Origin: Psammoneis japonica | Taxonomy: Eukaryota | Reading direction: 5' to 3' | Assembly (NCBI GenBank): GCA_008632985.1 | Contig: QPGO01000076.1 | Coordinates: forward strand, 1 to 64,000 | DNA: 64,000 bases | Part shown: positions 1 through 64,000 of the stretch, one piece after another | How the letters are laid out: each line of letters starts with the position of its first letter | Position numbering within the stretch: position 1 is the stretch's first letter | Made by a program: the position numbers and the translations under genes | The notes under the pieces: generated by a model | The model's input: only the letters and a program-made list of their open reading frames with translations | Databases searched by the model: none | What the model was told of the DNA's origin: nothing

Positions 1-172
1 CGCCCTCTTGCTGTAGTCGTTGTCTAAACTTGTTGGTCCGAGCTGCGGCGCCGCCAATGGAGAATCCATGACTCCCGTGTCGTTCAATCGATTCACGAGT
101 TGGGAGTGCTCCGAGGCCATCAAGCTCCTCGATCGGCATGGCTGTCCCATTGTCATTATTGCGGTTCGTCAT
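1..172 (-). CDS. Possible 5' end of a gene running off the window edge (MTNRNNDNGTAMPIEELDG...)
   Basis: ATG at 172-170 with an open frame to position 1; no recognisable domain. Confidence 0.3.
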   Translation of the reverse strand, partial: MTNRNNDNGTAMPIEELDGLGALPTRESIERHGSHGFSIGGAAARTNKFRQRLQQEG

Positions 173-1120
173 GTGATTTGTGGATGAGTTCATTACTACT
201 TTAATGAGACTCTCTACTCAGGATTACTCCAAGTGCGATAATGACTTCCCGTAATTGTTTGGTCTATTGGGCAAGAGGGTCGTCATAAGTGGCAATCGGT
301 CATGCACCACCAAGAAGCGTGACTCATTTCCAAATGACTCTCAATTATCCACCCATAAGGCTTGCATAGAATGTCTAACTAACCAGATTTGCAATGGAAA
401 TTATGCACTACACAAATCTCACTTTTAATGAAAAAAGTCATTCCAATCGTGAAGTCTTTCTGTGACGCAATTAAAAATTAAGCCCCGTCGTGCAACACAA
501 GAAAGAGGCATAAGACACACCTGTAAACGGTATCAAATAAAAATGGCCCCATCCAGGCCATAGTCGAACCACAAATTCGATGGTCACAATAACGTCACGA
601 CAATGCAGCGCTAAAGGCGACGAGCTGGCTACGAGTACTGTAGGGCCCTCACTAATGCCAACATATTATGCCACGTACTTATTAGATACTGCACTGTAGT
701 AGGCCGTCGCTACTGACTGTGACTCTTCTCGCATTATCTCATAGGTAGGGCTACCGCCCGGTACTCTCAATCGATTGCGGAAGTCCGGACGGAGGCTTTC
801 ACTACGGCTTTATCTGCCGCGGCTGCTGTTGTAAACGTGAGACGGGGAATGCCTCTCTAAGCGTTTGACAGGCAAAGATAAAGGTAGCCTGAAGCTTGTA
901 TTGTGGCTGCTGCATCCATTCGGATCTTAATCCAAACTAGAGATGTCCAGTGCCAGGAGCATGAGGCATTTGGTTCGATGTCTCTCTGTGAACGATCTCC
1001 AATCCGCTGTCGTTGTGTCTATGTTACTTTGATGTCACTAAAGGCCATTAAGATGTATGCAGCTCTGGATATTTAGGAATTCGAAGAAATCCACCCATTT
1101 CAAATTCGAATAAATCTCTT

Positions 1121-2227
1121 TTAAAGGCTGCTATTGCCCAACACAATGCGATCAGGCACTAGCGCATACTTAATGTTCGGCGCGCAGCATACAGGGCACT
1201 TGTCATTGCCAGACATGTTCAGCCTCCAAACACATTCTTGGCAGAATGAAAAGTGTTTACACGGCAGAGCGACATGCGTCCGCTCTTTGACTGTGCAAAT
1301 TACACAGTTCTGAATGTTGTACCGCGAACTTTTCCCTGTCTTTGTAAATCCCTCAATCACCGAGGACATCTTGCAGTCCAGCAAGACTTCTATTTCATCG
1401 TCAGTGTTGATGACAAGGGGTGGTGCTTCCAAAAGTTGATGTACTGGTTGACGCTTCGACGGAGGTGGATGAAACGTTACCCTTTTGCTTTTCTTTTCGG
1501 TTCTCATTGAAGATTTCATCTGATTTCGTGTCAAACTCGGTGCCAACGATGGGGGACCTTCAAATCCATGAAGATGTCGCTGACGAGAAATTTCCTGTTG
1601 ACGACGCTTCTCGATTCGTTCTTCTTCATGGACTTCTGCAGTCATTTGCTTCATGCGGTATGCATGCTCTCGCTGCCGTTCCCGTTCCAAGCCTACTTTA
1701 CCATCTAGAAACTTCTCAATTCTGGCAATGTCGTCTTCAACCGAGTGTCGAGGTGATGATGACAATCTTGAGAGATCTTTTCCTTGGTTCCTCGTCATTG
1801 ATTTTGTACACGTTTGTCTTTGTCCGACCCCGACGAATTCAGACTGCGCATTGTTCATCTTTCGATAATGCCTACGGTGATCGTGACGGCGCTTCCATGA
1901 GCAATATCCATCGCCTACAACTTTTACTGGAACCTCCATGGATTCATCAAACGTGTTCAATTCATGTCGCTTGAGACCCTCGGCGGTAAGACGCAACGCT
2001 CCGGGACTAATCCTTCCGTTCTCCATGAGCTTTTCATCCGTCATGTTTGGTGTCTCTAATATTTCTGTTGAAGCAGAAGATGTGCAGCAGTCAGGATCAC
2101 TCTCTATACCGGTGCTACTCTGACGAGACAAGTTGCTGTAGTCTTCGTCGACCAGCTCACTCGGTTCTGACTTGATGCAGTTTCGGTGCGACGTTTTATT
2201 CGATGCCAAACGCGTGACAGCGCTCAT
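1121..2227 (-). CDS. Protein with C-terminal C3HC4 RING finger (putative E3 ligase) and long low-complexity N-terminus
   Basis: CVICTVKERTHVALPCKHFSFCQECV...CPVC RING pattern; first in-frame ATG at 2227. Confidence 0.8.
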   Translation of the reverse strand: MSAVTRLASNKTSHRNCIKSEPSELVDEDYSNLSRQSSTGIESDPDCCTSSASTEILETPNMTDEKLMENGRISPGALRLTAEGLKRHELNTFDESMEVPVKVVGDGYCSWKRRHDHRRHYRKMNNAQSEFVGVGQRQTCTKSMTRNQGKDLSRLSSSPRHSVEDDIARIEKFLDGKVGLERERQREHAYRMKQMTAEVHEEERIEKRRQQEISRQRHLHGFEGPPSLAPSLTRNQMKSSMRTEKKSKRVTFHPPPSKRQPVHQLLEAPPLVINTDDEIEVLLDCKMSSVIEGFTKTGKSSRYNIQNCVICTVKERTHVALPCKHFSFCQECVWRLNMSGNDKCPVCCAPNIKYALVPDRIVLGNSSL

Positions 2228-2687
2228 GGGGTAGTAAGAAGACTCATCGAGCAGCTTTGTCTTCACGAGAAATCGAAGTGCGTATTTCGTTCATCTTCGT
2301 CGCCGCCGTATGACAGTGGCGACAGTTGAGGCGTGATATTCTGTAGCTATTTGACTGTGTTGTCGAAGTTACGAATTTGCGAAAAAAGTGAGAGGAGAAG
2401 CGGCGTGCTTCAACGGGTCTTGTTTAAAAATGTAAAATATGCCGACTTGAATTTATGCAAAAAGAGTTAACTAGTATACAGAAATGAAAGCCGTATAAAA
2501 AATGAAATTTTCATTCGTGCATTCGTCACTGTCTTCACAAACAAACTCGCGACGACCAATGATCGTCCACGAAATCATCGACTAAAAGTGATATCACGAG
2601 CAAAAGGCAAATTAAGGGGGCCGCCCGTTCTGTTTCGGTTTCGCGTTGCATCTTTCTTTCTCCTCTCGCTCTACCGTTTCCTCATCA

Positions 2688-5263
2688 TCATCGCTGCGNA
2701 CAACAACATTCGCACTCATTCATCAACGTACTGTCACAGTGCACTGCAATTGGGGGCTCCAGAAAAGTTTGATGACAGAGTTCACCAGGAAGTTGCCCTT
2801 CCAACAAAGGACTACTAAGGTCCAGATCAACTAAGGCGAAACGCAATGGGAATATTTCAGAAAAATGTAGGAATGCGGAAAAGACACGCACCTCCTGCTA
2901 GCACTCACTTAATCGTTCAAGCTTCTTAAGCTTGGTAGGCACCGTCCCATTGATTTTATTTCCTCCTATCCGAAGTGTTGCTAGTATAATAGAGGTTTGT
3001 AGAATGGCGGCGGAAAAGTCAGTTAGCACAGGCTGAGAATCAATGATACAAAACCGCAGCGGTGCCACGCAACCAAACTTACTAAGCTCCTCCAACAGTC
3101 CAATCTCCGTCACAAGCGTTCCTGTCAGCTTGTTCAATGAAATATCTAAATGCTCTGCAGCAATCAAGCAACAAAAATAATGGTTTGCAATGAAACGAAT
3201 CAAGCACCATAATCAATGACACACAACATACCGAGCCTTGTGAGTTGGCCAACATTGCGGGGCATGCTTCCTTCTAAAGAGTTGTTGCTAGCGGAAAAGA
3301 CCTCAAGGTCCGAGAAGAAAGATATGTCTCCAAGCATGGGTATCGGTGTCGGAAGGTGAGGAAAAAGAGCCCCGGTGAAAATGTTGTTATCAAATCGCAC
3401 TTCCCCTGTGATGCACGGAAAGAAAACAGAAAAGAGTTCGTGTTTCGGTTAGCCATCAATGACGAAAGCGAAAAATGGTTGACGTAGAGCGTATGTGAAA
3501 ACTCACGAAGATGACGAAGTAGTCTGTAGCCAAATGGAACAGACCCGAAAAAAAGATTTCGAGAAAAGTCTAGATCGTCTGAGATACCGTGGGAAAACAA
3601 CCATGTGTGAGTCTAATGCGCTTCGACATGTTACGTCTTTTTGGAATGCCAAGCTTACATAAAGGGGATCTTCCACCCAACAATTCTTCGTCTATAAAAT
3701 CCAAAAGCTCCTCTTTCTCTTTCTTCCCAACTGGTTCTGGCGTGAAATTGCCGAAAGTTTCATGGATGATGTCGAGACCTTCTGCGACCATGACATCCGG
3801 TATATTTCCTGTTAGCATGTTTTCGGCGACGCCAATTCGCCCTGTTTCAGGATAATAAGGAAGAAAATGAGCTTGTATAAATTGGTTGCGTGCAAGTGCC
3901 CTTGCCCATCACAGTGGATCAGTTGCATTGATGAATATACTCACGAAGTGAAGTTAGTTGACGAAGCAACTCGCTAGGTAGCGGGCCACGAATCCGATTT
4001 CGCCCTAGTTCCAGTCGCCTGAGATCACAAAGCTTCCCGACCTCGTATGGAATTGTCCCACTGGCATTTTGCCCTTCTAAATCTAACTGTAGTACCCGCT
4101 TCTCTCTACCAAAAGAACATTCTACGCCTTCCCATTCACATTCAATTTCTGAGGAGAGCCAATTCTGTTGCCTTGGCCAACCACGACCTTCCAAAGAATA
4201 ATATAGCAACGCAAGTACGTAACGTTGCAGTGTCCACTGATGGTGGTTTCGTGGACAAGTGAAGTTTTTTTCGGGTTCCCTTGTCTGTTCAGGCGGCGGA
4301 ATCTCGGTTAAATTTCTCACGATAGTGTCGTTAGCTAGCCATAGCAACGCCAGGTTACGAGGTTCACAGGAAGTTTTGTTTGTCTCAATGGTAATGTTCA
4401 AAAACATTTTCAGTGTTTCGTATCTTGCATCAAGTTCGGGGGATATCCCGGACACATCTCCACATAAAACACATTGAAGAGGAATATTCGGGTCTTCCTC
4501 AGACGAAGATCGGCACATGACTGATCTTTTGAAGGTTCTGATTTGTCACTGTCGTTGCCAGAGTTGTTACCGACTTGAAAACCTACTCCAACGCCAACAA
4601 CAAGCACCACTACAATCAATATGATCCCAGCAATACACATATATCGTCGACGTTTTACATCGTGCCGCTGCTCTCTCTCCAAGTCTTGCGGGTCTGAACC
4701 TGATCAGGGTACACGACCAATTCAGCATCCGTGATGGGGCTTGCCTGTGGAACGCGACTGTTGTCAGACCTTGACACTGATCTCCGGAACTGAGTGCTAA
4801 AGACGCGTCTCGACACCCCCCTTGGCTGCGGAGGAGTCTCCTGATTGGCTTGTGGTGCTTCTGGATTGGCTCGACCCCAAGCAGGGAACTGTCCGAAAGC
4901 ACGCCTTGGGACAGGAAACGCACCGGGAGACTCTTCCGTTGATTCATTACCTGGAGTCGCTTGAGCGCCTTGCCTCTTTCCTGCGGCGTTCGATGAGTCT
5001 GGTGGAGGTACATCACCATTTACTCCAACTGCTTCTGCTGTCTCTGTGTTTCCCGTTTCTTCATCGTTCTCGCTAGCAAACATTCTCTCCTTTTCGCCCT
5101 TTTCTCTCGATTCGTCCTCCACAATCTCTTCTAACTCGGATTGACCAATGTTTGTCTCATTCTGGCTAGGCAACGACGGCGATTCTAGAGTCGACGTGCC
5201 GCGTTCAGCTTCCGCTGCAGAATCTTTCTCAAGATCTGAGGTGTTTTCTGACATGTTGCTCAT
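2688..5263 (-). CDS. Multi-exon type II membrane leucine-rich-repeat receptor-like protein
   Basis: Acidic N-terminal tail and TM helix (YMCIAGIILIVVVLVVGVGVG). Cap motif QRYVLALLYYSLEG..W..NWLS..ECEWEGVEC, plant-type LRRs (LDLEGQNASGTIPYEVGKL, LDISLNKLTGTLVTEIGLL) and Cys-rich end (ECECCC). GT-AG introns, e.g. 3944-3842. Apparent frameshifts near 4690 and 4518. Confidence 0.85.
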
Positions 5264-5650
5264 CTTTGCAAGTGACACGAGATGAGAGGCAGGCAATCAC
5301 ACAACACAAACTCTCTTCGCTAAGGTCTGCGGTTGAACTATCTCGTTCGATGTTCTCTAATAAAGAGTAAAGTAGGTAGTAAGAAGTGTTTAATAGCTTT
5401 TCTCTGAATACACAGTACGCCGTTCTCCTTTTTACTTTTTTGCATGATTCGGCAGATCGCGAAGATGGGGACTTCACTCGCCCGCTACGCTTTCTCCGGT
5501 ACTAAATGTACGTACATGAAACCGTATGGAAGTTTCTACGTGCATGAAGCGCGAAACATGAGTCGTGGTCGACTGACGTGACTGAAAAATGAGTCGCTCG
5601 ATTGAGAGTCTACAGCAGTGTGTTCCTCTCTCTACGAAAGTCGCCATAGG

Positions 5651-5880
5651 TCTCTCTCTACCTCTAGTAGTAGTAGCTACTCTCTACTAGAGAGTAGCTA
5701 GAGAGAGTAGTAGCTAGTAGTAGTAGTAGAGGAGAGGAGAGCTTTCTGCTAGAGTAGAGAGCTCCCTACTCTAGAGTACAGTAGTAGCTACTACAAGAGT
5801 TCCTACTCTACTCTACAGACTAGTCTCTAGCTAGTTCCGACTTTAGAGTAGGAGAGTACGAAACAGCTGTATTAGAGACG
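5651..5880. repeat. Low-complexity TAG/CTA/AG-rich tract
   Basis: Degenerate (TAG)n, CTAC, CTAG and AGAG runs between two genes. Confidence 0.8.
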
Positions 5881-5924
5881 CACTCTAACTTGCTTCAGAA
5901 AACAAGCATTTTTCATAACCATTA

Positions 5925-8900
5925 TCACTCTTGGAAGAGAGGCGGGTAGTGTTGTGGACCAGCTGAATTCCGGTTGATACGATTCCTTCCTGCGCGTGGC
6001 TGCAGCCTTGCCATATTTCGATTGTAGATTTCTCTGCTATTCCCTACAGCTCGGATCGCATGTTGAAACATGTGACGGTGTTCAGGACCAAAAAGATGCA
6101 CCTCCTGCATTTCCCGATGCTTGTCTTGTGTAACTAACAACTCTTCGGCATAAAATGTCGCAGCCACTATCCAGTAAACAAAACTCACCCATTGCGAATC
6201 ATCCTGTCGGGTTGCTAATGCTAGAGCTTGACGATGCCTGAGAGAGAAGAGATAGAGATCAAGCAAAATATGAGAAAAAAGTTGTATATCTCCAACAGAG
6301 CGAACGTACAAAAGTATGTAGACGCACCTTGAGTTTTTGCCTTCTGCTGGATCGTAAAAGTAAGGTTGTGAGAATGCAACGGATTGTTGAAAAGTTGAAT
6401 CAAACGCGGCAGCAGCTGTTGCTAGGTTCGTGTTGATTCCTGCCACCACATCAACTTTCCCTGTGTGTAACGCTTTAAGCCGATCTTGGTCGGCGGTGGT
6501 GTCGACAAACACAATACGTTCACTCGTCTCATTGAAGATACCAGCCGCCAACGCAAGGCAATAGTCTGCGTCCATACCACTCCACAACTGTGTGCCCGAA
6601 TCAAAATCACCGAGCCCAGGGCGTAGCCTAATGCCGCATGAGAGATGTCCCCTCGACACAATGATGTCAAGTGTTCCTCCCAAACTACGTCCCCGACCGA
6701 TGTTGTGGATTTCGCCAAGAGGATGAGCATAGAGGAGGCCTGTACTCCCATTGACGTTTATTTTGTCGACCTCTTGGCGGGGCAGAATGCCTTGTAAATG
6801 TCGACTATACATTTGGCCATAATTTCCCACGGTAGAAATAGCATCAATGAACATGTTGGGGAATTTTCCTGCAAACATAGACGTTTTGTTGAATTTTAAA
6901 GCAGTGGCCATTTCAATTCCCTGTTCTTCGGCAAAGAAAAGGGCCTTGACAACCGAATTCACAAATGAAGACCATGTTGGATCATCTTCATTGGTGACAC
7001 ACGCCAGCGGTTCTTTAGAAAAGAAGTTTCTTCCCTTCTGATAGTCAAAAACGTACCCGAGATCTCGCATCGCGCTCTCAGATATTTGCATTTTTTCTCC
7101 AGCTACGGCGTTGCAGATACCACCGTCTACAAAATCTTGGATGGCATTATGACTGACGACATAGCTGGATGCAGGCAAAAGTCTTTCAACAACATGTACA
7201 TGAGTAGTTGATTCCGCAACGCACACTTTGAGTCCACGACAAGGCGGGAAATAGGTTTCCAATCTGTCGGCACAATCTCCATAAGGAGGCCTTCCAGCAA
7301 AGCCCATGCCATCGTACAAGTAAGGTACAGAGAAAGAGAACCCTCCATTTTCAGATCCCTATTACGTAAAGAATTCAATTTAAAAAAAAAAAAGAATGTG
7401 ATTGTCAGCTCGTCCACAGCTCACCAATGTAGGGATCATTGCAGTTACGTGTATGCGCTCACCAGAAATACATCTCTCTCCATCGTATGAGTGGTTTGAC
7501 GGACAAGAACGTCGACGGATCCGTTTTTAAGGGCATCGAATCTCTCACGATTTGTCACGACAACGGGCACGACTTGGTTTCCGTCTCCAAACAACGCGGC
7601 TGCCAGTGCTCGACACTGTCAAACATTTTTTATGAGAGTATCATGGTAGCCAAAAGGGAAAATTACACGGGTCAATATTTTGCTCACCATGTCCAACTCG
7701 AAACCTTCATACGACGCAGTTTTGTTGTAATAAAATCCTAGGCTACGTTCTAGCCCGCAGCGAATACGTCCTACTTTCAACAATAACTCCAATGTTGGTA
7801 GGGGGGCTTGCGTTGGACTGGCACTTGGAACACTGGAAGAGGACTTAAATCCTGGCGGATTTTCAACGTCATTCTTGCCAATAAGGCCAATAGAAAGACC
7901 AGCTACAAGCACTACCACAGCCAATATTCCAACAAATCCACAGAAAATGAGCTTCTTGTTGTTTCTCGTATCTTCGTCTCTGACGACTTCAGCAAGGACC
8001 GTGGTTTGAAGTATCTCCTGTCGGACCTGGTCATGCAACTCCTGTTCATCCAATGCATAAGCTTCCAAAGTTGATCTCCGGTTTGGGACGCGAGGTTCGG
8101 CTGGATGCCGTTCGTCTGAACAGGTCCCCGTTGTGTCAGGGCTAGCAGTATTCTGGTTCCCATGGCGTCCCCATTCCGGGTAAGACCCAAATGCTCGACC
8201 TTGGACTGGAAATGCACCAGGCTCCACATCTTCTGAGGCAGCAGCCGACGATGTCTCGTCTCTCTGTGAATTAAGAGGCCGATGCTGCTGATCGGTCGAA
8301 GGTGGGGGGTCTCTGCTGTCTCCTTTACTAGGAACCCTATTTGCATAATTGCCTGTCGTGATGCCACTTCCTGGAGAGTAAGTTGCTCCATTTGCGGATA
8401 TGGATGCGCCTTGTCCTTCATCTACGCCACTTCCTTCCGATCCTGTGCTCTTTAAACGTGAAGGAAACGCCATTGCCTTAGCCATCTCGTCTCCAGGAGC
8501 AGTGTCACTGGCAGTGTGCTCGATTTGTATCGCTCGCTCGTCTCCAAGAGAAACACCATCTTCTTGAAGTGTTGTTGACCTTAAGATGGTCATCTCCATT
8601 ATCGCTTTCTTTTTGGCAACGCGTTCCTCGTGGTCGCGACGACGATGTTTTCTGCGTTCAATCTGCTGTTCCAGAGATGAGCGAGGAGGATTCTTATCTT
8701 CACTGATGTTCGAGGTATCAGTTGAGGACGAGGATGCGTCAGCATTACCACCAATCCACCCTTCGATGTTGCTTTCTGACTGTTCGTGATTTTCCTCTTG
8801 TTGTTGATGCTCGCGTTCTTCTCCTATTGCTTCTTCAGTTTCGACACTTGCAGCCCCGTCGTCTCCTCCTGTGCCAGAGAGGCCATTGCCATGTTGACTT

Positions 8901-9106
8901 GCCATTGCGCTTAAGCGGTTGATCTCGACATCCTCCAGATTGGGAGGGAGGGACTGAGATGGGGCAGTCTCAGCGTCAAAACGAGAATTTCCCGTTTCGT
9001 CCGAGACGTCAGTTCCTTCAACTGCATCTAGATCTTCACAACTGCTGCTTCTATTTATGTTGGAAAGGTCCGCTAAATTGTGGTCAGAGTCGTGTTTTTC
9101 CTTCAT
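5925..9106 (-). CDS. Multi-exon type II membrane protein with tandem periplasmic amino-acid-binding (AapJ/PBP2-like) extracellular domains
   Basis: Disordered N-terminus and TM (LIFCGFVGILAVVVLVAGLSIGL). Two SBP-like units: G.I/L.CG....GF...W/Y.G.D/E.D.C, SKEPLA..T..DD..W..FV, AI..VGNYG.MY.R.L. Introns near 7690, 7430-7320 and 6330-6230. Confidence 0.8.
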
Positions 9107-10329
9107 TGTTGCTCACAACTTCATCATTACTTTCACTTACGATGATGCCCTGGGCGGCTCTGGTGTCTGAGCAGGAGGTACAGTAGGTACTGTGACAATG
9201 CGAATCACGAGTTAGCAATCGTGCAGCCATTGATGCATGTGGTGTAGGTCTACACTCTATCTTTCTGCGCAGGAACCTCGCATGACCGAGGCAATATGAT
9301 TTTGTCCTTCTCACCTTCCTTTCTACGACAATTTTATCTGAGGTCTTCATCATTTGCGTGCTCGGTGTCTAAAAACAATGACCCTTCAACGACTCATCCT
9401 GCGCTGGTGGGCAACCAAGCCTGGCTCGATGCTTCTGAATCTACAATCCACCCATGCACTGGAAAAAATGTTTGACCAAACGGCCAACAGAGTCCAGATT
9501 GCAGCATCTGAAGCAAGCACCAAGCCAAGCCCAACAGATGAGAGAGTGCCCCAGCTCCCTCAAGCTGACGGGGGTCAGCCCCGGAGCAGCAACGAAGTCA
9601 TGTGCACCTGGCCAGTGCCGCAAACTCTGTGCCAGCAAGCAGCGGGCCCTCAGAGACCCACAGGTGAAAGAGAAGAGAGATTTGCAACTTGCTTTCCAGA
9701 AATGCTGTTCCAAAAAAGTGCTGCTTTTTGAGACAACAAAGCACCAGCTCTGCGGCAGCGACAAGACTGTGTCTGAAAATGCGCTGTTTCTGCCAGCTTT
9801 CCACTCGCACACCCACCCCTGTCTGCTCCACGTGCACATGTGTGAGCCCAGTGAACATTTTGCTGTGACATTGCAGGTCATTTTCCATTGTTGGAAAAAA
9901 GCACCAGGGGTCTGCGGCGCTTTTTCCCCTGTGCCTTTCTTGTGTGCACAGAGCTGCGCGGCATGTTTGCAAGGAAAAGTGCTGCACCAGTTGAGAAAAA
10001 CATCTTTTTGCAGAAGACTTTCCATGCTTCTTTGGCACAAGAGCTGTGGCTGTCAAAGACATGTCAGCTTTTTTTTGTTTGGGCAACATCAGACCTCTTG
10101 TTCTTTGCTGAAACAAAAAGATGCTTGGCGGGGTGCGCCGCTGCGTCAAAAGGTGTTGCCAGCATGACAAAGATGACCTTGGGGAAAACAAGGTAGAAGC
10201 TGCTGCAAAAAAAATCAGCAAGAGGGCTGCAAATCAGAGCAGTGCTGCCAACGGGGCAGAAGACACAGAGCCATCCTTGTGCAGTGTTTTGGCAATGAGC
10301 AGCAGCTGTGTGGCATGTTTTCATGCTTG

Positions 10330-12200
10330 GCTCTTGACAAGAAGAAGACTTCACAACTTTTGTGCCTGTGATTGCACTCTCCACAGGTGTCACAACTTTT
10401 CAAAAGTCTGCAAAGGCGGTTGCTGCAACTGTGACTCTGAACAATGTTCTGACACTGGCTCATTTTCAGCCGCAAATCTGGCACTGCCAATGCCGTTGAC
10501 AGTTTGCAATGTTTTGTTTTGCAGCCCAGCATCTTGTTCAAAGCCCACTCATTTGTCTGGAAAAGCTCAACCCCAGCTGCCAATTGCTTTTTTTGGCACT
10601 TGTTCTGTTGCATGTGTCTCATTGTTGCATCAGGCACCACCACACAACTCAGCTGCCAGTCTGTTGTTTGCATGTTGATGGTGCCCCCTTGTCACAACCC
10701 ACCACCACTGTGTCCTTGTTGTGTGGCTGACACAAAAGAACTTTCCTTTCAAAATGAAACCCTCCCTGAGTGAACCCCAGTTGACAAACAAGGCAGTTGC
10801 AAACTTGAATGCCCCATCATTCCACCCAACTGGTGATGTCAGCTGTGTTCAAGAGCCAGGTTCACAGTGTCAAGCAGCTCCAACAGTTGCCATGTTGTTC
10901 AGCCACTGTCATCATTGGTGCTTCCCAATGTCACAAATGCTCATCAACTGGCTTGCCATCACTGCCACACTGCAATTTAACAATTTTCTGCATCAGCCCA
11001 GATCGGAGCATGGGGTTGTCAATCTGCACTTCATTCAACGCAACTTTGAATCTGATGGTTGACAACAAATGTGCCACAAACACTTTTTGGGGGTGCCAAG
11101 TCATCTGGGCTGACATGACGGCAGTCTCATTTTGTGTTTTGGCCCATGCTTGTGCACTGCACTCTGTTTTGGCTGCAGCGCAGCAGATTTCTCTGCCGGC
11201 GAACACCAAATTAAATTGTTCCCACTGTTTGTGCAGCTCTTCCTTGTTGCTCTTTGAATGCACCAGCTTTGTCCTGTTGCAGAAGATTGCAGAGGGTCAC
11301 TTGGATGTGCCATGCTTGCTCAAGTGCTGGCACCAATGAGTGACAGCTGGCTGCAGCTGAGACTTCAGTGACAGAAAACTTGCCTGACACTAAAGTTTTG
11401 TGTGCAAAGGCCAGCATGGATGACTGATGCCACATTGCAACAATGGCATCATCAACAAGATTGGCCATGAAGACTTGCTCTTGACAACTCACTGCAGCGG
11501 AGCTTACAAAGTGTCAGATTGGAGCTCATTTTTCATTTTGACAATGAAGAACTTTGCCTTGTGTTCAAAGGTGGTGCCTTTTCTTGTTGAGAACAACCCT
11601 CAGAGCTGAGAAGTTGCTCCTTTCTTTGTGGAATGTGGCCTTCAAACCTCCACTCCACACCTTCTCAAAAAGAACATTTGGGGTGTGCTTCTTTTTTGAT
11701 TCTGCTTGCATCCAGGTCAACCATGTGTGATTCTGTGGGCAATTTTGGTTCACGCAGCTGTGCACTGCCCCGTTGCTTCTTTGGTGCATGACCTTGTGTG
11801 TCTCACCACTCTTCCCTGCTGCACTCTCTTCCTTCCTTCCCCTCTGCCACTCCTGTGGATGCACCATCTGCTTTGTTGTTGTTGCCACCAATGTTGCTCC
11901 CAGCAAGGCTGCCCAAGAGAGAGAGAGACCCAAAACAGCACAGAACAAAGACTTCTCTCTTGGCTGTTGTTGCTTGCTGCCATCTAAGCTCTGCATGCAT
12001 TGCAAGGAGTGCCATGTTGCATTGGTCATGCTTGACAGCAATGGTGAGTACAAGAGCATGCTCTGCTTGTTGGGGCAAATCAAACAGCTTTTTTTCTGCT
12101 CAGCAGGTGGCAGTGCTGCAAAATTTAGAGCATCAATTGAGCTGCTCTTGGTTGAACTTTTTTCTTTGGAAGCAGCTGGCAACAAGCTCCTCTGACAACT
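10330..12200. repeat. Degenerate repeat segments re-occurring at about 14430-15650
   Basis: 11570-12160 aligns by eye to 14450-15125 (e.g. GCAAGGCTGCCCAAGAGAGAGA..CCCAAAA; TTTTTTCTGCTCAGCAGGTG..AGTGCTGCAAAA). 10335-10570 aligns to 15325-15565 (CAGGTGTCACAA.TTTTCAAAA; GCCCAGCATCTTGTTCA). Confidence 0.75.
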
Positions 12201-12409
12201 CCTTGGTGCACTGGCAGTTGCTGACTCCTTTTCCACCACACCCAGGACTTGAGCCAAGAAATTCCCATCAGCAGTTGCTGGAGTTGCTCCACATGTCCAG
12301 GTCAGACATGAGCCAAGTCAACTGCAAGGGGGGAGGCTCAAACCACTGAGTTGAAAATTTAGCATGAATGAGTCCACTGCCAGTGACGTGGAAGAGTCCC
12401 ACCAAACTG

Positions 12410-14200
12410 TGTTTGCCACCCCAGGAACACTGCTGCTAGAGGGTTTGGAGTGCAAGCCGTAAGATGGATTCGACAGCAGGGTGGTCGTGCATTGAGCAAT
12501 CGAATGCAACAAACAGGGTGTGAGCAAAAACAACAAACGACAGCTGCACACTCACTTCTGACAACGTGGATGCTCACTTCTGACAACGTCATCAGCAGTG
12601 CACTTTCCCACATGACAATGCACACTCTGCGACAGGAACAAGTGCTCCCGTCTGTGCCACATGGGCCCCCAAGACCTCACCTCCAGATGGAGGGAGTGGG
12701 AAGTTTTCCACAGTTGCCTTCTGTCTTGTAAATCCAAGCCTCCATTCATCCTTTACAACTTCCACCAAAATTGATGAACCTCTCGCATTGAAACAAACTT
12801 CCGCTTTCCATGCACGGGATCATCGCGTTCCTCAACTGCCGCGATCACAAACAAAGCACCAGGTCGAAAAAGAATTTCCGACTCACTCTTGAATTTGGAT
12901 TTTTTCGTCACGTTCACACCCGTTCAACTTTCAATCTTGAAGAGTGCATTCTTGCTCCCACCAAATTTACAACAAGCAACATGCTTTCTCAGAGAGGCAC
13001 TCAAAAAAGCCGGGTCCATCAAGGTGGCTCCAGGACGCAACGAATTGAAACGCGCTCCACCAATGTTGGCACCCCGGTGGACTGTACCTTGAAACACTGG
13101 ACAATCCCGCAACTTGCCTGTCGCCTTGATGACGGCATCCACACGGGCTTTTATTTCCAGACTCAACTTTCCAGAGCGCAAAGCGGAATTCATCTGCTTG
13201 TGGCCACCACCGGTGTGATCCTTCATTGCATTTTTGTCAGTCTCATTGCGATCGAATGTCAGCCGTTTCTTGACAGCGTTTTTCAAAAGCACCAGTGCTC
13301 GCTTTCGTGCCAACTTGATTGTTTTCCGCTCCATCAAACGAGCCTTCAATTCCTCCATGACACCGATCCGTGCAAATGCGAGCTTGATCCAAAAGTGCAA
13401 TTCCCAAATTTTTGAAAGCATCGCCTGCCTGCGAGCTTCTTCACCGCCATTGCATGTGACAATCTGTTGAGAGATGCAAGGAGACAACGAGTTTGTGAGT
13501 TTCTTTTGGGCAGACGACAGGGCAAAATGAACGAAAAACGTAAAGAACAGACAGGTCGAGACGTCCATCTCCAACGGTCCAAACACAAAGGTTTGGCAAG
13601 GCGTTCGCTGAGCCGCAAAAGTTTTGGTGGAAGTGCAAGCAGCAGTGAGTCCTTTCTTCCGAACCAGCCCTGACTCAAGGGTGCCGGATCTGTTCTCGAT
13701 TGACGCACGAGAAGAACGTGACATTTGTGCAGGTGGGCCGCACCCAACAAGCATCATGGGTGAATGCCCCTCGACCCAATCCAACACTTTCTTTTCAGCA
13801 AGCACCAGCATTCAACCGCCGGCCCGCCGCATCAGTGTCGAATGTTCGCACCGCCATTGTCTTTCTGTGTGGTCACAGACGAAAGAGCAACGGCCAGCAC
13901 TGACTTCCCTTCTCAAAGCGCCTGATGAACGAGAAGTGAGAACAAAAGTCGTGTTGTCACCATGTTGATTGATGGGGGCGAGGGCGAGCAATGAAAAGCA
14001 CGAGCTTCGCACCGGGGCTGTTTGATTTTTGTGAGAGACACATTTGCCCGTTGCGTCCTAGCAGGAGAATTGTGCAGAATGGACATCACGATTCAATTGC
14101 GCTCGCCAAGTTTTTCAGCACGAGCTGACGTCACATTCGATTTGAGTTGATCAATTGGACTTAAATCATCCTTCTGGCCTTGTCGGGTTCAGCATCCAGC
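12410..14200 (-). pseudogene. Hypermutated copy of the ~1.8 kb ADP-ribosyltransferase unit (intact-looking copy at 31000-32760)
   Basis: Collinear with 31000-32760. DYTGGGY->DHTGGGH, FLSTS->FLSAS, CGA->TGA premature stop at 12924, terminal TAA->CAA. Confidence 0.9.
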
Positions 14201-14429
14201 ACACATCTACAGTGTCTCACGCATCATGCATTGCTCATCGCTTCTCGAATCACTGTCATGCCATGATGACAGAGACGGATGAGGCCATGTGAAACGTGCT
14301 GCACAAGGAATCCAATCACAGAGAAGGAGGCGCAGGTGGGAAATCTCACAGACCCCATTTGTCAATCATGCCACCTCTTCTCAAAGTGTCAGACAGGTGC
14401 TTGTTTTTTGTTTTGACAACAGAGAACTT

Positions 14430-15650
14430 TGCTGCATGTTTTTAAAGGAGGCACATTTTCTTGTCAAGAGCAACCCGCAGAACAAAGAAGTTGCTCCACC
14501 CATCATGGAACATGGCCTTCAAACATCCACTCCGCAGCTTCAAAAAGAACACTTGGGATGTGCTGCTGCTTTTTTTGTTCTGCTTGTGAACCCAACCCAG
14601 ATCAACCATGTTGTGTGCTTCTGCGGGTGGGGACAACTTTGGCTCACACTGCTGTGCACTGCACCTGTCTTTTCTTTGGCTCTCATGACCTTGCATGACC
14701 ACTCTTTTGTGCTGCACTCTTTTCCTCAAAGTTGCTCTCTGTGTTCTCAAGGCCACCCTTCTTGCACTTCCTTTCCCTCTGTCACTCCTGCGGATGTGCG
14801 CCATCTGCTTTGCTTGTTGCTGTCATTGCCATTGTTGTTGTTGTTGTTGCCCCCAATGTTGCTCAGAGCAAGGCTGCCCAAGAGAGAGACCCAAAATGGC
14901 ACAGGACAAAGACTTGTCTTGACTGTTGTCGCTTGCTGCCATCTGAGCTCTGTGTTCATTGCAAGGAGTGCCACACTGTGCTGGTCAGACTTGACAAAAA
15001 TGGCCAGTGCAAAAGCATGCTCTGCTTGCCAGCACAAATCAGGCAGCTCTTTTTTCTGCTCAGCAGGTGACAGTGCTGCAAAACTTGGAGTGAGAGCCAA
15101 TTGAGCTGCTCTTGGTCAAACTCCATGGTGTGTGGGGCTCTTGCATTTTCTTGTGCGTGCTTTTTGTTGCTGGCCTCTGTTGTCACCAAGGTGCTTGCAA
15201 GATGCAGCTGCAACTTTCTCCAACTTGTTTTGTGGATGGGACAGGAGACACACTGCTTTGTTTTCTCCTCCAGAGAGGAGCTGTCTGCAACATGTTTTTT
15301 GACAAGAATGACAAGAAGATCAATTGACAAGAAATGAGCTTCGCACACATGCAATTGTGCCATCTGCAGGTGTCACAATTTTTCAAAAACCAACCAAGGT
15401 GGCAAAACAACACTTTGATGCTGAGACATTTTTGGCCACAAATCTGGCATTGCTTGGGTTGTCATTTGGGCTGACAGTCAATTTTTCTGGCTGTCACTGA
15501 TCTGCAACATCATGTTTTGTGGCCCAGCATCTTGTTCAGAGTTGACTCATTTGTTTGAAAGAGCTTTGGCTCAATTGCTCATTGCACTTCTTTGTGTTTC
15601 TGCTGAATTTGTCTTTTTGTTGCATGGGGCACCACCACACAAATCAGCTG
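14430..15650. repeat. Second copy of the degenerate segments at 10330-12200
   Basis: Shared blocks as listed for 10330-12200; segment order is swapped. Confidence 0.7.
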
Positions 15651-16539
15651 CTGATCTGCTTCTTGCGTGACAATGGCGGTGTGTGCTGGTGTCCTTGCTT
15701 GTCACATTTCTGACACAGTGGAGAGACTCTCCTCTCAAAACAAGCTCTTCATTGAAGCAAGCCTTTTTTGACAGACACCACAATTGCAAACTTGAGTTCT
15801 TGCCTTCCGCCCAATGTCCACTTGCACTCCATGGCCCTGCTCACAATGTGAGGCAGCTGTCATGATTTGTCACATCATCGTTTGACCCTTGTTGCCACCC
15901 ACACTTCCTGTTGCCACAAGAAATGCCCTTGCATGTTCTTGCAGTCTGTGTTTGCCTGTGGCAGTGGATTTCTCTGGAGGCAAGTGCCAAATGGCATCAA
16001 CTGTCTGTGCAGCTCTTCACATTGTTGATCTGTGAGTGTGCCAACACTGTCTCTTGCAGATTGCAGAAGACTGTGCAGAAAGTTGTTTCAGATGCTGTGC
16101 TTGTCAAAGTGCGGGCACCAATTTGCTTTTGTCAGACAAAAGGACAGGCACTCACTGTGCTGTGCCTGGCTCCAAGACCTGGGCTGCATGAGTGGCAGCT
16201 GCAACCAAGGCTTTGTTGGAGACAGAAAGCCTGTTTGACATTGGGGGGCTTTGTGCAAAGGTTGGCAGGGATGGTTGGTCGCATGTTGCAGAAGCTGTGT
16301 CAACGATGAAATTTTTTCCAACTCGTGCACTGGCCCATCCTCCCATGAGATCTGGACTTGGTGAAACTTCAGACCAGGACAAAAAAAAATGGAGGATGGC
16401 TTGCCACTCTTCATTTCTTCTGACAAAAAGAATCTCATTTCAAAAATGCCACCACAAATGTTTCCATTCTCCTCATGACATTTTGCTGCACAACTCTGTG
16501 TCTTTGTGCTGACAGCATCAGCGCGGTGCTCTTTGAAGC

Positions 16540-17140
16540 TTTGCTCAGCCACTGCCATCCAGCAATCAAACCTTTGAACATGCCAGTTTGCTGCCATGGG
16601 GAGCAAGGTGACAAGAGGCCACAATGCCACAAGATCAACCTTCCTTGCAGCGCTCATTGGCCACAGCTTCAAAGGCTTGTCTGGGGTTGCCCAGGTGCGG
16701 CCAGTGTCAGCATCCTCAGCATGCTGTTGTCAGATTCATTGGTGCCATCACAGAGTCCTTTTGCTGTGGAGCTTGGAAGTCTGCGCTGCTGGTGGGGACA
16801 AGGTGACATGGGGTCACAACCACACAAACAGGCTTGGTGCTGCTCAACCATGTGGTTGTTGCAGCATCACCTGAGATTCACCAGAGGCCACCAAAGTCCC
16901 CAGCTTGCTGTCCTCACATTGACTGGCACCATCATGGGGTCTCTTCATTCTGGAGTTGGGAGTTTGAATTGCACTTCTGGCCAAAAGGACATGACAGGGT
17001 GCACAACTGTGCCATGCCAGAACTCTTGCACTGCTCAGCCACAGCTCTCAAATTGTTGCTTGGATCCACCAGAGACTGCCAGTGCCCTCAGCCTGCCATT
17101 GTTGCTCCTGGGTTGGTTTCCTCAGGTGTTGGTGCCATCA
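16540..17140. repeat. Degenerate internally repetitive element, related to 33410-34050
   Basis: Recurrent motifs CAAGGTGACA..GG.CACAA..CCACAAGATCA.CC and TGCCAGTGCCCTCAGC.TGC..TTGT in both regions. Confidence 0.65.
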
Positions 17141-18341
17141 TGTGGGGAAGTCTGGGCCAACCTGCTGGGGACAATGAGTCAACATGTGGCCAGCACACAA
17201 CAGTGCTGGCAAAGGCAACCACTTGTCAGGGAGGAGGAATGCTGGCAGGATGTTCTGCAGCTGCGGCGCTCCTGTGTCTGTGGGTTCTGCTGCTCTGGCT
17301 GTTTGCAGGCCCACTTCCAGCACAGCTTTGACCAGCTGGTTTCTTGCTCAACCAGCTCTCCCTGCTGTCTGGCTGCAATCACCTGCACAGCCAGCTCCAT
17401 GACCTCTTTTGCCTCTCTGCCTGAAAGTTTCAATGGGCTGCAAAGATCAGCTGCAAAAGCAGCCCCGCAGACAGAAACAAATGTTTGGACAAGCACAAAT
17501 GTGAAAATTTCATTCACAACAAGAGCCTGCTGAGATGACAAAAACTGGGACACCAGCCTTCTTGAAAACCATGCGCTGCATCTGACTGAATCAATTCCAA
17601 ACCTGGCTGCATCCAACAAATGAGAGCTTGCAAAAAGTGCCCAGGACTTTGCACACACCAACAAAAAAAAGCCATGGGAAAGTCAAGAGGCCAGAAGTGT
17701 GAAAAAAGAGCAGGCAGCTCACAGCAAACAACAACAAACTGATGCTTTCCTTTCATGATTTTTTCATTTATTTGTTGAAACTCAGACAAGCAGTTGACAA
17801 AAACAGCAGCCAAGATGAGAAACAAAGTGCTGCAATTGCACACAGGTGGGCAGAAACAGCAGCATTGTGCCACACTTGCCAAAGAAAACATGCCAAACTG
17901 ACAATTCTCTGCATGTCTTCTCTGCCAGGGATCTTTGTCGCAGTGTCTCACAATGAATTGCTGTCACTGAAGCTGACTCTCTTTGAAACATGAAAGATTG
18001 GAGCACAGCATGATGCCAGCTCAGCCAAGAACACCCAGAGATGCAAGACAGCCTCCAAGAGACAATGGGAAAGACAGTGGGGCTGCAGCTCAAAGAGCAG
18101 AGGGGGCAAAGGCAACAGAATGGCAGCACAGGAAAAGAGCACGCACTAAACATCAAACAATGTCAGGTCAGAAAGTGAAGTGACAGGGGCCTCAGGCCTG
18201 TCAACTCTGGCCAAGAAGAAGGTGGCGAGAGGATCTCAGCTTGTAACCACAACATTCTTTACTGGAGTTGACCCTCTAGAGAGAAGTTTTAATTTGCACC
18301 GCAAGCTGCATTCAGTGGCACTTATTTTAGTTGCAATCCTA

Positions 18342-19472
18342 CTACTTTGTTTGGGCCATTACAGCACCGATTCTTGCGCGGACTTCCTCTTGATTCCCAA
18401 GGTATTTGCCTTGCAGGGGTGCAATAGCGTCAGGATGAGGAATGGGCTTGAGGTCTTCGTCCAACTCGTAAACCAACGGAATGCCCGTGGGGATGTTTAA
18501 TCCAGTGATTTCATCGCTCGAAATACCATCCAAATGCTTGACTAGCGCCCTCAAGGTGTTTCCGTGTGCCGCAATCAAAACTTTGTCACCCGACTTGATT
18601 TTTGGCGCCAACACATTGTACCAGTCGGGCATGAAGCGCTGTTCGGTGAGTTCGAGAGATTCCGTAAAGGGCAAATCCTTCTTGTCGACATTCTTGTAAC
18701 GGGGATCCTTTCCTGGATAATACTCGCTGTCCTCGTCAATTTCTGGAGGTGGAATATCATACGATCTTTTTTAATTGAACAAGGAAATCGAAAATAATGA
18801 TGATGAGCATCGCCACGATTATATGTAGAGCTCAGAGACGCGAATAATAGGATTAAGGGCAGACTTACCTGCGCCAAATAAGTACCTGATCCTTTCCATG
18901 CTTGTCAACGGTTTCTTGTTTGTTGAGGCCCTGCAGTGCTCCGTAGAATCGCTCATTCAATCTCCACATGTTGACCTATAGAGAAATAAGCCGCGAGAAA
19001 GTTAGACACCATAATTCACTCTCATTTTTTATGTGGGAACAATCTGAATCTTCAAATCACTTACGATAGGAATGTACATTAGATCCAACTCCTCCAAAAT
19101 GATCCACAAGGTTTTGATTGCACGCTTGAGGACTGACGTGTAGGCAATGTCAAAGGTATAACCTTCTTCTTTGAGCAGCTTTCCTCCCGCGACGGCTTCC
19201 TTGATACCCTCCTCACTCAGCGGACAATCCACCCATCCGGTAAAGCGGTTCTCGTTGTTCCAAGTCGATTCGCCATGACGGACCAAGACCAACGTATATT
19301 TCATATCCAAACACGTGCGTGCTTTTTTGTTATGCGCAGCATGTGAGAAAGCTCCCGGTGAAAACGCATGGGGCTTATTGGCGCCAAAAACGTTTCGGCT
19401 GCCATGAGGAACCGTAAATGCAGAAAGGGCTACCGGTAAGGCTCCCAACAAGAAAACACGCATAGATACCAT
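18342..19472 (-). CDS. gpmA: 2,3-bisphosphoglycerate-dependent phosphoglycerate mutase, plastid-targeted, 3 exons
   Basis: [62 protein letters not shown]. Signal peptide followed by LSA-FTVP. Introns at about 19064-18977 and 18869-18765. Confidence 0.95.
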
Positions 19473-19769
19473 TTTGTTGCAATTATATTCTATTGAGATG
19501 TTTTGTATCTTTCTCGTGTCACCACAATGTTGATGTCGAACGAAAGCGAAGGTGGCGGGAGACACGTCGCGACAGCAAGCGACGAGCAAGAAAAAAAAAG
19601 TGCGGTGGACGGCGCAGTCTGTCGTCGTCAGGAAAATTGTGGTTTGTACTTCTCCCGTACTGCAGAGGGCATTGGCAAACGCGATTACTACGAGCTCGAA
19701 TTTAATGTTTTTAGTAACAACCTCTACGCGTTTTTCAATCACCGCAATGATGAGACATGAGCGGCAGCG

Positions 19770-20838
19770 ATGACGGCTCCCAACGTCACTGCTCACGACG
19801 ACACTGCTCTCCGCCTCAATAACCTTAGCGACTCCTCGGCATGTTGTTCACCCTCTCATCGTGATGGCTTTGCTTTGAATGGATTTGTGATTCTTCCAAA
19901 TGTTTTGAGGCTCCCCTCGTTGCAGCACTGAATGAGCGATTGGAATATGTTTTGCGTGGAACCTATGATCGCGGACAACGACCGGATAAGACACCCAAAC
20001 TCATCAAACTCGACATGATGGCATCTATGTAGAAAATAAAGTCGATACAGGTGAAAAGAAGGAGGAACAAAACAGGGAGAAAAGAACAACAAAAAGAAGA
20101 TCGAAAGGAATCATCGGCCCGCTTGGTTTCTGTGGATCGAGGCAGAATGCCAAGGTGTTGCAAGTCATTAATGTTCATAAATGCGACAAGCTGTTTCGAA
20201 AGCTCGTGACAAGTGCGGATCTTGGTCGTACAGTCGCCAAACTTGCCGGTTGGAAGTACGGTGCCCGTCTTGCGCAGGATCAAGTATGGGCCAAGCCACC
20301 GGGTTCGCCGAGCCTCGTCTATCATCGGGATTCGCCATACTTTATGTTTGACCCACCCCATGTAGTAACAGTATGGATAGCCCTAGATGACATGGAGGAT
20401 GAGGTTGGACCTCTGGTGTACGTTAAGGGATCGCATAAATGGGGCGAAGGACGAGTCGGATCGGCGGGCACCTTTTTTGACCGAGACGGAGGCATGGCAC
20501 TGCTCAAATCTGCGGCTGAACGGGAAGGCATTGTAGACTTTGAAACAGAAGTCGAGTTTGTCAGTACATCAGGACTAGCTGCAGGTGGCTTGTCGATTCA
20601 TAACGGGCGGACGTGGCATGGATCGGGTGCCAATTGCAGTCAATCCAAGCCGAGGAGAGGAATTGGTATTCATTATGTTCCTGCCGAGGTTAAGTTTACA
20701 GCAGAGGCAGCCAAGAGCAAGCTTTGGGGGAGATACGTGCTTTCAAAGAGGAATGGTGAAGATGCAGCCATAGAGGAAGAGCCACAGAGTTTTTCTGCGT
20801 TGCCCGAGGAGGACTTTCCAATCATCTGGCAACCCTGA
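19770..20838 (+). CDS. Phytanoyl-CoA dioxygenase (PhyH) family 2OG-Fe(II) oxygenase
   Basis: [20 protein letters not shown]...[12 protein letters not shown]...[21 protein letters not shown]...RR. The 5' part needs about two frameshifts; divergent from PGAM across ~300 bp. Confidence 0.85.
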
Positions 20839-21202
20839 GACTGCTCACTGTATCTTTCTCCTTTTACGCTCGCAGTCCGCTGTTACCGAGGAGAAGTCGC
20901 AGGCAGTGGATAAACAGTGGCAACAATTCAAGGTCTCTACCCTACCTGACTACCAGACGGCGAATCTTTTTTGGGATGTGGTGATGCTTGTGACGCTATG
21001 GAGTTTCACTTACACCCGAGATTGCTCGTCACAACTACCTTTCTGACGATCGGCTCTCTTTTCGTTTTCATTTTCTCCGAACAACCATGTCAAAGTAGTG
21101 TGTAGGGATATCAATATCAAAGATATGATGACTACTTTTGCTGGCGGCAGCCTCGTTGAGTCGTACAGTAGCTCTCTAACAAGTCCCACATTATTTACTC
21201 TT

Positions 21203-22531
21203 TTATCGACATCCCCTTGAAAAATCAAAAATCACGGGAGCACCTAATTTGTTCTTTTCAATTACTTGATTGAGACCGTCAAGCAACTCCCAGTCTTGGC
21301 AGGCAATGGCCGGGAGATTGTCCAAGCTGGCCTTGTTGTCGTCCAAGTACGAAAAGGATTCCACAAAATTACGAGGCGTGGCTGCAATCGGACTAGCAAA
21401 GTGACTTGTACAGATTCGATCAAAATTGATCTCGCCAACTTGTTTGACCCATTCACGTACTTGATTAGGAGCACGAGCATCGGCAAACGCACGGAGAATG
21501 GGTGCTCGGACGAGACGGTTCTTGAGCGCTTCATATCCAGGGTATTTTCCATTTTCATCTGTTCGCAGTGGCAGAAACACGGCTTGAAGCACAGACTTTG
21601 GCCAAAAGTCAGGGTTAGCCATGGTGGATGGATCTCCTTTATCGAAATACGTTCCAAATATATCAGGAGCGGGTCCTGGAGGAACAAAGACGACGGCATC
21701 GGTAGCAATCAGGGTTTGGGTAGGGCGATGGCAAAAGGCAACCTCCGAAACAGGCCCAGCATTCTCCGGTAGATCAGCATAAAGAGTGCGCATGTCAAAC
21801 TCATCCGCCCATGGTGGAAGTATCGAGTCTGGCTTGGTACAGTCGAGAGGGAAAATACCATCTACTCGATATCCCATATCACAGTCCGTCAAGTCATAAC
21901 CACATGTTCCAAATGGTCCATACTGTCCCGGTGATATCCAAACAGATGCATCAGGATACTTTTTTAGGAATGCCTTCATTGGAGCTTTATGCTCTAGAGC
22001 ATTGCATGGTAAAACGACGTGTCGTACTGGTTGTTCTAAATCATTCAACAGTGAGCAAAACTCTCCGGTGGGCCATTGCGGACTGTGTACCCACAGTCCG
22101 CCACCTGATTTTTCGGAGAGTTGGATCACGTTGGTTCGAATCGTTGCAGTCACATTGGCAAAGACCAAAAGCTGTTCCAGTGCCCAAGCATTACGACCCA
22201 ACGAGTACCGATACGTGGCTCGTTTGAAAAAGGGAGGCGTCAGAGTAGGAAAATAAGATCTGCCGGCGTTTGGGTCTGTGGCTGCTGGTTGGAAGTATTC
22301 TGGAAGAAGATAAGGTGTTTTTTGTGAAGTTACAGCAGTGTTGCCTTCATCCGCTTGGGCAGGACTTGATGCGAGAACATTGCCTGAAAGCGAAAGCAGC
22401 GAAACTTTGCCCCACAATGTTCGGCGATTGATGGTTCCTGGCTCTGGCGTTGACAATCCCAACACAAGCACATGATCCCTCAGAAATGCAAAGCACACAA
22501 GAGCCGATATACAGCTTCTAAGAAGTCCCAT
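21203..22531 (-). CDS. DUF4336-like (metallo-beta-lactamase-like fold) protein with signal peptide and probable Tat-type lumen presequence
   Basis: GGLWVHSP...VRHVVLP..ALEHK, SEVAFCHRPTQTLIATDA, FDRICTSHF; RR...SPAQA presequence. Confidence 0.75.
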   Translation of the reverse strand: MGLLRSCISALVCFAFLRDHVLVLGLSTPEPGTINRRTLWGKVSLLSLSGNVLASSPAQADEGNTAVTSQKTPYLLPEYFQPAATDPNAGRSYFPTLTPPFFKRATYRYSLGRNAWALEQLLVFANVTATIRTNVIQLSEKSGGGLWVHSPQWPTGEFCSLLNDLEQPVRHVVLPCNALEHKAPMKAFLKKYPDASVWISPGQYGPFGTCGYDLTDCDMGYRVDGIFPLDCTKPDSILPPWADEFDMRTLYADLPENAGPVSEVAFCHRPTQTLIATDAVVFVPPGPAPDIFGTYFDKGDPSTMANPDFWPKSVLQAVFLPLRTDENGKYPGYEALKNRLVRAPILRAFADARAPNQVREWVKQVGEINFDRICTSHFASPIAATPRNFVESFSYLDDNKASLDNLPAIACQDWELLDGLNQVIEKNKLGAPVIFDFSRGCR

Positions 22532-22852
22532 AATTCCTGTCTGTGTCTTTTAAAAAACGAGTGACTTTAGCCTGACTGCTGATGTGAAGGCTGTATGCAT
22601 GATGGGAGAGCGAAGCGACGATGGGGATGATGGATGAAGTCTTTTCTGCCTCAGTCTTGTTTCGCGTGTTGGTGGCAGAAATATGAGTGACGTATGCACT
22701 AGGTACTGAGTCTATCGTAGAAGCTACGGCGGCGCCAGCTTCAACTTTGCATGCGGCATCCGTTCTGTTGGTTCGCCCCCCGCGCGCCCATCGCCATCAC
22801 GACAAAACATTCATTATTTCCTTCTGTTTTGCTTTACAAAAAGCATCAAACC

Positions 22853-25495
22853 ATGGTGCTACCAAGACTTACCGCTCTTGCGGCTCTCTTTTTGAACACT
22901 CAAGTGACTGATGCATTTGCAGGAATTAAACCGAGTGGACTTTCATCGACCAAGTTGCAGGTGGTAAGCAAACCTCTCTTTTTGCGCGGCTCTCTACTCC
23001 AGGTGGAAGTGAATTCTGTTGGAACATCAAAGCGAGATTCCGTTTCTTGTCAATTCGAAATTCCCTCTTGTGACATCAAGTATTAGAATTGCAGAGTGCC
23101 GTTGTCAGAAATGGAATCTTTGGCGCACATTGAAGTTGAACTCGGTCGGCATCAGATTTTTCTCTCGAATCCAAGTCTGAAATCTGATTAGCTTTTTCCA
23201 CCATGGAGGATATTGTTTTGCCGTGCGTTTTCTGTAGAGATCAAGACCTTACACTTGTTCTTTTTACCACTTCAATATGACTAGGCATCCTACCCTTCGG
23301 TTGCTTCCGAGATTGATTGGACGCCCTCAATCAAGTCCGGCGACCGCGATAAGATCCTTGGTCCCATTACAAAATACTGTGAAGATTTGCACAAGGTCGT
23401 TCGTCGCAAGACTCGTACCGTCGAGTGCGGGCCCATCAAATTCGGGTCGGATCACCCCATTGTGAGGCAAACAATGGCCACCACTGACACTGCTGATGTT
23501 GAGGGGAGCATTGAGCAAATTATGAGATGCGCCGACAAGGGATTTGATCTGGTGCGAATCACCGTACAGGGACGCCGAGAGGCCACTGCCGCTGCTAAAA
23601 TTCGTGAGGGGCTCTTCAAAAAGGGTTACGACATTCCTCTCTGTGCGATATGCACTTTCAGCCAAAGGTGGCGCTTTTGGTCGCGGATGCCGTGGAGAAG
23701 ATTCGAATCAACCCGGGAAACTTTGCGGACGGACGAAAGGACTTTGAGGAACATGTCTATGAAACCGAAGAAGATTACGTACAGGAACGTGGATACCTTA
23801 CAGAAGCCATGTTACCATTGGTGGAAAAGTGCAAAGAGCTCAATCGCTGCATGCGTATTGGAACCAACCACGGTTCTCTGTCTTCTCGTGTCTTGTCCTT
23901 TTACGGTGACACCCCCCGTGGTATGGTTGAATCGGCAATTGAGTTTGCTGATATTTGCCGCAGTCAGGACTTTCATAACTTTGTCTTTAGTATGAAAGCG
24001 AGTAATCCTCTTGTCATGGTACAGAGCTACCGTCTTTTGGCTGCCGAGCAGTACCGTCTCGGATGGGATTACCCACTCCATTTGGGTGTGACGGAAGCTG
24101 GCGAAGGAGAAGATGGACGTATGAAGTCTGCTATTGGTATCGGAACGCTCTTGGCAGATGGACTGGGGGATACGATTCGTGTTTCTCTCACGGAAGATCC
24201 AGAGAACGAATACGAGCCGTGCAACCGCCTCGGTGAAATCGCAGAAGCTCGCTTGGCCACAACCCGGATGCTCTTGCTCGTCAAGAGGCCGTTCTCCCGT
24301 ATGTCGACACCCGTGATATTACCACCTATGAACGCAGACACGGAGATCTTCCGGAACAACAAGAGGGTGACGAGATTGACGCCCGTGGTTTCTTACACAG
24401 AGACGGATCTGTGATTAGCGCCGTTACGCCAGAAATGCTCTCCAAGGAAAACGCTCCGTATTTGTACAAGGAATTGGGTTGCAAGACCGCCGTGGGAATG
24501 CCTTTCAAGGATGTCGCTACTTCAGATTCGATCCTTGCGAAAGGTCCCAGATGAGGATGATAAGGACGCTCGGACTGCTCTTCGTCGATTAATCGAAGTT
24601 AGTATGGGCGTAATTGTCCCGGCCGAAGAATTGAAAGGGCTCCGCTTCAAAACGCCGTGGCACTTATGGATCTCACTGACGCCGTTGCATGCGACGGAAA
24701 GGTAAGTCTTTATTGTAGGATTAGCTTTAAAGTTTTTTTGTTTCAACTAACTCTGTGAGATTTTTTGCTTTTCAGCTTCCGGAAGGAGCCATTCGCCTGG
24801 CGGTTTCCGTGGATGGTAGTGAGGATGAGGACACTTTGAAAAAGATCAAAGACTTGAAACCATGCATGGTTCTCCTCAACCCTCGCTCGGATTTGTCGCA
24901 TTTGCATTCGGCTCGTCGTCTTTTTGAGGTTCTCAAGGCCAACGACGACAATGTGTCCGTGATTCACCACTTCCAGACCGACATTGATGACTCGAATGAA
25001 TTGGCGCTTCAAATGGGTACCAAAATTGGTTCTCTACTAACCGATGGTGACGGCGACGGTGTTCTTGTGGAGCAGGTGGGCGAGAAGCCGGCCTTTAGCT
25101 TGGACTTTGTGCGAACGACTTCCTTTGCCGTGTTGCAGGGCTGCCGCATGCGAAACATCAAGACCGAATTCGTATCTTGCCCATCATGCGGCCGCACTCT
25201 GTTTGATTTGCAAACCACCACGGCGCGTATTCAGGAGGCAACTGGTCATTTGCCCGGTGTGACTGTTGCGGTCATGGGTTGCATCGTCAATGGTCCCGGC
25301 GAAATGGCAGACGCCGATTTTGGATACGTGGGAACTATCCCTGGGAAGGTCGACTTGTATTATGGAAAGGAAGTCGTAAAGAAGAACATTCCCAATGAAG
25401 ATGCGGTAGATGCATTGATTGATTTGATAAAAGAGTACGGCATGTGGAAAGAAAAGGAAGAAGAGGAAGAGGTCGAAGAAGTCGCATTGGTATAA
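22853..25495 (+). CDS. ispG: (E)-4-hydroxy-3-methylbut-2-enyl-diphosphate synthase (HDS/GcpE), plastid-targeted, with introns and several apparent frameshifts
   Basis: RQTMATTDT, KIRINPGNF, MRIGTNHGSLS, YPLHLGVTEAGEGEDGRMKSAIGIG, FVSCPSCGRTLFDL, MGCIVNGPGEMADADFGYVG. Signal + DAF presequence. Single-base deletions near 23380, 23648, 24265 and 24520-24640. Confidence 0.95.
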
Positions 25496-25983
25496 TCCGG
25501 TAGAAATGGTAGACTACTATTAGCAAAAGCTTGCATGAGACGCTCAGCCTTGATAATACCGGATACTGCCAGCTTGCCTTTGGTTAAATCCTAATCTAGA
25601 AAGTAATTGGCGTCGTGTGAATAACGATTCAGGGGTGAATTGGCAGGCATACTATCCGGTACGTTGTAGACTCTAGAAGTAAAAACTTACATTAGACATT
25701 TACTGTTACGACAGTGCCAAAAAGAGTTAGATTTTTAGGCATGCGTCGTCGGACTAGGACTAGAGTGGGTCTCTAGCTCTACTCTACTAGCTATTAGAGC
25801 TAGAGGTACTTTAGGTAGTAGAGGGATAGGGGGAGCAACAAGAGCGAAAACTTGCCGCCGACAGCGCGCGCGAGTGATCATTGAACGAAAGTTCCCTCCA
25901 CTGCAACAGAAGAGCGATCGGACCGAGCCTTTATATTCGAAACGACATCGAGTCAAACAATACAACAACAACAATCGAACGAC

Positions 25984-27269
25984 ATGGCTTTACGCAAGAT
26001 GCTGCATGTCAGACTTTTTTCTTGTTGGGTGCAACTTATTGCCTGTCGTCAGCGGAAGGATATGTGCTATCGTTGGCACCCGGCAGCAAAAGAACAATAA
26101 TCCCAAGCAGCGCCAACCTCCCAGCGCCGACTCCACCTTTTCAACGTTTCTTGACGACCTTGCCAAGGAAAAACACTAGTGTGCTCACGACAAGGCTCTT
26201 GGGTGCCGAAAGCTTCAAGAGTGATGGCTCTCATGACAATAACGTAGCCGCAAACAGTGATGTTGATGGCATAATGTCGCCGCTGTTGCAATCGCAGAAG
26301 GCGCCGTGGAAGATTTCGTTCCACCACAACTCAAAGGACGATTCGCTGTGCTCGTCATACCATTCCCATTTCGATTGCTCTCATTATTGGAACTTTTAGT
26401 GTTTTAGAAATCGCCGAGAGTCTCAAGGAGCTAAACGAACGGGTGGCGGTAGGCCATGCACACGGCATTACGGTTTGGCCTTTTTGCGTTTGGGTCGAGC
26501 CATGGCGTTTTTCAAATTGTTGCGACACAAGAAACATGCAATCCGAACAACCCGTCGACTGGTGCGGTTCAAATCCAAGGCTTTAGTCAAGGTGGCCAAG
26601 GGAGCTGCCGTCCTCCAGACACAAACAGAAGAACTCGAAGAACGTGCGGGAGAATTAAAACATGTTCTTGGTGGTGGCGGGCAGCACAGCCGTCAGACGG
26701 ATCATCATGACGAGCATAACGCGGGCAGTGCTGGAACAGGTCGTGCAGTTAACACCAACAAAGATGAGATTCAAGCAAAAGCACCGAGAAAAACGAAAAC
26801 AATTCGATCCGTCCTTGTGTCATTTCTAACGTCCACTCAAGTGGCCATCTCCGCAGCTGTTGTTGCTGTGCTGGCTTGTCTAGTTGAAATTATGGACGAT
26901 ATGAAACCAGGAGCGCATCACGGGGCAGCCCTGTTGGCGCTTTCGGAGGTTCACTATCAGATTCGGAGACTCAAAGCGCGAGTCGTCGTTGACGTCGAGA
27001 CGAAACAACGCAAAGCAACCTCTTCTTCTTGGCGTAACATGATACCAATAGGCCCCTTGATTGCCATTGCTGCGGCAATCTATGCCGGTATTGAGATTCG
27101 CCATGATCTCAAGCCGGGAGCTCATCATGGTGTGGCAATCCTGGCCATGGCGGAATTGGTGGAGAACGTCAATCGCTCTCGAATTCTACACCAACTTTCG
27201 GCAGACAAGATCAAGCTTGAGAAGAAGGACGCCGTCGGTCAATCGGCCGCAGCGTTTGGCACTTCATGA
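25984..27269 (+). CDS. Uncharacterised membrane protein with three His-motif hairpins (GHAHG / GAHHG / GAHHG); frameshifts in 5' part
   Basis: ORF 26475-27269 has D.KPGAHHG.A.LA..E twice; an upstream frame gives VGHAHGITV.AFLRL. Start uncertain. Confidence 0.6.
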
Positions 27270-28521
27270 ACACAGGAACGCGGGAGATGCTGGAAGGAAT
27301 GAGCCACAAATCAAATTCGTCCGAGCGTGAGACGTTGAAACAAGGGCGTCACGCCCACTCCAACAAGTTTTGTCGATGATTGTAATTTTCAATGTTATTC
27401 AAACAACGAGCGAGACTAGAGTATTCGGGATGGTGACATCAAGAGTACTGTTACTACAACTTGAGACGACGTAGGTTTTACTTTAGTCAGGAGAAACTAT
27501 TTTTTATGATGATGCACGTTTTGGGCTTGTTCCCACACCTGATGCTTTTTGTGAGAGCCGTAACTGCATAATGAGTTGACGCAACTTTGAAGCTATTACT
27601 CGTGATTAGAGACAAGGTTCCTGCAGTCAACACAGCAATTACAACACTGCACCGACAGCAGAAACTATAGAATAGCTGCCATAGCACGAAACTTGCACTG
27701 CTCATTACACACTTTACGCATCCACTTCTGTGCGTATCTAGAGAATCAAGCTCTGTTGTGTCAAAACCGGTAGGCGATGCGTTCCTCGGCCCGCGACTGT
27801 TCAAAAGGATTCGGTGTTGCTTTATTTTGCTCCGTCGAGCCCACGACACTTCAGCTGGATCCACTAGGTAGTGTTCCTGCAGGTTACTTCATGAAGTCAA
27901 AAAAAGCGAGCAGAGTATTATGATTTATTTTGCAGTACATGCTGAAAGTAAGGATCAGTTGTAGCTGCAACTTCAAGCATATAGATAGGCAGCCTTGAAA
28001 TCGAGCAAGTGCAGCCAATCATGAATCTTTCTCTTCTTGCGACAGCGCATTGTCAGCGACCCACGCTTTAGTGCGGGCTAGATATTATGGCTTTTCGGGT
28101 TCAGTCGAGATCATATTCATATGCTTTTGAGCAAGTTTCAGATCTACCGGTAGTGAACGACTATAGTCAATGATACTTAGTAAGAACAATGCATATAACT
28201 CAGGCAAGCATTTGGGAGTAGACAATCTACAAAGTGCATGCAAAAACGAAGCCAGAATCACGGCCATTTGGATTATATCACCTCTTGCACCGACTGGAAC
28301 CACACTTCCATTAGCCGACAAGGCTACAGAATTGGGATCTCCGATTGAATTCCGTGTGTCGATTCTCTAGCTTCTTCTTTGCCGGAGCTTTTACGAAATC
28401 CCCAGTCTCGTCAACATGACAAAGCTCAACGGAGAGTAAACAACTCAAAATCTAAATTATGATGATAACTAGCCGACTATCTGCTCTGAACGGCGACAGG
28501 CAACAGCGCAGTTCAACTATT

Positions 28522-29394
28522 CTATTTCACATGATGTGTGCGCAATGTTGCTCCCTCCATGATGTTATCCTGTAACCACGTAATGACTCCCACCAAACAG
28601 GGATCCGGCAAAAGCTCTTGGGCCGTGCGTTCCATTTCTGCTTGATCCATCTCGATTGGATTTGCAATCGATTCCAAAACCTTGTCCACGCTTTGTGTGG
28701 CGTGAGTAGCACTAACCATGACATCTACAATCTCAAATATGGGAATCTCGTGCATTGGATATAACGGAGGAAGCTCAACGTGAAGCAAGATGTGAGCAGT
28801 CGCTTGTACACAATCAATGCACAAGTCCTCCAATGTCATTTGGTACGAAAAGCTTAGATTTGGAGCATTAGATATATCGTCCCCAGTTTCACGTTTTTCA
28901 CAGAGTTCTTCGTAGCAGCACGAATCATCCATTAATATCTCATCACTCCAAATGGCCTGAAGAGCTAGTATTTCTTCGAATTGCTGGTCTTTGCATTCCG
29001 CAAGTTGTTCTGCCGTTGCATGAGAAATACTCGCCACAGAATTACTACTACTTGATGATTTTCTCGTTTGTTTCAACTCAAGAGCCATAGCCTCGAGTCG
29101 CGTCGCTGCCAAACCAACAGTTTCTACAGGAGCATTTCGTTCTGCTCGCTCTCTTTCTCTTGCAGCCGCAATGGCAGCCGACGCCTTGGCATCTGCTCGT
29201 TCTTTCCGACGAAGGGCGGCTTTGCTTAAATCATCGCTCGAGTTATTATTTGCATGTTTGGCAATAAACTTTTCCGTCAAATTCTTTTTGGGTGGAATCT
29301 TTTTAGCTTTGTTTGTATTATTGGGAGTATCGCCTCCTACTTTGGCCTTGGCTTCAGCCCAAGTTAGATGCGTACACGACTTGCGAGCGGCCAT
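28522..29394 (-). CDS. RWD-domain protein
   Basis: QFEEILALQAIWSD ... LHVELPPLYP...PIF ... DPCLVGVITWLQDN; likely start MAARKS at 29394. Confidence 0.75.
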   Translation of the reverse strand: MAARKSCTHLTWAEAKAKVGGDTPNNTNKAKKIPPKKNLTEKFIAKHANNNSSDDLSKAALRRKERADAKASAAIAAARERERAERNAPVETVGLAATRLEAMALELKQTRKSSSSSNSVASISHATAEQLAECKDQQFEEILALQAIWSDEILMDDSCCYEELCEKRETGDDISNAPNLSFSYQMTLEDLCIDCVQATAHILLHVELPPLYPMHEIPIFEIVDVMVSATHATQSVDKVLESIANPIEMDQAEMERTAQELLPDPCLVGVITWLQDNIMEGATLRTHHVK

Positions 29395-29580
29395 TTTGCT
29401 GTCATGGTCTCTCGAAGGATGAGACGATAATAGCGGCGGCGCTGAAGAACCAATACACACTGTAACGGCACTGATTACATAATATACAGTGCTTAATATG
29501 GGCATTCAGTGTTGGAGGGAAATTTCGAGTTTGAAGTTTCAGATTCAAGATCGTTTAGGATTCTGGAGTTGCCAATTTTG

Positions 29581-29626
29581 CAACAATAGCAACAACAACA
29601 ACAACAACAACAACGACATCAGCAAC
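29581..29626. repeat. (CAA)n microsatellite
   Basis: caacaatagcaacaacaacaacaacaacaacaacgacatcagcaac. Confidence 0.9.
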
Positions 29627-29682
29627 GTATTATAGTATACACACTGCAATTGCAGTGGAAGTTTTTGTAACCTTATCGCAGG

Positions 29683-30846
29683 ATGCGGCCCATGCTCCAT
29701 TCTCTTCATGAGAAACGGCTGATGTGTTTAAATGCGGTTCGCTCCATGGTGTGGAGTGTGGAGGCCCCGTGGACAGATGCAATCACGGATTTAATGCAAG
29801 TCAATGAAACCTTTGTTTCGAAAAAACAGCACTGCTGTGACTCCACAGGACAAGCTGTTAAGCTGCTCAAGGACCTATGGGAAGAGTACAGTTCCACCTT
29901 CGATCTCTCCACTCCAACACTACTTTAGGAGCGTGTCTTTGGCTGCCCCTGCGACAATGGTCCTCCCTGCGACAAATGGTCCTCCCTCTGCCAACTGTTG
30001 GACACTTATAAATCATTCGCCCGCCGTCCATCACGCACAATACGGCCACTGTGAGAGCCGAGCAAGTTTATGATTGCCGAGGCAATCCAAGTCATGTATA
30101 GCAATACGACCGCATAAGACAACAATATATTTGTGGAGGAATGCAGGCTGTTCAAGCAATTGAAAACTACGAATAGTAGTGTGAAGGTGGATGCAATAGG
30201 AAAGCTGACGCGACAGCGGGTCCTGTGTCGTTTGTGGATCAAGTGCGCCGCTCAAATAATGGACCTTCATGCAGTGACTGCGAACTGGAAAACATTGTTT
30301 GATGGAAAATTGTGGAACCATCAGGTTTTTTGCACCCTCATGCCGACACTATCTGCAAGGCCTTTCAACACGATCCATCGTCCCTTATTGCACCAACAAG
30401 CACGCATGCGCCACGGACGGCGTCATTCTTTCGCTGTGGTTCGTACTATCCGTGCCGAGACATTCACACTACGTGCCGCATTATATATTGTGGGGCCTAC
30501 CATTGCGCGACATTAATTGGTTCTGTACTTTCCGCGAGTGCTAACAATAAGGTGCGGAGCTGGCGGCGGGCAACCGAAAAATTTCAAATTACGGAGACGG
30601 AAATGCTGTGGTGGCGGATTCACTCTGTATTATGGAGGTATACAAGATTGCACACACGTCAGGGCCCTGTTGAACCCTCCAGACATATGGCTTTCAAATG
30701 AACACAAAAAGTTGACGAAAGACAATATTGATGATTTGCGTATTGCTACTCCAAAAAATGGTAACGTTGCGGTTACGTGGTTACGTCCCGACAATTGTAC
30801 ACTGCGAGATCTTGCCAGGATTCAAAAGAGCGCAATAAATCACTGA
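29683..30846 (+). pseudogene. Fragmented coding-like region of unknown function
   Basis: Successive + ORFs (81, 127 and 109 aa) with protein-like composition, broken by stops; no motif recognised. Confidence 0.3.
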
Positions 30847-30999
30847 TTCCTGGTGTTGACGTTTCGTCCAAGGAAAGCATGCTTGAGCCGCGTCCACTAC
30901 TCTACTAGTAGAGTTGCTGACCGCCGCTTCACCGAGTCCAGAACTTGAACCGGGTCGCTCCTACTAGTAGTTGCTGGAATTGCTCCACCAAGTACCAAA

Positions 31000-32760
31000 T
31001 ATGTTGCCATCCCCGGAACAATAGGGGTTGCAGTACGAGCCGTAAGATGGATTCTAATAGGTTAGCGCGAAGCTATGTCATACAAAAAAGAGGTTGCGAG
31101 CGAATAAATAGCGAATGGTAATTCTCTGTAAATGTGGATACTCACTTCTGACGACGTAATTAGTAGTACACTTTCCCACATAACAATACACACTCTACGA
31201 TAGGAATAAATAAGTACTCCCGTCTATGCCACATGGGCCCCCAAGGCCTCACCTCCGGATGGAGGGAGCGGGAAGTTTTCTATAGTTACCTTCTATCTTA
31301 TAAATCCAAACCTCCATTCGCCCTTTACAACTTCCACCAAAATTAATGAATCTCTCGCATTGAAACAAACTTCCGCTTTCCGCACACGGGATCGTCGTGT
31401 TCTTCAACCGCCGTGATCATAAACAAAGTACCAGGTCGAAAAAGAATTTCCGACTCACTCTTGAATTTGGATTTTTTCGTCACGTTCACACCCGTTCGAC
31501 TTTCAATCTTGAATAGTGCATTCTTGCTTACACCAAATTTACAATAAGCAACATGCTTTCTCAGAGAGGTACTCAAAAAAGCCGGGTCCATGAAGGTGGC
31601 TCCAGGACGCAACGAATTGAAACGCGCTCCACTGATGTTGGTACCCCGGTGGACTGTACCTTGAAACACTGGACAATCCCGCGACTTGCCCATTGCCTTG
31701 ATAACAGCATCCACACGGGCTTTTATTTCCGGGCTCAACTTTCCAGAGCGCAAAGCGGAATTCATCTGCTTGTAGCCACCACCCGTGTAATCCTTCATTG
31801 CCTTTTTGTCAGTCTTATTACGATCGAATGTCAGCCGTTTCTTGACAGCGTTTTTCAAAAGTGCCAGCGCTCGCTTTCGTGCCGACTTGACTGCTTTCCT
31901 CTCCATCAAACGAGCCTTCAATTCCCCCACGACATCGATCCGTGCGAATGCGAGCTTGATCCAAAAGTGCAATTCCCGAATTTTTGAAAGCATCGCCTGC
32001 CTACGAGCTTCTTCACCGCCATTGTACGTGACAATCTGTTGAGAGATACAAGGAGACAACGAGTTTGTGAGTTTCTTTTGGACAGACGACAGGACAAAAC
32101 GAACGAAAAACGTAAAGAACAGATAGGTCGAGACGTCCATCTCTAACGGTCCAAACACAAAGGTTTGGTGAGGCGTCCGCTGAGCCGCAAAAGTTTGGGG
32201 GGGGAGGTAGCAAGTCGTTTTTCAACCCAGTCCTGACTCAAGGATTCTGGATCAATTCTCGATTGACGTACGAGGAGAACGTGATATTTGTGTAGGTGGG
32301 CCGCACCCGACGAGCATCAAAAGTAGAAACTCCTCGTCCTAATCCAACACATTCTTTTTAGAAAGCACCAGCGTCGTTACCCGCTGGCCCGCCGTATCAG
32401 TGTCGAACGTTCGCACCGCCATTGTCTTTCCGTGTAATCACAGACGAAAGAGCAACGGTCAGCACTGACTTCCCTTCACAAAGCGCCTGATGAACGAGAA
32501 GTGAGAACAAAAGTCGTGTTGTTTTCCGTGTTGATGGAGAGAGCGATGAAAAGCGCGAGCTTCGTATTGGGGCTGTTTGATTTTTGTGAGTGACACATTT
32601 GCCCGTTGCGTCCTGGTAGGAGAACTCTGTAGAATGGACATCACGATTCATTGCGCTCGCCAAGTTTTTCCGCACGAGCTGACGTCACATTCAATTTGAG
32701 TTGATTAATTGGACTTAAATCATCCGTCTGGCCTTGTCGGGTTCGGCGGCCGCCACATCT
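31000..32760 (-). repeat. ~1.8 kb ART-containing unit, direct-orientation duplicate of 12410-14200
   Basis: Continuous alignment from AGCCGTAAGATGGATTC to CTGGCCTTGTCGGGTTC; no TIR/TSD seen. Confidence 0.9.
31343..32158 (-). CDS. Cholera-toxin-like (R-S-E clade) mono-ADP-ribosyltransferase of the VIP2/C3/ART type
   Basis: YT...Y..MNSALR helix, V(H)RG catalytic Arg, FLSTS, LFKI, ESEILF (E-x-E). Probable intron ending CTCAC...CAACAG at 32036, so the true start is uncertain. Confidence 0.85.
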   Translation of the reverse strand: MFGPLEMDVSTYLFFTFFVRFVLSSVQKKLTNSLSPCISQQIVTYNGGEEARRQAMLSKIRELHFWIKLAFARIDVVGELKARLMERKAVKSARKRALALLKNAVKKRLTFDRNKTDKKAMKDYTGGGYKQMNSALRSGKLSPEIKARVDAVIKAMGKSRDCPVFQGTVHRGTNISGARFNSLRPGATFMDPAFLSTSLRKHVAYCKFGVSKNALFKIESRTGVNVTKKSKFKSESEILFRPGTLFMITAVEEHDDPVCGKRKFVSMREIH

Positions 32761-32769
32761 CACGCATCG

Positions 32770-35700
32770 CATCCACCATGACATCAACATGTGGCCGAGT
32801 TTTGCGAACAGTGATGCCAACAAGACTGCATGTGATCCACGCATGTCATGTTCTAGAGCAAATGTCAGAGGGCAGGTGCTTTGGAGTTTTCAAATCAACT
32901 GAAACACAGAGGGAGCACATCAGCAGGAGAGAGGAGATGTTTTTTGTCACTCGAAAAGAGCTCTGGGGGGGGGGCTTTGGCTGCTGCTGCATGTGTGCAG
33001 TTGCTTGTAATTTGCACACTTCAATGCTGTGCATGAAGGGTCCGCCAATGTTGTTCATGTTGCTGGAAGAGATTGTGTGGTGTGATGCCAAAGTTGACAG
33101 AGCATGTTGTGTGTGCGGCAATGCAGATGAGAGCTTTGGAAGAGGAGCCAAGCTGTTCATGTCATTGGTGTCAGCAGCCAGTTTGTGAAGTCTTTTTGTC
33201 ATTCTGAGGACTCCTCCCAAGCATTGAGGATCCTTTTGGCCAACTTGAGCTGTTGCAACAACAGCTTCTGTGGTGCCAGGTGTGTTGCAAATGAGGCAGC
33301 AATGGAGAGTCATGAACTCAGCACTTCCAAAGCTGTGAGCATGACCAAAGGACAAGGAGCAGCGCAGGGCATGGGCTTGGTTTTTCAAGCATTGCCTGTG
33401 GTCCACCAGAGATTGCCAATGCCCTCAGATTGCTGTCATCATGTTGGTTGGCACCACCACCCTTTCACTCTGGAGTTTAGAAGATGCTGAAGTTTGCTGC
33501 TGTTGGGGACAAGGTTGTGTGGGACCACAAAACCACAAGGTTGGTTTTGCAGAGCTCAGCTGTGCTTCCCAAAGTGTCACCTGGGAGACAGATTGGTTGG
33601 CATCATCCTGGGGTCTTTTTGCTGCAGAGTTTGGAAGCTCAAATCTGCCACTGCTGGCAACAAGGTGGCACGGGGCCACAACACCACAAAAGGTCAACAA
33701 CCTCCATCTGCCCCCCCCCGCGCAGGAATTGCCAGTGCCCTCAGCTTGCTGTTGTCAGGTTGGGCAAGGCTGCTGCAGAGCGCAAGGTGACATGTGGTGC
33801 CACAAAACCACAAGATCAGCCCAGTGATGTGCTCAACAATGCCTCTCAAAGTGTTGCCTGGGGTCTGCCAAAGACTGCCAGTGCTCACAGCTTGCTGTTG
33901 TCAGGTTGTTTGGTGCTGTTGTGGGGTTCCTGCAGTCAAGTTCAGGCATTGTTTAAGTCCACTGTTTAGTTGAGAACAAGGTGACATGGGGCCAAAAAAT
34001 GATCATGTCACAAGATCAGCCTTTTGCGATGCTCAGCCACAGCTCTCAAAAGCACCACCCAGTTGAGAAAAACACCAGGTGCAACTTGATCAGGAAACAT
34101 CCAACTCCTTTTTTATGAAGACAAAAATCATTTTGAAGAAGGCAGTCAAATGGCTGACAGCTCAACATGTTTTTCTTGGTGCTGGTCTGCACAGTTTCTC
34201 TGCAAAATGACTCTGCAATGCAGAAGATTCCTGCTGAAAAAAAAAAAACAAAAAAATGAAAAATCTTAAAATCACCAGGTGCATCAACAGTTGGCGATGA
34301 TGGCAGCACATTGTGCTCAGCGCCAAATGTGAAAATGCTTGCACAGTGGCATGTGGTCTCAGGTGCAGATGGTGCTGTGGCTGGGGCTGACCCATTGTGC
34401 TCGTGTGAAAGACAACCCAGTGTGCAGATGTGTTGTGTTGAGGTTGAACAATGTCTGTGCATTTCATCTGGTGCAAAAGACAACTTTGCAGCTGAGTTTT
34501 TCCAAAGAAAAAACAAGAGAAAGCACACAAAGAAGAAATGGTGTGACACCAGAGAGCCCCACTTCTCCAGCAACAACTGGGGGGCTGGCTTGTGAGCTGG
34601 GCACTGAACTGCAATGCTGTGACACCAGGCATGTGCAAGGCTTTTTTTGCATCATCACAAAGGTGTGTGGACACAGTGCTGAGCACCCAGCCCTGCTTGT
34701 TTGCTGTGTGGGGCAATGCACTGTGTTTCATTGTGGCAACCTCCAAATGGCAAGAATGAGGGGTTGCATTCTTGCAAAGAGCACCGGCAGTGGTTCTCTC
34801 ATTGCTGACACAATGGGCTGCCCCCCAGACATGAGAACTTTCCTGTGGGTGTCTTTCACAAAAAGCGAAGCTTGCCCTGCCTTTTGAAACACACAAGCCT
34901 TTGCCATCAGCTGCAGCGGCACCCATTTTGATGACTCAATGTCTTTTTCCTCTGCACCAGCTGACGGCGGTTTATGAAAAATTGGCTTTTGGTGTTTTGG
35001 CTGTGAGTTTTGCCCCCCACAAAGTTTTTGTGGGCTTTCTGTTGTTGTCTTGTTGTGGGTCTTTTAGCAAACCAAGCCTTCACAGCCGCACATTTTCTTT
35101 CTGCCTCCAGGCAGCCTTACCCAGCTGAGATGCCACACACATGTGCAAGGGCACTGCACCCAGCGTCACTTCACATTGTCTCTCCCCCCCTCACTGCGCA
35201 CCTTTGTCTGTTGAGCAATGCTGCAAAGCTTGCTTTTGCTTCCACTGTGTTTGCAGGAACAACGCAGCAGCTGCAGGCTGCACACTTTGCTGCCTGGGTG
35301 CAGCTTCTTTGACTTTGACAACTCAAACCTGGGGGGGGGGGGGAGCACAGCTGGCACAGTGAAAGCCTCTCTCTCTCTCTCACACACACACACACAAGCA
35401 AGCAAACAAACAAACAAATGAACAAAATTGGCAAAGCCCATTCTTTTTTTGTCAAATGTGACAAACAAGTGGACAGAAAGCAGCCAAGGTGAAGCCAACT
35501 TGGTCAGATCTTTACCCAACTGATTGGCAAATGGCAGGCACAACAGCATTGGCCAAAGTCAGGAGTGAAGTTTTCGTGGGGGCTTCATCAGCTGCTGCCT
35601 GCTGCTGTTGTTGACGTGTGGTGGTGGTTGAGGCTGTTGTGTCAAACAGATCCAAGGTGCAGCTGTTGCTGGGGGGGAGGACAGATGGGTGGATTCGAAG

Positions 35701-35830
35701 GACTGGTTTTCAAATCTGTCGCGGGTCAGTCCTCTCTCTCGTGATGCGGCTCCTCTCTAGCCCACCAGAGAGCAGCAATAGTCTGCTGCCAGCAGCTCCA
35801 GACACAGAGAGCACAGTGGGTCTAGAGAGG
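32770..35830. other. TpA-depleted hypermutated block 2
   Basis: Very few TA; Tyr-poor overlapping ORFs; contains the 33410-34050 repeat and a (CT)n(CA)n run at about 35366-35396. Confidence 0.85.
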
Positions 35831-36008
35831 GTACAACTGGTCATTTTGGTGCAGTCGAATGAGCAATCTGAACAGAACAACGCACAAGAACTAGCCGAAG
35901 CTAAAGTGTAGTGTGATCAATCCCTCTCATTTTAAAAGTTGGCTTTAGCACACTTATTATCAAGAAGTAAACTCTAACACAATGGTCAGACAGCAAAACA
36001 TAGCAGAC

Positions 36009-36962
36009 TCAGCTTTGAGACATCATTCCTGTTGCCATGAGATAAATTCCGGACAGCAGCCATAGGTAAAAGAAAGCCGCATTACTCCACTGCGTCAACC
36101 AGAAATATTTGCAAGGAATGCTAGGCTTTCCAATCTTATCCATCTCAATGTTGATGAGGGGGTGTAGAACCTTGTAAAGCACAAGGTAGAAACCGAGAGC
36201 TGCAGTCTGATAGGCTGTGATAGCTGGCGTGTTGTTGAACGCCACACTCGAGAGGGATCCAAATTGAAGCATGAGCAATAGTCCAAATGTGCGAACAATC
36301 CCAATGCCTGCGAAATCCACACTTTTTGTGTATCCCCATAGTTCTAGTGCGTTGCTGGGTCTGCAGAGAAAAATCAGTCCGACCAAACTCCAACCGGCAC
36401 AATATGCCTTGACAAGAACATCCCTGAATGATTCGCGAGTGTCTTGATTGAGACACCCATAGGCAACGACTGCATTGACTAAAATGTCAAACTTGACTCG
36501 AGCTGTCGACAATCCCACAGCTCTTGCATCCCCTTTGATTAATGTTCGAAGATTCTCAAAAAGCCAGACAAGAGAGGAACATCCCACGGCAGTCGCTAGA
36601 GTTGTGTCTTCCCAAAAAATACACCAGTATCCGACGAAAAGAGACAAGAGACCCTTCCCAATGGCGTTGCACCACCACACGTGAAACGGAGAGCTTGGGA
36701 CGCCATACATGGTGGCGACTTTTTCGGGAGCGGCCGTCACAAAAATACCTTCAAAAAGCGCAAGGAGTACATGAACCCTTGGCAAAGCAACGGGATCAAG
36801 GCCTTTTGCAAAGGTTTCTGGCTGAAAGTCATCAATCGCTCCGCCTCTTAATTCCACAAGCGTTGCTTTGCTCTTTGTCGGGAGAAACGACGTATGGACT
36901 GCATTTGCTCCACAAAGAAGTTTCGAAAGGGCCAGCACGAAGAGAAAAATACCGCTCTTCAT
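36009..36962 (-). CDS. Signal peptide + 'LRGG' motif multipass membrane protein of unknown function
   Basis: MKSGIFLFVLALSKLLCGANA signal, VELRGGA, then about 7-8 hydrophobic segments with an internal duplication (APEKVATMYG / RPSNALELWG). Confidence 0.7.
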   Translation of the reverse strand: MKSGIFLFVLALSKLLCGANAVHTSFLPTKSKATLVELRGGAIDDFQPETFAKGLDPVALPRVHVLLALFEGIFVTAAPEKVATMYGVPSSPFHVWWCNAIGKGLLSLFVGYWCIFWEDTTLATAVGCSSLVWLFENLRTLIKGDARAVGLSTARVKFDILVNAVVAYGCLNQDTRESFRDVLVKAYCAGWSLVGLIFLCRPSNALELWGYTKSVDFAGIGIVRTFGLLLMLQFGSLSSVAFNNTPAITAYQTAALGFYLVLYKVLHPLINIEMDKIGKPSIPCKYFWLTQWSNAAFFYLWLLSGIYLMATGMMSQS

Positions 36963-37327
36963 TCTCAATAGTTTCTCTGATTTCTTGAAAAGACCACGTA
37001 TTCTTACCAAAGTGGTAGAAGCAATTAAAATAGTGTCGAGACAACCCTTCCGCTTCTTGTTTTGACACATGCGTTGAGTGTGATGGGAAGTTGAGGTATC
37101 ACCGATCACTTTTTGATCCTCGGCCGATGATGTCAGTGCGCGCATTATTTGTCGCGCGTGGTACGTACGCACGCAGAAGGACCACGGACAGACCATAGTA
37201 CCAAGGGGGAGTTTAGTTGCACCATCTCGCTCGCGATTTAGGTTCTGCTTCTTGTGATCCAACTCTACTAAAGGTAGTTTACAGGTATCGTACTCTATAG
37301 TAATACATGGTAGAGGCTTAATTACTG

Positions 37328-39700
37328 CTATGGCGGCGCGTGTCGGTAGGCGAATCGATCCATGAGCTCCTTGCTCAAAATGTCAACACTCGCCTTGTAG
37401 TCGCTATCGGAAAAACCGCCCCTCCTTTGCTTTGGTTTGCCGTACTTGATCCATGCATCCACCATGCCAGTTCGATCATTGCCGTGCCCAGGTCCATCTT
37501 TGGCCGAATTGATGAGGTACTGAAAGGGTCGATCTTGTCTCAAGACACCTCCGGCACAAGTGCATACTTGTTCGGTAACTTGTTCTTGAAAGAAAATGAC
37601 ATCCTCAAACCGAATAATGAGACGAGGGTACGTTGCGTTGCTGTAGTATTGCATATACCAATCATTCCAAACATGAGCAAGAGAATCGTGGTTTGACTTG
37701 AATTCCGATGCATACTTGACCGAGACTGGATTGTATTGGTTAGCGAGACCACCTCCTGCTTGCGATTTTACCAAGTTTGGACAATTTGCTTGGTTGTGTG
37801 ACCATCGTGCCGTGTATGTATGTCTACAGGTCGATGACATCCACTCATAGGGATCGCGAATCAACACAATGGGAAGAACATGCTCCTTTATAATGGCGGC
37901 TGCCTTGGTGGCATGGTGTTCCAGTCGAAACATGGCTGGTGTGTGCTTTCCCCAGGGTACTTGCCATCTCATACCATATTGCTCTTTGGTTGCATTTGGA
38001 CCATAGTGTTTGTACCGTTCTGGTATAATACAGTTTCCCTTGAGCAGCATAGTTATGAGATTGGTTCCGGTATTAAACATGCCGGCTGCGCCCAAGTGCC
38101 GGTCGAGCGCATCAACATTGGTGCGAAACTCCTGACAACGGTCCAGCCCTTCAATCACGGGCTCTGTTCCAAACATTGCCGTAATTTGGGACCAGGTTGG
38201 CAACTGAGAGCGAATTTTGGGATCATTAAGAACCGATTCTGCTACACCTCCTCGTCGTAATCGTTCCAACACTATGTCGTCGTCCTTGACACCGTTCGCT
38301 TTCACAGATGGAACAGATGGATTGTGTTTCGGCTGCGATTGCATGCCACGACCCTGTACAGCCGTGTCGTCTACAATCATGTCCTGGTAAATGATGCCTC
38401 GACCCCGAGCATCCGGGTCAACTTGATGTTCTTGCCCCTTGTGCTTGTAGCCAAAAACGTCCATAAGTTTTGGATCCAGCACTTTTTGGGCATAGTCCGA
38501 ATCCTCCTTGGTAATATTGGTGAACCGAAACCGATTGCTCCCATAGCGAATAATGGCGTCAATAAAGTTTGTCTTTTCACTACCATGTTGTCTGGTCCCC
38601 TTCTTTGCACTATCCACCACATAACGAAATTCCCCTGGATTCAATGACCCACCCGCACAGTGACACACTTGGGTCGTAACTTGCTTGGCATGAAACATTA
38701 AATCTTCAAAGCGCACCATGACAAAGGGAAAATCTGCCTTTTGAAAATAGTCATTGTACCAATCATTCCACATGTGTGCCAAGGTTGTATGGTACTTGGT
38801 AATGGCCATGTAATTGACTCGAACCGGAATCTTGTCGCTGTCGAGCGTAAAGTTGGTGTAGTGTTGAGGTTTTTCCAAGTGATGAGGATAATCCAATTCA
38901 ACAAAGGCCTTCTTGTCAATGTCATTTGGCAAGAGATTAGGGCAATGTTCATCCACATGAAACCACTGGGTTGCATAATTGTGTCGACACATGGATTTCA
39001 ACCATACATATGGATCTCGAATCGTAACGGCGGGCAACAAGTCCTCGTTCTTGACCTTGCCATCGCCATAGGTGGATCGCGGATTTGATCGTAATTCGGG
39101 CGGTGTATGCTTGCCCCAGTTGACTTGCCACCGAATCCCTCTATTCTGTGGTCCATAATGATCCATACGAGGTTGAATGTGACAATTGGCAATGAGCAAC
39201 TCAGCCAAGAGGTTGGTGCCAGAATTAAACGCCCCGGCTGGAGCGACCGCAGCATCGTATGCGGGAATCAGGGATTGGTATCTCGAGCATGACTCTAGTC
39301 CATAAATCTTGGGAGTACTTCCATACAAGCGTACAACATCGTTCCACGTGGGCAATTGTCGAAGAGTCTCCTTGTCAATCTTCGTAATGCCGGCATCCAG
39401 CAAAATATCGAGAATGCGTTCCTTCCCGCGAATCAACACGTCGTAGTCTGTGTTTTGTTGCTCTTGATTGGTATTTGTCGTTTCTGTCGTTTTAGATATC
39501 ACTTTTGTTTCTCCATAGATACCGAATAGTTTCGAGTCGTCTGGATCTTCTATCACATAAAAGACGTGAATGCAATTCAACAAACACCAAGCCAGTCCAA
39601 TCAACAGGGCATACATGATAACTTTTTGTTGAGTGCTTTTCGTGCCTGTTTGATTCGAAACTCCATTACGACTCGTTTTGTAGTGACGAGAGGAACTCAT
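37328..39700 (-). CDS. Type II membrane protein with two tandem sulfotransferase-like (P-loop fold) domains
   Basis: N-terminal TM. Duplicated AG.FN.GTNL, WQV.WGKH, IRDPY.W..S.CRH.Y and IRFED..F motifs. Confidence 0.75.
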   Translation of the reverse strand: MSSSRHYKTSRNGVSNQTGTKSTQQKVIMYALLIGLAWCLLNCIHVFYVIEDPDDSKLFGIYGETKVISKTTETTNTNQEQQNTDYDVLIRGKERILDILLDAGITKIDKETLRQLPTWNDVVRLYGSTPKIYGLESCSRYQSLIPAYDAAVAPAGAFNSGTNLLAELLIANCHIQPRMDHYGPQNRGIRWQVNWGKHTPPELRSNPRSTYGDGKVKNEDLLPAVTIRDPYVWLKSMCRHNYATQWFHVDEHCPNLLPNDIDKKAFVELDYPHHLEKPQHYTNFTLDSDKIPVRVNYMAITKYHTTLAHMWNDWYNDYFQKADFPFVMVRFEDLMFHAKQVTTQVCHCAGGSLNPGEFRYVVDSAKKGTRQHGSEKTNFIDAIIRYGSNRFRFTNITKEDSDYAQKVLDPKLMDVFGYKHKGQEHQVDPDARGRGIIYQDMIVDDTAVQGRGMQSQPKHNPSVPSVKANGVKDDDIVLERLRRGGVAESVLNDPKIRSQLPTWSQITAMFGTEPVIEGLDRCQEFRTNVDALDRHLGAAGMFNTGTNLITMLLKGNCIIPERYKHYGPNATKEQYGMRWQVPWGKHTPAMFRLEHHATKAAAIIKEHVLPIVLIRDPYEWMSSTCRHTYTARWSHNQANCPNLVKSQAGGGLANQYNPVSVKYASEFKSNHDSLAHVWNDWYMQYYSNATYPRLIIRFEDVIFFQEQVTEQVCTCAGGVLRQDRPFQYLINSAKDGPGHGNDRTGMVDAWIKYGKPKQRRGGFSDSDYKASVDILSKELMDRFAYRHAPP

Positions 39701-40045
39701 AGTGAAGTCTTTCTGACTGTAATGACGAACGATAGTGCAGCTAAGAGAAAAAGTCGGACGCTATTCACAGCGTCATTGCCGCGATCGCAGAAATTTTAGC
39801 AGAAACACATACAGAAAAAATCGCTTTTACTGTACTGTTACAGTAAAAAACCGAATTGAGTCCTTATTTTTGCCATATGTTGAATCGCCATTTTTTGCCT
39901 CACATTGCCCTAAAAACTGACCACCTAGCTTTTCATCATGTTTAAACAAGTTCTTTGATGACAGTTGGTTGTGAAAAGGGCTTGGGATTAGGTCTGGTTT
40001 CTTGCGACCTCCGAGCATTGCACGCAACACACTGCGAAGCGTCCA

Positions 40046-40577
40046 ATGCACAACTCTTTGAATGGGCTCTTAACTCTCTGTGTGCTTGGTTTGAAATGCA
40101 ACGAGCGACTGAGTTTCGCCATTTTTTGTTGTGAATGCATGCTGCCTCCACCAAAGTCTCTGGAGTCATCTCATGTCATTTTTGGGCACTTGCTGAATCC
40201 AAACCTGCTTGAACATTGCAGCGCTCTGTTGGCATGTCTGCCAGCATGTTGATGATGATTCCAACAAGCCAGAAGGTCACGAAGAAGTCCCAGTTGCAGA
40301 TTTGGGATTTGCAATGAATCTGAGTGGGCATGAGGATGTTGTTCACGGAGGTGTTCTTGCCTTGATCATTGAAGATTCCATGGGTTTTGCTTTTGAATCA
40401 GCGGGAACACACGTGGCCTTTGCAGCCAATCCAAACATCAACTGCTGCCATCAGTCCCCGCCAGTGTGTCTGCCGTGCTGCGGATGCATCACAAGGAATC
40501 CAAACGGAAGTGTGTTGTGTGCCAAAGGATCAAGCCTTTTCATTTTGCCAAAGGACCAAAGTCAAAGTGATGGATGA
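40046..40577 (+). pseudogene. Hot-dog-fold (PaaI/THEM4-like) thioesterase pseudogene
   Basis: LSGHEDVVHGGVLALIIEDSMG...AFAANPNINCC corresponds to family motif GH..VHGG..A..D..G...T.NLNINY; frameshifted. Confidence 0.7.
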
Positions 40578-43500
40578 CTCAAGTGACATGCTGCAATTGA
40601 GCTGCAAAGCCAGAGATTGCTTGATCCAGTTGAGTTTTGAACCCTTTGTCAAGCACAGCAAGGCATGCATTTGTCTGTTGCAGATGCTTTGAACACTGTT
40701 CAATGCTTGTGAATCTGCTGCAGCTCTTTACAGAATTGCTTCATTGTGCGCAGTGCGCAGGCAGCTGTCTGCTTTTTTTATGATGGCATGCACTCCAGTT
40801 GTTGTTGCCCTTGAACCATGTGGTTGGAATTGTTTGCACTGCCCAACTGGGGCAGTTGGTTTTGTTTCAGGACAAACAACACTTTGAGAAAGTCTTCAAG
40901 AGTCAGACGCTCTTGGATGCCCAAAGAACACATGAGATTGTCCATGCATTCACCCGATGGTTGGTTGGTGCTGTTCACAAAGGCGCAACTCATTGCCCAT
41001 CACACATCAAAGCATGAGAGCATTCCCTTGTGTTCATGAGCGTCGTGGAGAAAATGTCCAACAGTGCATGGCAAAATGTCTCCACCAGCAAGCAGATGCA
41101 CAATTCTGCACCAAAGACCATTTGAAGTGCGCAGCGTGCAAGCCACTTGATTCTCACCTGCTGAAGCTTGCTTTGACCAGCGCGACAGAGTCCAAATGTT
41201 GCAGCTTGACCAACAAGCACAGGAAACGTTGAATGGTTGCTCAGAAGACAGAGTGGGAAGGTGCACACAACTCTCCTCAAAACAAAATCTCTTTGATGAA
41301 TCCGGTGACAAGAGTGAGGAGCGCCACCATCAGCAAAATGTGCAAAATCATTTGATTGTGAATTTCAAGATGTTGTTCATTGCTCGAACAGAAGAGTTTA
41401 TTTTGTCATCCAAACAGCGTCATGACAATGTGATTGGAGGAGAAACTTGTGTGGCTTTCATCACGTCCATCTGAGTTGTCCATCAGAGTTCCCAAACAAA
41501 CCATGGGTGTTGCCGTCAAAATGCCTTCGACCACTCAGAGTGGTGTCAGTGACCAGTCAAAAAGCAAGGAAAAGCTGGTTTGGTCAGCACTCCAGTGCAA
41601 GGCATTAAAGTCGAAAGAGTTGTGAGTGAGAAGCAGCCCAACAAGCGCAATCACGGATGCAACCACCAATGCAAAGAGTTGCGACACTGAAACCACATGT
41701 GTCAGGGGAACGCCAGTTTGGCTTTTTTTGTCACTCAAGGGATTTGCCACCAAGGGCGCTGGATTGGGGTGGAGGAGCATGGTGACTCTTTGCATTGACA
41801 ACACCAACAGCAGCAACCACAGTTTTGGCTTCATTGTGTCAGTTTTGATGCCACAAGGGAGAGCAACATGGAGGCTGTTGCACCAAAACCACACAAGCTC
41901 TTTTTTTTTTGGATGCTGCGATTGTTGCTGCACAACAACACCACTTTTTTCACCACAGTCAGGGTGTTTTTCACAATTGACAAAAGTTTCAATCGCCATG
42001 CCCAATTTTGTCAACAAACAATGCAACCCACAAGATTGTTTGATCCAACATTTTTGTTTTTGTCAGTTGGCTTGTGCTTTGTGACTGCCAAAATTTTGCT
42101 CACATTTTTTCGTTCATTGCATCGCCGCCATTTCAGCTGCAAAAAACCATCAGCAACACTGTCACACACTCCTCTTTGTGACATGGCTGGGTCATCGTTC
42201 CTCTCCTTCCGCTGGCTCAAAGTCGTGCAGGGGGACCGGCCATTTACGTCCGTCGAAGAAGCAGCATCAGAACTCAGTCAAAAGTGGTCAAAGAAAGTCG
42301 CCGTCTTGAAATCCGTCATTGTCCACCCACGTTCCTGCATCAACACACGCCCCTCCTGCTGCCAGGGTTCATCCCATCCCCCTCACCACTGGTGGGGGTG
42401 CAGCAGGTTGCTTTGTGTGTTGTGACGGCTGTTCTGACCTTGCTGCCAGGGTTCATCCCATGGCTCCCTTTTCTACAGTGGGTGCAGTGATGTCTGTGGA
42501 TGCTGCCTTTCACAAGTTTGTGGTGATGTGTCCCACGCTCCTTCCTCACTTTGGAGGCACAGCCGCCAGATCCCACTCTTTCTTGGCTTGCGTGCCGGAG
42601 AGTGCGCTGCCAGGGTTCATCCCATGACTCCCACCTTTGGCGGGGGTGCAGCTGTTTTTGGATCCCCCCTTGTCTTGATGGATGGCACTCACGATGGTTT
42701 GACTGGTGTTGGCTTTCCACCTGTTGACGGCTCTTCTGGGTCCTTCATGGTTCCTCCCAATGCCAACCCAGTTGTGCATGGTCCGGCACCTGCCAATTTT
42801 TCTGTGCAAACTCCCCTCATGTCCCCTCTGAACCTGTCCAGCATCCCCCAGTCTGCACGTTCCCAATGGAGGGGGCTCAAGAACATTGGCATGGTCTGCG
42901 AAGAACCCAAACCCTCCTGTTGGAAGAAAATGTCACATCATCCGTGTTCACTTCGTGTTGCCAAATCTTGACAGCGGTCAGGCATTGGTGCACATTGACG
43001 GCAAACACTGTCATCACATGATGGCATGCTCAGATCTTCACAGAGCTGTTGTGGCATGTTGTTGAAATGGCAACATCTCATTTGACATTTGCTTGCTGCA
43101 CAAGAATCACCGCAACGACAGCCATCGCGTTGTCAATGCAGGTCACCCCATCCTTGATGGATTGTTTCAAGGCTTTGTCCAAGAAAGCCAGCAAAACTCC
43201 CTCCACCTCTTCTTCCTCCTCTGGCACCACTCATCAGTCACTGGGCATGTACAAGGATTGTGGGTGCACTTCTGCCACATGCACAGACCAGACAAACTCC
43301 CACAGTGGAGTGTCCATTGGTTGTGTCTGGAAAGTTCATGATCCGTTGTGCTTTCTGCCTTCTCATTGGAGTTTTGGACTGCACAAAACAAGTGCAACAC
43401 ATCCCATGGTTTGATCCTGGGGAAGTTTTGTTGTCCGCCTCAAGCCAATGCTCAAGGCGGGTGGCACTTGAGGTCCATTGTGCTCCAGTGCACTGACAGA

Positions 43501-43979
43501 ACATCATTGATCATGTGCCGCAACTGTGCAAATGTCAGTGGGATTGAGGCACAGACGGAATGGGCATGCGTCAGTGTCAGAATGTCTGGGTGAAGCTGCA
43601 ATTTTATTTGACTGTTTCAGCCAATGGGAGTGTGTGTGCCAGGAATTTAAAAAGCGACTTCTTGTGCAAAAACCCATGAGAACAGGTGTGTCTTCTCAAA
43701 AGGTCACATTGGAGAGTTGTCACTTCTTCATGATGGAGCACACATGCACCATGCCGAACATGCATGGACAAGGGACCGCACCATGCCAAAGCATGGAGAG
43801 GGATGAGGTGAGTTTGAAATCAGTGAAATGCAAGCCTGTGGCAGTTGACTGACAACCATTGAGGCTCAATGGGGACGGTGCAGGGATGAGACAGTTCACA
43901 GGACAATGCACAGGTTGAAACCGTTGTGCAACAAAGCAGCAGTTTGGCAGTGATGAGAGGGACTCTCACATCATCATTG

Positions 43980-44800
43980 ATGGAAGAACAAGATGACATG
44001 ATGAGCAAACGACAAAAGAAAAAGCGACACAACAAAAAATGAATGACTGAGACAAGATTGTCTTGGAGAACTGCTGCAAGAAGACATTGTTCAGACAGCA
44101 CAAGTTTCTGAATGACAAGGCCCTGAACGACAGCAAGGGAAGAGTGGTGGACACAGTGCTGTCCAAGCCAAATGCACCCAAAGAAAAGAGAGCGCAAATT
44201 TGGGGCATGTCGAAGGACAAGGTGTGAAGTGCGAAGGCAGACAACAAGGAAGAGGAACATTGTGAGTGGGAAAATGAAGAAAGAATTTTTCAGCAAGTGA
44301 TGGAGTGACACGAAAATGGTGGCATGAAGAACAACTGACACACGTGGTTTCATGTGTTGCGAATGGACAGAGGGTGTCTGGATCACAACAAGAAGAACCC
44401 ACAAGGAAAAGACAAGATGCTGACTCTGGCAGAAATGCAAGAGGGAAGGGACTGCATGATGGCACAGACACATTTCACCCTCCACTTCCTGCCCATCGTG
44501 GTGGGAAAGACATGTTGGCATTGGCGAGCAACAAGGCATTCGGCCTGCCAATTTTGGAAAACAATTGGGACAAATGGACATGCACGCACAGTGGGATGAA
44601 GGAGAAGTTGAAGGTGACAAAAGAAGCAAGCATGCTTCTGGCTTCCGGACCCTGAGCACAGCAGTGGGAAGGGCTGAGAAGCAAAACGGAACCATGGGTG
44701 GAACAAGAGCAGACTGCTGGATGGGTGCAAAACCAACAAATTGCTTGAGGACATCTGCAGAATCCACACGTTTTTGCACCAAAGCTGTTGTCTTCTCAAA
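43980..44800 (+). pseudogene. Degraded coding remnant, possibly transposon-associated
   Basis: Protein-like fragments KIVLENCCKKTLFRQHKFLND, LHFLPIVVGK and SNKAFGLPILENNWDKW across frames; family not identified with confidence. Confidence 0.35.
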
Positions 44801-46900
44801 ACTTGTGCAAAAATGGACTTTGCTGCCAACTGATCAGGTGCATTTCTGCAAATGTGTTGTTCTAAAATGTGCCTGATCAGTCAGCAGCAAAGTCCATTTT
44901 TTGCAGAATTAAAATTCGCTGAGGGCAGATGGACAGACATTTCAATGTTTCTCTTGGTGCTGGTCCACACAATTTCTGCTCATTTTTTCACAATGACCAC
45001 ATGGCACGAAAGATTGCCGTTGAAATTGCAGAAAGGACAACAATGGACAGACCAAGAAGAAGGGGGGGGAAGGAACAAATGACTGATCCGCAAACGGACA
45101 ACAAAAGAAAAATGAAGCTGCGTGAGAAATTGTCAATGCAACAGCATGAATTGGGCACAAGCCAGCTACATTTTTAACGAGGGACCTGCATTTTTAACCT
45201 TGAGTCCAGCGGGATGGGATTTCGTGCTCAAATGAATGACTTGCACGTCGCAGACTCTGGCACAAAAGTGCTTTTCACCAGCCGGCCCGCCAAGATGCAA
45301 CAACGACATTGAAGCTCAAATCATCAACAACTCACTTGGAGACCAGACAAATTCAATGAAGACTTCAATGGCAAAAGACAAAATTGTCATGAGCCAGTCA
45401 CAAAATCTGAAAGCAGTTGTCGACGGAGCTCAAAAATGCTGTCCAACTGTGCAGAACAACATGCAGGGGTGCGCAAGTGAAAACCCAGATGTGTGTCCAA
45501 CATCTGTCCAACACTGGGCTCAAGGTCAATGCAAAAAGTTGGTGTGAGCATCCACATTAAATGCGGCGGAACCCCAAATGCAATGAACCCAAAACCTGCA
45601 TGGAAAATGCGAGATGGCCCGCATTGTTTCATGGCCTCCCAAACAAATTGTTCTCCCCTCTGATGTCACTTGGTTTTCTGGAAATTCGCACTTTGAAGAT
45701 GGTGCTGAGTGCCTCACACTTGCCAACAACAACTCACCATTCACTTGCCACATGTGCAGAATGGAGATGTCCATGGCTTTTTTCTGTGATCCGCCCACCG
45801 GCTTCAATTTTTGTGCACTCCATTTTAGAGCCCACACATGAATGCGCACAAACATGGGCAAAGAACCCCACTTGAACCAGCTTGAGTGCTTCAGCAAAAC
45901 ACACTCAAGACAGGCTTTTTCTTGCCACTTGCATGCTCTCTTGGATGTTTTGCCATGATTTGCTGGCCCAAATTTTCACCCCTCTGTGGAGGGAAAAAAC
46001 TCTTTGTCCCACAACTTCTTCAAGTTGAAAGAGCTGTGAAAAGCCAAGCTTGTGGTTGTGGGGTCAACTTTCCAGGCTCAGGCAGGCTTCTTTCCTGGCA
46101 TTGGCAGCTGGAGTGCTGTTTGGTGTCCACCCTGGCATGCTTTGCTTGTGAGCAATTTGAGCACACAACCAGGGCAAGTTGCCAAGCCTTGTCTGCGACA
46201 ATCTGGCCATGGAGAGATTGTTGCCCCCCAGCCATGCAAAAAATCACCCCTTTTGCTCTGAAGAATGAAGGCACTGTGCAGACCACATCTTCTGATTTGT
46301 CAGTGCTGCTGTCATCAAATGAGCATTGAAAATGACAGCAAACTGGGTGTCACATGCTCGGCAGGCATGGTCATGATGTCGGGCACTCTGGTGTCATGCC
46401 TCCTTCATTCTGACCCAGGCAGTGTGGCTGCATTGCTGTGGGTGCATCATGTGGCAACAGCTCTGACAATGTGAATGAATGACAACCCTGTTGCAGCATG
46501 TAAAGAGAGTTCAGCAGTGACTTAATTGACGCGTGTTGCATTAAAATCGAGATGGAAGTGAGCGTCTCACACAAGGTGCTGGCAGCGCAGCGCAGTGGCT
46601 AATTGGTGTAGGACATGTGCCTAAATATGATTGATCATAGGCACAACTATCACTCAGTTCGGGCACATCATTTTTTTGGGGGTTGATTTTTCATTCTTCG
46701 CAGCGACCACTGACACCTTTAATCCAACAAACGTTCCAAACACAAACTAGTCTAATCTTAAAGGTGTACCGGTACTGGAAGTTCATAGAAAACGACACTG
46801 TTCCTCATTTTGAAGGAAAATGATACCTTACAAGCAAACTTCCCCAGAGAAAGGAGCAGACAATTTTGATGCCTCGTTGCTTGCATGAGCTTCTTTTTCT

Positions 46901-49900
46901 TCAGCTTTCGCTTCGACTTTCGCTCCCGCTTCCACTTTCACTCCCGCTTCTTCTCCTCCTCCTCCTCCTCCTCCTCCTTAGCCCCTTTGTGCCACCTGGA
47001 GTGGAACTCGGCACGCTCGATGGAGTTGAACTTGGTAAAGTGCTGGGTTGACTCGATGGATGATCAGATGGCGACAAAGAAGGAGCACTGCTTGGAGCAT
47101 TAGATGGTGCATCACTTGGAACGAAACTAGGCATACTTGATGGCAAACTACTAGGTTGACTCGAGGGCACCACACTTGGTGAAGCGCTTGGCGTACTCGA
47201 GGGCATGTCTGACGGCGACAATGACGGAGAAACACTTGGAGAAACAGTCGGTGCAGTGGGAGCACTCGATGGTTCATGCGACGGTGACAAAGATGGAAAG
47301 TTACTCGGTGAACCGACGGCTCATCGCTTGGAGTCAAACTAGGCTGGCTTGATGGCATTGAACTCGGTTGGATTGACGGTAATTCGCTGGGGGGAGCACT
47401 TGGCGAACAGGATATTGTAGACAGTCGATAAACATAAACGCGCCCAGGATGCCCACCTCTGTTGAAAGAAGCACCCATCGCCACCGTCCTGGAATCAGCT
47501 GACAACGAAACGGAAACTCCAGCTGAATCACGGAACGCTTTTCCATCAATGTCATTGCCCAACTGCATCCAAGTCGTCCCAGTGAATTGATAGACACGGA
47601 CATGCCCGCCTTCATCATGGTAAGGAGCGCCAAGCGCCACCGTCATTCCGTCTGCTGACAACGAAATGGATCGTCCCAAATTATCACCTTCCACTTCTTC
47701 ATTTATGTCATCACCCAACTTGGTCCAAATTACTCCATCGTAGTGGTAAACACGAGCAAGCCCAAAAGTCTCAAAAAAGCCATTATAGTTGGGGTCAGGG
47801 TTTGGCCAAACGATAGCCCCAATCGCCACCGTCCTGGCATCCTCCGACAAGGACACGGAAAATCCCAATCGTTCACCTGCAGCTTCTCCATCAATGTCGT
47901 TCCCTATCTTGGTCCAACGCGTTCCATCGTAACCGTAAACACGAACATGCCCGGCTTGAAAACCATTGCCACCATTTTGATAAGCTCCAATTGCCACCGC
48001 CATTCCATCCCCTGACAATGAAACGGAATATCCTGAAAGATCACCTGCCGCTTCACCATTGATGTCATCACCCAACTGCGTCCAAGTCCTCGTTCCATTT
48101 ACATTGTATTTATAGACACGAACATGCCCGGCGTAAGTATAATTACGCCCGTTGTACTCGGTGTAAGTACCAATACCATCGCCATTATTGCCGTATGCAC
48201 CAATCGCTACCGTCATTCCATCGTTGGACAATGAAACGGATCCCCCAGAGCTGTCAATTTCCGCTTCTCCATCGATGTCATCACCCAACTTGGTCCAAGC
48301 CTTCGCACCATTTACATTCTTGTATTGATAGACACGAACATGTCCTGCACTACCACCATTGTCATCATTACCTGGAGCACCAATCGCTACCGTCATTCCA
48401 TCTGCTGACAATGACACTGACCACCCAGATTGGTCGTATCGTTCTTCCCCATCAATGTCATCGCCCAGCTGCACCCAAGATGTTCCGCTGTGTCGATAAA
48501 CACGAACATGTCCTATGCTATACAAAATACCATTGCCAGCATTAAATGGCGCGCCAATCGCCACGGTCCTTCCATCAGCTGATATTGAAACCGAATCTCC
48601 AAAAAAATCATTTGCTGCTTCTCCGTCAATGTCTTGGCCTAGCTGCATCCAACTAACACAATCACCAAGAGGCATGAGCGATGGCGCTTCGCTTGGAAAA
48701 TCAGTGGGAGCACTCGAAATCGATGGCTGATAGGACGGCAACAAAGACGGAGCAACGCTTGGAGAAATGGAAGGTATGCTCGACGGTGATCCACTCGGTT
48801 GGCTTGACGGAGTTGCACTTGGTGAAGCACTAGGAGATTGGGATATTGTAGACAATTGATAAACACGAACATGACCTGAATCACGGCCATTCACACCATC
48901 ATTGCGAATTGCGCCTATCGCCACCGTCCGGGCATCGTGTGACATTGAAACCGACCTTCCAGAAAAATCCTCAAACGCTTCGCCATCAATGTCTTGTCCT
49001 ATCTGGTTCCAAGTCGTTCCAGTGAATTGATACACACGAACATGGCCCTTCTTGATACCATCATCATCTTTATTGGCACTAGCACCGATCGCCACCGTCA
49101 TGCCATCATCCGACAAGGATACTGACCATCCAGAACCATCATTTTCCCCTTCTCCATCAACATCTTGGCCCAACTGGGTCCAAGTCGTTCCAGTGAATTG
49201 ATACACACGAACATGGCCCTTCGTGATACCATCATCATCTTTATTGGACACTGCACCAATCGCTATCGTCATACCGTCACCTGACAAATGCACCGATTTT
49301 CCGGACTTATCATTCGCGGCTTCTCCAACAATGTCTTGACCTATCAGAGTCCAAGTCATCATTCCATTTACATTGTATTGGTAAACACGAACAAGACCTG
49401 CACGTTGATATAGAACACCATCAGAACCAATCGCCACCATCATTCCGTCGTTAGACAAGGACACTGAATTACCAGAAAGATCACCATTCCCTTCCCCATC
49501 AATATCCTGGCCTAACTGGATCCAATGCTCTCCAATGAATTGATAAACACGAACATGCCCCGCGTTGATATAAGCACCATCATTCATTGGAGCACCAATT
49601 GCTACGGTTCGGCCATCATTTGACAATGCTACTGACGCTCCAGACCAATCGTTTCCCAGCTCTCCATCAATATCCCGACCCAACTGGATCCAAGACATTC
49701 CAATAAGTTGATAAACACGAACATGTCCGGCATTAAAAATATTGTGACTGTCGTTCCCACGCGCACCAATCGCCACAGTCATTCCGTCCCCCGATAAGGA
49801 CACTGAACATCCAGAATAATCGTCAGCTGCTTCTCCATCAATATCCTGACCCAACTGGATCCAAGCCATTCCAATGAGTTGATAAACACGAACATGTCCA

Positions 49901-50428
49901 GCTCGGTTACCAACCCCATCATTTTCGTTAGCTCCAATCGCAACAGTCATTCCGTCATCTGACATAGAAACGGAATATCCAAATTGATCACCTCTCGCTT
50001 CTCCGTCGATATCCTGGCCCAACTGCGTCAAAACCAGCCAATCTGCAATGGAAAGTTCTCTCTGGTGTTGAGATGAAAGCGACTGACGTAGACTTGTCCG
50101 ATTCGATAAATTATTCCTATCGGTAGGGAAGTATCGTTCGTTTGATAGATCATGATGCGTCTTGAGACGAGAAATGAATGAAGCAAGCATGTAAACTGTG
50201 AGCTTCAGGATTTTGTCTTTGTGAGTACTGCACAAAAGGAAAAGACAAAGTCGGTACGAAATCGGACAATCTTTCGACTTTCGATGATGAATGGCGTAAT
50301 GTTCTTACCTCGTTGCCGCTCACGCTTTTCTTCGTGTCGAAACTGTGATACGCCTTGATCATGGTCATTTCTTTTGCGAGCATGGCAGTTGCCAAAAGGG
50401 TCTTCAGGACTACCGTTGGGAACTTCAT
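46901..50428 (-). CDS. Secreted or surface adhesin-like protein: two 7-repeat FG-GAP-like beta-propellers with Pro/Ser (PSxxPS) mucin-like linkers
   Basis: 14 repeats of W.QLG.DIDGE..D.SG.SVSLS.DG.TVAIGA..N....GHVRVY (7+7). Signal-like MKFPTVVLKTLLATAMLA and 5' intron from 50308. Frameshift near 47305, so the C-terminus is uncertain. Confidence 0.85.
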
Positions 50429-51774
50429 GGCTCTTGACACTAGGTGGCTTCTTGGAGGAAGGTTTGCTTGTGCTTGTCCTTTTCTTCTCGAGGAGGAAAC
50501 ACAACGCAGCGAGGAAAATTCACATCATTAGTACGAACAAAATGAATGATACAGAAGGTAAAATCACTCACCTCGTAACAGCAAGCTGGATTTGTGAAAA
50601 CGAGAGAATTGTGAAGCTCAAAATGAAATAACAACAAACGCAAGCGCGAACCGCGATACCCGCGAACAGCAAACCGCGAACCTGAAGCGAACGGCAAAAT
50701 GATTTGTTTCACACAACAACCTTCAAGCAAAAGCCGCTTGTGCCGGCACATAATTGCTGAATGCTTTGCATGTGAAGCCAGCTGCAAAGGATTTGTTGGC
50801 ACAGCGCCTCAAAACGGCACTGCAACACAGGGAGATGATTGCCGGCATGCATGCGATGGAATGAGGTGAACACAATTACGAAAGAGCTGTCGTGCTCCTC
50901 CTCCGGCCGGCGGAGCATTGATTTTTTATCCTTTGTTCATTTTCACAAATGAATGAGTGCAATGCACGCATGTCCAACAACAATGAGCAAATCCAAAATG
51001 TCACTGAAATGTCCTTCGAAGAAAGACACTCAGAAGAGTTTGTGCCGCTGCCTGCACATCATGCAGTGCAGTGTCAGCCTTCTCATCACTGGCACACAAC
51101 AAAAAAAGCAGACGCGTTTGAACAATGCACCATGGCACAATGTGCTGGCAATGTATGATGGTGTGTCTGAGAATCACCAGCCATGCTTTCCCCTTCGTCT
51201 CACGACAACACCTCTTGCACAGCCGCCTGGCCTCACTCTCCCGCTGCACCCACTCTTGCCCCGCTCGCTGGGGTGCGAGAGACTTTGGTGGTGGGTGGGT
51301 TGGGTTGGGGTTGGGGTCAGCCCACCCAGCACTTTTTTCCCAGTCTTCTCTGCTTTGCTGTCATGCTTTTTGCATCTCTTTTCAACTTTCCTGCTGGGCT
51401 GTGTGGCGGCATCTGTGGCATCCTCTTCTTGGCACTTTGTTCTTTCATGAGACTTTGCCACACCCCAAGAAAGTGTGGTTGCCACGAGTGAGAATGTCTC
51501 ACTTTTTTGTGGTGAAAACTCTTCTCCTGGCCCCTTTGACTGATTTGATGTTTCTTTTGCACCTCTCTGGGTTCAAATGACTCGCCCATTGCTGCTTTCT
51601 GAGCAAGTGTCTCCACTCTGTTGATGGTGTGACAACAACGCTGCTGCTTTGAGTTTGTGGCTCATTCTGAGCTTGTGTTTTCTTGGGGTTGACAAGGGTT
51701 GCCAGGAAAATGCAAACCCGGAAATCCGGGCAGAAATTGGGGAAAACACAAACCCGGAAATCCGCAAAAACCCA

Positions 51775-51960
51775 GACAAATTGATGACAGACATGGACAT
51801 GTCCGGAAGAACCACCACTGCCATCATTGCAAGGAGCACCAAGCACCACCGTCATTCCATCTGCTGACAAAGAAATGGATTGTCCCAAATTGTCACCTTC
51901 CACTTCTTGGAATCAGCTGACAATGAAACAGATTTTCCAGCTGAGTCACGGAGCGCTTTT
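51775..51960 (-). pseudogene. Hypermutated, rearranged 3' fragments of a propeller-gene paralogue
   Basis: EGDNLGQSISLSADGMTVVLGAPCND matches 47580-47700; 51909-51960 matches 47490-47543. Confidence 0.8.
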
Positions 51961-52099
51961 GTTTGTGCAAATGACATTTAGACAAATGACTGTGATCTCT
52001 TCTGCTCTTGACTCTGCAGTCCACATGTCACTTGGGGTGGAGTTGGTGGCAAAGCGGCAGCAAAAGGAGGTGATTCCCTGTCCACCAATTCTTCAGCAT

Positions 52100-54564
52100 G
52101 CTCCACTGAGAAGTGCGCGTGCTGCCAATTTTCTGCAGCTTCCCTGCAGAAGTGAACAAACTGTGTGTTTGTTGAATGGCTCAATGCCAAAGACACCACA
52201 AGTTGTTGAACAAACATCCAAGACAATGACCAACATCAGTCTTGCATGCTTTTTCCATGGTGTTGTTGTTGTCCCTTTCACACAGCTGAGGTCGTGTGAA
52301 CTCAAACTCAGCACTCGCGCATCCACAAAAAACAGCGTGCTTCTGTGCTTGGCGAAACAATGCATTGTCAGGGTCCAGGGCCAACATCAGCAATTGATGG
52401 ACAGAGAATGTGTGCTGTTTGCAGACACTGGTCTCTCCCTGCACTTTCAGAGCTGCTTTGCAGACACGACAACCATCATCATCTTCAACTGAAAAAGGGA
52501 GAATCAGTCTTGTTCCCCAATGTCCAGCCATGTCAACAAAGTCACCACTGCGCAAGTCAATCTTAGAGATCATCATTCAACAATTGAAAATCAGTGTCCA
52601 TCAGCAATGCAGTTCAACAATGAAAAAAGAATTTGCAAATTGGTGCGCACCGTGTGCCTGGGTTCTGTCTCGATCGGATCAAACCGTTTGTTTGGCTTCA
52701 GTTTTCTCATCATTCCAATGCAGACAAATTGCAAAAGCCAATGTGGGGTGCAACACCACAGAGCCACTCTGCCATTTTCTCTTTTGACATGCCGTGCCGA
52801 TCCTTCCACAAGTCGCAAGAACACTTGCATTCCAACCAAAACAATGACTGCTTTCAAGACTGTCTTGCACGTTGCTGCATTGCACTCAACTTTCCCAACC
52901 ACATCTTCTGAATCAAGGACAGACCAAAGAAACTCTTGTCCTTCTTTGTTCCAGGCGTTGTCCATGCTCATGTCTGTTTTGCAGTCTGGGTTCAACTCCT
53001 GTGTTGTTTCTTCGACAGTTGACTCAGCAATGGGCCGCACCTCTTCATGCAGCTCTTTCCATTTTGCAACTTTCAACAACACAGGCAACACTTGCTCCAA
53101 CTTGTTCAAAAACGGACGGGTTGGCTCTTGATTGCAGACAAACATTTGCGATTCCTTGACAATCTTGATTGCCCGGCTGCACGCAATTGTGATTGGGAGA
53201 ATTTTCTCTGAATCAATTGGTGGCAGAGGAACCAAACTTCCATCTTGGAGGGGCTCTTGTGATGGATCGGGATGTTGCACCAACTCCCGTAGAACCACAA
53301 TGTCTTCTTTCAACAAAACCTCTGGTCTCTCAGATTTCTCTAAAGCCACAGCCTTGCTTTTCTCATCGTGGTCCTCAACAATTGCACAAGCCTTTTCTTT
53401 GTCAAACTCATTTGGGTCATTGACAAAGAGCAATTGCTTGTTGGTGCAACTCTTTTCAAATGCATTGCGCTCATCATCATTTGTCTCTCTTGCTGCCAGA
53501 ATCATGAAATCAAGTTCCAGCCTGGCCATTTCTGCAGTCATCATGCTCTGACCATCCTTGAACACTCTTTTTCCATTTTCATCACAGGTCCCCATTTGAC
53601 AGAAATGTTCCTTTCCATTCTTTCTTAGATGGACATTTTGAAAGGGAATGAAGAGTGCTCGAAACTTCTTGTCTCCCACTTCACCGCAAGGAAAAAGCAA
53701 ATGGGAGACTTGCAAATGGTGCCCATCTGCAGATGGTCAAGATCCCTCTTCAACGATTTTACTTTGATGCAAATGTTCACCACTTCTTTCGTCTTGTGAT
53801 TGATGCAAGTGTTGTTTCCTTTTTGACTTGCATTCTCAGTGCATCCAAGTTCAACTGCAATGTTCTTCAACATTTTCTTGGCACAGGAGAATCCATCAGA
53901 ACCAAGCTTGTCAATCAAGTCCACATCAAGACTTCCATCCTCCTTGATGCAACCTTTTTGGCAAGAACGACTGGCTCATTTTTTGATCCAGTGGGTGCTC
54001 CATTGTTTTCGGAAGACACCTCATTCCAATGGCGGGTCTTCACTCTTTCCCTCAACTTCTTGCCCACTGCACATTTTAGAGAAGTCAGGTAAAATCAAAA
54101 AATGATCAGTTCACAAAAAATGTTCAAACAGCAAATTCATCGCGGGACAGACATTCATCATGCTGCAGACACTTGCACACGTTGTCCGCCTCAATCCTGT
54201 TGAGATCATTGACAAAAGCTCTTTGCAAAATTCTTGCTTCACCAATTCTCTCCCCATTGGCAGCAAAGAATGTGTCGCAATGATTGACCTTTTGTTTCAA
54301 ACAACCAAACTCTTTGGCAATCTCATTGAGCAGAGACACTCTTTCGTCTCTGCTTCTATGAAGTGAGCCAATCAACTCCATGTCAACAGAGTTGTCCTCC
54401 TTGACACTGCACTGTTTCGCGACCAGCACAATCTCTTTGTGTGAGCCAGTTTGTCCATTTGCAACATTTTTCACCACAGAGGCAGAAGCAGTGGTGGCAG
54501 CTGCAACAGGAGGAGCAGCGGCGGTTGTGGCTGCTTTCTCGATCCTGTGTGAGCAGTTTTCCAC
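52100..54564 (-). pseudogene. Degraded long gene (Tyr-free) with possible C-terminal HNH-endonuclease-like motif
   Basis: ORFs 54124-54564, 53625-53924, 52591-53715 (374 aa, no Tyr) and 52181-52576; FSVHQLLMLAL...DVGHCLG.LFNNLW resembles VHRLVA.AF...VDH..G...NN. Confidence 0.4.
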
Positions 54565-55622
54565 ACAAAGTTTTTGACGGTCTTAAGAGGTTTTCTCTGC
54601 CTTTTGTGACTGGACGGCTTTTTGTTGGGTGAGTGCTCCAAAGCCTCGGAAGCCTCTGAAGAAGATGAGGAATCCATTGTCTTTTGGCTTGAGCAGGCTG
54701 CAAATGCCGGTGTTGTTCATGAACAATGAGAGCAGCAACAGGCGAGTCATCCGATCTTTGCCAATTACCACTTGCCTGGTGCTGAGTGAGTTGCCAGTGT
54801 GTGCGGACCACGTCATGCAATTTCCACTTGCTGGGTGCCACCGCAAGCGAGAGAGCAGATCATCCAAAGCTGGTGTGAACAGCATGACTGAGCGAGACAG
54901 CCAGAAAACATTGAGAACCGACTGTGAGCGAAAGCAATGTCTCCATGGAGGATGAGGCCATCACAAACGAGCATCCCGAGGCTGCTTTGGTTGAATTTTT
55001 GTTTGCTGAATCAATGAATGTAGTTCGTTGTGCATCGAACTATCTTCTCAGGAAAGAACTGAAGATTGTTGATGAAATCTTTGGGATTGTCTAGAAAACA
55101 AGGAGCCAGTCATTTCTGCAATGACATCATTTCGTGACGGCATGATTGAGCATGATGGTGTGGACAAGGCCACCCACACGCTGATCCAAACAATTGATGT
55201 TGCTCTACAGAATCGTTTGCATTTCGCTGTTTGGCAAAAACAAGAAATCAAGGAATTGTTCTTCCAGAAAAAACTGCTTGAGAGCAAAGCCCACGATGTC
55301 TTCACGCAGGCAATGTTTGAATTGGAGACTGTCCTCGACATCATTTCCAGCTGGAATGCGGAAAGTGCCTTCTTGATGCACAAGGAGTGCACAGCTGAAT
55401 TGGAGGCATCCAAGAAATGGTTTGTTGAGAATCGGCGCTGCAAGGAATTTCAGGCTGTCCGCATCTGTGACAAATCACACTGCTGTGAAGAAATCCATTG
55501 CAGCAGCATGGACGATGAATCGTTTTTGACAGACCAAGTGGGCGACAAGCTTTGTGAATGAGAGGAAGAGCTAGTTGCATCAGTTGCATCTGTGAATGTA
55601 GAGGACACCTGCGGCACGTCTG

Positions 55623-55857
55623 TGCGACAACTCTCGTCTGAGAGCTGGGAGATGTTGATGGAAGGTGAGCAGCAATCGCACTGCCAGCAGCAGGGCTGAC
55701 AATGGCGATGGAATCGACAAAGCTGCCAATGTCTTGTTGCACTGGGTGTTGCAATTGTGAGCAGAAAAAGGGGAGAAGTTCTCCAAAAGAAGGGCGGGAA
55801 ATCGCGTGCGTGAGTGAAGAGCGCACGAATCGCGCATGAGTTCGCACTGTGTTGACA
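55623..55857 (-). repeat. 3' LTR
   Basis: Direct repeat of 61696-61930, preceded (minus strand) by the PPT. Confidence 0.95.
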
Positions 55858-55866
55858 CTCCCTCTC
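55858..55866 (-). promoter_or_regulatory. Polypurine tract
   Basis: GAGAGGGAG immediately before the 3' LTR. Confidence 0.85.
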
Positions 55867-55877
55867 GAACAAAGAAG

Positions 55878-58800
55878 CTGCCAACCACAAAGCAACTTGC
55901 AAATAGACTCAAATTTGACCGTGACGAGTCCTTTTGTTAAAATGTCAGCGCATTGCAGGTCTGTTGCGATCTTAGATGCAGCAATTCGGTTTGGTTTCAG
56001 CTGTGAACAAAACCAGCGACACTTGATTGCGCAGTGCTTGGACCTTGGCGTAACTTGGCCAGGTTCCATGTTAGCCAGAGTCAAGGCTCCAGCATTGTCC
56101 TCCCACACGGTGGTCCTGATGGTCTTGGTGGTCCCCAGACCAACTCCAATGCCTTGGGAGATGGCTTGCACAGTGCGAAGAAAGGGAAGGACAGTTTTCA
56201 TGCATGTGGAGAGAGAGCGCTGCACTCTGCCTCCATGGTTGAGAGTGCGATCTCGGGTGCAAGCTTGCCAGACCAGACAACAGGACAGTTTGAAATGCAA
56301 GCAACAAATCCTGTTCGGCTCTTGACACAAGCCGGGTCTTGCATGTCTTCATGCGGCCACAATCCAGCAAAATCTGAGTCAACAAAAACATCAATGTTGA
56401 AGTCCCCAGATGGCTTGAGGATCAAACCTTCCTCCAGTGCACCCTTGAGGCATCGGCCAATCCTCTCGAGGGCTTGTTCATGCAAGCAGTGCAGACTGTG
56501 AACAAATCTTGTGGCAGAGCTAAGTGCATGGGTGATGTCAGGCCTTGAATGGCCCTGGAGATGCTGGAGCATGCCAACAACACTGGCGCAATTGAAAGCT
56601 CCATTTGGTGGGTTTCCATCGGTGTCCTTGACCAAATGGGCAGCCAGTGCCCCCATGTTTGGGCCTTTGGCAGATGGCCCACATTGAGGGCTTCGACGAC
56701 ACGCTTGGCTGGGCCGCTCTGGGTGAGCTTGACAGTGCCATTGTCGGTGTTGCAATGGATGTGGACGCCCAAAAAACCTGCGACGGAATCCTCGACTTTG
56801 ATGGCCAGACCGCCATCAATTTTGAGTTTTTCAATCACTTCGTTGATGCACTCTTGCTTCAGTGAAAAGAACAATGTGTCGTCAACATGCACAAGGCAGA
56901 TGACCTCATCGGACACGAAAAGGCACGGATCAACATCATCTTGAGATTGAAATCCGACGTCTTCAAGTTTTGATTTGAGGTGCAGGAAAAAGTTGCGTGG
57001 TCCTTGCTTGAGACCATGCATGGTCTTCTTCAGTTGCAGCACTTTGTGTGGGGCTTTGTGTGACCGCGAGGCATTTGCATGAACACGCCAGAGCGTTCCC
57101 GTTCTTCAGGCATCATGGTGTCCCATTTGGGATCTTCATCAATCGGAGCATGCACGAAAGCCATGACATGATCAACTTGCTTCATGGAGAACTCAAGAAT
57201 TTGAGAAAGCATGAGCATCAGCCACGCTGTTGTCCAATTGACAACTGGAGCAAAGGTGTCAAAACAATCAACACCTTCCAATTGCTTGTCACCGCAGACA
57301 CAGAATTGGGCTTTGTGTTTCTGGATTGACCCATCAGGGTGCCGTTTGCATTTGAAGGCCCAAGTGGATGGCAGAACATTCATCCAATCTTGGCGGTCAA
57401 CCTCCTCCCAAGCATCTTTGCCGTTGACAAGGGAGTCAATTTCGACATCACAAGCCTTGAGATGGGCTGCACGATCGGGCTCACTCACAGCTTCTTCCCA
57501 AGCAGGGTTGTCGGCAGAATTTGCATTAGCTGCAAGAGCCAGAGGATGCATTTCTTCGAGTGTGCCGTGAACTTGATCGGTGTTTTTGTTGAAAAGGTTG
57601 ATCACAGCACGCAAGTCTTTTGATTGGAGTGCGTTTGTAACACTGTCCCACTTCTTTGGGGCCATCAGAAACTGCTTGTTGAGTGTCTCTGATTTGGCCA
57701 TTCGTTTGGGATTCTTGCAGGCTGCTGGCAACTCGTTTGGAGGAGTGCGAGTGTCAGCCATCATGGCTTCAACAAGGCGGTCCGGTTTCTTGATGGTGCG
57801 GCGCTGCGAGTCCAAGTGGCAGCAGCAGGAGCATTCGGCGCCGCTTCAGTGGGCTCAGCGATGTCTGAGCCAAGATCCAGGTCTTCAGGCAAGTCGTGAT
57901 GGTCAACTAGGGACAAATCGTTGTTGCTGTTGTCGCTGGACTCATCGATTTCGACTCCCTCTGGAGCCTCTGAAGTTGCAGATGCCAGATCATCGATGAT
58001 TCAGGATCAGCAGGAAGCGCTCCCTCTGGAGCTGTGATGGAAGAGGTTGGTTGAGGTTTAGTTTTGCCAGGAGAGGCGCGCTGTTGGCGGCGCAACTTCC
58101 ACGCCTGACGATGGGTCTCATGGTGGCGGCGCTCTTTGGGCATCAGCCAATCGTCATGCAGTGCGGGCAAGTGATGGCGAGGGTCCTCAGAAGGCTCGTG
58201 GTCAAGAGCGTGGTTGACCATGGAGTCAGCAGCAAGCAGGGACTCCCAAACGTCAGCGGAGAAAGGGATGTCCTGAAAGTGCCCCCCAGAGTCACTGTTG
58301 GGCACGGTGGAGAAGTGGTTGTTGTAGACCACATGGTGTTGAGGGCCAACACAGCCTGTCACAAGGTTGAGGATCAGGTCAATGTTCATGGAATGAGCCG
58401 GGGAGATGCCAAGGTGTTGGCCGCGATGGCTGCGCAGGTCCCACTTCGAAACTTTCTTGCCATCCTGCAGTTTGGGATCTAAAACATGCACAGGACAGCC
58501 CCACACTTGCAAGCACTGTAAATGCATGCAGGAATCAAAGCATTGCTTGGAATGGATCTCGACAGGAGCAGTGCGAGTGTCAACTTTCAGAAGATGATTC
58601 CACAAATGAGCGGCGTGAGTCATGGCAAAAGGCCAAAGTTCCAGATTGGCGGCATCAGGCCACATGAGGACGGCATGGAGCAACGCAGATCTTGCCCATG
58701 AGGTGGTGGTTTGAATGGAGCACTCAGCAATGCCGTTTTGATGATGGGCGCCAACACCAGAGAAGTCTGTTGTCTGGTGGTTCTCTTTGAGATCTTGCAT

Positions 58801-59300
58801 GAAGGCCTCAGAGCCAAAAGGGATGTTGTCAGCAAGGTGTTGCTTGACCTGGACCCCAAATTGGTCACCAAGCTGCTCAAAGGCACGCTCAGCACATGTG
58901 GTTTCACCTGCAGTGAGACCAACTTGATGGGTCAGGAACATGCAGCTAGAGGCGTGATCGACACTGGTTGATGGAAGACGGCCAGGGACGCGGCTGATGT
59001 GCTGGTCAACAGAGACGCATTGACCTGGAGACAAATCGCCCCCTCTCACAACACCATGGGCAGAGGTTTCGATGTGCTGCGGCGGTCCGGAGTGCGCCGC
59101 TTTTGTTTGGCCAGTTGACAGGCGGCACATGATGGAGGTGCACAACCTGCCACCATGTCAGATTTGGGTTTAAGGACTTGGGATTTGGTGGGATCCCTTG
59201 GGACAGCACTGAGATGTTGGATGTGTTGGAAGCCAGCGTGACCAAGTTTTTGATGAAGCAGCAGAAGCTCCTTTTGACCTGGACGTTGGATGAAGGAAGG
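55878..59300 (-). pseudogene. pol: Copia pol (integrase, reverse transcriptase, RNase H), frameshifted; protease not recognisable
   Basis: LHQKLGH...CAACQLAK; VDHAS; ADN..F; GAHHQNGIAE; WGCPVHVLDP.LQDG; WAFKCK; DTFAPVV.W; LKK.MHGLKQ.PRNF; CLVHVDD; VDSDFAG; ALSTMEAE; EDN.GA; ADILTKGL; LLCGW. Confidence 0.95.
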
Positions 59301-59709
59301 AACAAGTGGGGTCTCTTCGTGGGAATCGAACTGGATGACGGTCCAAACGACGAACTTGCACGTGATGACATGATTTGTGGTGCATCCGATGATGAAGAGG
59401 ATGATGATGTGGGCTGTGTTCCAAGGACAAGGTGACAACAAACCAAGGCATGTCATCGCATGAGAGCGAAGGATTCTTGGAAAAGAGCAGCAAGCAGAAA
59501 AACAACCCACCTGCTGAAACAAAAAGGAACTGCAAAATGGCAGAGACGGCTGCTTCTCCTCCCTCTGCAAGAATCTGGAGAGCAAACCACAAGAGGAGGG
59601 ACTGCACCGCAGTCATGCAAGCCTGGATGTCCCTTCCAGAAAAGGTTGTTTTGCTGAAAAGCGAAAAAGGGTGGGCTGCATGCTCAAAGAAGGAGGCGTG
59701 CCCGAAGCT

Positions 59710-61230
59710 TCAGGTGAAGGAAGCAAAGAGACCAGTGATGGTCTCGGCGACCTCGCGCTTGGCATTTGCAACAGCCACTTTGCGGTCCGGATGCAGAGCG
59801 GAAGCAGGGGCCGGGGCAGGAGCAGGTGCAGGAAGTGCTGGGGGCACAGTGGCAGCACCAGCAACTTGAGCAACAGGGCACAAGCGCTTGGTCTTGTGTC
59901 GACAGCAGTGATCTTCACCATCAATGTTGCGGCGACTGTCATTGTTCTTCTCGGCGTCAGTTGAGGGTTGCCATTTCTTGGGAATGGTCTTGGTTGGCTT
60001 GCCATCCTTCCTGGAAGAGGCATCGTTTTTGTTCTGAGCCCGTTTCACGTCAAAAAACAGTTTCTTGTTTGCACGCACTCGTGCATCGTCGACGGGCTGC
60101 TTGCAGTCGGAAAGAGGATGAGGGCCACCACAATTGAAGCAGTTGACTCCTCCAGCAACAAATGCGGTTGCATTCTTCTCAGCAGTCACGCTGGACCACT
60201 GGTCAGAAGATGCAAGGGCCGGGTGTTGAGCCTCCACGAATTCAAGGAGATCAGGCACGGATGTGGTGCTGATGGTCGGACCACTGGACTCAAGCTTGGA
60301 GATTTGAGAGTCCTTGGTGAGGTGGTCAAAAAGGGAATTAAATTCCGGGATGCTGGAGGTCTGGAACACCTTGGTGAGGTTTTCCATGAAATCAGAAGGA
60401 ATGACAGACTTGCCTTTCTGATCCTGGAGGTTCTGGAGTCGAGTGCATCCACCACGGATGAGTGAGACAACTTTGCCAACGTCTTCACCATCAAAATTGG
60501 TGATCTTGAGCAAGATCATGTTGGCGACCAAATGACGAGCAGCCTCCTTGGAGTTGCTCTGCAGGAATTTCATCACAAGCAAGAAAAAGAGAGGTCCGCC
60601 TTGTTCTTCTTGCGGATGCTTGAGGCATGTCTCGTTGACTTTCTCCTGGAGGGCACAAGAGGCGTTCCTCTCAAAACAGTCACAGGCAAGACGAAGGTTT
60701 TGGCTGGCTGAGGTCCCATCAGGGTCCTCGAGTGTCGTAGAGTGCCACTTGTTGCTCTTCACGACTTCGGCTTCGGTGATCGTCAAATGCTCGGTGCAAA
60801 GATCACGAGTCTTGAAGGTGACAGGATCGACAATTTGGAAAACATCGTCCACATCGCACTTGACGTGGTTCGACCGCATGGTCGAGATGGACATGGCCAG
60901 ATCACAAGTGTCTTCAAGTTTGTCCGGATCATTGATGTTGAAATTTAAGAGGTCAAAACGCGTCTGCAGTTTCGCAGCAGCTTGCTGGAATGAGTCATTG
61001 AGCTTGTCCGGGTCCAACTTGTTCCTCTGCTGTTTAGTGCAGAGAGCAGCAAGAGCATCCATGGACGTTTTAGGGGTCACGCGGACTTTGACTTTCCTGC
61101 TGTTTATCTCCACCTCAGCAGTCGTGGTGCTGGCAGGCGGAGTCGGCGGAGTCGGCGGACATGGAGGCGGAGTCGGCGGACTTGAAGGCGGAAGAGGTGG
61201 ACTCGCTGATGGGCTGGTCATGCGAGTCAC
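59710..61230 (-). pseudogene. gag: Copia gag-like ORF with zinc knuckle
   Basis: EQGGPLFF, FQTSS.PEFN..F, CFNCGGPHPLSDC; 506 aa without a single Tyr. Confidence 0.85.
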
Positions 61231-61681
61231 TCAAGGAAATGCAGGTTCTTTGGATGACGGTCAGCAGTTTGACCGTTGTCCATCCGGAAGTGAGCCCATT
61301 GTCAAGTTGTGCGGGTGACAGTGGCCTGACGGTCTCGAATTGTTGCTGTGCGACGAAAGTTTCAAACTTCGTTCGTCATCACAATGCGGTCGCCGACACA
61401 AAAATCTGCGACGGTCAGTTCTCTGTCAATGACAGGCCAAGATGGTCCGGCTCCAGCTCTGTCACGGTTCTGTCATTCGCGTTCAGATGCAATGCGATGA
61501 ACTGAGTCGGCTTCTTGCAGTTGAAGCTCTTGTGGTTGTTCAATGAGGTCGTCCAGTGTCTCAGAACTGCAATTGGACATCAACGTTCTGCACACAGAAT
61601 TGCACGTAAAAATGTACAGAGCTCAATTCTCGTCCACCGGAGAGAAAAGAGATGAGGCGCAGGAGTCGTCAAGCATGATGC

Positions 61682-61695
61682 TTGGGCTCCTGACC
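61682..61695 (-). promoter_or_regulatory. Primer-binding site (degenerate copia-type, half-tRNAiMet)
   Basis: GGTCAGGAGCCCAA directly after the 5' LTR resembles copia GGTTATGGGCCCA. Confidence 0.6.
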
Positions 61696-61930
61696 TGTGA
61701 CAACTTCGTCTGAGAGTCAGGAGATGTCGACGGAAGGTTGAGCAGTGATCGCATTGCCAGCAGTGGGGCTGACAATGGCAACAGAATCGACAGGGCTGCC
61801 AATGTCTTGTCACACTGGGTGTTGTAATTGTGAGCAGAAAAAGGGGAGAAGTTCTCCAAAAGAAGGGCGGGAAACCGCACGCGCAAGTGAAGAGCGTGCG
61901 AGTCGCGCATGAGTTCGCACTGTGTTGACA
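61696..61930 (-). repeat. 5' LTR
   Basis: Direct repeat of 55623-55857. Confidence 0.95.
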
Positions 61931-62059
61931 GTCTGGACTGGACACAGAATTGATTCCGCAATCCCCTCTGGAGAGCAGGAAGAAGAAAAAGAGTTCAAAG
62001 CAGAACTTCAAAAATGCAGGTGGGAAACATTGAAACTGCAGCATGTGATGATGTGTTTC

Positions 62060-64000
62060 AAATCAATGTCTTGACCCAACTTGCTCCAAGCTGTGCCAAT
62101 GAGTTGACAAACACAAACATGTCCGGCATTGACAATGTTGTGGCTGTCGTTCCCACGCACACCAATCACCACACAGTCATTCCGTCCCCCGATGAGGATG
62201 CTGAACATCCAGAACAATTGTCAGCTGCTTCTCATCAACATCCTGACCCAACTGGATCCAAGTCATTCCAACAAGTTGATGAACATGAACATGTCCAGCT
62301 CAGTTGCCAACCCCATCATTTTCGTTGGCTCCAATTGCAACAGTCATTCCGTCAGCTGAAATGGAAATGGAACATCCAAATTGATCACCTCTCGCTTCTC
62401 CATCGATGTCCTGGCGCCCATCTGCGTCCAGACCAGCCAATCTGCAATGGAAAGTTCTCTCTGGTGTTGAGATGAAAGCCACTGACACAGACTTGTCCAA
62501 TTTGACAAACTGTTCCCATCGGCAGGGAAGCATCGTTTGTTTGACAGATCATGATGCGTCTTGAGACGAAAAATGAATGAAGAAAGCATGCAAACTGTGA
62601 GCTTCAGGATTTTGTCATTGTGAGCACTGCACAAAAGGAAAAGACAAAGTTGGTGCAAAATCGGACAATCTTTCAACTTTCGATGATGAATGGTGCAATG
62701 TTCTTCCCTCTTTGCCACTCAAGCTTTTCTTCATGTCGAAACTGTGATGCGCCTTGATCATGGTCATTTCTTTTGCGAGCATGGCAGTTGCCAAAAGGGT
62801 CTTCAGGACTGCTGTTGGGAACTTCATGGCTCTTGACCCCAGGTGGCTTCTTGGAGGAAGGTTTGCTTGTGCTTGTCCTTTTCTTCTTGAGGAGGAAACA
62901 CAATGCAGTGAGAAAAATTCACATCATTGGTGCGAACAAAATGAATGACACAGAAGGTAAAATCACTCACCTCGCAACAGCATGCTGGATCTGTGAAAAC
63001 AAGAGAATTCTGAAGCTCAAAATGAAACAACAACAAATGCAAGCACCAACCGTGACACCTGCGAACAGCAAACTGTGAACCTGAAGCAAACGGCAAAATG
63101 ATTTGTTTCACACAACAACCTTCGAGCAAAAGCCGCTTGTGCTGGCACACAATTGCTGAATGCTTTGCATGTGCAAGCCAGCTGCAAAGGATTTGTTGGC
63201 ACAGCACCTCAAAATGGCACTGCAACACAGGGAGATGATTGCCGGCACCGGCATGCATGCAATGGAATGAGGTGAGCACAATTGCGGGAGAGCTGTCGTG
63301 CTCCTTGTCTGGCGGAGCATTGATTTTTTATCCTTTGTTCATTTCACAAATGAGTGAGTGCGGTGCATGCATGTCCAACAACAATGAGCAAATCCAAAAT
63401 GTCACTGAAATGTCCTTCGAAGAAAGACACTCAGAAGAGTTTGTGCCACTGCCTGCACATGCAGGCAGTGCAGTGTCAGCCTTCTCATCGCCGGCACAAC
63501 AAAAAAGCAGACGCGATTTGAACAATGCACCATGGCACAATGTGCTGGCAATGCATGATGGTGTGTCTGAGAATCACCAGCCATGCTTTCCCCCTTGTCT
63601 CACAATGACACCTTTTGCACAGCCACCTGGCCTCACTCTCCCGCTGCACCCACTCTTGCCCCACTCGCTGGGGTGCGAGAGACTTTGGTGGTGGGTGGGT
63701 TGGGGTTGGGGTCAGGGTCAGCCCACCCAGCACTTTTTTCCCAGTCTTCTCTGCTTTGCGGTCATGCTTTTTGCATCTCTTTTCAACTTTCCTGCTGAGC
63801 TGTGTGATGGCAACTGTGGCATCCTCTTCTTGGCACTTTGTTCTTTCATGAGACTTTGCCACACCCCAAGAAAGTGTGGTTGCCACGAGTGAGAATGTCT
63901 CACTTTTTTGTGATGAAAACTCTTCTCCTGGACCCTTTGACTGATTTGATGTTTCTTTTGCACCTCTCTGGGTTCAAATGACTCACCCATTGCTGCTCTC
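62060..64000 (-). pseudogene. Hypermutated duplicate of the 5' part and upstream region of the propeller gene (49670-51600)
   Basis: Collinear alignment; GYSVS->GCSIS, GHVRVYQ->GHVCVCQ, KAYHS->KAHHS; small indels. Confidence 0.92.

Follow-up and report, generated by a model that had tools for sequence, protein, structure and literature searches.

The 64,000-nt stretch of Psammoneis japonica DNA analysed here (the window) probably carries the record of a real, locally confined hypermutation of diatom chromosomal DNA at TpA dinucleotides, acting in place and domain by domain. Four blocks, together 31,509 bases or 49% of the window (Table 1), are almost devoid of TpA, with an observed/expected ratio (O/E) of 0.05 (103 TA) compared with 0.59 (1,341 TA) in the gene islands. 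This division into blocks and islands had been described in the original prediction, which ascribed it to a strand-symmetric T:A to C:G process specific to TpA on silenced or repetitive chromatin.

The depletion extends throughout the blocks, as TA O/E is at most 0.17 in all 62 of their 500-bp windows (median 0.037). The longest stretch without TA spans 3,326 bases in block 1 (14443–17769), and a run of this length at the island TA frequency would have a chance of about 1e-61. CA and TG are enriched in the blocks (O/E 1.71 and 1.66), CpG is reduced (O/E 0.40), and the CA+TG excess is about the same size as the missing TA and CG. The counts of CA (3,296) and TG (3,339) are close to equal in every block, in agreement with the strand symmetry that had been proposed. 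The predicted loss of stop triplets is also found, with TAA falling from 315 in the islands to 40 in the blocks and TAG from 321 to 32; TGA, in contrast, numbers 631 in the islands and 765 in the blocks. Block borders are abrupt, the change being complete within about 100–150 bp or less. Island DNA outside long ORFs has a TA O/E of 0.69 (598 TA in 11.8 kb), and an intergenic, low-complexity TA-rich tract at about 5.6–5.9 kb is unaltered. Since non-coding island DNA retains its TAs and the edges are abrupt, the loss of TA is regional.

Table 1. Features of the 64-kb window (positions within the window).
Feature	Position	Strand	Details
TpA-depleted block 1	9445..18150	.	23 TA in 8.7 kb; edges 9442 and 18147/18244
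TpA-depleted block 2	32800..35800	.	13 TA in 3 kb; CpG O/E 0.11-0.22
TpA-depleted block 3	40050..46600	.	20 TA in 6.5 kb; edges 39989/40071 and 46501
TpA-depleted block 4	50750..64000	.	47 TA in 13.3 kb; continues past window end
Hypermutated ART gene duplicate and flanks	12557..14208	-	88.8% identity to 31125-32760
ART gene, island source copy	31125..32760	-	Pfam ART / ADPrib_exo_Tox, E ~3e-12; TpA normal
FG-GAP source segment, island	49666..50750	-	91.6% identity to 62062-64000
Hypermutated FG-GAP repeat fragment	51502..51912	-	Pfam FG-GAP_2, E 7.7e-5; 91% identity to 47613-47699
Degenerate Copia-type LTR retrotransposon	55621..61934	-	LTRs 55621-55861 and 61694-61934; Pfam domains between
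Block copy of 1.9-kb duplication	62062..64000	-	former gene part to ~63150, then distal part

The identifiable content of the blocks is in every case a transposon or a host-gene duplicate. Of 111 ORFs scanned in the blocks, five gave a Pfam match to a transposable-element or host-gene family, and about 22 kb is unannotated. Among ORFs of at least 110 aa, the copy of a gene with an ADP-ribosyltransferase (ART) domain is alone in block 1 in having a Pfam match, and none of the 12 in block 2 has one. A 369-aa ORF in block 1 (16424–17530) has no relatives among 1.84 billion representatives. The lone Pfam row for block 3 ORFs, URGCP (E 0.0094), was rejected at 15.7 bits, under the curated cut-off of 27. 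Block 4 comprises the Copia element, FG-GAP fragments and unannotated DNA. Two scans of viral contigs, a weak search, returned no viral relatives of block sequence.

The ART gene is present both in an island and in block 1, and the island copy serves as the polarising reference for the pair. Of its 57 TAs, 46 have been replaced in the block copy by CA or TG, as the original prediction had stated for duplicated sequences, and CG has become CA or TG at 28 of 105 sites. T>C changes are found at 28/57 TpA sites and at no more than 10/96 sites in other contexts; A>G changes follow T at 19/57 sites, with no more than 6/135 elsewhere. The island copy encodes six Tyr residues and the block copy none, the motif DYTGGGY having become DHTGGGH. 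At sites with Y in the island copy but H in the block copy, outgroup ART proteins have Y (or F), which identifies TA, rather than CA or TG, as the ancestral state.

The second pair derives from a 1.9-kb duplication that straddles an island/block edge, and its gene part is altered solely in the copy that lies within the block. The island source segment consists of the 5′ part of an FG-GAP propeller gene and upstream DNA. In the block copy, 34 of its 36 TAs are CA or TG, and CG has changed to CA or TG at 33/62 sites. In a comparison that the original prediction had set as a possible refutation, T>C was found at 18/36 TpA sites, compared with 0/84 at TpC, 1/73 at TpG and 2/76 at TpT, which bears out the specificity for TpA that had been claimed. 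The state in outgroups had been set as another such check and likewise favours the prediction. A>G is likewise found at 16/36 sites after T and at no more than 3/86 after any other base. The propeller motif GHVRVYQLIG has become GHVCVCQLIG or GHVHVHQLVG. In the gene part of the block copy, hypermutation followed copying. The distal part shares 95% identity with 50751–51599, where 166 sites agree as CA/CA or TG/TG and only two are CA-vs-TG mismatches, and was without TA before duplication.

Across both pairs, TA has become CG at none of 93 sites, and an island CA or TG has become TA in a block at none of 373 sites, a direction opposite to that of fungal RIP, as predicted. The background divergence at which TA was converted is 3.2% in the FG-GAP pair and 5.3% in the ART pair, so that conversion exceeds background divergence by at least 30–90 times, a comparative lower bound calculated from both pairs. 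The order of strand choice along the pairs is without runs (p 0.07 and 0.31). How often TA survives varies with the nucleotide 5′ of its T (A>G>C>T). Flanking bases strongly shape survival but not which strand is altered (logL −56.2, compared with −55.5 for a coin flip), and this counts against a simple one-strand enzyme motif, which would predict the strand.

The retrotransposon in block 4 retains gag_pre-integrase, integrase SH3 and RVT_2 domains (Pfam) in its interior, and its reverse-transcriptase motif reads LVHVDD, so that all three of the residue changes from which the original prediction had fixed the direction are present. Its two LTRs are identical at 209 of 240 positions and differ by seven CA-vs-TG double mismatches, compared with about 0.4 expected from CpG decay alone (calculated from 11 CG/CG and six CG-vs-CA/TG sites). 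Each LTR must therefore have lost TAs separately, after integration. This timing makes it extremely unlikely that the changes arose before integration, through hyperediting of the RNA or cDNA of transposons by ADAR-like or APOBEC-like enzymes, even though a Copia retroelement lies in one block and ADAR-type enzymes favour a 5′ U (Mettrop et al., bioRxiv 2026, 10.64898/2026.01.13.699255, Discussion). Moreover, the ART and FG-GAP copies that were mutated had been duplicated at the DNA level, non-coding flanks included, and the lack of runs in strand choice also argues against such editing.

TpA loss is accompanied in the blocks by partial decay of CpG. Deamination of 5-methylcytosine converts CpG to TpG or CpA only and cannot remove TA. 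It leads to the same end products and would explain the partial CpG loss, which is attributed here to ordinary 5-methylcytosine deamination. In contrast to TA depletion, which is strong throughout, CpG O/E ranges from 0.03 to 0.97 per 500 bp. The two losses are largely uncoupled over the 62 sub-windows (Spearman rho 0.29), and the ART block copy has lost 81% of its TAs vs 27% of its CGs. The separation of the two processes made in the original prediction is thus upheld.

The prediction's statement that no system with this signature had been described is outdated. In the chlorarachniophyte Bigelowiella natans, hypermutation of TpA to CpA or TpG affects integrated viruses, namely NCLDV and virophage DNA, and the NCLDV region is 1.8-fold depleted in TpA (Mettrop et al., 2026). 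In Illumina-sequenced mutation-accumulation lines of this species, 230 of the 231 de novo mutations in two regions were of this type, at about 1000 times the background rate and in some lines only (Mettrop et al., 2026). An older footprint consists of clusters poor in TpA and rich in CpA+TpG that carry reverse-transcriptase and DDE-endonuclease domains, and an ADAT2-like candidate was put forward, with adenine deamination favoured (Mettrop et al., 2026). Both organisms share T>C and A>G transitions limited to TpA, yielding CpA and TpG, and a regional restriction that leaves neighbouring DNA normal. Judged by its sequence pattern, the diatom case has the same signature and may involve shared machinery. 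No report of TpA hypermutation in a diatom was found in the literature searched. New here are the diatom (stramenopile) host, the near-saturated loss of TA, and identified targets that comprise a retrotransposon and host-gene duplicates, those in B. natans being viral. CpG decay alongside TA loss is absent from the B. natans signature, and the evidence from the diatom is comparative, whereas that from B. natans is direct, de novo mutation.

Some sequencing platforms miscall modified bases, and a modified base at TpA that was misread, the real DNA being TA, could potentially mimic such a pattern. This explanation is highly unlikely. Contigs derived from reads (X1) span blocks and islands at a word depth of 52–62 and contain the TA-free sequence at island-like depth. 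They differ from the assembly at 0–8 positions per 1–1.5 kb overall, with no other letters across 33845–35343 and one across 32715–33759, and a depth of 52–57 in block 2. Among the differences listed for block 3, only three of 27 are between TA and CA/TG, which does not point to present-day activity. X1 represents one sample from one study, to which the runs with this DNA are limited; its library type is unrecorded and its reads are possibly the assembly's own source, so the exclusion of an artefact leans partly on reasoning. Every site is settled as either CA or TG, while a misread palindrome would be expected to be called differently on the two strands and to break contigs. The patterns in the paralogues, the LTRs and the duplication record events both before and after copying, which an artefact of present-day DNA could not produce. 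The same changes also arose de novo in the Illumina-sequenced B. natans lines.

RIP in ascomycete fungi converts CpA to TpA, raises AT content and mutates every copy of a duplication. It is premeiotic and requires a RID-type enzyme and a sexual cycle. The diatom pattern resembles RIP in its dinucleotide-specific transitions, which irreversibly inactivate transposons and duplicates in a compartmentalised genome. It differs in its reversed direction, with TA ancestral by outgroups, and in that the island source copies of both duplications are unmutated, retaining 57 and 36 TAs. That duplication itself is sensed and mutated, the domains being repeat arrays, could be suggested by the transposons and host-gene duplicates that make up all identifiable block content, by the raised read depth over some block parts, and by DNMT4 enzymes, which are related to fungal RID and are present in many diatoms with unknown function (Hoguin et al. 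2023, PMC9998398). Such a trigger is nevertheless improbable. The island ART copy has a read depth of 645–943 vs about 57, or 11–16 times single-copy, and thus belongs to a multi-copy family; the copies counted by depth are at least 90% alike, and the island member still retains its TAs. Block 3 is mostly at the single-copy depth of 57–62, and the mutated tracts reach far past the duplicated segments found in the window. Of the proposal that silenced or repetitive chromatin is targeted, action on whole domains that hold the transposon and duplicates therefore stands, while a RIP-like repeat trigger does not. We infer that targeting is via a chromatin or silencing mark rather than sequence repetition.

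Under domain-wide hypermutation in place, nearly every 5′-TA-3′ within a domain would undergo a single transition, T>C giving CA or A>G giving TG. Both products lack the palindromic target; with the target lost at the first transition, TA would never proceed to CG. Mutation would occur once a sequence lies inside a domain, striking the Copia retrotransposon, DNA-level host-gene duplicates and unannotated DNA alike, and would halt within about 100–150 bp of the domain edge, sparing adjoining genes and non-coding DNA. The process would be quicker than, and mostly uncoupled from, the decay of CpG to TpG or CpA in the same blocks. Its outcome would be irreversible coding damage, with Tyr changed to His or Cys and TAA and TAG stops lost.

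The leading candidate for the chemistry, with about an even chance of being correct, is that a TadA/ADAT-like deaminase acting on DNA turns the adenine of TpA into hypoxanthine on a randomly chosen strand. To our knowledge, no natural enzyme performs adenine deamination on chromatin. ADAR and TadA enzymes share the A>G change with a 5′ T/U preference (Mettrop et al., 2026), and ADAR/APOBEC-type deaminases likewise inactivate genomic parasites; in the diatom, by contrast, the substrate is integrated chromosomal DNA, with both strands affected equally and without clustering. A chemistry on the thymine side, whether TET/JBP-type oxidation that mispairs with G, amination by an enzyme, or repair at TpA that is biased or error-prone, is rather unlikely. 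From sequence alone, T>C on one strand is indistinguishable from A>G on the other, and the survival order by the base 5′ of the T would suit motifs centred on T and on A equally. Kinetoplastids and dinoflagellates hydroxylate thymine at TpA, and the oxidised base can pair wrongly with G; we know of no thymine modification that causes near-complete T>C conversion. Adenine deamination is also preferred by the B. natans authors, with their ADAT2-like candidate (Mettrop et al., 2026).

That diatoms possess a chromatin-domain-directed A:T to G:C TpA editor of double-stranded DNA, homologous to the Bigelowiella system and SAR-wide or older, is a tentative and on balance doubtful proposal. If true, it would represent a natural DNA adenine base editor acting as an irreversible genome defence, and an ancient counterpart of fungal RIP with the chemical direction reversed.

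Four blocks of the window have a TpA observed/expected ratio (O/E) of 0.00–0.13 in a 1-kb dinucleotide scan, against 0.35–0.98 elsewhere. With the block limits set as in the table of features, the blocks add up to 31,509 bases and make up 49% of the window. The original prediction of TpA-poor blocks between islands of normal TpA (the rest of the window, which carries the genes) is borne out by overall TA O/E values of 0.05 and 0.59, respectively. All 62 of the 500-bp sub-windows of the blocks have a TA O/E of 0.17 or less, and the longest TA-free run (14443–17769; 3,326 bases) has a probability of about 1e-61 at the island TA frequency. The combined surplus of CA and TG in the blocks, about 1,900, approximates the deficit of TA plus CG, and the two products are equally represented in each block (CA/TG 958/937, 325/353, 723/712 and 1290/1337 in blocks 1–4).

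Features of the window: TpA-depleted blocks, annotated elements and duplications
Feature	Coordinates	Strand	Location	Remarks
Block 1	9445–18150
Block 2	32800–35800
Block 3	40050–46600
Block 4	50750–64000
Degenerate Copia-type LTR retrotransposon	LTRs 55621–55861 and 61694–61934	minus		LTRs of 240 bp; gag_pre-integrase, integrase SH3-like, two RVT_2 pieces
FG-GAP fragment	51502–51912		block 4	Pfam scan
ADP-ribosyltransferase (ART) copy	12557–14208		block 1	Pfam scan
FG-GAP propeller gene	46978–50304	minus	island	1,108-aa open frame; diverged units of about 171 bp
Duplication 1	12557–14208 vs 31125–32760		block vs island (ART gene plus flanks)	88.8% identity, DNA level
Duplication 2	49666–51599 vs 62062–64000			91.6% identity, DNA level

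Dinucleotide composition of blocks and islands
Measure	Blocks	Islands
TA count	103	1,341
TA O/E	0.05	0.59
CG O/E	0.40	0.96
CA O/E	1.71	1.18
TG O/E	1.66	1.18

The islands carry ordinary eukaryotic genes (RING, histidine phosphatase, PhyH, DUF4336, RWD, ART, an intron-split GcpE/IspG and a large FG-GAP propeller), and the assembly has a single N at position 2699. Protein matches to the GcpE exon share 77–91% identity, none of the 120 listed being identical. The named matches legible among these 120 all come from diatoms (Conticribra weissflogii, Fistulifera solaris, Cylindrotheca closterium and Attheya), and further abbreviated names are read, by interpretation, as Thalassiosira, Odontella, Grammatophora, Extubocellulus, Triceratium and Pseudo-nitzschia. 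On these matches the host is a diatom. In the FG-GAP gene, contigs from sequencing runs X1 and X2 skip 133 bases at 47434–47568, possibly a repeat-number variant.

From islands to blocks, TAA triplets drop from 315 to 40 and TAG triplets from 321 to 32, while TGA goes from 631 to 765; this scarcity of TAA and TAG explains the many long, overlapping open frames of the blocks. There are 112 of at least 110 aa, on both strands, nearly all without a family match, and gene predictors may call spurious genes in such DNA, where TAA/TAG stops are few and long spurious ORFs arise in every frame. A Pfam scan of all 112 (12927–13811 included) recovered the tabulated elements; among the other ORFs, two gave rows under the cut-offs and the remainder had no match. 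About 22 kb of block DNA is without annotation. A 369-aa ORF (16424–17530) in the longest TA-free run has no relatives among 1.84 billion representatives and may be a spurious open frame. Two other block ORFs had no relatives in viral contigs, a weak result given that near-exact peptide words are needed and the ORFs are heavily mutated. A metagenome scan with the Copia integrase gave a single distant relative (L001; 33% identity), the TA O/E of which, 0.78, is uninformative.

Self-BLAST of the window gave 32 HSPs, with two DNA-level duplications that provide island/block pairs: the ART pair (duplication 1) and the FG-GAP pair, the gene part of the 1.9-kb duplication 2 (island 49666–50750; block-4 copy 62062 to ~63150). 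At the 57 TA sites of the island ART copy, the block copy reads CA at 27, TG at 19, TA at 7 and other dinucleotides at 4; at the 36 of the FG-GAP pair it reads CA at 18, TG at 16, TA at 1 and TC at 1. None of the island CA or TG sites is TA in the block copy (0/214 and 0/159, respectively), while island CG has become CA or TG at 28/105 and 33/62 sites. In the FG-GAP pair, T>C occurs at 18/36 Ts before A, 0/84 before C, 1/73 before G and 2/76 before T, and A>G at 16/36 As after T, 1/120 after A, 3/86 after C and 1/82 after G; CpG transitions comprise C>T before G at 19/62 and G>A after C at 14/62 sites. No TA in either pair has become CG (0/93), so that one hit ends susceptibility.

Three ART proteins with 40–44% identity served as outgroups for polarisation. 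Both tyrosines of the island motif DYTGGGY are histidine in the block copy, and the outgroups carry Y/Y/Y and F/Y, so CA/TG is not ancestral; tyrosines in the ART ORF fall from six in the island copy to none in the block copy. The active-site motif of reverse transcriptase is usually YxDD; that of the Copia element reads LVHVDD. The propeller motif GHVRVYQLIG has become GHVCVCQLIG and GHVHVHQLVG in block copies. These paralogue pairs support the core of the original prediction, a TpA-specific, strand-symmetric T:A-to-C:G hypermutation of domains, and its expected restriction of T>C to TpA is upheld by the neighbour counts. Selection or codon usage as the cause is ruled out, as pseudogenes and non-coding DNA are also affected. 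The island ART copy itself has a histidine (CAC, 31649–31651, in QGTVHRG) at a position that is tyrosine in each of the three outgroups (VYRG); the block copy also has histidine there, and either variation between lineages or an old TA-to-CA change that preceded the duplication could account for it.

The LTRs of the Copia element, taken as identical at integration, now agree at 209 of 240 positions and include 11 CG/CG sites, 6 of CG against CA/TG and 7 double mismatches of CA against TG. With CpG decay put at about 0.21 per copy from these CpG counts, only about 0.4 CA-versus-TG mismatches would be expected, and the excess implies that, once the element had integrated, the ancestral TAs of the two LTRs were resolved independently of each other. 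RNA or cDNA editing is thereby ruled out as the source for this element, and pre-integration editing in general is given very little credence. The 1.9-kb duplication straddles an island/block edge and records two histories. Its distal part (50751–51599 against 63151–64000) is 95% identical, with CA/CA or TG/TG agreement at 166 sites and a CA-versus-TG mismatch at only 2, and was thus already TA-free at copying. In its gene part, 34 of 36 TAs have been lost, only in the copy now inside block 4. Background divergence outside TA and CG is 28/885 (3.2%) in the FG-GAP pair and 68/1278 (5.3%) in the ART pair, which places TA conversion at no less than about 90 and 30 times background, respectively; both are lower bounds, as conversion is saturated. 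Divergence-based dating of transposons would be distorted by such a process.

A misreading of a modified base at TpA, with the true DNA still TA, is considered highly improbable. A misread palindromic site should give opposite calls on the two strands and shatter k-mer assembly, and before- and after-duplication histories cannot result from misreading present-day DNA. Three runs of one sample from one study contain 0.92 (X1), 0.29 (X2) and ~0 (X3) of the sampled words of the stretch. Contigs from X1 cover 30/30 bins of 28001–48000, with single-copy bins at a word depth of 55–65 in blocks and islands equally; X2, guessed to be DNA, covers 15/30 bins, none wholly inside a block. The X1 contigs differ from the window by no letters at 33845–35343, one at 32715–33759, six at 39963–41396 and eight at 43165–44123, although the assembly may have been built from X1, and this agreement is therefore not independent replication. 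Block 3 has at least 27 full-depth differences between reads and window, listed as 15 CG exchanged with TG/CA, 3 with TA in the reads and TG/CA in the window, and 9 others. The three TA sites in the reads (40093, 43521 and 44943) may mark TA-loss sites at which alleles or strains differ.

The domains are sharply bounded. At 9442, 18147/18244, 35758, 39989/40071 and 46501, the island TA spacing of ~25 bp is replaced by hundreds of bases free of TA, and the edges at 32716–33008 and 50657–51154 are somewhat graded, over ~150–400 bp. Island TA O/E is 0.69 outside long ORFs and 0.53 inside them, and a TA-rich low-complexity intergenic tract with CTAG/TAGTAG-type motifs is intact at ~5.6–5.9 kb. Together, these observations show that the process is not a genome-wide one from which selection rescues genes, and the sharpness of the edges rules out UV or other untargeted damage. 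The 1-kb window that holds this tract (5001–6000) has a TA O/E of 0.98 and an AT O/E of 0.57.

Repetition is insufficient as a trigger. Summed depth of read contigs at least 90% alike is 645–943 over the island ART region (31336–32669), against ~57 for single-copy DNA, which implies a gene family with about twelve members at that similarity, yet the island ART copy keeps its TAs; conversely, block 3 is TA-depleted at a mostly single-copy depth of 57–62. A repeat-sensing trigger is therefore regarded as unlikely. Read contigs of the island ART region show several variant positions. In block 2, those at 33400–34050 have numerous joints and back-steps as well as loose ends, and their depth reaches 519; this points to repeats of a dispersed or rearranged family. 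Within the blocks, TA is low throughout, whereas CpG O/E spans 0.03–0.97 (Spearman rho 0.29, p 0.02, n = 62). The older ART copy has lost 81% of its TAs and 27% of its CGs, and the younger FG-GAP copy 94% and 53%. On this sequence evidence, block CpG loss is read as probable ordinary methyl-CpG deamination, variable by sub-region, atop a faster, separate TA process.

The choice between CA and TG shows no significant runs along either polarised copy (27/19, p 0.07; 18/16, p 0.31), leaving a processive one-strand model without support. Flanking bases affect TA loss strongly. The blocks retain only 3 ATAN sites to the islands' 370, and 20 TTAA sites to their 63. An additive model, in which the loss rate sums one contribution from the base 5′ of T and another from the complement of the base 3′ of A, yields terms of 2.54 (A), 1.68 (G), 1.12 (C) and 0.50 (T) and, with a baseline that assumes island-like NTAN in the block ancestors, outperforms a no-flank model (likelihood-ratio chi-square 87.9, 3 df, p 6e-19). 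ATA/TAT are the most susceptible flanks and TTAA the least. For the strand changed at 80 polarised sites, the flank terms perform no better than a coin flip (logL −56.2 vs −55.5); the opposite strand assignment is rejected (logL −69.9).

The analysis shows a process that is TpA-specific, single-hit per site, strand-symmetric, unclustered, post-integration, domain-bounded, fast and flank-sensitive. Its chemistry is given an even chance of being deamination of the adenine of 5′-TA, on either strand, by a TadA/ADAT-like deaminase that acts on DNA and would be brought in by a chromatin or silencing mark. The chief rival, at a distinctly lower probability, is a thymine-side reaction or biased repair. 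Fungal RIP works in the opposite direction and mutates all copies, whereas the island source copies here keep their TAs. According to Hoguin et al. (2023; PMC9998398), many diatoms encode RID-related DNMT4 enzymes to which no function has been assigned, which offers a lead only.

The original prediction knew of no described system, but the same signature is already reported in a 2026 preprint on Bigelowiella natans (Mettrop et al., bioRxiv 10.64898/2026.01.13.699255). In that work, 231 of 302 nuclear mutations in Illumina-sequenced mutation-accumulation lines fell in two regions, one an integrated NCLDV of 186 kb and the other a virophage region, and 230 of these 231 were A>G or T>C, all on TpA, at ~1000 times the background rate. 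Only some lines were hypermutated (11/15 for the NCLDV and 6/15 for the virophage region). The preprint also describes 124 genomic clusters poor in TpA and rich in CpA+TpG, enriched for reverse-transcriptase and DDE domains, and proposes DNA adenine deamination with an ADAT2-like candidate; the words trinucleotide, flanking, diatom and stramenopile do not occur in its main text. A literature search found the signature neither for diatoms nor for any second organism, with most subscription-journal papers out of its reach.

Given that preprint, the phenomenon is not categorically new; new are the lineage, the target classes, the near-saturation and the mechanistic constraints, namely action on integrated DNA, domain limits, independence from repetition as a trigger, random strand choice and a strong flank effect. 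A natural editor that turns A into G in DNA specifically at TA would be of interest for genome engineering. TpA-specific hypermutation has so far been described in that single preprint for one chlorarachniophyte. A near-saturated signature in a diatom would show that the process extends beyond a single lineage and beyond viral inserts, and a wider distribution would make comparative gene-presence profiling possible as a route to the enzyme.

Follow-up and report, generated by a model that had tools for sequence, protein, structure and literature searches.

Probable domain-confined hypermutation of TpA in inserted and duplicated DNA on a contig of the diatom Psammoneis japonica

The closest described system is found in Bigelowiella natans, where integrated viral DNA is hypermutated from TpA to CpA or TpG (Mettrop et al., bioRxiv 10.64898/2026.01.13.699255). 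According to that preprint, 124 TpA-depleted, CpA+TpG-enriched clusters are spread over the genome, TpA-depleted coding sequences are enriched in reverse transcriptase domains, and de novo changes of TpA to CpA/TpG arise in mutation-accumulation lines at about 6e-7 per site per generation. In Phaeodactylum tricornutum, LTR retrotransposons are reported to carry CpG methylation (PMC2806351) and transposable elements to be controlled by DNMT5a (PMC9998398), and in dinoflagellates 5-hydroxymethyluracil, which preferentially replaces thymine in TA and TC, is linked to the silencing of transposable elements (PMC11572971). No report of TpA-specific hypermutation in diatoms was found in the literature searched, which lacks most subscription journals.

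The contig QPGO01000076.1 of P. japonica, of which positions 1 to 64,000 were analysed (the window, 64 kb), contains four TpA-poor blocks as called by two-state segmentation (Table 1), which together make up 31.5 of the 64 kb (49% of the window). Values of rho TA are 0.04-0.06 in the blocks, where 96 TpA remain in all, and 0.51-0.61 in the normal segments, which also keep rho CG near 1, while the G+C of the blocks is about 0.49. The block borders are sharp and lie 180-575 bp from neighbouring genes, with no tRNA gene, as a candidate border element, within the 64-kb window. The host genes between the blocks, all short intergenic DNA, copy B and the left part of copy C are unaffected, and the seven normal stretches between long ORFs have rho TA of 0.48-0.85, so that protection is not due to coding selection. 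The block targets recognised are an LTR retrotransposon of the copia type and two segments duplicated from host genes; Pfam matches are lacking for 90 of the 97 block ORFs, and Pfam identified none of these ORFs as viral. Stop codons are rare in the TpA-free DNA (TAA 1.4 per kb against 9.5 in normal DNA; TAG 0.8 against 9.4), and this loss of TAA and TAG explains the spurious long ORFs of the blocks, ORFs of at least 120 codons numbering 30.8 per 10 kb against 13.8.

As in B. natans, the change from A to G or T to C is confined to TpA, giving CpA or TpG according to the strand, and is found in discrete regions, in part recognisably of inserted DNA, with normal DNA adjoining; long-term clusters poor in TpA and rich in CpA+TpG are likewise common to both. 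The two cases differ in host (a chlorarachniophyte from the Rhizaria there, a diatom here, to which the nearest protein clusters of the host genes also point), in degree (rho TA 0.45 in an active NCLDV region there, 0.04-0.06 in the present blocks) and in extent (124 clusters per genome there, four blocks occupying about half of a single window here). They differ also in targets, which here are an LTR retrotransposon and host-gene duplicates with no viral gene recognised, and in the fate of CpG, which is lost too in the present blocks and is mentioned nowhere in the main text of the preprint. De novo mutations were observed in B. natans, whereas the present window offers before/after pairs that record the order of events.

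Table 1. Blocks, duplicated copies, genes and repeats in the 64-kb window
Feature	Position	Strand	Description
Block 1, contains copy A	9447..18121		8675 bp; 22 TA; rho TA 0.04, CG 0.30, CA/TG 1.75
Block 2	32720..35756		3037 bp; rho TA 0.06, rho CG 0.20
Block 3	39993..46499		6507 bp; rho TA 0.04, rho CG 0.35
Block 4, to window end	50754..63999		13246 bp; rho TA 0.05, rho CG 0.53
Copy A, hypermutated	12410..14208		10 TA, 92 CG; rho TA 0.09, rho CG 0.82
Copy B, normal DNA	31003..32760		69 TA, 114 CG; rho TA 0.57, rho CG 1.16
ORF in copy B, intact	31343..32140	-	265 codons + TAA; hydrophobic N-terminus; R, STS, ExE motifs
ADP-ribosyltransferase pseudogene in copy A	12771..13568	-	in-frame TGA 12924-12926; former stop = CAA 12771-12773
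Direct repeat R1, left of copy A	11503..12160		pairs with R2
Direct repeat R2, right of copy A	14378..15124		pairs with R1
Copy C	49666..51599		left part (to 50752) normal DNA; right part inside block 4
Copy D	62062..64000		hypermutated throughout
Dead Ty1/copia LTR retrotransposon, in block 4	55623..61930	-	5-bp target duplication GTCTG on both sides; rho TA 0.07, rho CG 0.64
LTR 1 of copia element	55623..55857		TG...CA ends
LTR 2 of copia element	61696..61930		same element

Copies A and B form the duplicate pair of an ADP-ribosyltransferase (ART) gene in which conversion was first suspected, and the pair is real: blastn aligns 12557-14208 with 31125-32760 at 89.15% identity over 1659 columns, fainter homology continues leftwards to 12410 in A and 31003 in B, and in purine/pyrimidine coding it reaches 12198-12292 and 30892-30988, while the right end of copy B adjoins block 2. 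The full alignment comprises 1464 identical columns, 165 mismatches (132 transitions and 33 transversions) and 30 gap columns. Among the aligned TpA of B (n=57), 27 are CA, 19 TG, seven TA and four other in A, while the reverse change (TpA in A against CA/TG in B) occurs once; the CpG of B (n=105) are CA in 20 cases, TG in eight, CG in 73 and other in four. Transitions from B to A affect 41.2% of sites within TpA and 5.0% of other A/T sites (odds ratio 13, p = 2e-23), and 13.0% of sites within CpG and 3.4% of other C/G sites (odds ratio 4.3, p = 3e-6), and this context-resolved comparison finds transitions spread unevenly, not evenly, over the dinucleotide contexts. The 75-base example of the original prediction is exact, with ten TA in 31134-31208 and none in 12566-12640, where nine of them are CA/TG and one is TC. 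The accompanying claim that other substitution types are uncommon holds per available site, but fails in absolute count, as these make up about half of the mismatches: approximately 74 of the 165 belong to the two context classes (TpA and CpG) changed in A, and the remainder consists of the transversions and about 58 other transitions, ten sites being CpG lost in B and not in A. Five CA-vs-TG double differences are present, against a rough expectation of one or two from CpG decay in both copies, and copy B may therefore not have escaped conversion entirely.

The intact ORF of copy B is predicted to encode a secreted ADP-ribosyltransferase, as its protein matches the Pfam profiles ADPrib_exo_Tox (47.0 bits) and ART (46.9 bits) and has the profile and motif features of R-S-E ADP-ribosyltransferases in HRG, LSTSL and SESEI, which we take to be the Arg, Ser-Thr-Ser and Glu-x-Glu motifs. 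The damage that had been predicted for copy A is all present: KDYTGGGYKQ and LSTSL of B are KDHTGGGHKQ and LSASL in A, the in-frame TGA of A corresponds to CGA at 31496-31498 of B (minus strand), and the CAA at its former end to the natural stop TAA at 31343-31345. In the pseudogene Tyr is replaced by His or Cys and STS by SAS, the TGA precedes the ExE motif, and the sequence read through with X scores 25.0 bits against ADPrib_exo_Tox, compared with 47.0 for B. Polarity is based on protein outgroups, ORF integrity and dinucleotide context. A search at E up to 0.001 gave three protein homologues of copy B (identity 40-44%, about 41%), and the ORF of B ends where these homologues end; at the informative protein differences between the copies, B matches the outgroups at ten sites, A at three and neither at 19, and the Tyr, Thr and Phe residues kept in B and changed in A are common to the outgroups. 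When metagenome contigs were scanned for a DNA-level outgroup under the guidance of the copy-B protein, 462 pattern matches but no relative came up, and a 38-base pattern taken from the stretch of highest conservation was matched exactly at 0 loci.

The raw pair by itself is symmetric, as TA in B faces CA/TG in A at 46 sites, and it could be read in the opposite direction, with the CA/TG of A ancestral and B mutated from C to T at CpA/TpG to give TpA, in the manner of the repeat-induced point mutation (RIP) of fungi, which prefers CpA. The RIP of Neurospora makes TpA from CpA (PMC7296669). However, the rho TA of B equals the background level, the unrelated flanks of A are TpA-free as well, and such a reading runs against the intact ORF of B, its TAA at the end of the homologues, the outgroup-shared Tyr, Thr and Phe and the Pfam scores. 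The block indices are moreover the inverse of those of RIP, with TpA/ApT of 0.00-0.18 and (CpA+TpG)/(ApC+GpT) of 1.5-2.2 in most bins, and RIP leaves the sites with CG in B and CA/TG in A unexplained; reversed polarity is thus improbable in the extreme. Since it combines an intact ORF and natural stop with the better outgroup and Pfam fit and a background TpA level, copy B is probably close to the ancestral state, a proxy for the state before conversion and not the ancestor itself, having lost about ten CpG of its own and leaving the 33 transversions of the pair unpolarised. The present case shares with fungal RIP a context-dependent transition hypermutation, stops in repeated or mobile DNA and blocks of skewed composition, whereas RIP makes TpA from CpA and here TpA is destroyed, the mutated base pair being A:T. 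RIP also mutates both copies of a duplicate, while here A and D are converted and B and the left part of C are spared, which means that homology alone is not the trigger, and the G+C of the blocks shows no fall.

The view that copy A lies in a hypermutated block and is nearly saturated, B having largely escaped, is upheld by the TpA-free flanks, the state of the ORFs, the outgroups, the Pfam scores, the second pair and the direction of change observed in the mutation-accumulation lines of B. natans. The flanks of copy A, which are unrelated to it, contain eight TA in 2751 nt and two TA in 3913 nt. Their rho CG of 0.14-0.20 is far below the 0.82 of copy A, which is therefore a young arrival in an old block. 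Taken together, copy A probably records a DNA-level hypermutation confined to domains, in which TpA is changed in place and almost completely to CpA/TpG in silent inserted or repeated DNA and CpG is lost more slowly.

In sequencing run X1, depth over copies A and B is 170-437, against about 56 elsewhere, which hints at further family members, summed contig depth not being equal to a copy number. Run X2 resembles cDNA, since stretches of 103 and 89 bases with CT..AC ends are missing from its contigs in a phosphoglycerate-mutase-like gene; X2 leaves most of block 1 uncovered and covers copy B thinly, absent cover not being evidence of silence.

Copies C and D are an independent replicate of the one-sided change in A and B. 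The left part of copy C takes in the DNA upstream of an FG-GAP repeat gene together with the 5' part of that gene. Over the pair, 37 of 40 TpA of C are CA/TG in D with no reverse change (odds ratio 59 against other A/T sites), as are 46 of 86 CpG. In both pairs, transitions affect 1.5-5% of A/T sites outside TpA and 1.9-3.4% of C/G sites outside CpG, and each pair has 26-33 transversions plus indels. Only two CA-vs-TG double differences occur in the right part of the second pair, where about 17 are expected if the copies were converted independently, and this part was therefore converted before the duplication; the left part was converted only in copy D, after it. Also in the right part, 13 CpG were lost in D and three in C, though both lie in blocks, and these counts agree better with a burst on the copy that was new than with a steady decay of methylated C. 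Where transposable elements are silenced, methylated CpG decays, which accounts for the change of CpG to TpG/CpA and for its confinement to silent blocks but leaves TpA untouched, and the CpG loss of the second pair looks concentrated on the new copy.

The copia element is dead, with fragmented ORFs in which RVT_2 exceeds its curated cut-off, while gag_pre-integrs and SH3_retrovirus fall short of theirs. Its LTRs differ at 27 positions, all of them transitions with no transversion, and are 88% identical in plain letters and 99.2% in purine/pyrimidine coding. Since the LTRs were identical at insertion, conversion took place in situ after the element had inserted. CA-vs-TG double differences number seven in the LTR pair, where about five are expected if each LTR was converted independently, and 14 in R1/R2, where about 14 are expected. 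No further old repeat pair beyond the blastn set was found by self-comparison of the window in purine/pyrimidine coding. As in-frame TpA-free DNA cannot encode Tyr, this residue was used as a marker of converted relatives of the copia integrase, and Tyr content gave no sign of any among the 120 matches listed of 269: Tyr is at least 1.5% in 113 of the 120 and below 0.5% in one, in which His is not raised. The closest match among those listed is 47-52% identical.

As one target is a retrotransposon, the changes might have been introduced in RNA: an ADAR-like activity that prefers a 5' U would have hyper-edited A to I in double-stranded transcripts, and the edited copies would then have been reverse-transcribed and integrated. 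The 5'-T preference is similar to the one that the Discussion of 10.64898/2026.01.13.699255 notes for ADAR. Such a route is contradicted by the LTRs, whose 27 transitions arose after integration, by the equal effect on both strands within one element, by the inclusion of DNA without signs of retrotransposition and of a segmental duplicate spanning the upstream region of a gene, and by element ends and block borders that do not match. It is extremely unlikely, and although ADAR shares the change of A to G with a 5' U/T neighbour, it acts on double-stranded RNA, whereas here the substrate must be chromosomal DNA, given that the LTRs grew apart only once inserted and that the effect covers entire domains.

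An artefact of sequencing or assembly would mean that modified bases, for example at TpA and CpG, were miscalled and that the blocks are not truly TpA-free. Some long-read basecallers make systematic miscalls at modified motifs, and the blocks are the kind of DNA in which heavy modification is expected. Contigs assembled separately from a public run, which possibly comes from the same culture as the assembly and is thus not fully independent, nevertheless agree with block 1 at every base over 14142-14961 (820 bases) and 15528-16208 (681 bases), and differ from it by one letter and one gap over 16186-16825, at a word depth of about 56. Symmetric miscalls would yield mixtures of TA, CA, TG and CG rather than the removal of about 95% of TpA, the transversions and indels between the copies are true divergence, and Illumina data on mutation-accumulation lines of B. 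natans gave this signature too (10.64898/2026.01.13.699255). An artefact is therefore very improbable.

The changes are one-sided, tied to dinucleotide context and later than the insertion or duplication. Both strands are converted about equally and site by site, as TA became CA in 47 cases and TG in 36 (p = 0.27), and runs tests for strand clustering of the CA and TG outcomes detected no strand runs (z = -1.6 and -0.7), and hence no evidence of processive single-strand action. In a sequence newly arrived in a block, TpA is converted first and CpG later, TpA being lost several times faster than CpG. Hypermutation by AID/APOBEC is likewise inflicted by the host as transitions on mobile DNA and is viewed as a defence. 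However, the deamination of C by APOBECs takes place in single-stranded DNA, as a rule in the course of reverse transcription, and leaves strand-biased G to A changes in TC/CC contexts, whereas the main change here is at A:T in TpA, strand-symmetric and later than integration. An APOBEC-type signature is not seen, with C/G transitions outside CpG at only 1.9-3.4% and strand runs lacking.

In the proposed process, A would be changed to G on either strand at TpA until hardly any TpA remains, and CpG in the same domains would pass to TpG/CpA at a slower pace. We infer that targeting is set by the chromatin or silencing state and not by sequence homology, and that CpG loss reflects deamination of 5-methylcytosine in methylated silent DNA. 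For TpA, a putative enzyme would deaminate adenine to hypoxanthine in double-stranded DNA, which would be read as G at replication, and this enzymatic adenine deamination is our leading guess, tentatively held. In the blocks, genes are destroyed by new TGA stops and by the change of Tyr to His or Cys, spurious long ORFs appear through the loss of TAA and TAG stops, and the divergence of LTRs is inflated.

As TpA reads the same on either strand, a change of A to G is inseparable from one of T to C on the opposite strand, and thymine-directed chemistry fits the sequence equally. A TET/JBP-type 5-methylpyrimidine dioxygenase, with the same targeting, might oxidise T in TpA and possibly 5mC in CpG, after which mispairing or misrepair would give T to C and C to T. 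A single enzyme class would thereby cover the collapse of both self-complementary pyrimidine-purine steps to CA/TG: TpA and methyl-CpG both consist of a 5-methylpyrimidine followed by a purine, both are lost in the same blocks, and copy D lost them together, with more CpG gone than in the older block DNA of C. Oxidised thymine is able to mispair with G. A TET/JBP enzyme of dinoflagellates makes 5-hydroxymethyluracil (PMC11572971), which offers a parallel, since transposable elements in an alga of the SAR group are there acted on by a thymine-directed enzyme that prefers TA (and TC); the modified base serves as an epigenetic mark, for which no rewriting of the sequence is reported. Against the oxidation of thymine, 5hmU pairs with A and near-complete conversion of T to C by it is not known, no TpC signal accompanies the low rate of other A/T transitions (1.5-5%), and the much slower loss of CpG is explained simply by methyl-C deamination. 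We regard oxidation of thymine as unlikely and keep adenine deamination as the preferred chemistry. On a wider and rather doubtful view, an old defence enzyme common to diatoms and chlorarachniophytes, and SAR-wide, would act on the double-stranded DNA of silenced domains, converting TpA and methyl-CpG to CpA/TpG either as a DNA adenine (and cytosine) deaminase or as a 5-methylpyrimidine oxidase, and any DNA landing in a marked domain would be erased within a short evolutionary time.

For annotation, these results mean that TpA-free DNA yields extra ORFs mostly without a family match, and that LTR divergence greatly overestimates insertion age here, given the gap between identity in plain letters and in purine/pyrimidine coding. 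With its before/after pairs, LTR pair and border-spanning duplicate, the window is a natural assay for context preferences, relative rates and the order of events. We know of no natural enzyme that turns A:T into G:C at a defined dinucleotide of double-stranded DNA, and a putative enzyme with this action would be relevant to base editing. If the present reading is true, this process, so far described in a single preprint of 2026 and in a rhizarian alga, would reach the stramenopiles as well, which points either to convergence or to an ancient system common to both. If it is true genome-wide, a major group of ocean primary producers would defend its genome by mutation, in a mirror image of RIP that is run to saturation.

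Four TpA-depleted blocks, delimited by a 1-kb dinucleotide profile and a two-state segmentation on TpA, sum to 31.5 of the 64 kb of the window (see the table). They are enriched in CA/TG (1.59-1.81) at a G+C content of 0.48-0.50, whereas the four segments between them have a rho TA of 0.51-0.61 and a rho CG of 0.87-1.00. The blocks occupy long gaps between host genes and end approximately 180-575 bp from them (ORF ends compared with the segmentation). The genes of the normal segments are those of RING finger, His_Phos_1, PhyH, DUF4336, GcpE, RWD and FG-GAP repeat proteins, and for two host proteins Bacillariophyta is the commonest phylum of the nearest protein-atlas clusters (scores 0.98 and 0.97); the host is, with moderate confidence, a diatom. 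Seven normal stretches between long ORFs have rho TA of 0.48-0.85 and rho CG of 0.73-1.06, and the normal composition is thus no by-product of coding selection. The ORFs of the window are long and mostly intron-poor, with introns of 74-103 bases; contigs of X2, a run recorded only as 'DNA?', skip three stretches with CT..AC or GT..AG ends, which resemble introns spliced out of the phosphoglycerate-mutase-like and GcpE genes.

Features of the window, with positions on the forward strand
Feature	Positions	Strand	rho TA	rho CG	Remarks
Block 1	9447-18121		0.04	0.30	
Block 2	32720-35756		0.06	0.20	
Block 3	39993-46499		0.04	0.35	
Block 4	50754-63999		0.05	0.53	to window end
Copy A	12410-14208				ART gene
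Copy B	31003-32760				ART gene
Tandem duplication	12552-12590				CTCACTTCTGACAACGT x2, in copy A
Repeat R1	11503-12160				direct repeat, left of A
Repeat R2	14378-15124				direct repeat, right of A
Copy C	49666-51599				
Copy D	62062-64000				runs past window end; length a lower bound
FG-GAP frame	46978-50304	minus			1108 codons
DNA repeats in FG-GAP frame	48854-50036				tandem, 72-79% identity
FG-GAP_2 remnant	51502-51912	minus			23.2 bits, in block 4
Ty1/copia element	55623-61930				235-bp LTRs, TG...CA ends; flanked by exact 5-bp target duplication GTCTG
Stretches skipped in X2	18766-18868, 18974-19062, 24700-24773				

Copies A and B, which carry an ADP-ribosyltransferase (ART) gene, are a real duplicate (blastn of 12557-14208 against 31125-32760, 89.15% identity over 1659 columns), and their homology, weaker, reaches 12410/31003 in a global alignment and stretches to 12198-12292/30892-30988 in a search recoded to purines and pyrimidines (RY coding). 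The original prediction presented the pair as a before-and-after record of conversion, and the sites it named are exact: 31134-31208 of B holds ten TA, of which nine correspond to CA or TG and one to TC in 12566-12640 of A, where no TA is present; DYTGGGY and STS of B are DHTGGGH and SAS in A; a CGA of B is TGA at 12924-12926 of A (minus strand); and the stop codon TAA of B (31343-31345) is CAA in A (12771-12773). In the core alignment, 1464 columns are identical, 165 are mismatched (132 transitions and 33 transversions) and 30 contain gaps. The 57 aligned TpA of B are represented in A by 27 CA, 19 TG, 7 TA and 4 other dinucleotides, and its 105 aligned CpG by 20 CA, 8 TG, 73 CG and 4 others. 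The reverse TpA change is found at a single site (TA in A, TG in B), and CpG is lost in B instead at ten sites (CG in A, TG/CA in B). From B to A, the transition rate is 41.2% at TpA positions against 5.0% at other A/T (odds ratio 13, p=2e-23) and 13.0% at CpG positions against 3.4% at other C/G (odds ratio 4.3, p=3e-6), so that transitions are unevenly distributed over contexts. The accompanying claim that substitutions of other types are rare holds only with a qualification, as about 74 of the mismatches fall into the TpA and CpG classes, the rest being the transversions and about 58 other transitions; the identity of 96.8% in RY coding likewise indicates that the two copies have also diverged by ordinary substitution. 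The short tandem duplication of copy A, which B lacks, sits where the strong homology begins on the left.

Copy B appears from its sequence to be near the ancestral state. It contains a 265-codon ORF with a hydrophobic N-terminus, ending at the position where its three database homologues end, and scores 47.0 bits for ADPrib_exo_Tox and 46.9 bits for ART in Pfam, while copy A, with its stop read through as X, scores 25.0 and 44.8 bits, respectively; in A, a TGA precedes the ExE motif and the natural stop is gone. Of the protein differences with an aligned outgroup residue (protein-level outgroups), 10 show an outgroup match in B, 3 in A and 19 in neither copy; a further differing site has no outgroup residue and stands outside this count. 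The B-matching sites include the leading Tyr of YTG, which is Y in each of the three outgroups, the Thr of STS, and Phe and Thr residues common to all three. The ART unit probably has further genomic copies, able to polarise the changes. A reverse, RIP-like polarity is contradicted by the data. The proposal that A was nearly saturated in a hypermutated block and B largely escaped is supported, as A lies inside TpA-free block 1 and B in normal DNA, with its right end adjoining block 2. The unrelated flanks of A, of 2751 and 3913 nt, hold 8 and 2 TA, respectively. The rho CG of A is 0.82, against 0.14-0.20 in the flanks, which shows that A came recently into a block that is old and depleted of both dinucleotides.

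Copies C and D form a segmental duplicate (91.7% identity; 97.6% in RY coding) that covers the 5' portion of the FG-GAP repeat gene together with upstream DNA; C is normal to 50752 and in block 4 beyond, and D is converted over its whole length. The 40 TpA of C are 20 CA, 17 TG, 2 TA and 1 other in D, 46 of the 86 CpG of C are CA/TG in D, and the opposite state, TA in D facing CA/TG in C, is absent from the C/D alignment. In the left part, transitions affect 47.9% of TpA positions versus 1.5% of other A/T (odds ratio 59), and 26.6% versus 1.9% at CpG. The right part is TpA-free in C and D alike, with the same CA or TG at nearly every site. A CA-versus-TG double difference is the mark of one ancestral TpA converted independently in two copies, and only 2 are observed where about 17 would be expected if about 35 ancestral TpA had been converted independently, which indicates that conversion of this part preceded duplication; that of the left part followed it and took place only in D, the copy that landed inside a block. 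In the right part D has lost 13 CpG and C 3, though both are in blocks, suggesting that the newly arrived D took a burst of both TpA and CpG change. The FG-GAP frame contains many FG-GAP repeats parted by Pro/Ser-rich linkers, with tandem DNA repeats inside it, and the FG-GAP_2 remnant upstream of this intact gene is probably an old converted paralogue fragment.

The Ty1/copia LTR retrotransposon is complete but dead, with gag-pol in at least seven ORF pieces in different frames and an integrase ORF containing one Tyr and 34 His in 416 residues. Its ORFs match RVT_2, which passes the cut-off, as well as gag_pre-integrs and SH3_retrovirus, both of which stay under their curated cut-offs, and one homologue is labelled Cylindrotheca fusiformis. 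The LTRs of one element are identical at insertion; these two now show substitutions at 27 positions, every one a transition, and 7 double differences against about 5 expected. Their divergence of about 12% in plain letters falls to 0.8% in RY coding, so LTR-based dating would be badly inflated. The direct repeats R1 and R2 (about 650 bp; 75-82% identity, 85% in RY coding), which bracket A but not B, have 14 double differences, against an expectation of about 14; they could be a pre-existing repeat array that received A, or else the two ends of some larger element. The double differences in the LTRs and in R1/R2 show that insertion precedes the change, which takes place on chromosomal DNA. The data contradict an editing of RNA with subsequent retrotransposition.

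The conversion of TpA to CpA/TpG is one-sided, context-specific, post-insertion and strand-symmetric, with a slower loss of CpG to TpG/CpA. The strand outcomes are about equal (47 CA to 36 TG, p=0.27), and runs of CA or TG outcomes are absent (z = -1.6 and -0.7). Loss of TpA outpaces that of CpG, at 81% versus 27% in A and 93% versus 53% in D. The base 3' of the changed A in the pairs is C at 33 sites, T at 23, A at 14 and G at 10. The 96 TpA surviving in the blocks are enriched in TTA/TAA (5' T in 46% versus 23% in normal DNA) and poor in ATA/TAT (7% versus 26%; chi-square 69, p=6e-15), a hint of a context preference that reaches beyond the dinucleotide; the tetramer most often seen among them is TTAA (18 of 96). 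Conversion stays within sharply delimited domains of DNA that appears to be silent and inserted or repeated, and duplicates outside such domains are spared; targeting would be by chromatin or silencing state and not by homology.

A sequencing artefact is contradicted by the data. Contigs built independently from X1, a public run with a word depth of about 56, show no differences from block 1 over 14142-14961 and 15528-16208, and one differing letter and one gap over 16186-16825; over 6618 bases of neighbouring genes, 20 letters and 9 gaps differ. As X1 possibly derives from the same culture, this agreement is better suited to excluding quirks of assembly or polishing than to providing independent biology. 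The summed X1 contig depth is 170-437 over both ART copies (12780-14113 and 30789-32779) versus about 56 over neighbouring genes, and a single X1 contig connects 13772 with 32462.

As TA is part of both TAA and TAG, these two stop codons are almost gone from the blocks (1.41 and 0.78 per kb on both strands versus 9.54 and 9.36), and only TGA, the third, is kept. They carry 97 of the 142 window ORFs of at least 120 codons (30.8 versus 13.8 per 10 kb), and 7 of the 97 have any Pfam match (E up to 0.001), 3 of these under the curated cut-off. Many overlapping long ORFs without family match thus lie on both strands of the blocks, where gene finders will over-predict.

In the mutation-accumulation lines of Bigelowiella natans, two integrated viral regions account for 231 of the 302 nuclear single-nucleotide mutations, and 230 of the 231 are A to G or T to C, all on TpA; the genome contains 124 TpA-depleted, CpA+TpG-enriched clusters, for which the authors proposed an ADAT2-like DNA adenine deaminase (bioRxiv 10.64898/2026.01.13.699255). 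Enzymatic adenine deamination in DNA is the leading though tentative reading of the TpA change here, and the CpG change may be methyl-cytosine deamination; in Phaeodactylum tricornutum, LTR retrotransposons carry CpG methylation (PMC2806351) and transposable elements are under DNMT5a-dependent control (PMC9998398). Thymine oxidation would alter the same dinucleotide and is rather improbable. A dinoflagellate TET/JBP enzyme makes 5-hydroxymethyluracil, linked to transposable-element silencing, and an older observation places this base preferentially in TA and TC (PMC11572971). TpA being its own reverse complement, adenine deamination and thymine oxidation are inseparable by sequence alone. The signature here matches that of B. 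natans, which belongs to a different eukaryotic supergroup. In the literature searched, the signature is described only in that preprint, with no report for diatoms, and the main text of the preprint makes no mention of CpG, retrotransposons or stop codons. The present case is a real, new and unusually complete instance of a process so far known from a single preprint; it adds the loss of CpG alongside TpA, a retrotransposon and gene duplicates as targets, conversion close to saturation, and a record, within the window itself, of the order in which events took place.

Follow-up and report, generated by a model that had tools for sequence, protein, structure and literature searches.

The 64,000-nt stretch of DNA analysed here (the window), from the diatom Psammoneis japonica, carries a retrotransposon whose two LTRs disagree mostly at YpR dinucleotides, and it raises the question of which process altered them, on which substrate and at what time. 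We consider regional, DNA-level hypermutation of TpA to CpA or TpG, acting on the block in which this copia element lies, to be the best explanation overall (probability about 0.8), a reading that rests on fixed differences within one 64-kb window.

Identity of the element and divergence of its LTRs

The element at 55623-61930, which runs along the minus strand, is a Ty1/copia LTR retrotransposon that duplicated 5 bp on insertion (Table 1). Matches to gag_pre-integrs and SH3_retrovirus lie upstream of RVT_2 on that strand, in the copia gene order, and tblastn against full-length copia polyproteins gave collinear matches along the element. Two ORFs scored above the Pfam cut-off for RVT_2 (E 8.9e-9 and 5.4e-12), the integrase ORF returned 271 homologs in a near-length search, and the 506-aa putative gag ORF matched no Pfam family. 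No primer-binding site complementary to a tRNA was recognisable next to the 5′ LTR, the window holding no tRNA gene for comparison. The element shares with diatom Ty1/copia retrotransposons of the CoDi type (name from Maumus et al. 2009) its short LTRs, the 5-bp TSD and the copia order of its RVT_2 reverse transcriptase, gag-pre-integrase and integrase regions; the best named homologs come from Nitzschia, Fragilaria and Cylindrotheca (44-53% identity). The copy is dead, with at least five frame changes, two in-frame stops and HVDD at the active site; in tblastn with the query P0121 the RT region is read in frames 3, 2, 1 and 3, and LIYVDDTL of the query aligns to LVHVDDTL of the element.

Table 1. 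Positions of the element, the TA-purged blocks and the gene copies within the window
Feature	Position	Strand	Basis or remark
TSD left, GTCTG	55618..55622		same 5-mer at either side of element
TSD right, GTCTG	61931..61935		same 5-mer at either side of element
3′ LTR in element sense (LTR1), 235 bp, TG..CA	55623..55857	-	direct repeat of 61696-61930
5′ LTR in element sense (LTR2), 235 bp, TG...CA	61696..61930	-	direct repeat of 55623-55857
Polypurine tract region, GAGAGGGAG on element strand, adjoins 3′ LTR	55858..55870	-	direct sequence reading
RVT_2 reverse transcriptase and RNase H region, at least 4 broken frames, HVDD for YVDD	55881..57800	-	Pfam, tblastn
Integrase ORF, 416 aa	57907..59157	-	Pfam SH3_retrovirus
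Gag-pre-integrase / protease region	59046..59612	-	Pfam gag_pre-integrs, E 3.1e-5, under curated cut-off
Putative gag ORF, 506 aa	59710..61230	-	open frame at expected position
TA-purged block with element and both flanks	51154..64000 (to window end)		1-kb TA o/e
Second TA-purged block, contains ADP-ribosyltransferase paralog	9442..18147		TA o/e 0-0.29
Third TA-purged block	33008..35513		TA o/e, TA spacing
Fourth TA-purged block	40071..46501		TA o/e, TA spacing
dupA, purged paralog of the FG-GAP repeat gene region at 49666-51599, immediately to the right of element	62062..64000		91.6% identity
dupB, purged ADP-ribosyltransferase paralog	12557-14208		compared with gene copy 31125-32760

The initial annotation had described 235-bp LTRs within an intact GTCTG duplication, differing largely at YpR with at least seven CA/TG double mismatches and a single surviving TA, and this description was confirmed. 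The two LTRs align over 234 columns with two one-base indels and 27 mismatches, all of them transitions, and 21 of the 27 fall in YpR context. Divergence outside YpR (6/116 sites) is well below that within it (21/118), and amounts to 5.2% as against 11.5% in total (27/234). Because of this gap, and with no transversion in the pair, LTR-based dating is inflated, as the same annotation had anticipated.

Adjacent CA/TG doubles number exactly seven (LTR1 coordinates 55646-47, 55673-74, 55691-92, 55709-10, 55738-39, 55811-12 and 55824-25), whereas 27 transitions placed at random gave a mean of 0.58 and a maximum of 5 in 100,000 trials. The other adjacent doubles are one AA/GG and one GT/AC, the latter at 55806-07 comprising two adjacent CpGs, with the paralogs reading A at 55806. 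CG faces CA or TG in six columns and CG in 11, no column pairs TA with TA, and the only TA left in the pair (LTR2, 61825-61826) faces CA in LTR1. Both CA and TG products occur within each LTR.

Ancestral state of the mismatched sites

A model of CpG decay alone, fitted to the CG columns of the pair (11 CG/CG, 6 CG/YR), expects only 0.41 doubles (Poisson P(≥7) = 2.7e-7). Since the CA/TG doubles far exceed this expectation, most of them appear to have been TA formerly, and comparison with related sequences supports a mostly TA ancestral state. The matches listed cover two of the seven double sites, and at both of them paralogous contigs carried TA, not CG; all four paralogous contigs show A for G at LTR1 55812, and a loose contig end reads cagTAggg at 55691-92. 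Paralogous contigs also have TA at three more LTR sites where both LTRs now share CA or TG.

The coding region has a corresponding pattern. At the 21 columns where Tyr occurs in 50% or more of the 79 full-length copia homologs, the element encodes His (CAY) at 12, Cys (TGY) at six, Phe at two and Tyr at one, so that conserved TAY codons have become CAY or TGY in 18 of 21 cases, while residues other than Tyr are kept in 57-90% of columns relative to the copia homologs. The integrase ORF has a single Tyr alongside 34 His and 12 Cys. The excess of doubles, TA in the paralogs and the loss of Tyr codons together bear out the earlier proposal that each LTR resolved its ancestral sites independently of the other.

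This composition was not inherited, given the higher TA content of the relatives and of their repeats. TA o/e is 0.07 in the element and 0.31-0.88 in 80 related copia loci, none of which lies at or below 0.3. Among 15 terminal-repeat pairs of related copia loci, 14 retain 4-35 conserved TA and the fifteenth none, and no CA/TG double was found in any of the 15.

TpA-purged domains and host-gene copies

Sharp-edged TA-purged blocks occupy 48% of the window, with TA o/e of 0-0.13 (up to 0.29 in edge kilobases) against mostly 0.35-0.98 outside. The loss is regionally confined: the distribution is bimodal, the borders are abrupt, and TA occurs 3.15 times per kb in the 30,490 block bases versus 40.26 elsewhere. 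In the block with the element, 1-kb TA o/e is 0.01-0.13, CA+TG o/e is 1.38-1.79, successive TA lie up to 1168 bp apart, and host DNA beyond either TSD is as TA-free as the element itself; the second block includes a 3326-bp stretch without TA (14443-17769). Besides the copia element, a Pfam search of 85 ORFs found no transposable-element or viral domain in the blocks, only sub-threshold or FG-GAP matches. The targets visible in the blocks are one copia element plus copies of host genes.

Two such copies can be compared with counterparts in gene regions, which keep their TA and Pfam domains (FG-GAP_2, E 7e-53; ART, E 3.7e-12). The 40 TA of the dupA gene copy correspond in the block to 20 CA, 17 TG, two TA and one TC, without reversals, and the 57 TA of the dupB gene copy to 27 CA, 19 TG, seven TA and four others, with one reversal. 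The direction of change is thus away from TA: 83 of 97 sites have gone to CA (47) or TG (36), against a single reversal, although both comparisons involve coding DNA, where selection on the gene copies could affect which TA survive. A CA:TG ratio of 47:36 shows that both strands were hit, and runs tests were not significant. In these polarised pairs TA was lost 3-4.6 times faster than CG.

The change is specific to TpA. In the duplicates, A>G affected 84/194 adenines in TpA but only 19/612 in ApA, 24/547 in CpA and 15/494 in GpA, that is, a rate of 0.43 compared with 0.03-0.044 following A, C or G, and TA never became CG at the 97 duplicate sites or the 21 Tyr columns. It also favours a 3′ pyrimidine: the edited A is followed by C 35, T 24, A 14 and G 10 times, and the A that stayed unedited in these TA by C 17, T 23, A 24 and G 19 times (Y versus R, Fisher p = 0.004). 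Likewise, among surviving block TA, Y-TA-R is overrepresented (47/96 versus 258/1349 in normal DNA, p = 3e-10) and R-TA-Y depleted (5/96 versus 371/1349, p = 1e-7). Both strands share the motif T-A-Y.

The rate of TA loss is not uniform, since about 97% of TA is gone from the LTRs at a CpG loss of 21% per LTR, as against 81% at about 27% in dupB, so that the LTRs have gone further towards saturation than the duplicates' CpG clock would lead one to expect. Either a burst or stronger targeting could account for this.

Mechanism, alternatives and known systems

The element, inserted in minus orientation, now lies inside a chromosomal domain with sharp borders, one of several in this genome, and we propose that a DNA-level process there converts A to G at 5′-T-A-Y-3′ on either strand. 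Such a change would yield TpG, or CpA seen from the opposite strand, to near saturation, and as a single event abolishes TpA on both strands, the site would be immune afterwards. Each ancestral TA would become CA or TG by roughly a coin-flip, and two independently mutated LTRs would then show CA/TG doubles at about half of the ancestral TA sites and agree at the other half. CpG decay proceeds more slowly in the same domains, and genes outside them escape. The sequence itself shows the direction of the change, its TpA specificity and 3′ pyrimidine preference, its activity on both strands, its confinement to regions and its timing after the LTRs were duplicated. The agent is probably a DNA adenine deaminase of the ADAT2/TadA type, generating inosine that is read as G; it may be recruited to silenced chromatin and may serve to defend the genome by killing mobile or duplicated sequences.

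An unlikely alternative places the modification on the thymine of R-T-A: oxidised by a TET/JBP-like activity to a 5hmU/5fU-type base, or otherwise altered, it would pair with G and end as T>C. Oxidised thymines mispair with G, and the footprint is strand-symmetric, so that T>C at R-T-A and A>G at T-A-Y look identical in sequence. T-A-Y, however, is similar to the U33-A34-C35 loop recognised by TadA-type deaminases, and we know of no thymine-modifying system of this sort in diatoms. The sole experimental precedent proposes an ADAT2-like deaminase, itself without proof.

It is quite improbable that age alone made the blocks, as neutral DNA under an untargeted genome-wide TpA bias, with genes retaining TA by selection. 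DNA outside the blocks is also somewhat TA-poor, and CpG o/e is lowest, window-wide, in the blocks, as would fit old methylated DNA; but such a bias explains neither the bimodality and abrupt edges described above nor a normal compartment that includes intergenic and intronic DNA, and the LTR pair has lost nearly all its TA without one transversion in 234 bp. Furthermore, TA loss does not keep step with the CpG clock, for very low TA o/e coexists with high CpG o/e in segment 13001-14000 (0.05 and 0.90) and, by segment, in the element (0.02-0.11 and 0.49-0.86).

Editing before integration, by an ADAR-like enzyme on RNA or by APOBEC or an adenine deaminase on cDNA, would leave the chromosome out as substrate, and we regard it as very improbable. 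ADAR hyperediting and APOBEC3 likewise produce deaminase-type, context-specific transitions and inactivate retroelements, but they act on RNA or single-stranded cDNA, and by the scheme of reverse transcription editing of RNA or minus-strand cDNA leaves a single polarity and identical LTRs. ADAR favours a 3′ G, here the least favoured 3′ neighbour, and there is no APOBEC signature, C>T outside CpG reaching only 2-4%. The preference for a 5′ T does recall the 5′ U preference of ADAR, as a recent preprint notes (bioRxiv 10.64898/2026.01.13.699255). ADAR/APOBEC editing was rejected on the presence of both polarities in each LTR and on the equally purged flanks and copies of two host genes. The initial annotation had concluded that the process acts on chromosomal DNA and not as one-strand editing of RNA or cDNA, and this holds with one caveat. 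The mixed products in each LTR oppose one-strand editing, and chromosomal DNA as the substrate is supported by the host flanks and in-block gene copies. By itself, however, the pair establishes only that the changes came after the LTRs had been duplicated, and it would be compatible with a double-stranded cDNA edited before it integrated, since at that stage either strand of each LTR could in principle be altered.

CpG decay contributes separately, as seen in the six CG/YR columns, the GT/AC double of neighbouring CpGs, the replacement of Arg by Cys, His, Gln or Trp in 13 of its 44 conserved columns, and the loss of 27-53% of CG from the in-block gene copies. As the only process, with methylated CG deaminated on one strand in LTR1 and on the other in LTR2, it is scarcely credible in view of the number of doubles, the TA in paralogs, the fate of Tyr codons and the faster loss of TA. 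A sequencing or assembly artefact is just as hard to credit: some long-read platforms do miscall modified motifs systematically, and modified TpA could thus be read as CA or TG, but miscalls would neither end at domain borders nor track CpG loss, and a Logan contig of the public run X1 (exact 31-mers, word depth about 57, longest contig 315 kb) spans 54520-55740 with six substitutions, all in the flank and none in the LTR1 part (55623-55740), and four indel letters of unassigned position, a support that is not fully independent as the run may share its sample with the assembly.

TpA hypermutation is rare, with one earlier report in an unrelated alga, and the diatom adds a new lineage. The closest known case is that of integrated viruses in Bigelowiella natans, where 230 of 231 mutations in mutation-accumulation lines were A>G/T>C, all at TpA and located on chromosomal DNA in two regions of integrated virus, and reverse-transcriptase domains were enriched among TpA-depleted CDS (Mettrop et al., April 2026, bioRxiv 10.64898/2026.01.13.699255). 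Both systems share nearly pure, TpA-restricted A>G/T>C change giving TpG or CpA by strand, and confinement to particular chromosomal regions with TpA-depleted, CpA+TpG-enriched clusters of mostly unannotated genes. They differ in host (a chlorarachniophyte there, a stramenopile here), in targets (integrated viral regions versus an LTR retrotransposon and host-gene copies), in depth (TA o/e of 0.45 in the B. natans NCLDV region versus 0-0.13 over 48% of the diatom window) and in evidence, de novo mutation there and fixed differences alone here. The 3′ pyrimidine preference goes unmentioned in the main text of the preprint, which likewise makes no mention of diatoms, LTRs or retrotransposons (bioRxiv 10.64898/2026.01.13.699255).

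RIP of ascomycete fungi resembles the diatom process in being DNA-level, dinucleotide-specific, transition-only and active on both strands, in peppering mobile or duplicated sequences with missense mutations and in distorting LTR dating. Its direction is the opposite, as RIP creates TpA from CpA (PMC2621366) while the diatom blocks lose TpA; RIP was rejected here with YR>TA in 0 and 1 cases against TA>YR in 37 and 46 (dupA and dupB). Moreover, RIP mutates both duplicates, whereas here only the in-block copy is altered and the gene-region copy is spared, so that targeting looks domain-based rather than homology-based.

Structure and divergence of the copia element

Judged from its sequence, the feature that carries the paired repeats is a Ty1/copia LTR retrotransposon read from the minus strand (see table). 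Its ORFs return an RVT_2 Pfam match split across two frames, as well as gag_pre-integrs and retroviral SH3-like integrase domain matches that both lie under the curated Pfam cut-offs. The element aligns collinearly with full-length copia polyproteins, all at most 54% identical to it, and the named relatives belong to the diatoms Nitzschia, Fragilaria and Cylindrotheca. A purine run adjoins the 3' LTR, and no primer-binding site was recognisable by the 5' LTR in the element sequence. By its sequence this copy is dead: aligned to the homolog P0121, the pol region runs through frames 3, 2, 3, 2, 1, 3 with two in-frame stops, and its reverse transcriptase (RT) motif reads LVHVDDTL where P0121 has LIYVDDTL. 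No further copies were present within the window at the DNA or protein level; in public-run contigs, a word depth of 300-1000 in the element versus about 55 in its flank indicates a multi-copy family. Of 663 contigs aligned at 80% likeness, 175 are at least 99% alike and 196 below 90%. Small indels that set the paralogous contigs apart from this copy, at or near its frame shifts, suggest that no other family member shares these frameshifts.

Features of the window discussed in the text, with coordinates
Feature	Position	Details
Ty1/copia element, predicted from sequence	55623-61930, minus	
LTR1 / LTR2	55623-55857 / 61696-61930	235-bp direct repeats; TG start, CA end
Flanking pentamers		GTCTG, identical on both sides of the element
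Purine run	adjoins 3' LTR	GAGAGGGAG
Small indels in element	56209, 56218, 56655, 57994, 59039	1-2 bp relative to paralogous contigs; at or near the element's frame shifts
Tyr replacements in element	56021-59001, minus	Tyr>His (CAY) fills integrase and first part of RT; Tyr>Cys (TGY) fills RT end and RNase H
TA-purged blocks (four)	about 9442-18147, 33008-35513, 40071-46501, 51154-64000 (window end)	sharply bounded, low TA
Divergent triplet	55296-55298	in block; GCA in a contig of a public sequencing run, ATG in window (TG/CA double plus A/G); flank otherwise 99.5% identical
FG-GAP repeat gene pair	49666-51599 / 62062-64000	normal DNA / in block; the latter a purged partial paralog of the FG-GAP_2 ORF, directly right of the copia element
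FG-GAP_2 ORF	46981-50304, minus	1108 aa, built of about 172-bp FG-GAP_2 repeats
ADP-ribosyltransferase gene pair	31125-32760 / 12557-14208	normal DNA / in block
Direct repeat	11507-12158 / 14382-15122	650-750 bp, 71% identity; one repeat on either side of the purged ADP-ribosyltransferase copy
GcpE/IspG (plastid MEP pathway)	23285-25492, plus	at least 3 exons; matches up to 91% identical, named ones diatoms; usable as a marker of the host

The initial annotation had described LTRs within an intact target-site duplication (TSD) that differ by at least seven CA-versus-TG double mismatches, several CG-versus-CA/TG sites and one surviving TA, and tabulation of the aligned LTRs by context recovered every one of these. 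The 27 differing positions among 234 aligned columns are without exception transitions, accompanied by two one-base indels. Seven of the differences are adjacent CA/TG pairs and one more is AA/GG, while a GT/AC pair represents two neighbouring CpGs, each decayed in a different LTR. CG stands against CA or TG at 6 sites and is common to both LTRs at 11, whereas no TA is common to both and the single survivor, at 61825-26 in LTR2, is CA in LTR1. As the annotation had proposed, divergence concentrates at pyrimidine-purine (YpR) steps, with 21/118 positions differing versus 6/116 elsewhere. Its warning on dating likewise held, since the overall divergence (27/234, 11.5%) compares with 5.2% outside YpR and includes no transversion; LTR-divergence dating in purged genomes would thus overestimate age.

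The seven CA/TG doubles are far beyond chance. Random placement of 27 transitions gave a mean of 0.58 doubles and a maximum of 5 in 100,000 trials, and a model of CpG decay alone, with its rate taken from the CG columns, predicted 0.41, with P(>=7) = 2.7e-7. The same columns imply a CpG loss of ~21% per LTR (from 11 CG/CG and 6 CG/YR). For TA, the loss per LTR is roughly 97% (from no TA/TA, one TA/YR and the seven doubles).

Ancestral state of the mismatched sites

Tyrosine codons, paralogous contigs and related loci all point to doubles derived mostly from TA, not CG, which bears out the earlier proposal that ancestral TA or CG sites were resolved separately in each LTR and indicates that the ancestor was mostly TA. 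Conserved Tyr columns (Tyr in at least 50%) were defined on 79 homologs of at least 1200 residues, out of 120 long homologs listed. At 21 such columns the element has His (CAY) in 12, Cys (TGY) in 6, Phe in 2 and Tyr in one, while the other conserved residues are kept in 57-90% of their columns. Tyrosine makes up 1/416 residues of the integrase ORF, versus 2.5% in 60 homologs. Along the element, the Tyr>His and Tyr>Cys replacements fall into 4 runs versus 9 expected (hand count). CpG decay has also been at work in the element, since conserved Arg is replaced by Cys, His, Gln or Trp at 13/44 columns.

Among the matches listed, paralogous contigs have TA at 2/7 double sites. At 55812, where LTR1 has TG and LTR2 CA, all four covering contigs carry the A (gcgTAagt); for the double at 55691-92, a loose contig end of a second public run, aligned by eye, reads cagTAggg, and the same alignment places TA at three positions at which the LTRs agree on CA or TG. 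Metagenomic copia loci related to the element (n=80) have TA o/e between 0.31 and 0.88, compared with 0.07 in the element (24 TA in 6308 bp); none lies at or below 0.3, although the search patterns favour intact copies and this does not imply absence of the signature in other organisms. Fifteen terminal-repeat pairs of such loci contain no CA/TG doubles, and 4-35 TA are common to both repeats in 14 of them, with zero in the most divergent. Seven doubles, if each former TA resolves as by a coin-flip, correspond to about 14 ancestral TA per 235-bp LTR, and the ancestral LTR would therefore have been ordinary for its clade.

A single hit strips TpA from both strands and protects the site from then on. 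This accounts for an end state of CA or TG and for the mismatch, at roughly every second ancestral TA, between two LTRs that were treated independently. Taken by itself, the LTR pair demonstrates that mutation followed duplication of the LTRs, and such pairs offer a simple genome-wide test of mutation after integration.

TA-purged blocks and displaced host-gene copies

The depletion extends well beyond the element. TA o/e per kilobase is bimodal over the window, in which four sharply bounded blocks make up 30,490/64,000 bases (48%) and hold 3.15 TA per kb versus 40.26 elsewhere, with a longest TA-free run of 3326 bp. Within blocks TA o/e is 0-0.13 per kb (edges at most 0.29), CA+TG o/e 1.4-1.9 and CpG mostly low; the remaining DNA has TA o/e of 0.35-0.98 and CpG o/e of about 0.7-1.2, and contains ordinary genes (RING finger, histidine phosphatase, PhyH, DUF4336, multi-exon GcpE/IspG, RWD). 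The element sits in the last of these blocks, where host DNA to the left and right of its TSD is purged to an equal degree. Stop triplets in the 30.5 kb of blocks comprise 64 TAA+TAG versus 742 TGA; because TAA and TAG are erased, both strands contain long open frames in more than one reading frame, from which gene-calling programs will probably predict proteins that do not exist. Tyr-containing motifs are lost to homology searches. None of 85 block ORFs of at least 110 aa has a transposable-element or viral Pfam domain.

Each of two host genes has a copy in normal DNA and a second copy inside a block, which gives the direction of change. The 40 TA of the FG-GAP gene copy became CA 20, TG 17, TA 2 and TC 1 in the block, and the 57 of the ADP-ribosyltransferase gene CA 27, TG 19, TA 7 and other 4, with CA and TG products in a ratio of 47:36 across both pairs. 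Reversals, in which the block has TA and the gene copy CA or TG, numbered 0 and 1, respectively. CG to TG/CA changes in the block amounted to 46/86 and 28/105, with 4 and 10 reversals. Per adenine on both strands, A>G was found at 84/194 after T, compared with 19/612 after A, 24/547 after C and 15/494 after G; C>T reached 73/379 before G and 0.018-0.04 otherwise. No TA became CG at 97 sites in the duplicates, and no Tyr became Arg at the 21 columns of the element. In the FG-GAP pair, CA/TG doubles were expected where both copies are purged, but only 2/5 lie there. The clustered Tyr replacements might suggest editing in strand-coordinated tracts, but CA and TG counts per kb show no skew, and runs tests found no strand tracts in the duplicates (z = -0.46 and -1.63). 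The direct repeat that brackets the purged ADP-ribosyltransferase copy is possibly, to judge from its sequence, what is left of an element that once carried the gene fragment to its present place.

Loss of TA is uncoupled from the CpG clock. Positions 13001-14000 are fully purged (TA o/e 0.05) with CpG decay barely begun (CpG o/e 0.90), so that the two processes are separable; by segment, the element has CpG o/e of 0.49-0.86 and TA o/e of 0.02-0.11. The in-block ADP-ribosyltransferase copy has lost 81% of its TA and 27% of its CpG versus 97% and 21% in the LTRs, which argues for a process that is episodic or stronger on the element. Targeting looks domain-based and not homology-based, because in each duplicate pair the copy in normal DNA was spared and only its in-block counterpart changed. 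In addition, the last block begins on its left, at about 51154, inside the region duplicated at 62062-64000. A sequencing artefact is unlikely, given that exact-word contigs at a depth of about 57 recover the flank and LTR1 over its first 118 bp, with zero substitutions within the LTR; the run behind them may, however, be the one from which the assembly was made. Two other public runs contained almost none of the sampled sequence words, and one of them contributed no aligned contig. The divergent triplet in the left flank could reflect two haplotypes or strains in which one TA was resolved two ways, which would hint at a recent process. Dinoflagellate-type 5hmU was dropped as a candidate, since the GcpE exon has matches at 77-91% identity of which the named ones are MMETSP transcripts or diatoms (Fistulifera, Cylindrotheca, Conticribra, Pseudo-nitzschia, Attheya, Odontella and others), and the contigs of the run that contains this DNA add up to only 141 Mb. 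No listed protein exceeds 91% identity, so the diatom host itself is not represented among them above that level.

Target motif, possible mechanism and precedent

In the duplicate pairs, the base 3' of the edited A is C in 35 cases, T in 24, A in 14 and G in 10, against C 17, T 23, A 24 and G 19 for the spared A of the same TA (chi-square p = 0.009; Fisher p = 0.004 for pyrimidine versus purine). Given this preference for a 3' pyrimidine, Y-TA-R sites, in which neither adenine has one, should resist, and they account for 47/96 surviving block TA versus 258/1349 in normal DNA (odds ratio 4.1, p = 3e-10). R-TA-Y sites show the reverse, with 5/96 versus 371/1349 (odds ratio 0.14, p = 1e-7). As edited bases and survivors agree, the target is 5'-T-A-Y-3', a motif that would narrow the search for the enzyme. 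T-A-Y is similar to U33-A34-C35, the anticodon-loop sequence recognised by TadA-type tRNA adenine deaminases, and unlike the context of ADARs, which prefer a 3' G. We infer that the enzyme would be an ADAT2/TadA-like adenine deaminase.

Within the literature searched, TpA-specific A:T>G:C hypermutation of chromosomal DNA has been described once before, for a chlorarachniophyte, in a preprint of 2026. In that work, two integrated viral regions in Bigelowiella natans mutation accumulation lines mutate about 1000 times faster than the rest of the genome; 230/231 mutations are A>G or T>C, confined to TpA and to some of the lines (bioRxiv 10.64898/2026.01.13.699255). The same work reports other TpA-depleted clusters, with RT and DDE domains enriched in TpA-depleted coding sequences, and an ADAT2-like DNA adenine deaminase is proposed by Mettrop et al. 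(10.64898/2026.01.13.699255). TpA depletion in the P. japonica blocks is far deeper than in the NCLDV region, for which that work gives a Rho of 0.45 beside a normal nuclear TpA frequency of 6.0%; a term search of its main text found no mention of diatoms, LTRs, retrotransposons or trinucleotide context (10.64898/2026.01.13.699255). A search of mostly non-subscription literature on diatoms, TpA context, RIP-like processes or deaminases found no TpA hypermutation in diatoms, and the diatom would be a new lineage for the process. For Phaeodactylum mutation accumulation, the part consulted reports a GC>AT bias and mutable CG, CC and TG contexts, with no TpA effect (PMC6604790).

The initial annotation had argued that the process acts on chromosomal DNA and not as one-strand editing of RNA or cDNA. 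A chromosomal substrate is supported by the purging of both flanks and of the in-block host-gene copies, together with the precedent in B. natans, but the LTR pair, on which the argument was built, establishes only mutation after LTR duplication. The interpretation as a whole held up and can be refined: the doubles derive mostly from TA, not CG, and the process is regional, near-saturating, T-A-Y specific and active well beyond the element. We tentatively propose, at a probability of about one in three (0.35), that diatoms possess a defence targeted to chromatin domains, in which a DNA-acting ADAT2/TadA-like deaminase specific for T-A-Y would erase TpA in silenced domains faster than CpG decays, killing retrotransposons and stray gene copies through Tyr to His/Cys replacement, and which would be homologous to the B. 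natans system and thus old and widespread in SAR protists. Such a system would be the mirror-image counterpart of fungal RIP. The diatom footprint would extend the process to another lineage, one that is only distantly related and dominates ecologically, and would add LTR retrotransposons and displaced gene copies to viral inserts as its targets.

Tyrosine content below 1% was found in 4/240 copia homologs, and partial Tyr>His/Cys replacement in 1/120 long homologs listed. The latter, P0169, has Y 4, H 5 and C 5 at 16 conserved Tyr columns, and by this pattern its source organism may harbour the same process. A further homolog, P0143, carries Phe at 14/27 conserved Tyr columns, a different bias.

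Follow-up and report, generated by a model that had tools for sequence, protein, structure and literature searches.

In fungal RIP, C changes to T at CpA, making TpA and lowering the GC content, and a duplication is mutated in both of its copies. APOBEC3 and ADAR enzymes act on single-stranded cDNA or RNA before integration, and their changes are strand-asymmetric. Decay of CpG to TpG or CpA is the usual fate of methylated cytosine. DNMT5-dependent methylation of TEs is described for Phaeodactylum in the portion of PMC9998398 available to us. The closest precedent for the present locus is a 2026 preprint on the alga Bigelowiella natans (Mettrop et al., bioRxiv 10.64898/2026.01.13.699255). According to the accessible part of that preprint, A>G and T>C changes were gained only at TpA in the integrated viral DNA of mutation-accumulation lines, and the long-term trace was TpA depletion with CpA and TpG enrichment, TpA-poor coding sequences being rich in reverse-transcriptase and DDE domains. 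That was the only other alga reported so far, and no report of TpA hypermutation in diatoms was found in the literature searched.

The window analysed here, a 64-kb stretch of Psammoneis japonica DNA, contained a complete diatom Ty1/Copia retrotransposon (Table 1). Its LTR ends (TG...CA) and the flanking 5-bp duplication were those of Ty1/Copia elements, and the integrase match (57982-59145) lay upstream of the reverse transcriptase match on the minus strand, the Copia-type order. Two profile matches to PF07727 were obtained in the reverse transcriptase region (E 8e-9 and 9e-10). The C-terminal part of pol was located by tblastn (P0001 and others) at element positions 5466-5921 and 5819-6220, i.e. 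56635-56180 and 56282-55881 of the window. The best of the pol homologues were 53-54% identical, and the named ones came from Nitzschia, Fragilaria and Cylindrotheca.

Table 1. Positions of the TA-free blocks, duplicate pairs and Copia features in the window (o/e, observed/expected)
Feature	Position	Strand	Basis or remark
TA-free block 1	9351..18251		TA o/e 0.05, CG o/e 0.30; holds ART pseudocopy
Hypermutated duplicate D of ART gene region 31125-32760	12557..14208		Pseudogene, in-frame stop
Partner copy C, TA-normal	31125..32760		Intact ADP-ribosyltransferase (ART) ORF 31346-32221 (minus strand)
TA-free block 2	32751..35801		TA o/e 0.07, CG o/e 0.18
TA-free block 3	39951..46551		TA o/e 0.05, CG o/e 0.36
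Partner copy A	49666..51596		TA-normal to ~50660, TA-free after
TA-free block 4	50701..64000		Houses Copia, reaches window end; TA o/e 0.06, CG o/e 0.53
Target-site duplication GTCTG, left	55618..55622		Direct reading; same letters at 61931-61935
Complete diatom Ty1/Copia retrotransposon	55623-61930	-	235-bp LTRs, 5-bp target duplication
3' LTR, 235 bp, TG...CA	55623..55857	-	Self-blastn vs 61696-61930, 87.7% identity
CAG at ancestral pol stop-codon position	55878..55880	-	Homologue ends
pol C-terminal part, RNase H region, two reading frames	55881..56635	-	tblastn
Reverse transcriptase (RVT_2), two reading frames	56656..57800	-	Pfam PF07727, tblastn, motif columns
pol N-terminal part and integrase	57982..59285	-	tblastn; 275 homologues at E<=1e-3
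gag ORF, 506 aa, Tyr-free	59710..61230	-	ORF; 959 homologues at E<=1e-3
5' LTR	61696..61930	-	Self-blastn; mostly transitions vs 3' LTR, including 8 TG/CA swaps
Target-site duplication GTCTG, right	61931..61935		Direct reading
Hypermutated duplicate B of 49666-51596	62062..63997		FG-GAP repeat gene 5' part and upstream region

The first-pass annotation had described the Copia proteins as stripped of tyrosine through TAY to CAY/TGY changes. The gag protein indeed contained no Tyr, against 14.6 expected from the 2.9% mean in the best 100 of its 959 homologues (P(0) ~4e-7), and the six gag/pol reading-frame pieces together contained one Tyr where 48 were expected in 1726 residues (relatives ~2.8%). 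His (4.5%) and Cys (3.8%) exceeded the medians of 270 homologues (2.7% and 1.3%). The 27 conserved-Tyr columns now held 15 His (CAY), 8 Cys (TGY), 3 Phe and 1 Tyr (pol, 20 columns: 11 His, 5 Cys, 3 Phe, 1 Tyr; gag, 7 columns: 4 His, 3 Cys), so that His or Cys occupied 16/20 and 7/7 of them, as the proposed codon changes predict. Most other conserved residues (17/19 in pol) were retained at 72-88%; retention was lower for Arg, Ile and Met (53-60%). Arg was replaced by Cys, Gln and His, a pattern fitting CpG loss. Replacements of Ile and Met mostly require A-to-G at the first codon base (Ile to Val 5, Met to Val 2), counted regardless of the preceding base.

All motifs listed by that annotation lay where it had placed them. 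In the reverse transcriptase, HVDD replaced YVDD (56878-56889), the His codon of CLVHVDD being CAT at 56887-56889 where 52/52 homologues have Tyr. Tyr was likewise found in 51/51 homologues at the His of MHGLKQ (57016-57018), in 56/60 at the His of WGCPVHVLD (58486-58488), and in 43/47 and 28/47 at the two Cys of RSKHCAIKC (56031-56033 and 56019-56021). At the His of GQHLG (58414-58416) the 60 homologues had Tyr (32) or Phe (27), and the Cys of GVDCFDTFAP (57264-57266) was ambiguous (Phe 30, Tyr 21 and Cys 3 of 55). Intact relatives thus carry Tyr at these motifs, less clearly so at GVDCFDTFAP, and the observation that would have refuted the first-pass annotation, His or Cys already in such relatives, was not made. 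The suggested conversion of a TAG-type stop into the CAG after LLCGW also agreed with the homologues, since the W codon (55881-55883) is precisely the last one in 41 of the 46 that extend to this motif.

Over 772 conserved columns, 97 single-transition changes were counted, 44 of them at TpA and 32 at CpG. A>G followed a 5' T in 26/32 cases and T>C preceded a 3' A in 18/20; C>T preceded a 3' G in 17/22 and G>A followed a 5' C in 15/23.

TA loss was confined to four discrete blocks of the window, which comprised 31,853 bp with 107 TA (TA o/e ~0.05, CG o/e 0.18-0.53), the remaining 32,147 bp having 1338 TA. In block 4, 47 TA were left in 13,250 bp, with CA and TG at o/e 1.64 and 1.54 (up to 1.7 in the blocks). 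The deficit of TA and CG in the blocks (6.8% of dinucleotides) was close to the surplus of CA and TG (6.4%), and GC was 49.2% inside vs 47.1% outside. Per kb, the blocks had 1.3 TAA and 1.0 TAG, the DNA outside them 9.8 and 9.9. Block edges were sharper than ~100 bp. They did not coincide with the ends of homology (that of copy A fell within the duplicated stretch) but were 190-780 bp away from the nearby genes' ORFs. A search of all blocks for a recognisable transposon domain gave none besides Copia, block 3 having no Pfam transposon domain. Foreign origin was thus seen for Copia alone, and the other blocks are assumed to be silent foreign DNA.

As TpA was also lost from non-coding DNA, from two host-gene pseudocopies and over half of the window, these compositions indicated that the dinucleotide is the target and that Tyr depletion is collateral damage. 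Tyrosine was lost as the first-pass annotation had claimed, but neither tyrosine nor the enzymes are what is aimed at; its phrase 'efficient way to kill enzymes' names an outcome, and none of the results point to a purpose.

The direction of change was read from two duplicate pairs. Copies A and B were 91.7% identical over 1945 columns; copy A keeps 36 TA in 994 bp, of which 34 were changed in copy B, which keeps one. Copies C and D were 89.2% identical over 1659 bp, with 46 TA to CA/TG changes and one in reverse; of the 58 TA in 1636 bp of copy C, copy D keeps 8. Altogether, 93 TA of the normal copies had become CA (45), TG (35), CG (0) or other (5), or were kept (8), and a single CA/TG to TA change was seen across both pairs. 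Transversions were found at 19/994 and 33/1629 aligned positions. Other dinucleotides were 74-92% unchanged, CG 60%. These comparisons indicated that the change ran from TA to CA/TG and not in reverse, and that both DNA strands were struck about equally (45 CA vs 35 TG in the pairs; 26 A>G vs 18 T>C on the sense strand of Copia).

The two LTRs differed at 31/238 aligned positions, nearly all by transitions and 8 of them by TG/CA swaps. In contrast, a 928-bp stretch that is TA-free in both A and B showed one swap only, so most of the 8 should be TA sites resolved independently after insertion. Independent TG or CA outcomes at the same LTR sites argue that the process struck both strands of the already inserted DNA. 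Thus, hypermutation followed insertion or duplication, as read from these copies.

CpG was lost from the same blocks. The block copies had lost 64 of 159 CG, in 56 cases through a change to TG or CA; together with the CG o/e in the blocks, these polarised changes form a CpG to TpG/CpA trace (mutation pattern only). Copy D, however, still had 87 CG, compared with 106 in the normal copy, but few TA. These counts indicated that CpG loss is a slower process, separable from TpA loss. Deamination of 5-methylcytosine at CpG shares this component, but it leaves unexplained the TpA loss, which is faster and present where CpG is intact.

Public run X1 contained 64% of the exact 31-mers of the window over 54001-64000, and its contigs (depth ~60) agreed with the TA-free flank (54001-55740) except for 10 substitutions and 4 indels, so that the signature extends beyond the assembly of the window; as this run, of unrecorded technology, is probably the sample behind the window's assembly, it is weak as independent support. 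Among 83 environmental loci encoding relatives, two (L049 and L021) were TA-free, both being short metagenome contigs and L021 possibly chimeric. Conserved Tyr were kept at 0/8 in L049 and 0/12 in L021, vs 12-24 in eight control loci, and L021 had no TA in 1568 bp at a CG o/e of 0.72-0.92.

Very probably, judging from the sequence comparisons, a host process acting on DNA after insertion turned nearly every TpA in Copia and the silent blocks into TpG or CpA. A functional Copia would have carried Tyr codons and a pair of identical LTRs when it inserted and made the GTCTG target duplication, and the host's own process would then have changed TpA almost throughout it. Each change is an A:T to G:C transition on either strand of the palindromic TpA, and a converted site, no longer being TpA, would be spared further change. 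Whole silent domains, not retroelements as such, would be acted on, namely the four sharply bounded blocks between expressed genes, with their non-coding DNA and the two host-gene pseudocopies; expressed partner copies would stay untouched, and a slower CpG to TpG/CpA decay would run in the same blocks. Tyr codons (TAY) and TAA/TAG stops would automatically be lost, and many Ile/Met/Lys/Asn/Ser changes would arise in the same way. A TadA/ADAT-like enzyme that deaminates DNA adenines with a 5' T is as good as an even guess at the chemistry, made because TadA/ADAT and ADAR substrates have a U-A context. This context is also cited in the available part of the Bigelowiella preprint (bioRxiv 10.64898/2026.01.13.699255). 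Targeting by silent chromatin rather than by sequence homology is our best guess and somewhat favoured.

Because the element is a retrotransposon, and since ADARs favour a 5' U (accessible part of bioRxiv 10.64898/2026.01.13.699255), its RNA or cDNA might have been hyper-edited in ADAR-like (A-to-I) or APOBEC-like fashion and the edited copy integrated. This is scarcely credible when the sense strand shows both A>G and T>C, when 8 TG/CA swaps separate LTRs that started out identical, and when TA is just as depleted in the flanks, in non-coding DNA and in two duplicates of host genes that include promoter-side sequence. Nothing was found of the strand-asymmetric, LTR-shared, element-limited signature of pre-integration APOBEC/ADAR editing. 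Alternatively, homology between repeats, and not chromatin state, might induce the process, mirroring fungal RIP. Copia belongs to a multicopy family (run X1 depth 200-660 vs ~60 in the flank), both polarisable non-TE targets are duplicates, and many diatoms possess DNMT4 enzymes of unknown function that are relatives of RID, the RIP factor of fungi (available portion of PMC9998398). A homology trigger is nevertheless unlikely, as partner copies A and C were untouched at 89-92% identity over 1.6-1.9 kb, the TA-free 54001-55670 was at single-copy depth (~60), and block edges ignored the homology ends.

A TET/JBP-type dioxygenase might oxidise the T of silenced TpA to 5-hydroxymethyl- or 5-formyl-uracil, T then changing to C by mispairing with G or by misrepair; in double-stranded DNA, T>C at TpA is indistinguishable from A>G at TpA. 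A conversion of ~91% would, however, need a further step, as 5hmU pairs normally with A, and TpC was unaffected (TC o/e 1.02 in blocks vs 1.12 outside; 89.6% of aligned sites unchanged). In dinoflagellates, according to the accessible part of PMC11572971, 5hmU takes the place of T with a preference for TA and TC, is enriched on transposons and contributes to their silencing. No report of 5hmU in diatoms was found in the literature, though the term was not searched jointly with diatoms, and thymine oxidation is on balance improbable. The sharing of blocks by TpA and CpG loss could also reflect error-prone repair of deaminated 5mC: a polymerase-eta-like enzyme would be recruited and, given the preference of Pol eta for WA motifs, would turn A:T into G:C there, as happens when immunoglobulin genes undergo somatic hypermutation. 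But ApA was barely touched (A>G after 5' A in 2 cases vs 26 after 5' T; AA 87.9% unchanged), and TpA loss was complete where CpG was nearly intact (copy D, L021), making such repair highly improbable. Small indels beside T runs, seen between run X1 contigs and the window, suggested a long-read assembly, in which modified bases of silent DNA might be systematically miscalled. Such an artefact is hardly conceivable: the short X1 contigs reproduced the TA-free flank at depth ~60, two unrelated metagenome contigs bore the same signature, and TA loss was mirrored by amino-acid changes of the pseudogenes, with normal partner copies in the same assembly.

Diatoms contribute heavily to primary production and have transposon-rich genomes, and their transposon control beyond cytosine methylation is largely unknown. 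A TpA-erasing defence would explain dead elements whose frames are still open, raise the GC content of silent DNA and remove TAA/TAG stops; through this loss of stops, long spurious ORFs arise in all six frames and mislead gene finders and transposon annotators. Duplicate and LTR pairs offer a cheap, purely computational route to its detection in any genome. Were the enzyme a natural double-stranded-DNA adenine deaminase, it would be relevant to base-editing research.

Fungal RIP (Neurospora etc.) is likewise a dinucleotide-specific, post-integration transition hypermutation of DNA that destroys transposons, but its polarity is opposite: here the process consumes TpA and raises GC (47.1% to 49.2%), and partner copies A and C keep 36 and 58 TA where B and D keep 1 and 8. 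TpA was destroyed rather than made, and mutation of both copies was not found. APOBEC3/ADAR hyper-editing also inactivates mobile elements by clusters of deamination-type transitions, whereas here both strands, each LTR independently and non-retroelement DNA were affected. Dinoflagellates, another SAR lineage, enzymatically mark T in TA (and TC) of repeats with 5hmU, which the available part of PMC11572971 presents as a mark, not a mutational outcome; TC was unaffected here. With B. natans, as far as the accessible preprint describes it, the locus shares TpA-only A>G/T>C changes to TpG/CpA on either strand, confined to discrete regions of foreign or silent DNA, and the resulting TpA-poor, CpA- and TpG-rich composition; here 80/93 TA became CA/TG and none CG. 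B. natans is a chlorarachniophyte rhizarian and the present host a diatom (stramenopile); the evidence is fossil here (duplicates, LTRs, codons) and came from mutation-accumulation lines there. Loss was near saturation (TA o/e 0.05, vs 0.45 in the B. natans giant-virus region), and, unlike in the preprint's accessible part, host-gene pseudocopies were struck too, with a separable CpG decay. A second lineage with the signature shifts the Bigelowiella case from a curiosity toward a wider phenomenon, and we tentatively suggest that diatoms may, like Bigelowiella, possess an enzymatic TpA-editing genome defence, the reverse of fungal RIP (A:T to G:C instead of G:C to A:T), aimed at silent chromatin domains and not at repeats, saturating and independent of cytosine methylation, that might be ancient and SAR-wide and depend on a natural, TpA-specific DNA adenine deaminase.

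The Copia element (see table) was a complete Ty1/Copia LTR retrotransposon of 6308 bp. Its pol, with the integrase upstream of the reverse transcriptase, lay in at least five frame segments, and RVT_2 (Copia-type reverse transcriptase) was matched by Pfam in two pieces. The integrase piece had 275 homologues (best 53-54% identical), the named ones all from diatoms (Nitzschia, Fragilaria and Cylindrotheca), and gag had 959. No further Copia pieces were found within the 64-kb window, and no relatives in viral_contigs.

Coordinates of the features discussed, in order along the window
Feature	Position	Strand	Description
TA-free block 1	9351-18251		
Copy D	12557-14208		In block; 89.2% identical to copy C
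ART (ADP-ribosyltransferase) pseudocopy in D	12774-13625	minus	One in-frame stop; protein 87.7% identical to ART ORF, 18 kb away
GcpE/IspG	23285-25495	plus	Plastid MEP pathway; three ORF pieces, presumably introns
Copy C	31125-32760		Partner of copy D
Intact ART ORF in C	31346-32221	minus	Pfam ART and ADPrib_exo_Tox
TA-free block 2	32751-35801		
TA-free block 3	39951-46551		
FG-GAP repeat ORF	46978-50304	minus	1108 aa; internal repeats 72-79% identical
Copy A	49666-51596		Partner of copy B
TA-free block 4	50701 to window end		
Copia element	55623-61930	minus	
LTRs of Copia			235 bp each; start TG, end CA
Target-site duplication around Copia			GTCTG, 5 bp, perfect
Copy B	62062-63997		In block; 91.7% identical to copy A

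What the first-pass annotation had observed was confirmed throughout. The 506-aa gag ORF (59710-61230, minus strand) contained no Tyr; in its 100 best homologues Tyr averaged 2.9%, with a minimum of 4 residues. Six gag and pol frame pieces together held 1 Tyr in 1726 residues, where ~48 were expected (P(<=1) ~6e-20), and were raised in His (4.5%) and Cys (3.8%). Motif columns of 46-60 homologues each were aligned to the DNA. The His codon CAT of HVDD (56887-56889) stood where 52/52 homologues had Tyr, and the losses read in MHGLKQ (Tyr in 51/51), WGCPVHVLD (56/60) and RSKHCAIKC (43/47 and 28/47 at its two Cys) were borne out likewise. GQHLG and GVDCFDTFAP were present as described; homologues had Tyr (32/60) or Phe (27/60) at the former and were ambiguous at the latter (Phe 30, Tyr 21, Cys 3, n=55). 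The CAG at 55878-55880 had been taken for a mutated stop codon; 41 of the 46 homologues reaching LLCGW terminated exactly at the W codon, so this CAG occupies the former stop codon position.

The annotation had also proposed scoring the fate of each Tyr against homologues. On doing so, nearly all conserved Tyr proved to be replaced, mainly by His or Cys: where at least 60% of homologues agreed, pol kept 1 of 20 (11 His, 5 Cys and 3 Phe instead) and gag 0 of 7 (4 His, 3 Cys). Among conserved pol columns, 17 of 19 residue types were retained at 72-88%. Conserved Arg was retained at 53% and replaced by Cys, Gln and His, a trace of CpG loss. Conserved Ile and Met were retained at ~60%, the commonest substitute being Val, an A-to-G change of the first codon base; A>G changes in the pooled contexts were mostly preceded by T.

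A single transition explained 97 of the 178 conserved columns that differed. The A>G changes had a 5' T in 26/32 cases and T>C a 3' A in 18/20, while C>T had a 3' G in 17/22 and G>A a 5' C in 15/23. Thus 44 changes were TpA to TpG or CpA, and 32 were CpG to TpG or CpA. Copia contained 24 TA, whereas the TA level normal for the window would give ~215; its sense strand had 11 TAA, 4 TAG and 136 TGA. These results indicated that the real target is TpA and that loss of Tyr is collateral; the earlier reading was correct at the codon level, but had caught only one symptom of a wider TpA loss.

A composition scan of the window delimited four TA-free blocks, covering 31,853 of its 64,000 bp. Observed/expected (o/e) TA was 0.05-0.07 in the blocks and 0.60 in the rest of the window, with corresponding values of 0.18-0.53 and 0.97 for CG, and of 1.5-1.9 and ~1.17 for CA and TG. 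In total, 107 TA were counted in the blocks versus 1338 in the other half, and the deficit of TA plus CG (6.8% of all dinucleotides) was matched by a surplus of CA plus TG (6.4%). Block edges were sharp, TA rising from near zero to one per ~20 bp in less than 100 bp, and lay 190-780 bp from the ORFs of neighbouring genes. Among the surviving TA, TTAA was enriched 4.0-fold (20 in blocks, 63 outside) and TTAG/CTAA were also enriched; ATAT was found 0 times in blocks and 94 times outside, and GTAT/ATAC 1 and 180 times. This is a tentative hint, from 107 sites of which some are possibly new TA, that targeting is better with a 5' purine or 3' pyrimidine flanking TA.

As TAA and TAG were almost gone, long ORFs were open in six frames of the blocks: 93 ORFs of at least 110 aa (110-380 aa), a few extending into the Copia ends, overlapped them. 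Such ORFs would be annotated as spurious genes, those tested having no credible family match. Among 83 stop-to-stop ORFs of at least 110 aa, Pfam recognised the ART remnant and one FG-GAP repeat; its sole other matches were two weak ones at chance level. The protein atlas had no match for either of the two longest ORFs in the blocks. The blocks without Copia were not framed by LTR or inverted-repeat pairs, and, Copia apart, no recognisable transposon domain was found in any block. Block 1 contained a direct repeat of ~650 bp (11507-12152 and 14382-15116, 75-82% identical, spacing ~2.9 kb), and a single N lay at window position 2699.

The direction of change could be read from two duplicate pairs, each with one copy hypermutated. 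Copy A comprised the 5' part and upstream region of an apparently intact FG-GAP repeat gene, and Copia was placed between A and its hypermutated duplicate B, 126 bp from B. In the TA-normal part of A (994 aligned positions), 36 TA were present in A versus 1 in B; 18 of the A sites read CA and 16 TG in B, with 0 reverse changes. Over the same positions 28 CG of A read TG or CA in B, and 19 transversions were counted. The first 213 residues of the gene recurred, hypermutated, at 62062-62703, and a degenerate FG-GAP repeat remnant (51775-51909) was seen in the TA-free block next to the gene. In the second pair, 58 TA in copy C compared with 8 in D (27 to CA, 19 to TG, 1 reverse change). The ART encoded in C had protein-modifying ARTs (e.g. 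Vis, HopU1 and ExoS) as its closest solved structures, and the data suggested no connection of this gene with hypermutation. Pooling both pairs, 93 TA had become 45 CA, 35 TG, 0 CG and 5 other dinucleotides, and 8 were kept; the process halts at a site once TpA is gone.

The two LTRs of one element are identical at insertion. Across 238 aligned positions, those of Copia showed 31 differences, almost all of them transitions, with 8 TG/CA swaps, a swap being the outcome of independent resolutions of one ancestral TA or CG. The 928-bp part of A/B that was TA-free before duplication had one swap despite 22 CpG changes, so the LTR swaps were mostly former TA. The duplicate pairs and the LTR swaps thus indicated a DNA-level process that follows insertion or duplication and uses both strands about equally.

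X1, a public sequencing run that probably shares its sample with the window, contained 64% of the exact 31-mers of window 54001-64000. Its short contigs, at a depth of ~60, matched the TA-free flank of Copia (54001-55740) except for 10 substitutions and 4 small indels. Copia itself was at a depth of 200-660, indicating a multicopy family. Small indels between window and X1 contigs lay at or near the pol frame changes (56209-56222, 56650, 57994, 59039), so the frameshifts may be private to this copy or assembly errors. Among the best-supported 40 of 414 differences, X1 had CG where the window had CA/TG at 13 places and TA at 3 places; at another 6 places, which make up 3 sites, it had the opposite member of a TG/CA swap. 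This is what independently mutating copies or alleles should show. Within the apparently single-copy flank 54034-55613, 4 of the 10 X1 differences were CG versus CA, and a TG/CA swap lay at 55297-55298; should the differences be allelic, the process was still at work once the haplotypes had separated.

Relatives of the Copia integrase were encoded by 83 environmental loci (80 metagenome, 3 misbinned 'bacterial' contigs), and the TA-free signature was present in 2 of them. Locus L049 had 1 TA in 2158 bp and kept 0/8 conserved Tyr. In L021, positions 1-1568, which encode the integrase, held 0 TA and kept 0/12 conserved Tyr (now 5 His, 4 Cys, 2 Asn and 1 Trp); normal TA density set in abruptly from 1569 and continued to 5391. 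L021 is either chimeric or has a domain edge of the kind seen in the window. Eight control loci with normal TA kept 12-24 Tyr. The signature in these two loci argued against an assembly artefact and shows the process to be at work in wild populations and on other Copia families too. A Bigelowiella origin of the window was ruled out by a GcpE gene piece (23608-24414) 85-91% identical to diatom proteins and by the diatom relatives of Copia. The GcpE match makes a diatom the most likely host.

TpA and CpG were not lost together. Copy D retained 87/106 CG, yet lost 50/58 TA; Copia had a CG o/e of ~0.5-0.9 with a TA o/e of 0.05, and the TA-free part of L021 a CG o/e of 0.72-0.92. Older blocks were depleted of both. 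CpG loss is thus separate from TpA loss and slower, and probably resembles ordinary decay of methylated cytosine; diatom transposons have been described as carrying DNA methylation in the accessible text of PMC9998398.

What was observed is conversion of TpA to TpG and CpA on both strands, post-integrative, domain-limited and independent of CpG decay. Neutral decay or a native composition was rejected, as at least 91% of TA sites were converted, all in one copy, versus ~2% transversions between duplicates; selection against TA or Tyr was rejected because non-coding DNA and pseudogenes were equally affected. The LTR swaps, the use of both strands and the non-retroelement targets exclude pre-integration editing of RNA or cDNA. 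A RIP-like process triggered by homology could account for both polarised non-TE targets being duplicates, but fits less well: partners A and C were untouched although they shared 1.6-1.9 kb with the mutated copies at 89-92% identity, and the flank 54001-55670 was TA-free at single-copy depth. The TA-free domain in copy A had its edge inside the duplicated stretch, ~400 bp upstream of the gene ORF; the part beyond this edge (50661-51596) was TA-free already when the duplication arose, and the genic part was TA-free only in copy B, the copy close to Copia. Because the partners were untouched, the single-copy flank was TA-free and the edge fell inside the duplication, a domain-wide mark on silent DNA fits better than a homology trigger.

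The enzyme, like the targeting signal, is what we infer. The chemistry we favour, with an even chance of being right, is adenine deamination: a TadA/ADAT-like deaminase working on DNA would turn adenine after T into inosine, which is then read as G. In the natural substrates of TadA/ADAT a U precedes the edited A. The Bigelowiella natans authors point to an ADAT2 homologue (bioRxiv 10.64898/2026.01.13.699255, accessible text). Oxidation of the thymine of TpA by a TET/JBP enzyme, the main rival, seems unlikely: dinoflagellate transposons carry 5hmU at both TA and TC (PMC11572971, accessible text), but TpC was unaffected in the window. Polymerase-eta-type repair errors fit poorly, as ApA was spared.

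No report of TpA hypermutation in diatoms was found in literature searches, and a term search of the accessible text of two papers on diatom transposons (PMC2806351; bioRxiv 10.1101/2025.10.24.684338) gave no mention of it. The closest was the Bigelowiella preprint (bioRxiv 10.64898/2026.01.13.699255). According to its accessible text, 230/231 mutations in two integrated viral regions of mutation-accumulation lines were A>G or T>C, all of these at TpA, and TpA-poor coding sequences were enriched in reverse-transcriptase and DDE domains. The window showed every sequence-level hallmark of TpA hypermutation described there, whereas it matched fungal RIP in neither of the two features compared, polarity and mutation of both copies. 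Thus a very recently described kind of process, TpA-directed hypermutation of silent DNA, is now found in a stramenopile. The Bigelowiella evidence came from live mutation lines; the window adds fossil sequence evidence for the direction and timing of the changes, for their saturation and domain structure, and for their independence from CpG methylation decay.

Follow-up and report, generated by a model that had tools for sequence, protein, structure and literature searches.

Introduction

To our knowledge, TpA-specific hypermutation of DNA had not been described in any eukaryote before a 2026 preprint on one chlorarachniophyte, B. natans. There, 231 de novo mutations were reported in two integrated viral regions, all but one of them A>G or T>C and all of these at TpA (Mettrop et al., bioRxiv 10.64898/2026.01.13.699255). 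According to the available text of that preprint, the targets are integrated NCLDV and virophage DNA, one of the two hypermutated viral regions is single-copy and silent, and ADAT2 is proposed by the authors; the same text makes no mention of CpG.

Three better known processes invite comparison with the locus described here. Fungal RIP is likewise a transition hypermutation that inactivates duplicated or mobile DNA and leaves a dinucleotide footprint, but it makes TpA from CpA, strikes both copies and needs pairing, whereas here TA is destroyed, and only in the copy lying inside a converted block. Hyperediting by ADAR or APOBEC enzymes also directs deaminase-type transitions against selfish DNA or RNA, but acts on RNA or single-stranded cDNA, in strand-coordinated clusters and before integration, whereas the changes here are in chromosomal DNA, post-integration and strand-random, and include an intron-bearing gene fragment. 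Decay of 5-methylcytosine in silenced transposons resembles the change of CG to TG or CA seen here, which is confined to repeat blocks, partial, variable between blocks and weaker in GC-rich contexts, but the loss of TA is faster, more complete and beyond its reach. In diatoms, transposable elements are reported to be CpG-methylated through DNMT5 (PMC9998398, in the part available). In our literature search, neither TpA-type hypermutation nor TA-free repeats turned up for diatoms, and hypermutation, dinucleotides and deamination go unmentioned in Maumus 2009 (PMC2806351).

We analysed 64,000 nucleotides of Psammoneis japonica DNA (contig QPGO01000076.1, positions 1 to 64,000; hereafter, the window), in which a preliminary description had noted a propeller gene duplicated, with one copy converted and its twin spared.

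Results

Two copies of one gene segment differ at TA and CG

In a blastn comparison of the window with itself, 49666–51599 (copy A) aligned to 62062–64000 (copy B) with 91.6% identity over 1948 columns, including 140 substitutions and 23 gap columns, and the duplication with one converted copy is therefore real. Copy A comprises the first two blades of the propeller gene, both introns, two small exons and ~760 bp of upstream DNA; copy B is the same segment again, retaining both introns and the upstream DNA, and ends with the window at 64000. Changes from TA or CG in copy A to CA or TG in copy B accounted for 83 of the 140 substitutions, compared to four in the opposite direction; the remaining 57 were ordinary, and frameshifts likewise separate the copies. 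The 40 TA of copy A had as counterparts CA (20), TG (17), TA (two) and TC (one), that is, 37/40 were changed to CA or TG, while its 86 CG were matched by CG (36), TG (25), CA (21) or something else (four), with 46/86 changed to CA or TG. Relative to copy A, copy B gained no TA and four CG. It contains two TA in 1939 bases, and 43 CG by direct count (41 within ungapped alignment columns). Loss of TpA is thus more complete than that of CpG (92% versus 53%), as had been proposed, and the 50-base example originally given for it was exact: 50101–50150 has six TA and four CG, and 62500–62549 no TA and two CG. As computed from the alignment, the loss of TA exceeds the background divergence of the two copies per site by a factor of at least ~80.

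The change ran from the copy A state, as the ancestral one, to that of copy B, because VRVY, the consensus of the family, persists in copy A in 14 blades, whereas copy B reads VHVH and VCVC and lacks Tyr codons in all three minus-strand frames. Copy B also has an in-frame TGA and at least two frameshifts. It represents only the 5′ part of an expressed FG-GAP gene, truncated and frameshifted: the earlier claim that a duplicated host gene is affected, and not only transposable elements, holds, but that of a full propeller paralogue does not, copy B being a pseudogene fragment converted in place. Its left flank is unrelated to that of copy A. Tandem duplication is its likely origin, since copy B, in a window ending at 64000, starts exactly one 12,396-base unit past a breakpoint inside the propeller gene.

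The intact gene is expressed and normal in TA at neutral sites

The propeller gene to which the coding part of copy A belongs (gene A; 46734–50836, minus strand), a putative cell-surface gene, is intact and forms an unconverted island between two converted blocks. It matches Pfam FG-GAP_2 (PF14312) with an E-value of 7.3e-53 (177 bits, compared to a cut-off of 23) and, as described before, has 14 VRVY-type motifs. Contigs of the public run X2 cover 46734–50836 and skip both introns, X2 behaving like cDNA on this gene, and the gene is hence expressed. On the minus strand, these contigs delimit a first exon from 50572 to at least 50836, an intron of 88 bases (50484–50571), an exon (50309–50483) with an ATG at 50428 and the signal-peptide-like MKFPTVVLKTLLATAML, an intron of 148 bases (50161–50308) and a large exon extending up to 50160; both introns have CT..AC ends. 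Among 8000 candidate proteins scored against the gene A protein, 5025 had E ≤ 0.001, with best identities of 54–61%, and the homologues found were distant, mostly bacterial or metagenomic FG-GAP proteins. We know of no link between the FG-GAP_2 family and a mutation process.

A check set beforehand was whether synonymous and intronic TA are depleted in the intact copy, and they are not. The observed/expected ratio (o/e) of TA reaches 0.38 in one intron, 0.62 in the other and 0.54–0.57 in the coding sequence, compared to 0.59 in all untouched DNA of the window. Over the codon phases, TA is distributed as 37/28/42, with the synonymous phases no poorer in TA. The UTR is normal in TA, and CG is likewise normal in introns, UTR and synonymous sites. 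Because intronic, UTR and synonymous TA are normal, sparing of the intact copy is not explained by protein selection alone, and the alternative raised in the preliminary description, that selection preserved one copy, is by itself insufficient.

Just upstream of gene A, at 51499–51912 on the minus strand, lies a lone converted FG-GAP blade in whose translation VRVY is read as VHVC. It matches Pfam FG-GAP_2 just above the cut-off (E 7.7e-5, 23.2 bits compared to 23), and represents the remnant of an older propeller copy.

A conversion front lies in the 5′ flank of gene A

Copy A itself passes from normal to converted DNA in a transition zone at 50660–50930, delimited by TA spacing and public contigs. 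TA becomes increasingly sparse there (50657, 50751, 50877, 50927, 51154), and copy A is practically TA-free to the right of ~50.9 kb (three TA across 50837–51599). The upstream flank of gene A is thus converted up to ~50.7–50.9 kb, and the twin can be called spared at its introns, UTR and synonymous sites, but not to the right of that point. The position of the front varies: public contigs still have TA at six sites in 50769–50802 and have TG for the window TA at 50629 and 50657, and alleles in public reads differ at TA and CG sites both in the boundary zone and in the blocks. To the right of 50900, the two copies have only two CA/TG discordances, compared to ~12–15 expected if 23–31 TA had been converted independently, which argues that these right-hand ~700 bases were converted before the duplication.

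Converted blocks alternate with normal DNA

TA density is bimodal along the window. Untouched parts have a TA o/e of 0.59 (1348 TA in 32.9 kb) and converted blocks one of 0.05 (96 TA in 31.0 kb), a difference far from chance, and block edges are less than 100 bases wide. Copy B lies in the 13-kb block 51001–64000 (TA o/e ~0.05), in which the o/e per kilobase is 0.01–0.13 for TA, 0.34–0.86 for CG and 1.4–1.8 for CA/TG. Another block, 3′ of gene A (40001–46500), has a sharp edge, with its last TA at 45826 and normal density from 46501, and a further one, at 9401–18200, is considered below. CG o/e ranges from 0.08 to 0.9 across TA-free blocks and is, for example, 0.90 in 13001–14000, where TA o/e is 0.05. 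The excess of CA plus TG (~1950) approaches the combined deficit of TA and CG (~2085).

Pfam searches with 39 further ORFs of the converted blocks gave no match besides the one FG-GAP blade, and Pfam identified no content at 9.4–18.2, 32.8–35.6, 40.0–46.4 and 51.9–55.6 kb besides the ADP-ribosyltransferase gene copy described below. Since most of the converted length has no recognisable transposable element domain, the label 'repeat-rich' is shown for only part of these blocks. That they are silenced domains is suggested by their transposable element content and CpG decay. Contig depth in the public run X1, which does not equate to copy number, was ~57–68 on 51.5–55.7 kb and ~61 on gene A, as single-copy DNA might give, and 180–650 on the Copia element, as a repeat might. 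X2 cover was not seen on 62268–64000 or on most of the converted block, which says nothing on whether copy B is silent.

A Copia element was converted after insertion

The best-defined content of the 13-kb block is a converted LTR retrotransposon at 55623–61930 on the minus strand. RVT_2 and integrase-type (SH3_retrovirus) domains, a CCHC gag ORF, 235-bp LTRs with TG..CA termini (55623–55857 and 61696–61930) and an intact 5-bp target-site duplication, GTCTG (55618–55622 and 61931–61935), place it in Ty1/Copia, although conversion has weakened its domain scores. By the usual mechanism, the two LTRs of an element are identical at integration. Here they are 87% identical, have no and one TA, respectively, and differ as CA versus TG at eight sites, in an element whose target-site duplication is intact; they were converted independently after insertion.

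The integrase ORF has one Tyr in 416 residues, a scarcity not shared by its homologues, of which 117 of 120 contain Tyr at 1% or more. It has His at three of four conserved Tyr columns and Cys or His at four of 11 conserved Arg columns, which gives the change the same polarity as in the propeller pair. None of these 120 homologues, the nearest of which are just 35–58% identical, was Tyr-free and three had less than 1% Tyr, so that no second organism with the footprint emerged among them. We also considered, and rejected, truncation of copy B by the Copia insertion: the target-site duplication is intact and the element inserted 126 bases from the edge of copy B.

A second host gene pair is affected on one side only

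The block at 9401–18200 contains a converted copy (12557–14208) of a host gene with an ADP-ribosyltransferase (ART) domain, whose partner (31125–32760) lies in normal DNA. The two are 88.8% identical. Pfam detects ART in the converted copy only at E 1.6e-4, compared to ~3e-12 (ART/ADPrib_exo_Tox) in the unconverted one. Conversion to CA or TG affected 46/57 TA and 27/104 CG, with a single TA gained in the converted copy. As in the propeller pair, one partner alone was converted.

TA loss depends on sequence context but not on strand

TA within TTTA or TAAA resists conversion, a new feature: eight such sites were kept and seven converted, compared to one kept and 76 converted elsewhere (Fisher p = 5.8e-7). 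Runs tests for strand-coordinated outcomes revealed none (z = −0.46 for 37 sites and −1.63 for 46 sites), and strand-processive editing was therefore rejected. The counts give TA:CG rate ratios of ~3 and ~5.5 for the two gene pairs. Surviving CG show only a mild GC-context effect, with weaker loss in GC-rich contexts. CpG decay is slower than TA loss and is probably a separate process that shares the target domain.

Discussion

The duplication, the direction and spectrum of change, conversion in place, sparing of neutral sites in copy A and the context rule are direct observations. The account that we favour, with a probability of roughly two in three, is position-targeted, in-place TpA conversion of the copy B fragment, accompanied by a separate CpG decay. 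Copy B would have arisen, probably by tandem duplication, as a DNA-level duplicate of the 5′ part of the expressed propeller gene that kept introns and upstream DNA, its right-hand 700 bases being already TA-free at copying and the rest normal. Once inside a repeat-rich, presumably silenced and CpG-methylated block, that rest would have been rewritten in place by two processes. The fast one would act at TpA on either strand, replacing A by G (TA to TG or CA) site by site and sparing T-tract neighbours, and may be due to an adenine deaminase of the TadA/ADAT2 kind that acts on DNA; the slow one would be ordinary decay of methylated CpG to TG or CA. Targeting would follow domain or transcription state rather than homology, possibly through a silencing or methylation signal, with the intact copy as a transcribed island untouched even at neutral sites, and the conversion front would stop at the 5′ UTR/promoter of gene A, at points differing between alleles.

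For this rare editing process, the location of a sequence rather than its repetition appears to matter. An asymmetric outcome, unlike that of RIP and dependent on context rather than pairing, had been suggested in the preliminary description and is supported, with chromatin state as the putative determinant, because the conversion boundary falls inside copy A's own 5′ flank, the ART pair is one-sided too, the LTRs were converted independently after insertion and, in B. natans, a single-copy region is affected (bioRxiv 10.64898/2026.01.13.699255, available text). The one-sided ART pair and the single-copy region of B. natans also tell against a homology-dependent, RIP-like process that struck both copies, with selection or gene conversion restoring or preserving the functional one. 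The segment is indeed a ~2 kb duplicate, near-identical when formed, and diatoms are reported to have DNMT4 enzymes related to fungal RID and of unknown function (PMC9998398, in the part available), but normal TA and CG at the neutral sites of copy A largely refute such a process, and the change of TA to CA or TG is the reverse of CpA to TpA in RIP; we regard it as highly improbable. Editing in transit, in which RNA, cDNA or extrachromosomal DNA is deaminated before integration by ADAR/APOBEC-like enzymes, so that the blocks arrived converted and a mobile element carried copy B, would suit the very sharp block edges, the retrotransposon as best-defined content and the preference of ADAR-type enzymes for U before the edited A (bioRxiv 10.64898/2026.01.13.699255, available text). 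It is nonetheless very unlikely: with both introns and upstream DNA, copy B does not derive from an mRNA; LTRs belonging to a single element are discordant at eight sites; the target-site duplication indicates that the insertion site of the Copia element was contiguous with the flank of copy B, and that copy B was not carried by the element; outcomes lack strand coordination; and alleles differ at boundary TA. Even less credible, and hardly tenable, is an artefact, be it false duplication by placing a haplotype in tandem or systematic base-calling errors at modified bases. The assembly has at least one indel in the window (at 47314, where both runs have an additional G) and alternative joints exist (50274 to 61409, for example), but X1 contigs, although X1 and X2 may be the source data of the assembly and hence not independent of it, reproduce the converted block at ~99% identity (as in 1498 bases with nine differences), and one of them bridges the junction of the LTR flank with copy B at its left end (61903–62461, two differences), contradicting the assembly artefact that had been named as a possible refutation. 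The unrelated left flanks of the two copies, the frameshifts and the 57 of 140 ordinary substitutions between them are similarly at odds with an artefact.

Two further alternatives concern the chemistry. Modified thymines are mutagenic and some protists modify T, and a thymine at TpA oxidised or modified to a base that mispairs with G would give T>C, which sequence alone cannot separate from A>G on the other strand. Such modification is hypothetical here, however, and the TpA rule fits the U33-A34 context, invariant in tRNA adenosine deaminases, and we consider a thymine lesion quite unlikely. Somewhat less so, but still unlikely, is a single bifunctional activity that turns CG and TA, the two self-complementary pyrimidine-purine steps, into CA/TG, as might an ADAT2-like deaminase with both adenine and cytosine of DNA as substrates. 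The two losses are restricted to one and the same set of blocks and yield identical products, the TA:CG rate ratios of the two gene pairs are similar, and the available text of the B. natans preprint (bioRxiv 10.64898/2026.01.13.699255) cites ADAT2 enzymes able to deaminate adenine as well as cytosine in DNA, but that text describes hypermutation with no C>T component; moreover, CG o/e varies from block to block where all are TA-free, and the mild GC-context effect in surviving CG is typical of spontaneous 5-methylcytosine decay.

Returning to position-targeted conversion with separate CpG decay, the TA signature at this locus matches the TpA-only hypermutation of B. natans, as far as the available text of that preprint describes it (bioRxiv 10.64898/2026.01.13.699255). 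In both, A>G or T>C occurs at TpA only, giving CpA or TpG, in discrete regions while the rest of the genome (here, of the window) is normal, and homology is not required. B. natans has, moreover, a reverse-transcriptase-enriched class of CDS with TpA at ~0.0018, compared to ~0.003 overall in the blocks here and ~0.0005–0.002 in their cleanest stretches. The host here is, however, diatom-like (a stramenopile) and not a chlorarachniophyte; conversion is near saturation, with an o/e of 0.05 compared to a Rho of 0.45 in the B. natans NCLDV region; the targets include a Copia element and host gene fragments; and CpG decay accompanies it, at 46/86 and 27/104 sites in the two gene pairs. The resistant TTTA/TAAA context and the boundary at an active gene are further features of the present locus. 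The two systems may differ over CpG, or one enzyme may do both.

The locus is a natural controlled experiment, in which the same 2 kb, with introns and promoter, occurs once inside and once outside a converted block, and what decides between the two fates is position rather than repetition or foreign origin. With this locus, the phenomenon now includes a diatom-like genome, from an ecologically major group with genetic tools, and resistance of TA within TTTA/TAAA provides a sequence rule to which any candidate enzyme has to conform. Because TAA and TAG vanish, open reading frames are inflated in TA-free blocks, which also weaken homology searches, so that annotation pipelines will miscall them. 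With the front lying within a live gene's 5′ UTR, at a position that varies from allele to allele, genes adjacent to repeats could be eroded. A broader proposal, which we advance tentatively and would not yet back, is that diatoms and B. natans alike may have a DNA adenine deaminase, guided by chromatin, that removes TpA wherever DNA is untranscribed and silenced, be it transposon, virus or orphaned gene fragment, with a front that stops at active promoters and advances one allele at a time. If true, 'tyrosine-free' pseudoproteins would be its searchable footprint, and it would represent an ancient genome-defence system, common to SAR groups, that kills genes by position and not by repetition.

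Normal and converted DNA

The window is eukaryotic DNA of ~47–49% G+C, and a DUF4336 gene nearby is most closely related, among named sequences, to genes of raphid pennate diatoms (Seminavis, Cylindrotheca, Nitzschia and Pseudo-nitzschia; 60–68% identity). The protein atlas likewise favours Bacillariophyta, and the source is taken to be a diatom or something closely related. Dinucleotide counts split it into two sharply distinct states: normal DNA (32.9 kb in total; observed/expected TA 0.59, CG 0.96, CA and TG 1.18 each) and converted blocks (31.0 kb in total; TA 0.05, CG 0.39, CA 1.71, TG 1.66), which span approximately 9.4–18.2, 32.8–35.6, 40.0–46.5 and 51.0–64.0 kb and have edges mostly less than 100 bases wide. 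By arithmetic on these counts, the CA+TG surplus (~1950) nearly equals the joint TA and CG deficit (~2085). CG loss is uneven, at 0.08 to 0.9 observed/expected across blocks that are all TA-free. Position 2699 is a single N in the assembly.

Because TGA is the only stop possible in TA-free DNA, long spurious ORFs occur on both strands: four converted blocks (9401–18200, 32801–35600, 40001–46400 and 51001–55600; ~22.6 kb in total) and the 300 bases around each contain 53 of at least 130 codons. Examples of such regions are 59713–61230, 52594–53736 and 16424–17530. Tyrosine is absent from the products of these spurious ORFs. Most of the converted DNA (9401–18200, 32801–35600, 40001–46400, 51900–55600) lacks an identifiable domain, Pfam analysis of 39 further ORFs having found none; it may derive from old transposons, from inserted viruses or from host genes that have died. 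Weak similarity (71%) links 11507–12158 and 14382–15122.

One-sided conversion of duplicated host genes

The preliminary description proposed aligning two propeller segments; in an alignment of the window to itself, 62062–64000 (copy B, cut off by the window end) matches 49666–51599 (copy A, overlapping the 5′ part of the propeller gene, gene A) at 91.6% identity over 1948 columns, with one-sided conversions. Among 140 substitutions, TA in copy A became CA (20) or TG (17) in copy B at 37, and CG became TG (25) or CA (21) at 46; the reverse direction accounts for four at CG and none at TA, and the remaining kinds number 57. The asymmetry claimed there thus holds, neutral TA in copy A being normal, as does the more complete loss of TpA than of CpG, copy B keeping 2 of 40 TA versus 36 of 86 CG; the 50-base example (50101–50150 versus 62500–62549) was exact on re-reading. 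TA loss exceeds CG loss ~3- to 5-fold (propeller and ADP-ribosyltransferase pairs) and is at least ~80-fold above the background divergence of copies A and B.

The duplicated segment contains the first two blades, both introns, two small exons and ~760 bases upstream. Copy B is therefore a DNA duplicate, not one made via RNA, of a segment of gene A, but only a 5′ fragment and not the whole paralogue that had been supposed. Its homology ends at 62062, mid-blade, and it has one in-frame TGA, at least two frameshifts and no Tyr codon in any frame, VRVY having become VHVH and VCVC. Its start lies 12,396 bases beyond the breakpoint in copy A, and a simple tandem duplication of 49666–62061 would yield exactly an intact gene followed by a 3′-truncated copy. 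A Copia element (55623–61930; 235-bp LTRs) was ruled out as creator of the copy B edge, its insertion being 126 bases off with an intact GTCTG target-site duplication. Right of ~50.9 kb both copies are TA-free and 96% identical with only two CA/TG discordances; this part was therefore converted before copying, and the left 1.2 kb of copy B after duplication.

The one-sided outcome recurs in a second, independent pair: an ADP-ribosyltransferase gene (31125–32760) has normal TA, and its copy inside a converted block (12557–14208) has lost 46 of 57 TA and 27 of 104 CG. The latter retains an open frame of 295 codons, since TAA and TAG are impossible in TA-free DNA; the normal copy ends within ~100 bases of the next converted block (32.8 kb). 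A lone converted FG-GAP blade (51499–51912) is the third host coding sequence affected.

The ancestral state is TA-bearing. Copy A retains the consensus of its family. Within the Copia integrase, three of four conserved-Tyr columns read His and four of 11 conserved-Arg columns read Cys or His, and its ORF has one Tyr in 416 residues, compared to at least 1% Tyr in 117 of the 120 homologues listed. The two LTRs of this single element, with 0 and 1 TA left, differ as CA versus TG at eight sites; such discordances are expected if ancestral TA or CG resolved independently in each LTR once the element had integrated, and conversion hence occurs in the chromosome.

The spared copy and its boundary

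Gene A (46734–50836, minus strand) is intact and encodes a secreted-looking FG-GAP_2 propeller (Pfam E 7.3e-53) of 14 GHVRVY-type blades with Ser/Pro linkers, the Tyr-rich VRVY repeats thus being kept as described. Of two public sequencing runs compared as contigs (X1 and X2), X2 covers 46734–50836 and omits two stretches, of 148 and 88 bases, bounded by CT..AC; read on the minus strand, these are GT..AG introns. The X2 record does not state cDNA, but its spliced contigs behave as such, and gene A is therefore expressed. Both runs have an extra G behind position 47314 (61.3 of 61.3 and 41.3 of 41.3 depth), so the window carries a 1-base deletion, probably an assembly error or strain difference, that shifts the frame of the Ser/Pro-rich tail; with this G the protein would run on in the frame of ORF 46901–47320 (SPS repeats, then poly-Arg). 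Contigs also join the gene A intron at 50274 to the Copia 5′ untranslated region at 61409 (X1 depth 43.7; a 518-base X2 contig, 142 + 375), omitting 11,134 bases with four bases of microhomology and ends that are not intron-like. This may be a deletion haplotype placing an LTR upstream of the propeller large exon, perhaps with an LTR-driven chimeric transcript.

Gene A is an unconverted island, with normal TA density from 46501 to ~50660; this stretch nearly coincides with that covered by transcript contigs and is flanked at either end by a converted block. Its 5′ edge is gradual (TA at 50657, 50751, 50877, 50927 and 51154). At 50769–50802 the window reads CA/TG at six sites that are TA in X1 contigs, five of them TA in X2 as well. 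At 50630 and 50658 the window reads TA and a different X1 contig TG. This places the conversion front in the 5′ UTR/promoter, at a position that varies between alleles or strains. X1 differs from the window at 26 listed positions in converted DNA (51787–60916), mostly by transitions (12 CG and 4 TA versus CA/TG), and a 3470-base X1 contig over gene A (46500–46915, 46987–49037) shows one gap and no base differences. Evolution seems faster in the blocks than in adjacent gene A.

Alternative explanations

RIP-like pairing that hits both copies, with selection rescuing the functional one, is contradicted on two counts: copy A is spared at neutral sites, and the changes run opposite to those of RIP. 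Proposed as a test of the intact copy, intronic TA proved near-normal (0.38 and 0.62 observed/expected, versus 0.59 in normal DNA), and synonymous TA is not depleted (37, 28 and 42 by codon phase); its coding sequence has TA at 0.54–0.57 and CG at 0.9–1.25. Protein selection alone, one reason suggested for the sparing, is hence not the cause. Editing before integration has its best argument in the sharp block edges, but four observations contradict it: copy B kept its introns, the two LTRs are discordant, the Copia target-site duplication is intact, and alleles vary. That the duplicate is an assembly artefact is unlikely, since an X1 contig bridges 61903–62461 over the left junction of copy B and X1 contigs match the converted block at ~99% identity, although X1 and X2 may be the assembly's own data.

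Mutational rules and probable mechanism

Unlike processive one-strand editing, which is strand-coordinated, conversion consists of single-site events using both strands; CA versus TG order along the sequence is random (runs tests, z = −0.46 and −1.63). Among 97 ancestral TA of the two gene pairs, 8 TA were kept and 7 converted in TTTA/TAAA context, versus 1 and 76 in all others (Fisher p = 5.8e-7). Among 90 TA surviving in blocks, TTAA is 3.9-fold enriched and ATAT and GTAT/ATAC are absent. CG survivors show mild GC-context protection, as usual in 5-methylcytosine decay.

Mutation-accumulation lines of Bigelowiella natans, reported in April 2026, gained 231 mutations in two integrated viral regions, one of them single-copy and transcriptionally silent; 230 were A>G/T>C, each of these at TpA, and an ADAT2-like DNA adenine deaminase was proposed (bioRxiv 10.64898/2026.01.13.699255). 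The TA component here carries the same signature, and TA loss is probably that process. CpG decay would be a second process, slower than TA loss, that marks the same, presumably silenced domains; it is read as separate because of uneven CG loss among TA-free blocks, the GC-context protection and the known CpG methylation of diatom transposons (PMC9998398). A single bifunctional deaminase acting on both TA and CG is possible, as is a thymine-based lesion. Under TpA hypermutation, the targeting signal may be chromatin or absent transcription and the enzyme an ADAT2-like deaminase.

A literature search for TpA-type hypermutation returned only the B. natans preprint, whose text mentions neither CpG nor diatoms, and no report for diatoms. 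New at this locus are the conversion of only one copy of a duplicated host gene fragment that carries introns, TA loss near saturation and its coupling to CpG decay, a resistant TTTA/TAAA context, and an allele-dependent boundary at a live promoter. Gene callers will over-predict in converted blocks, and 'tyrosine-free' predicted proteins could mark the process database-wide.
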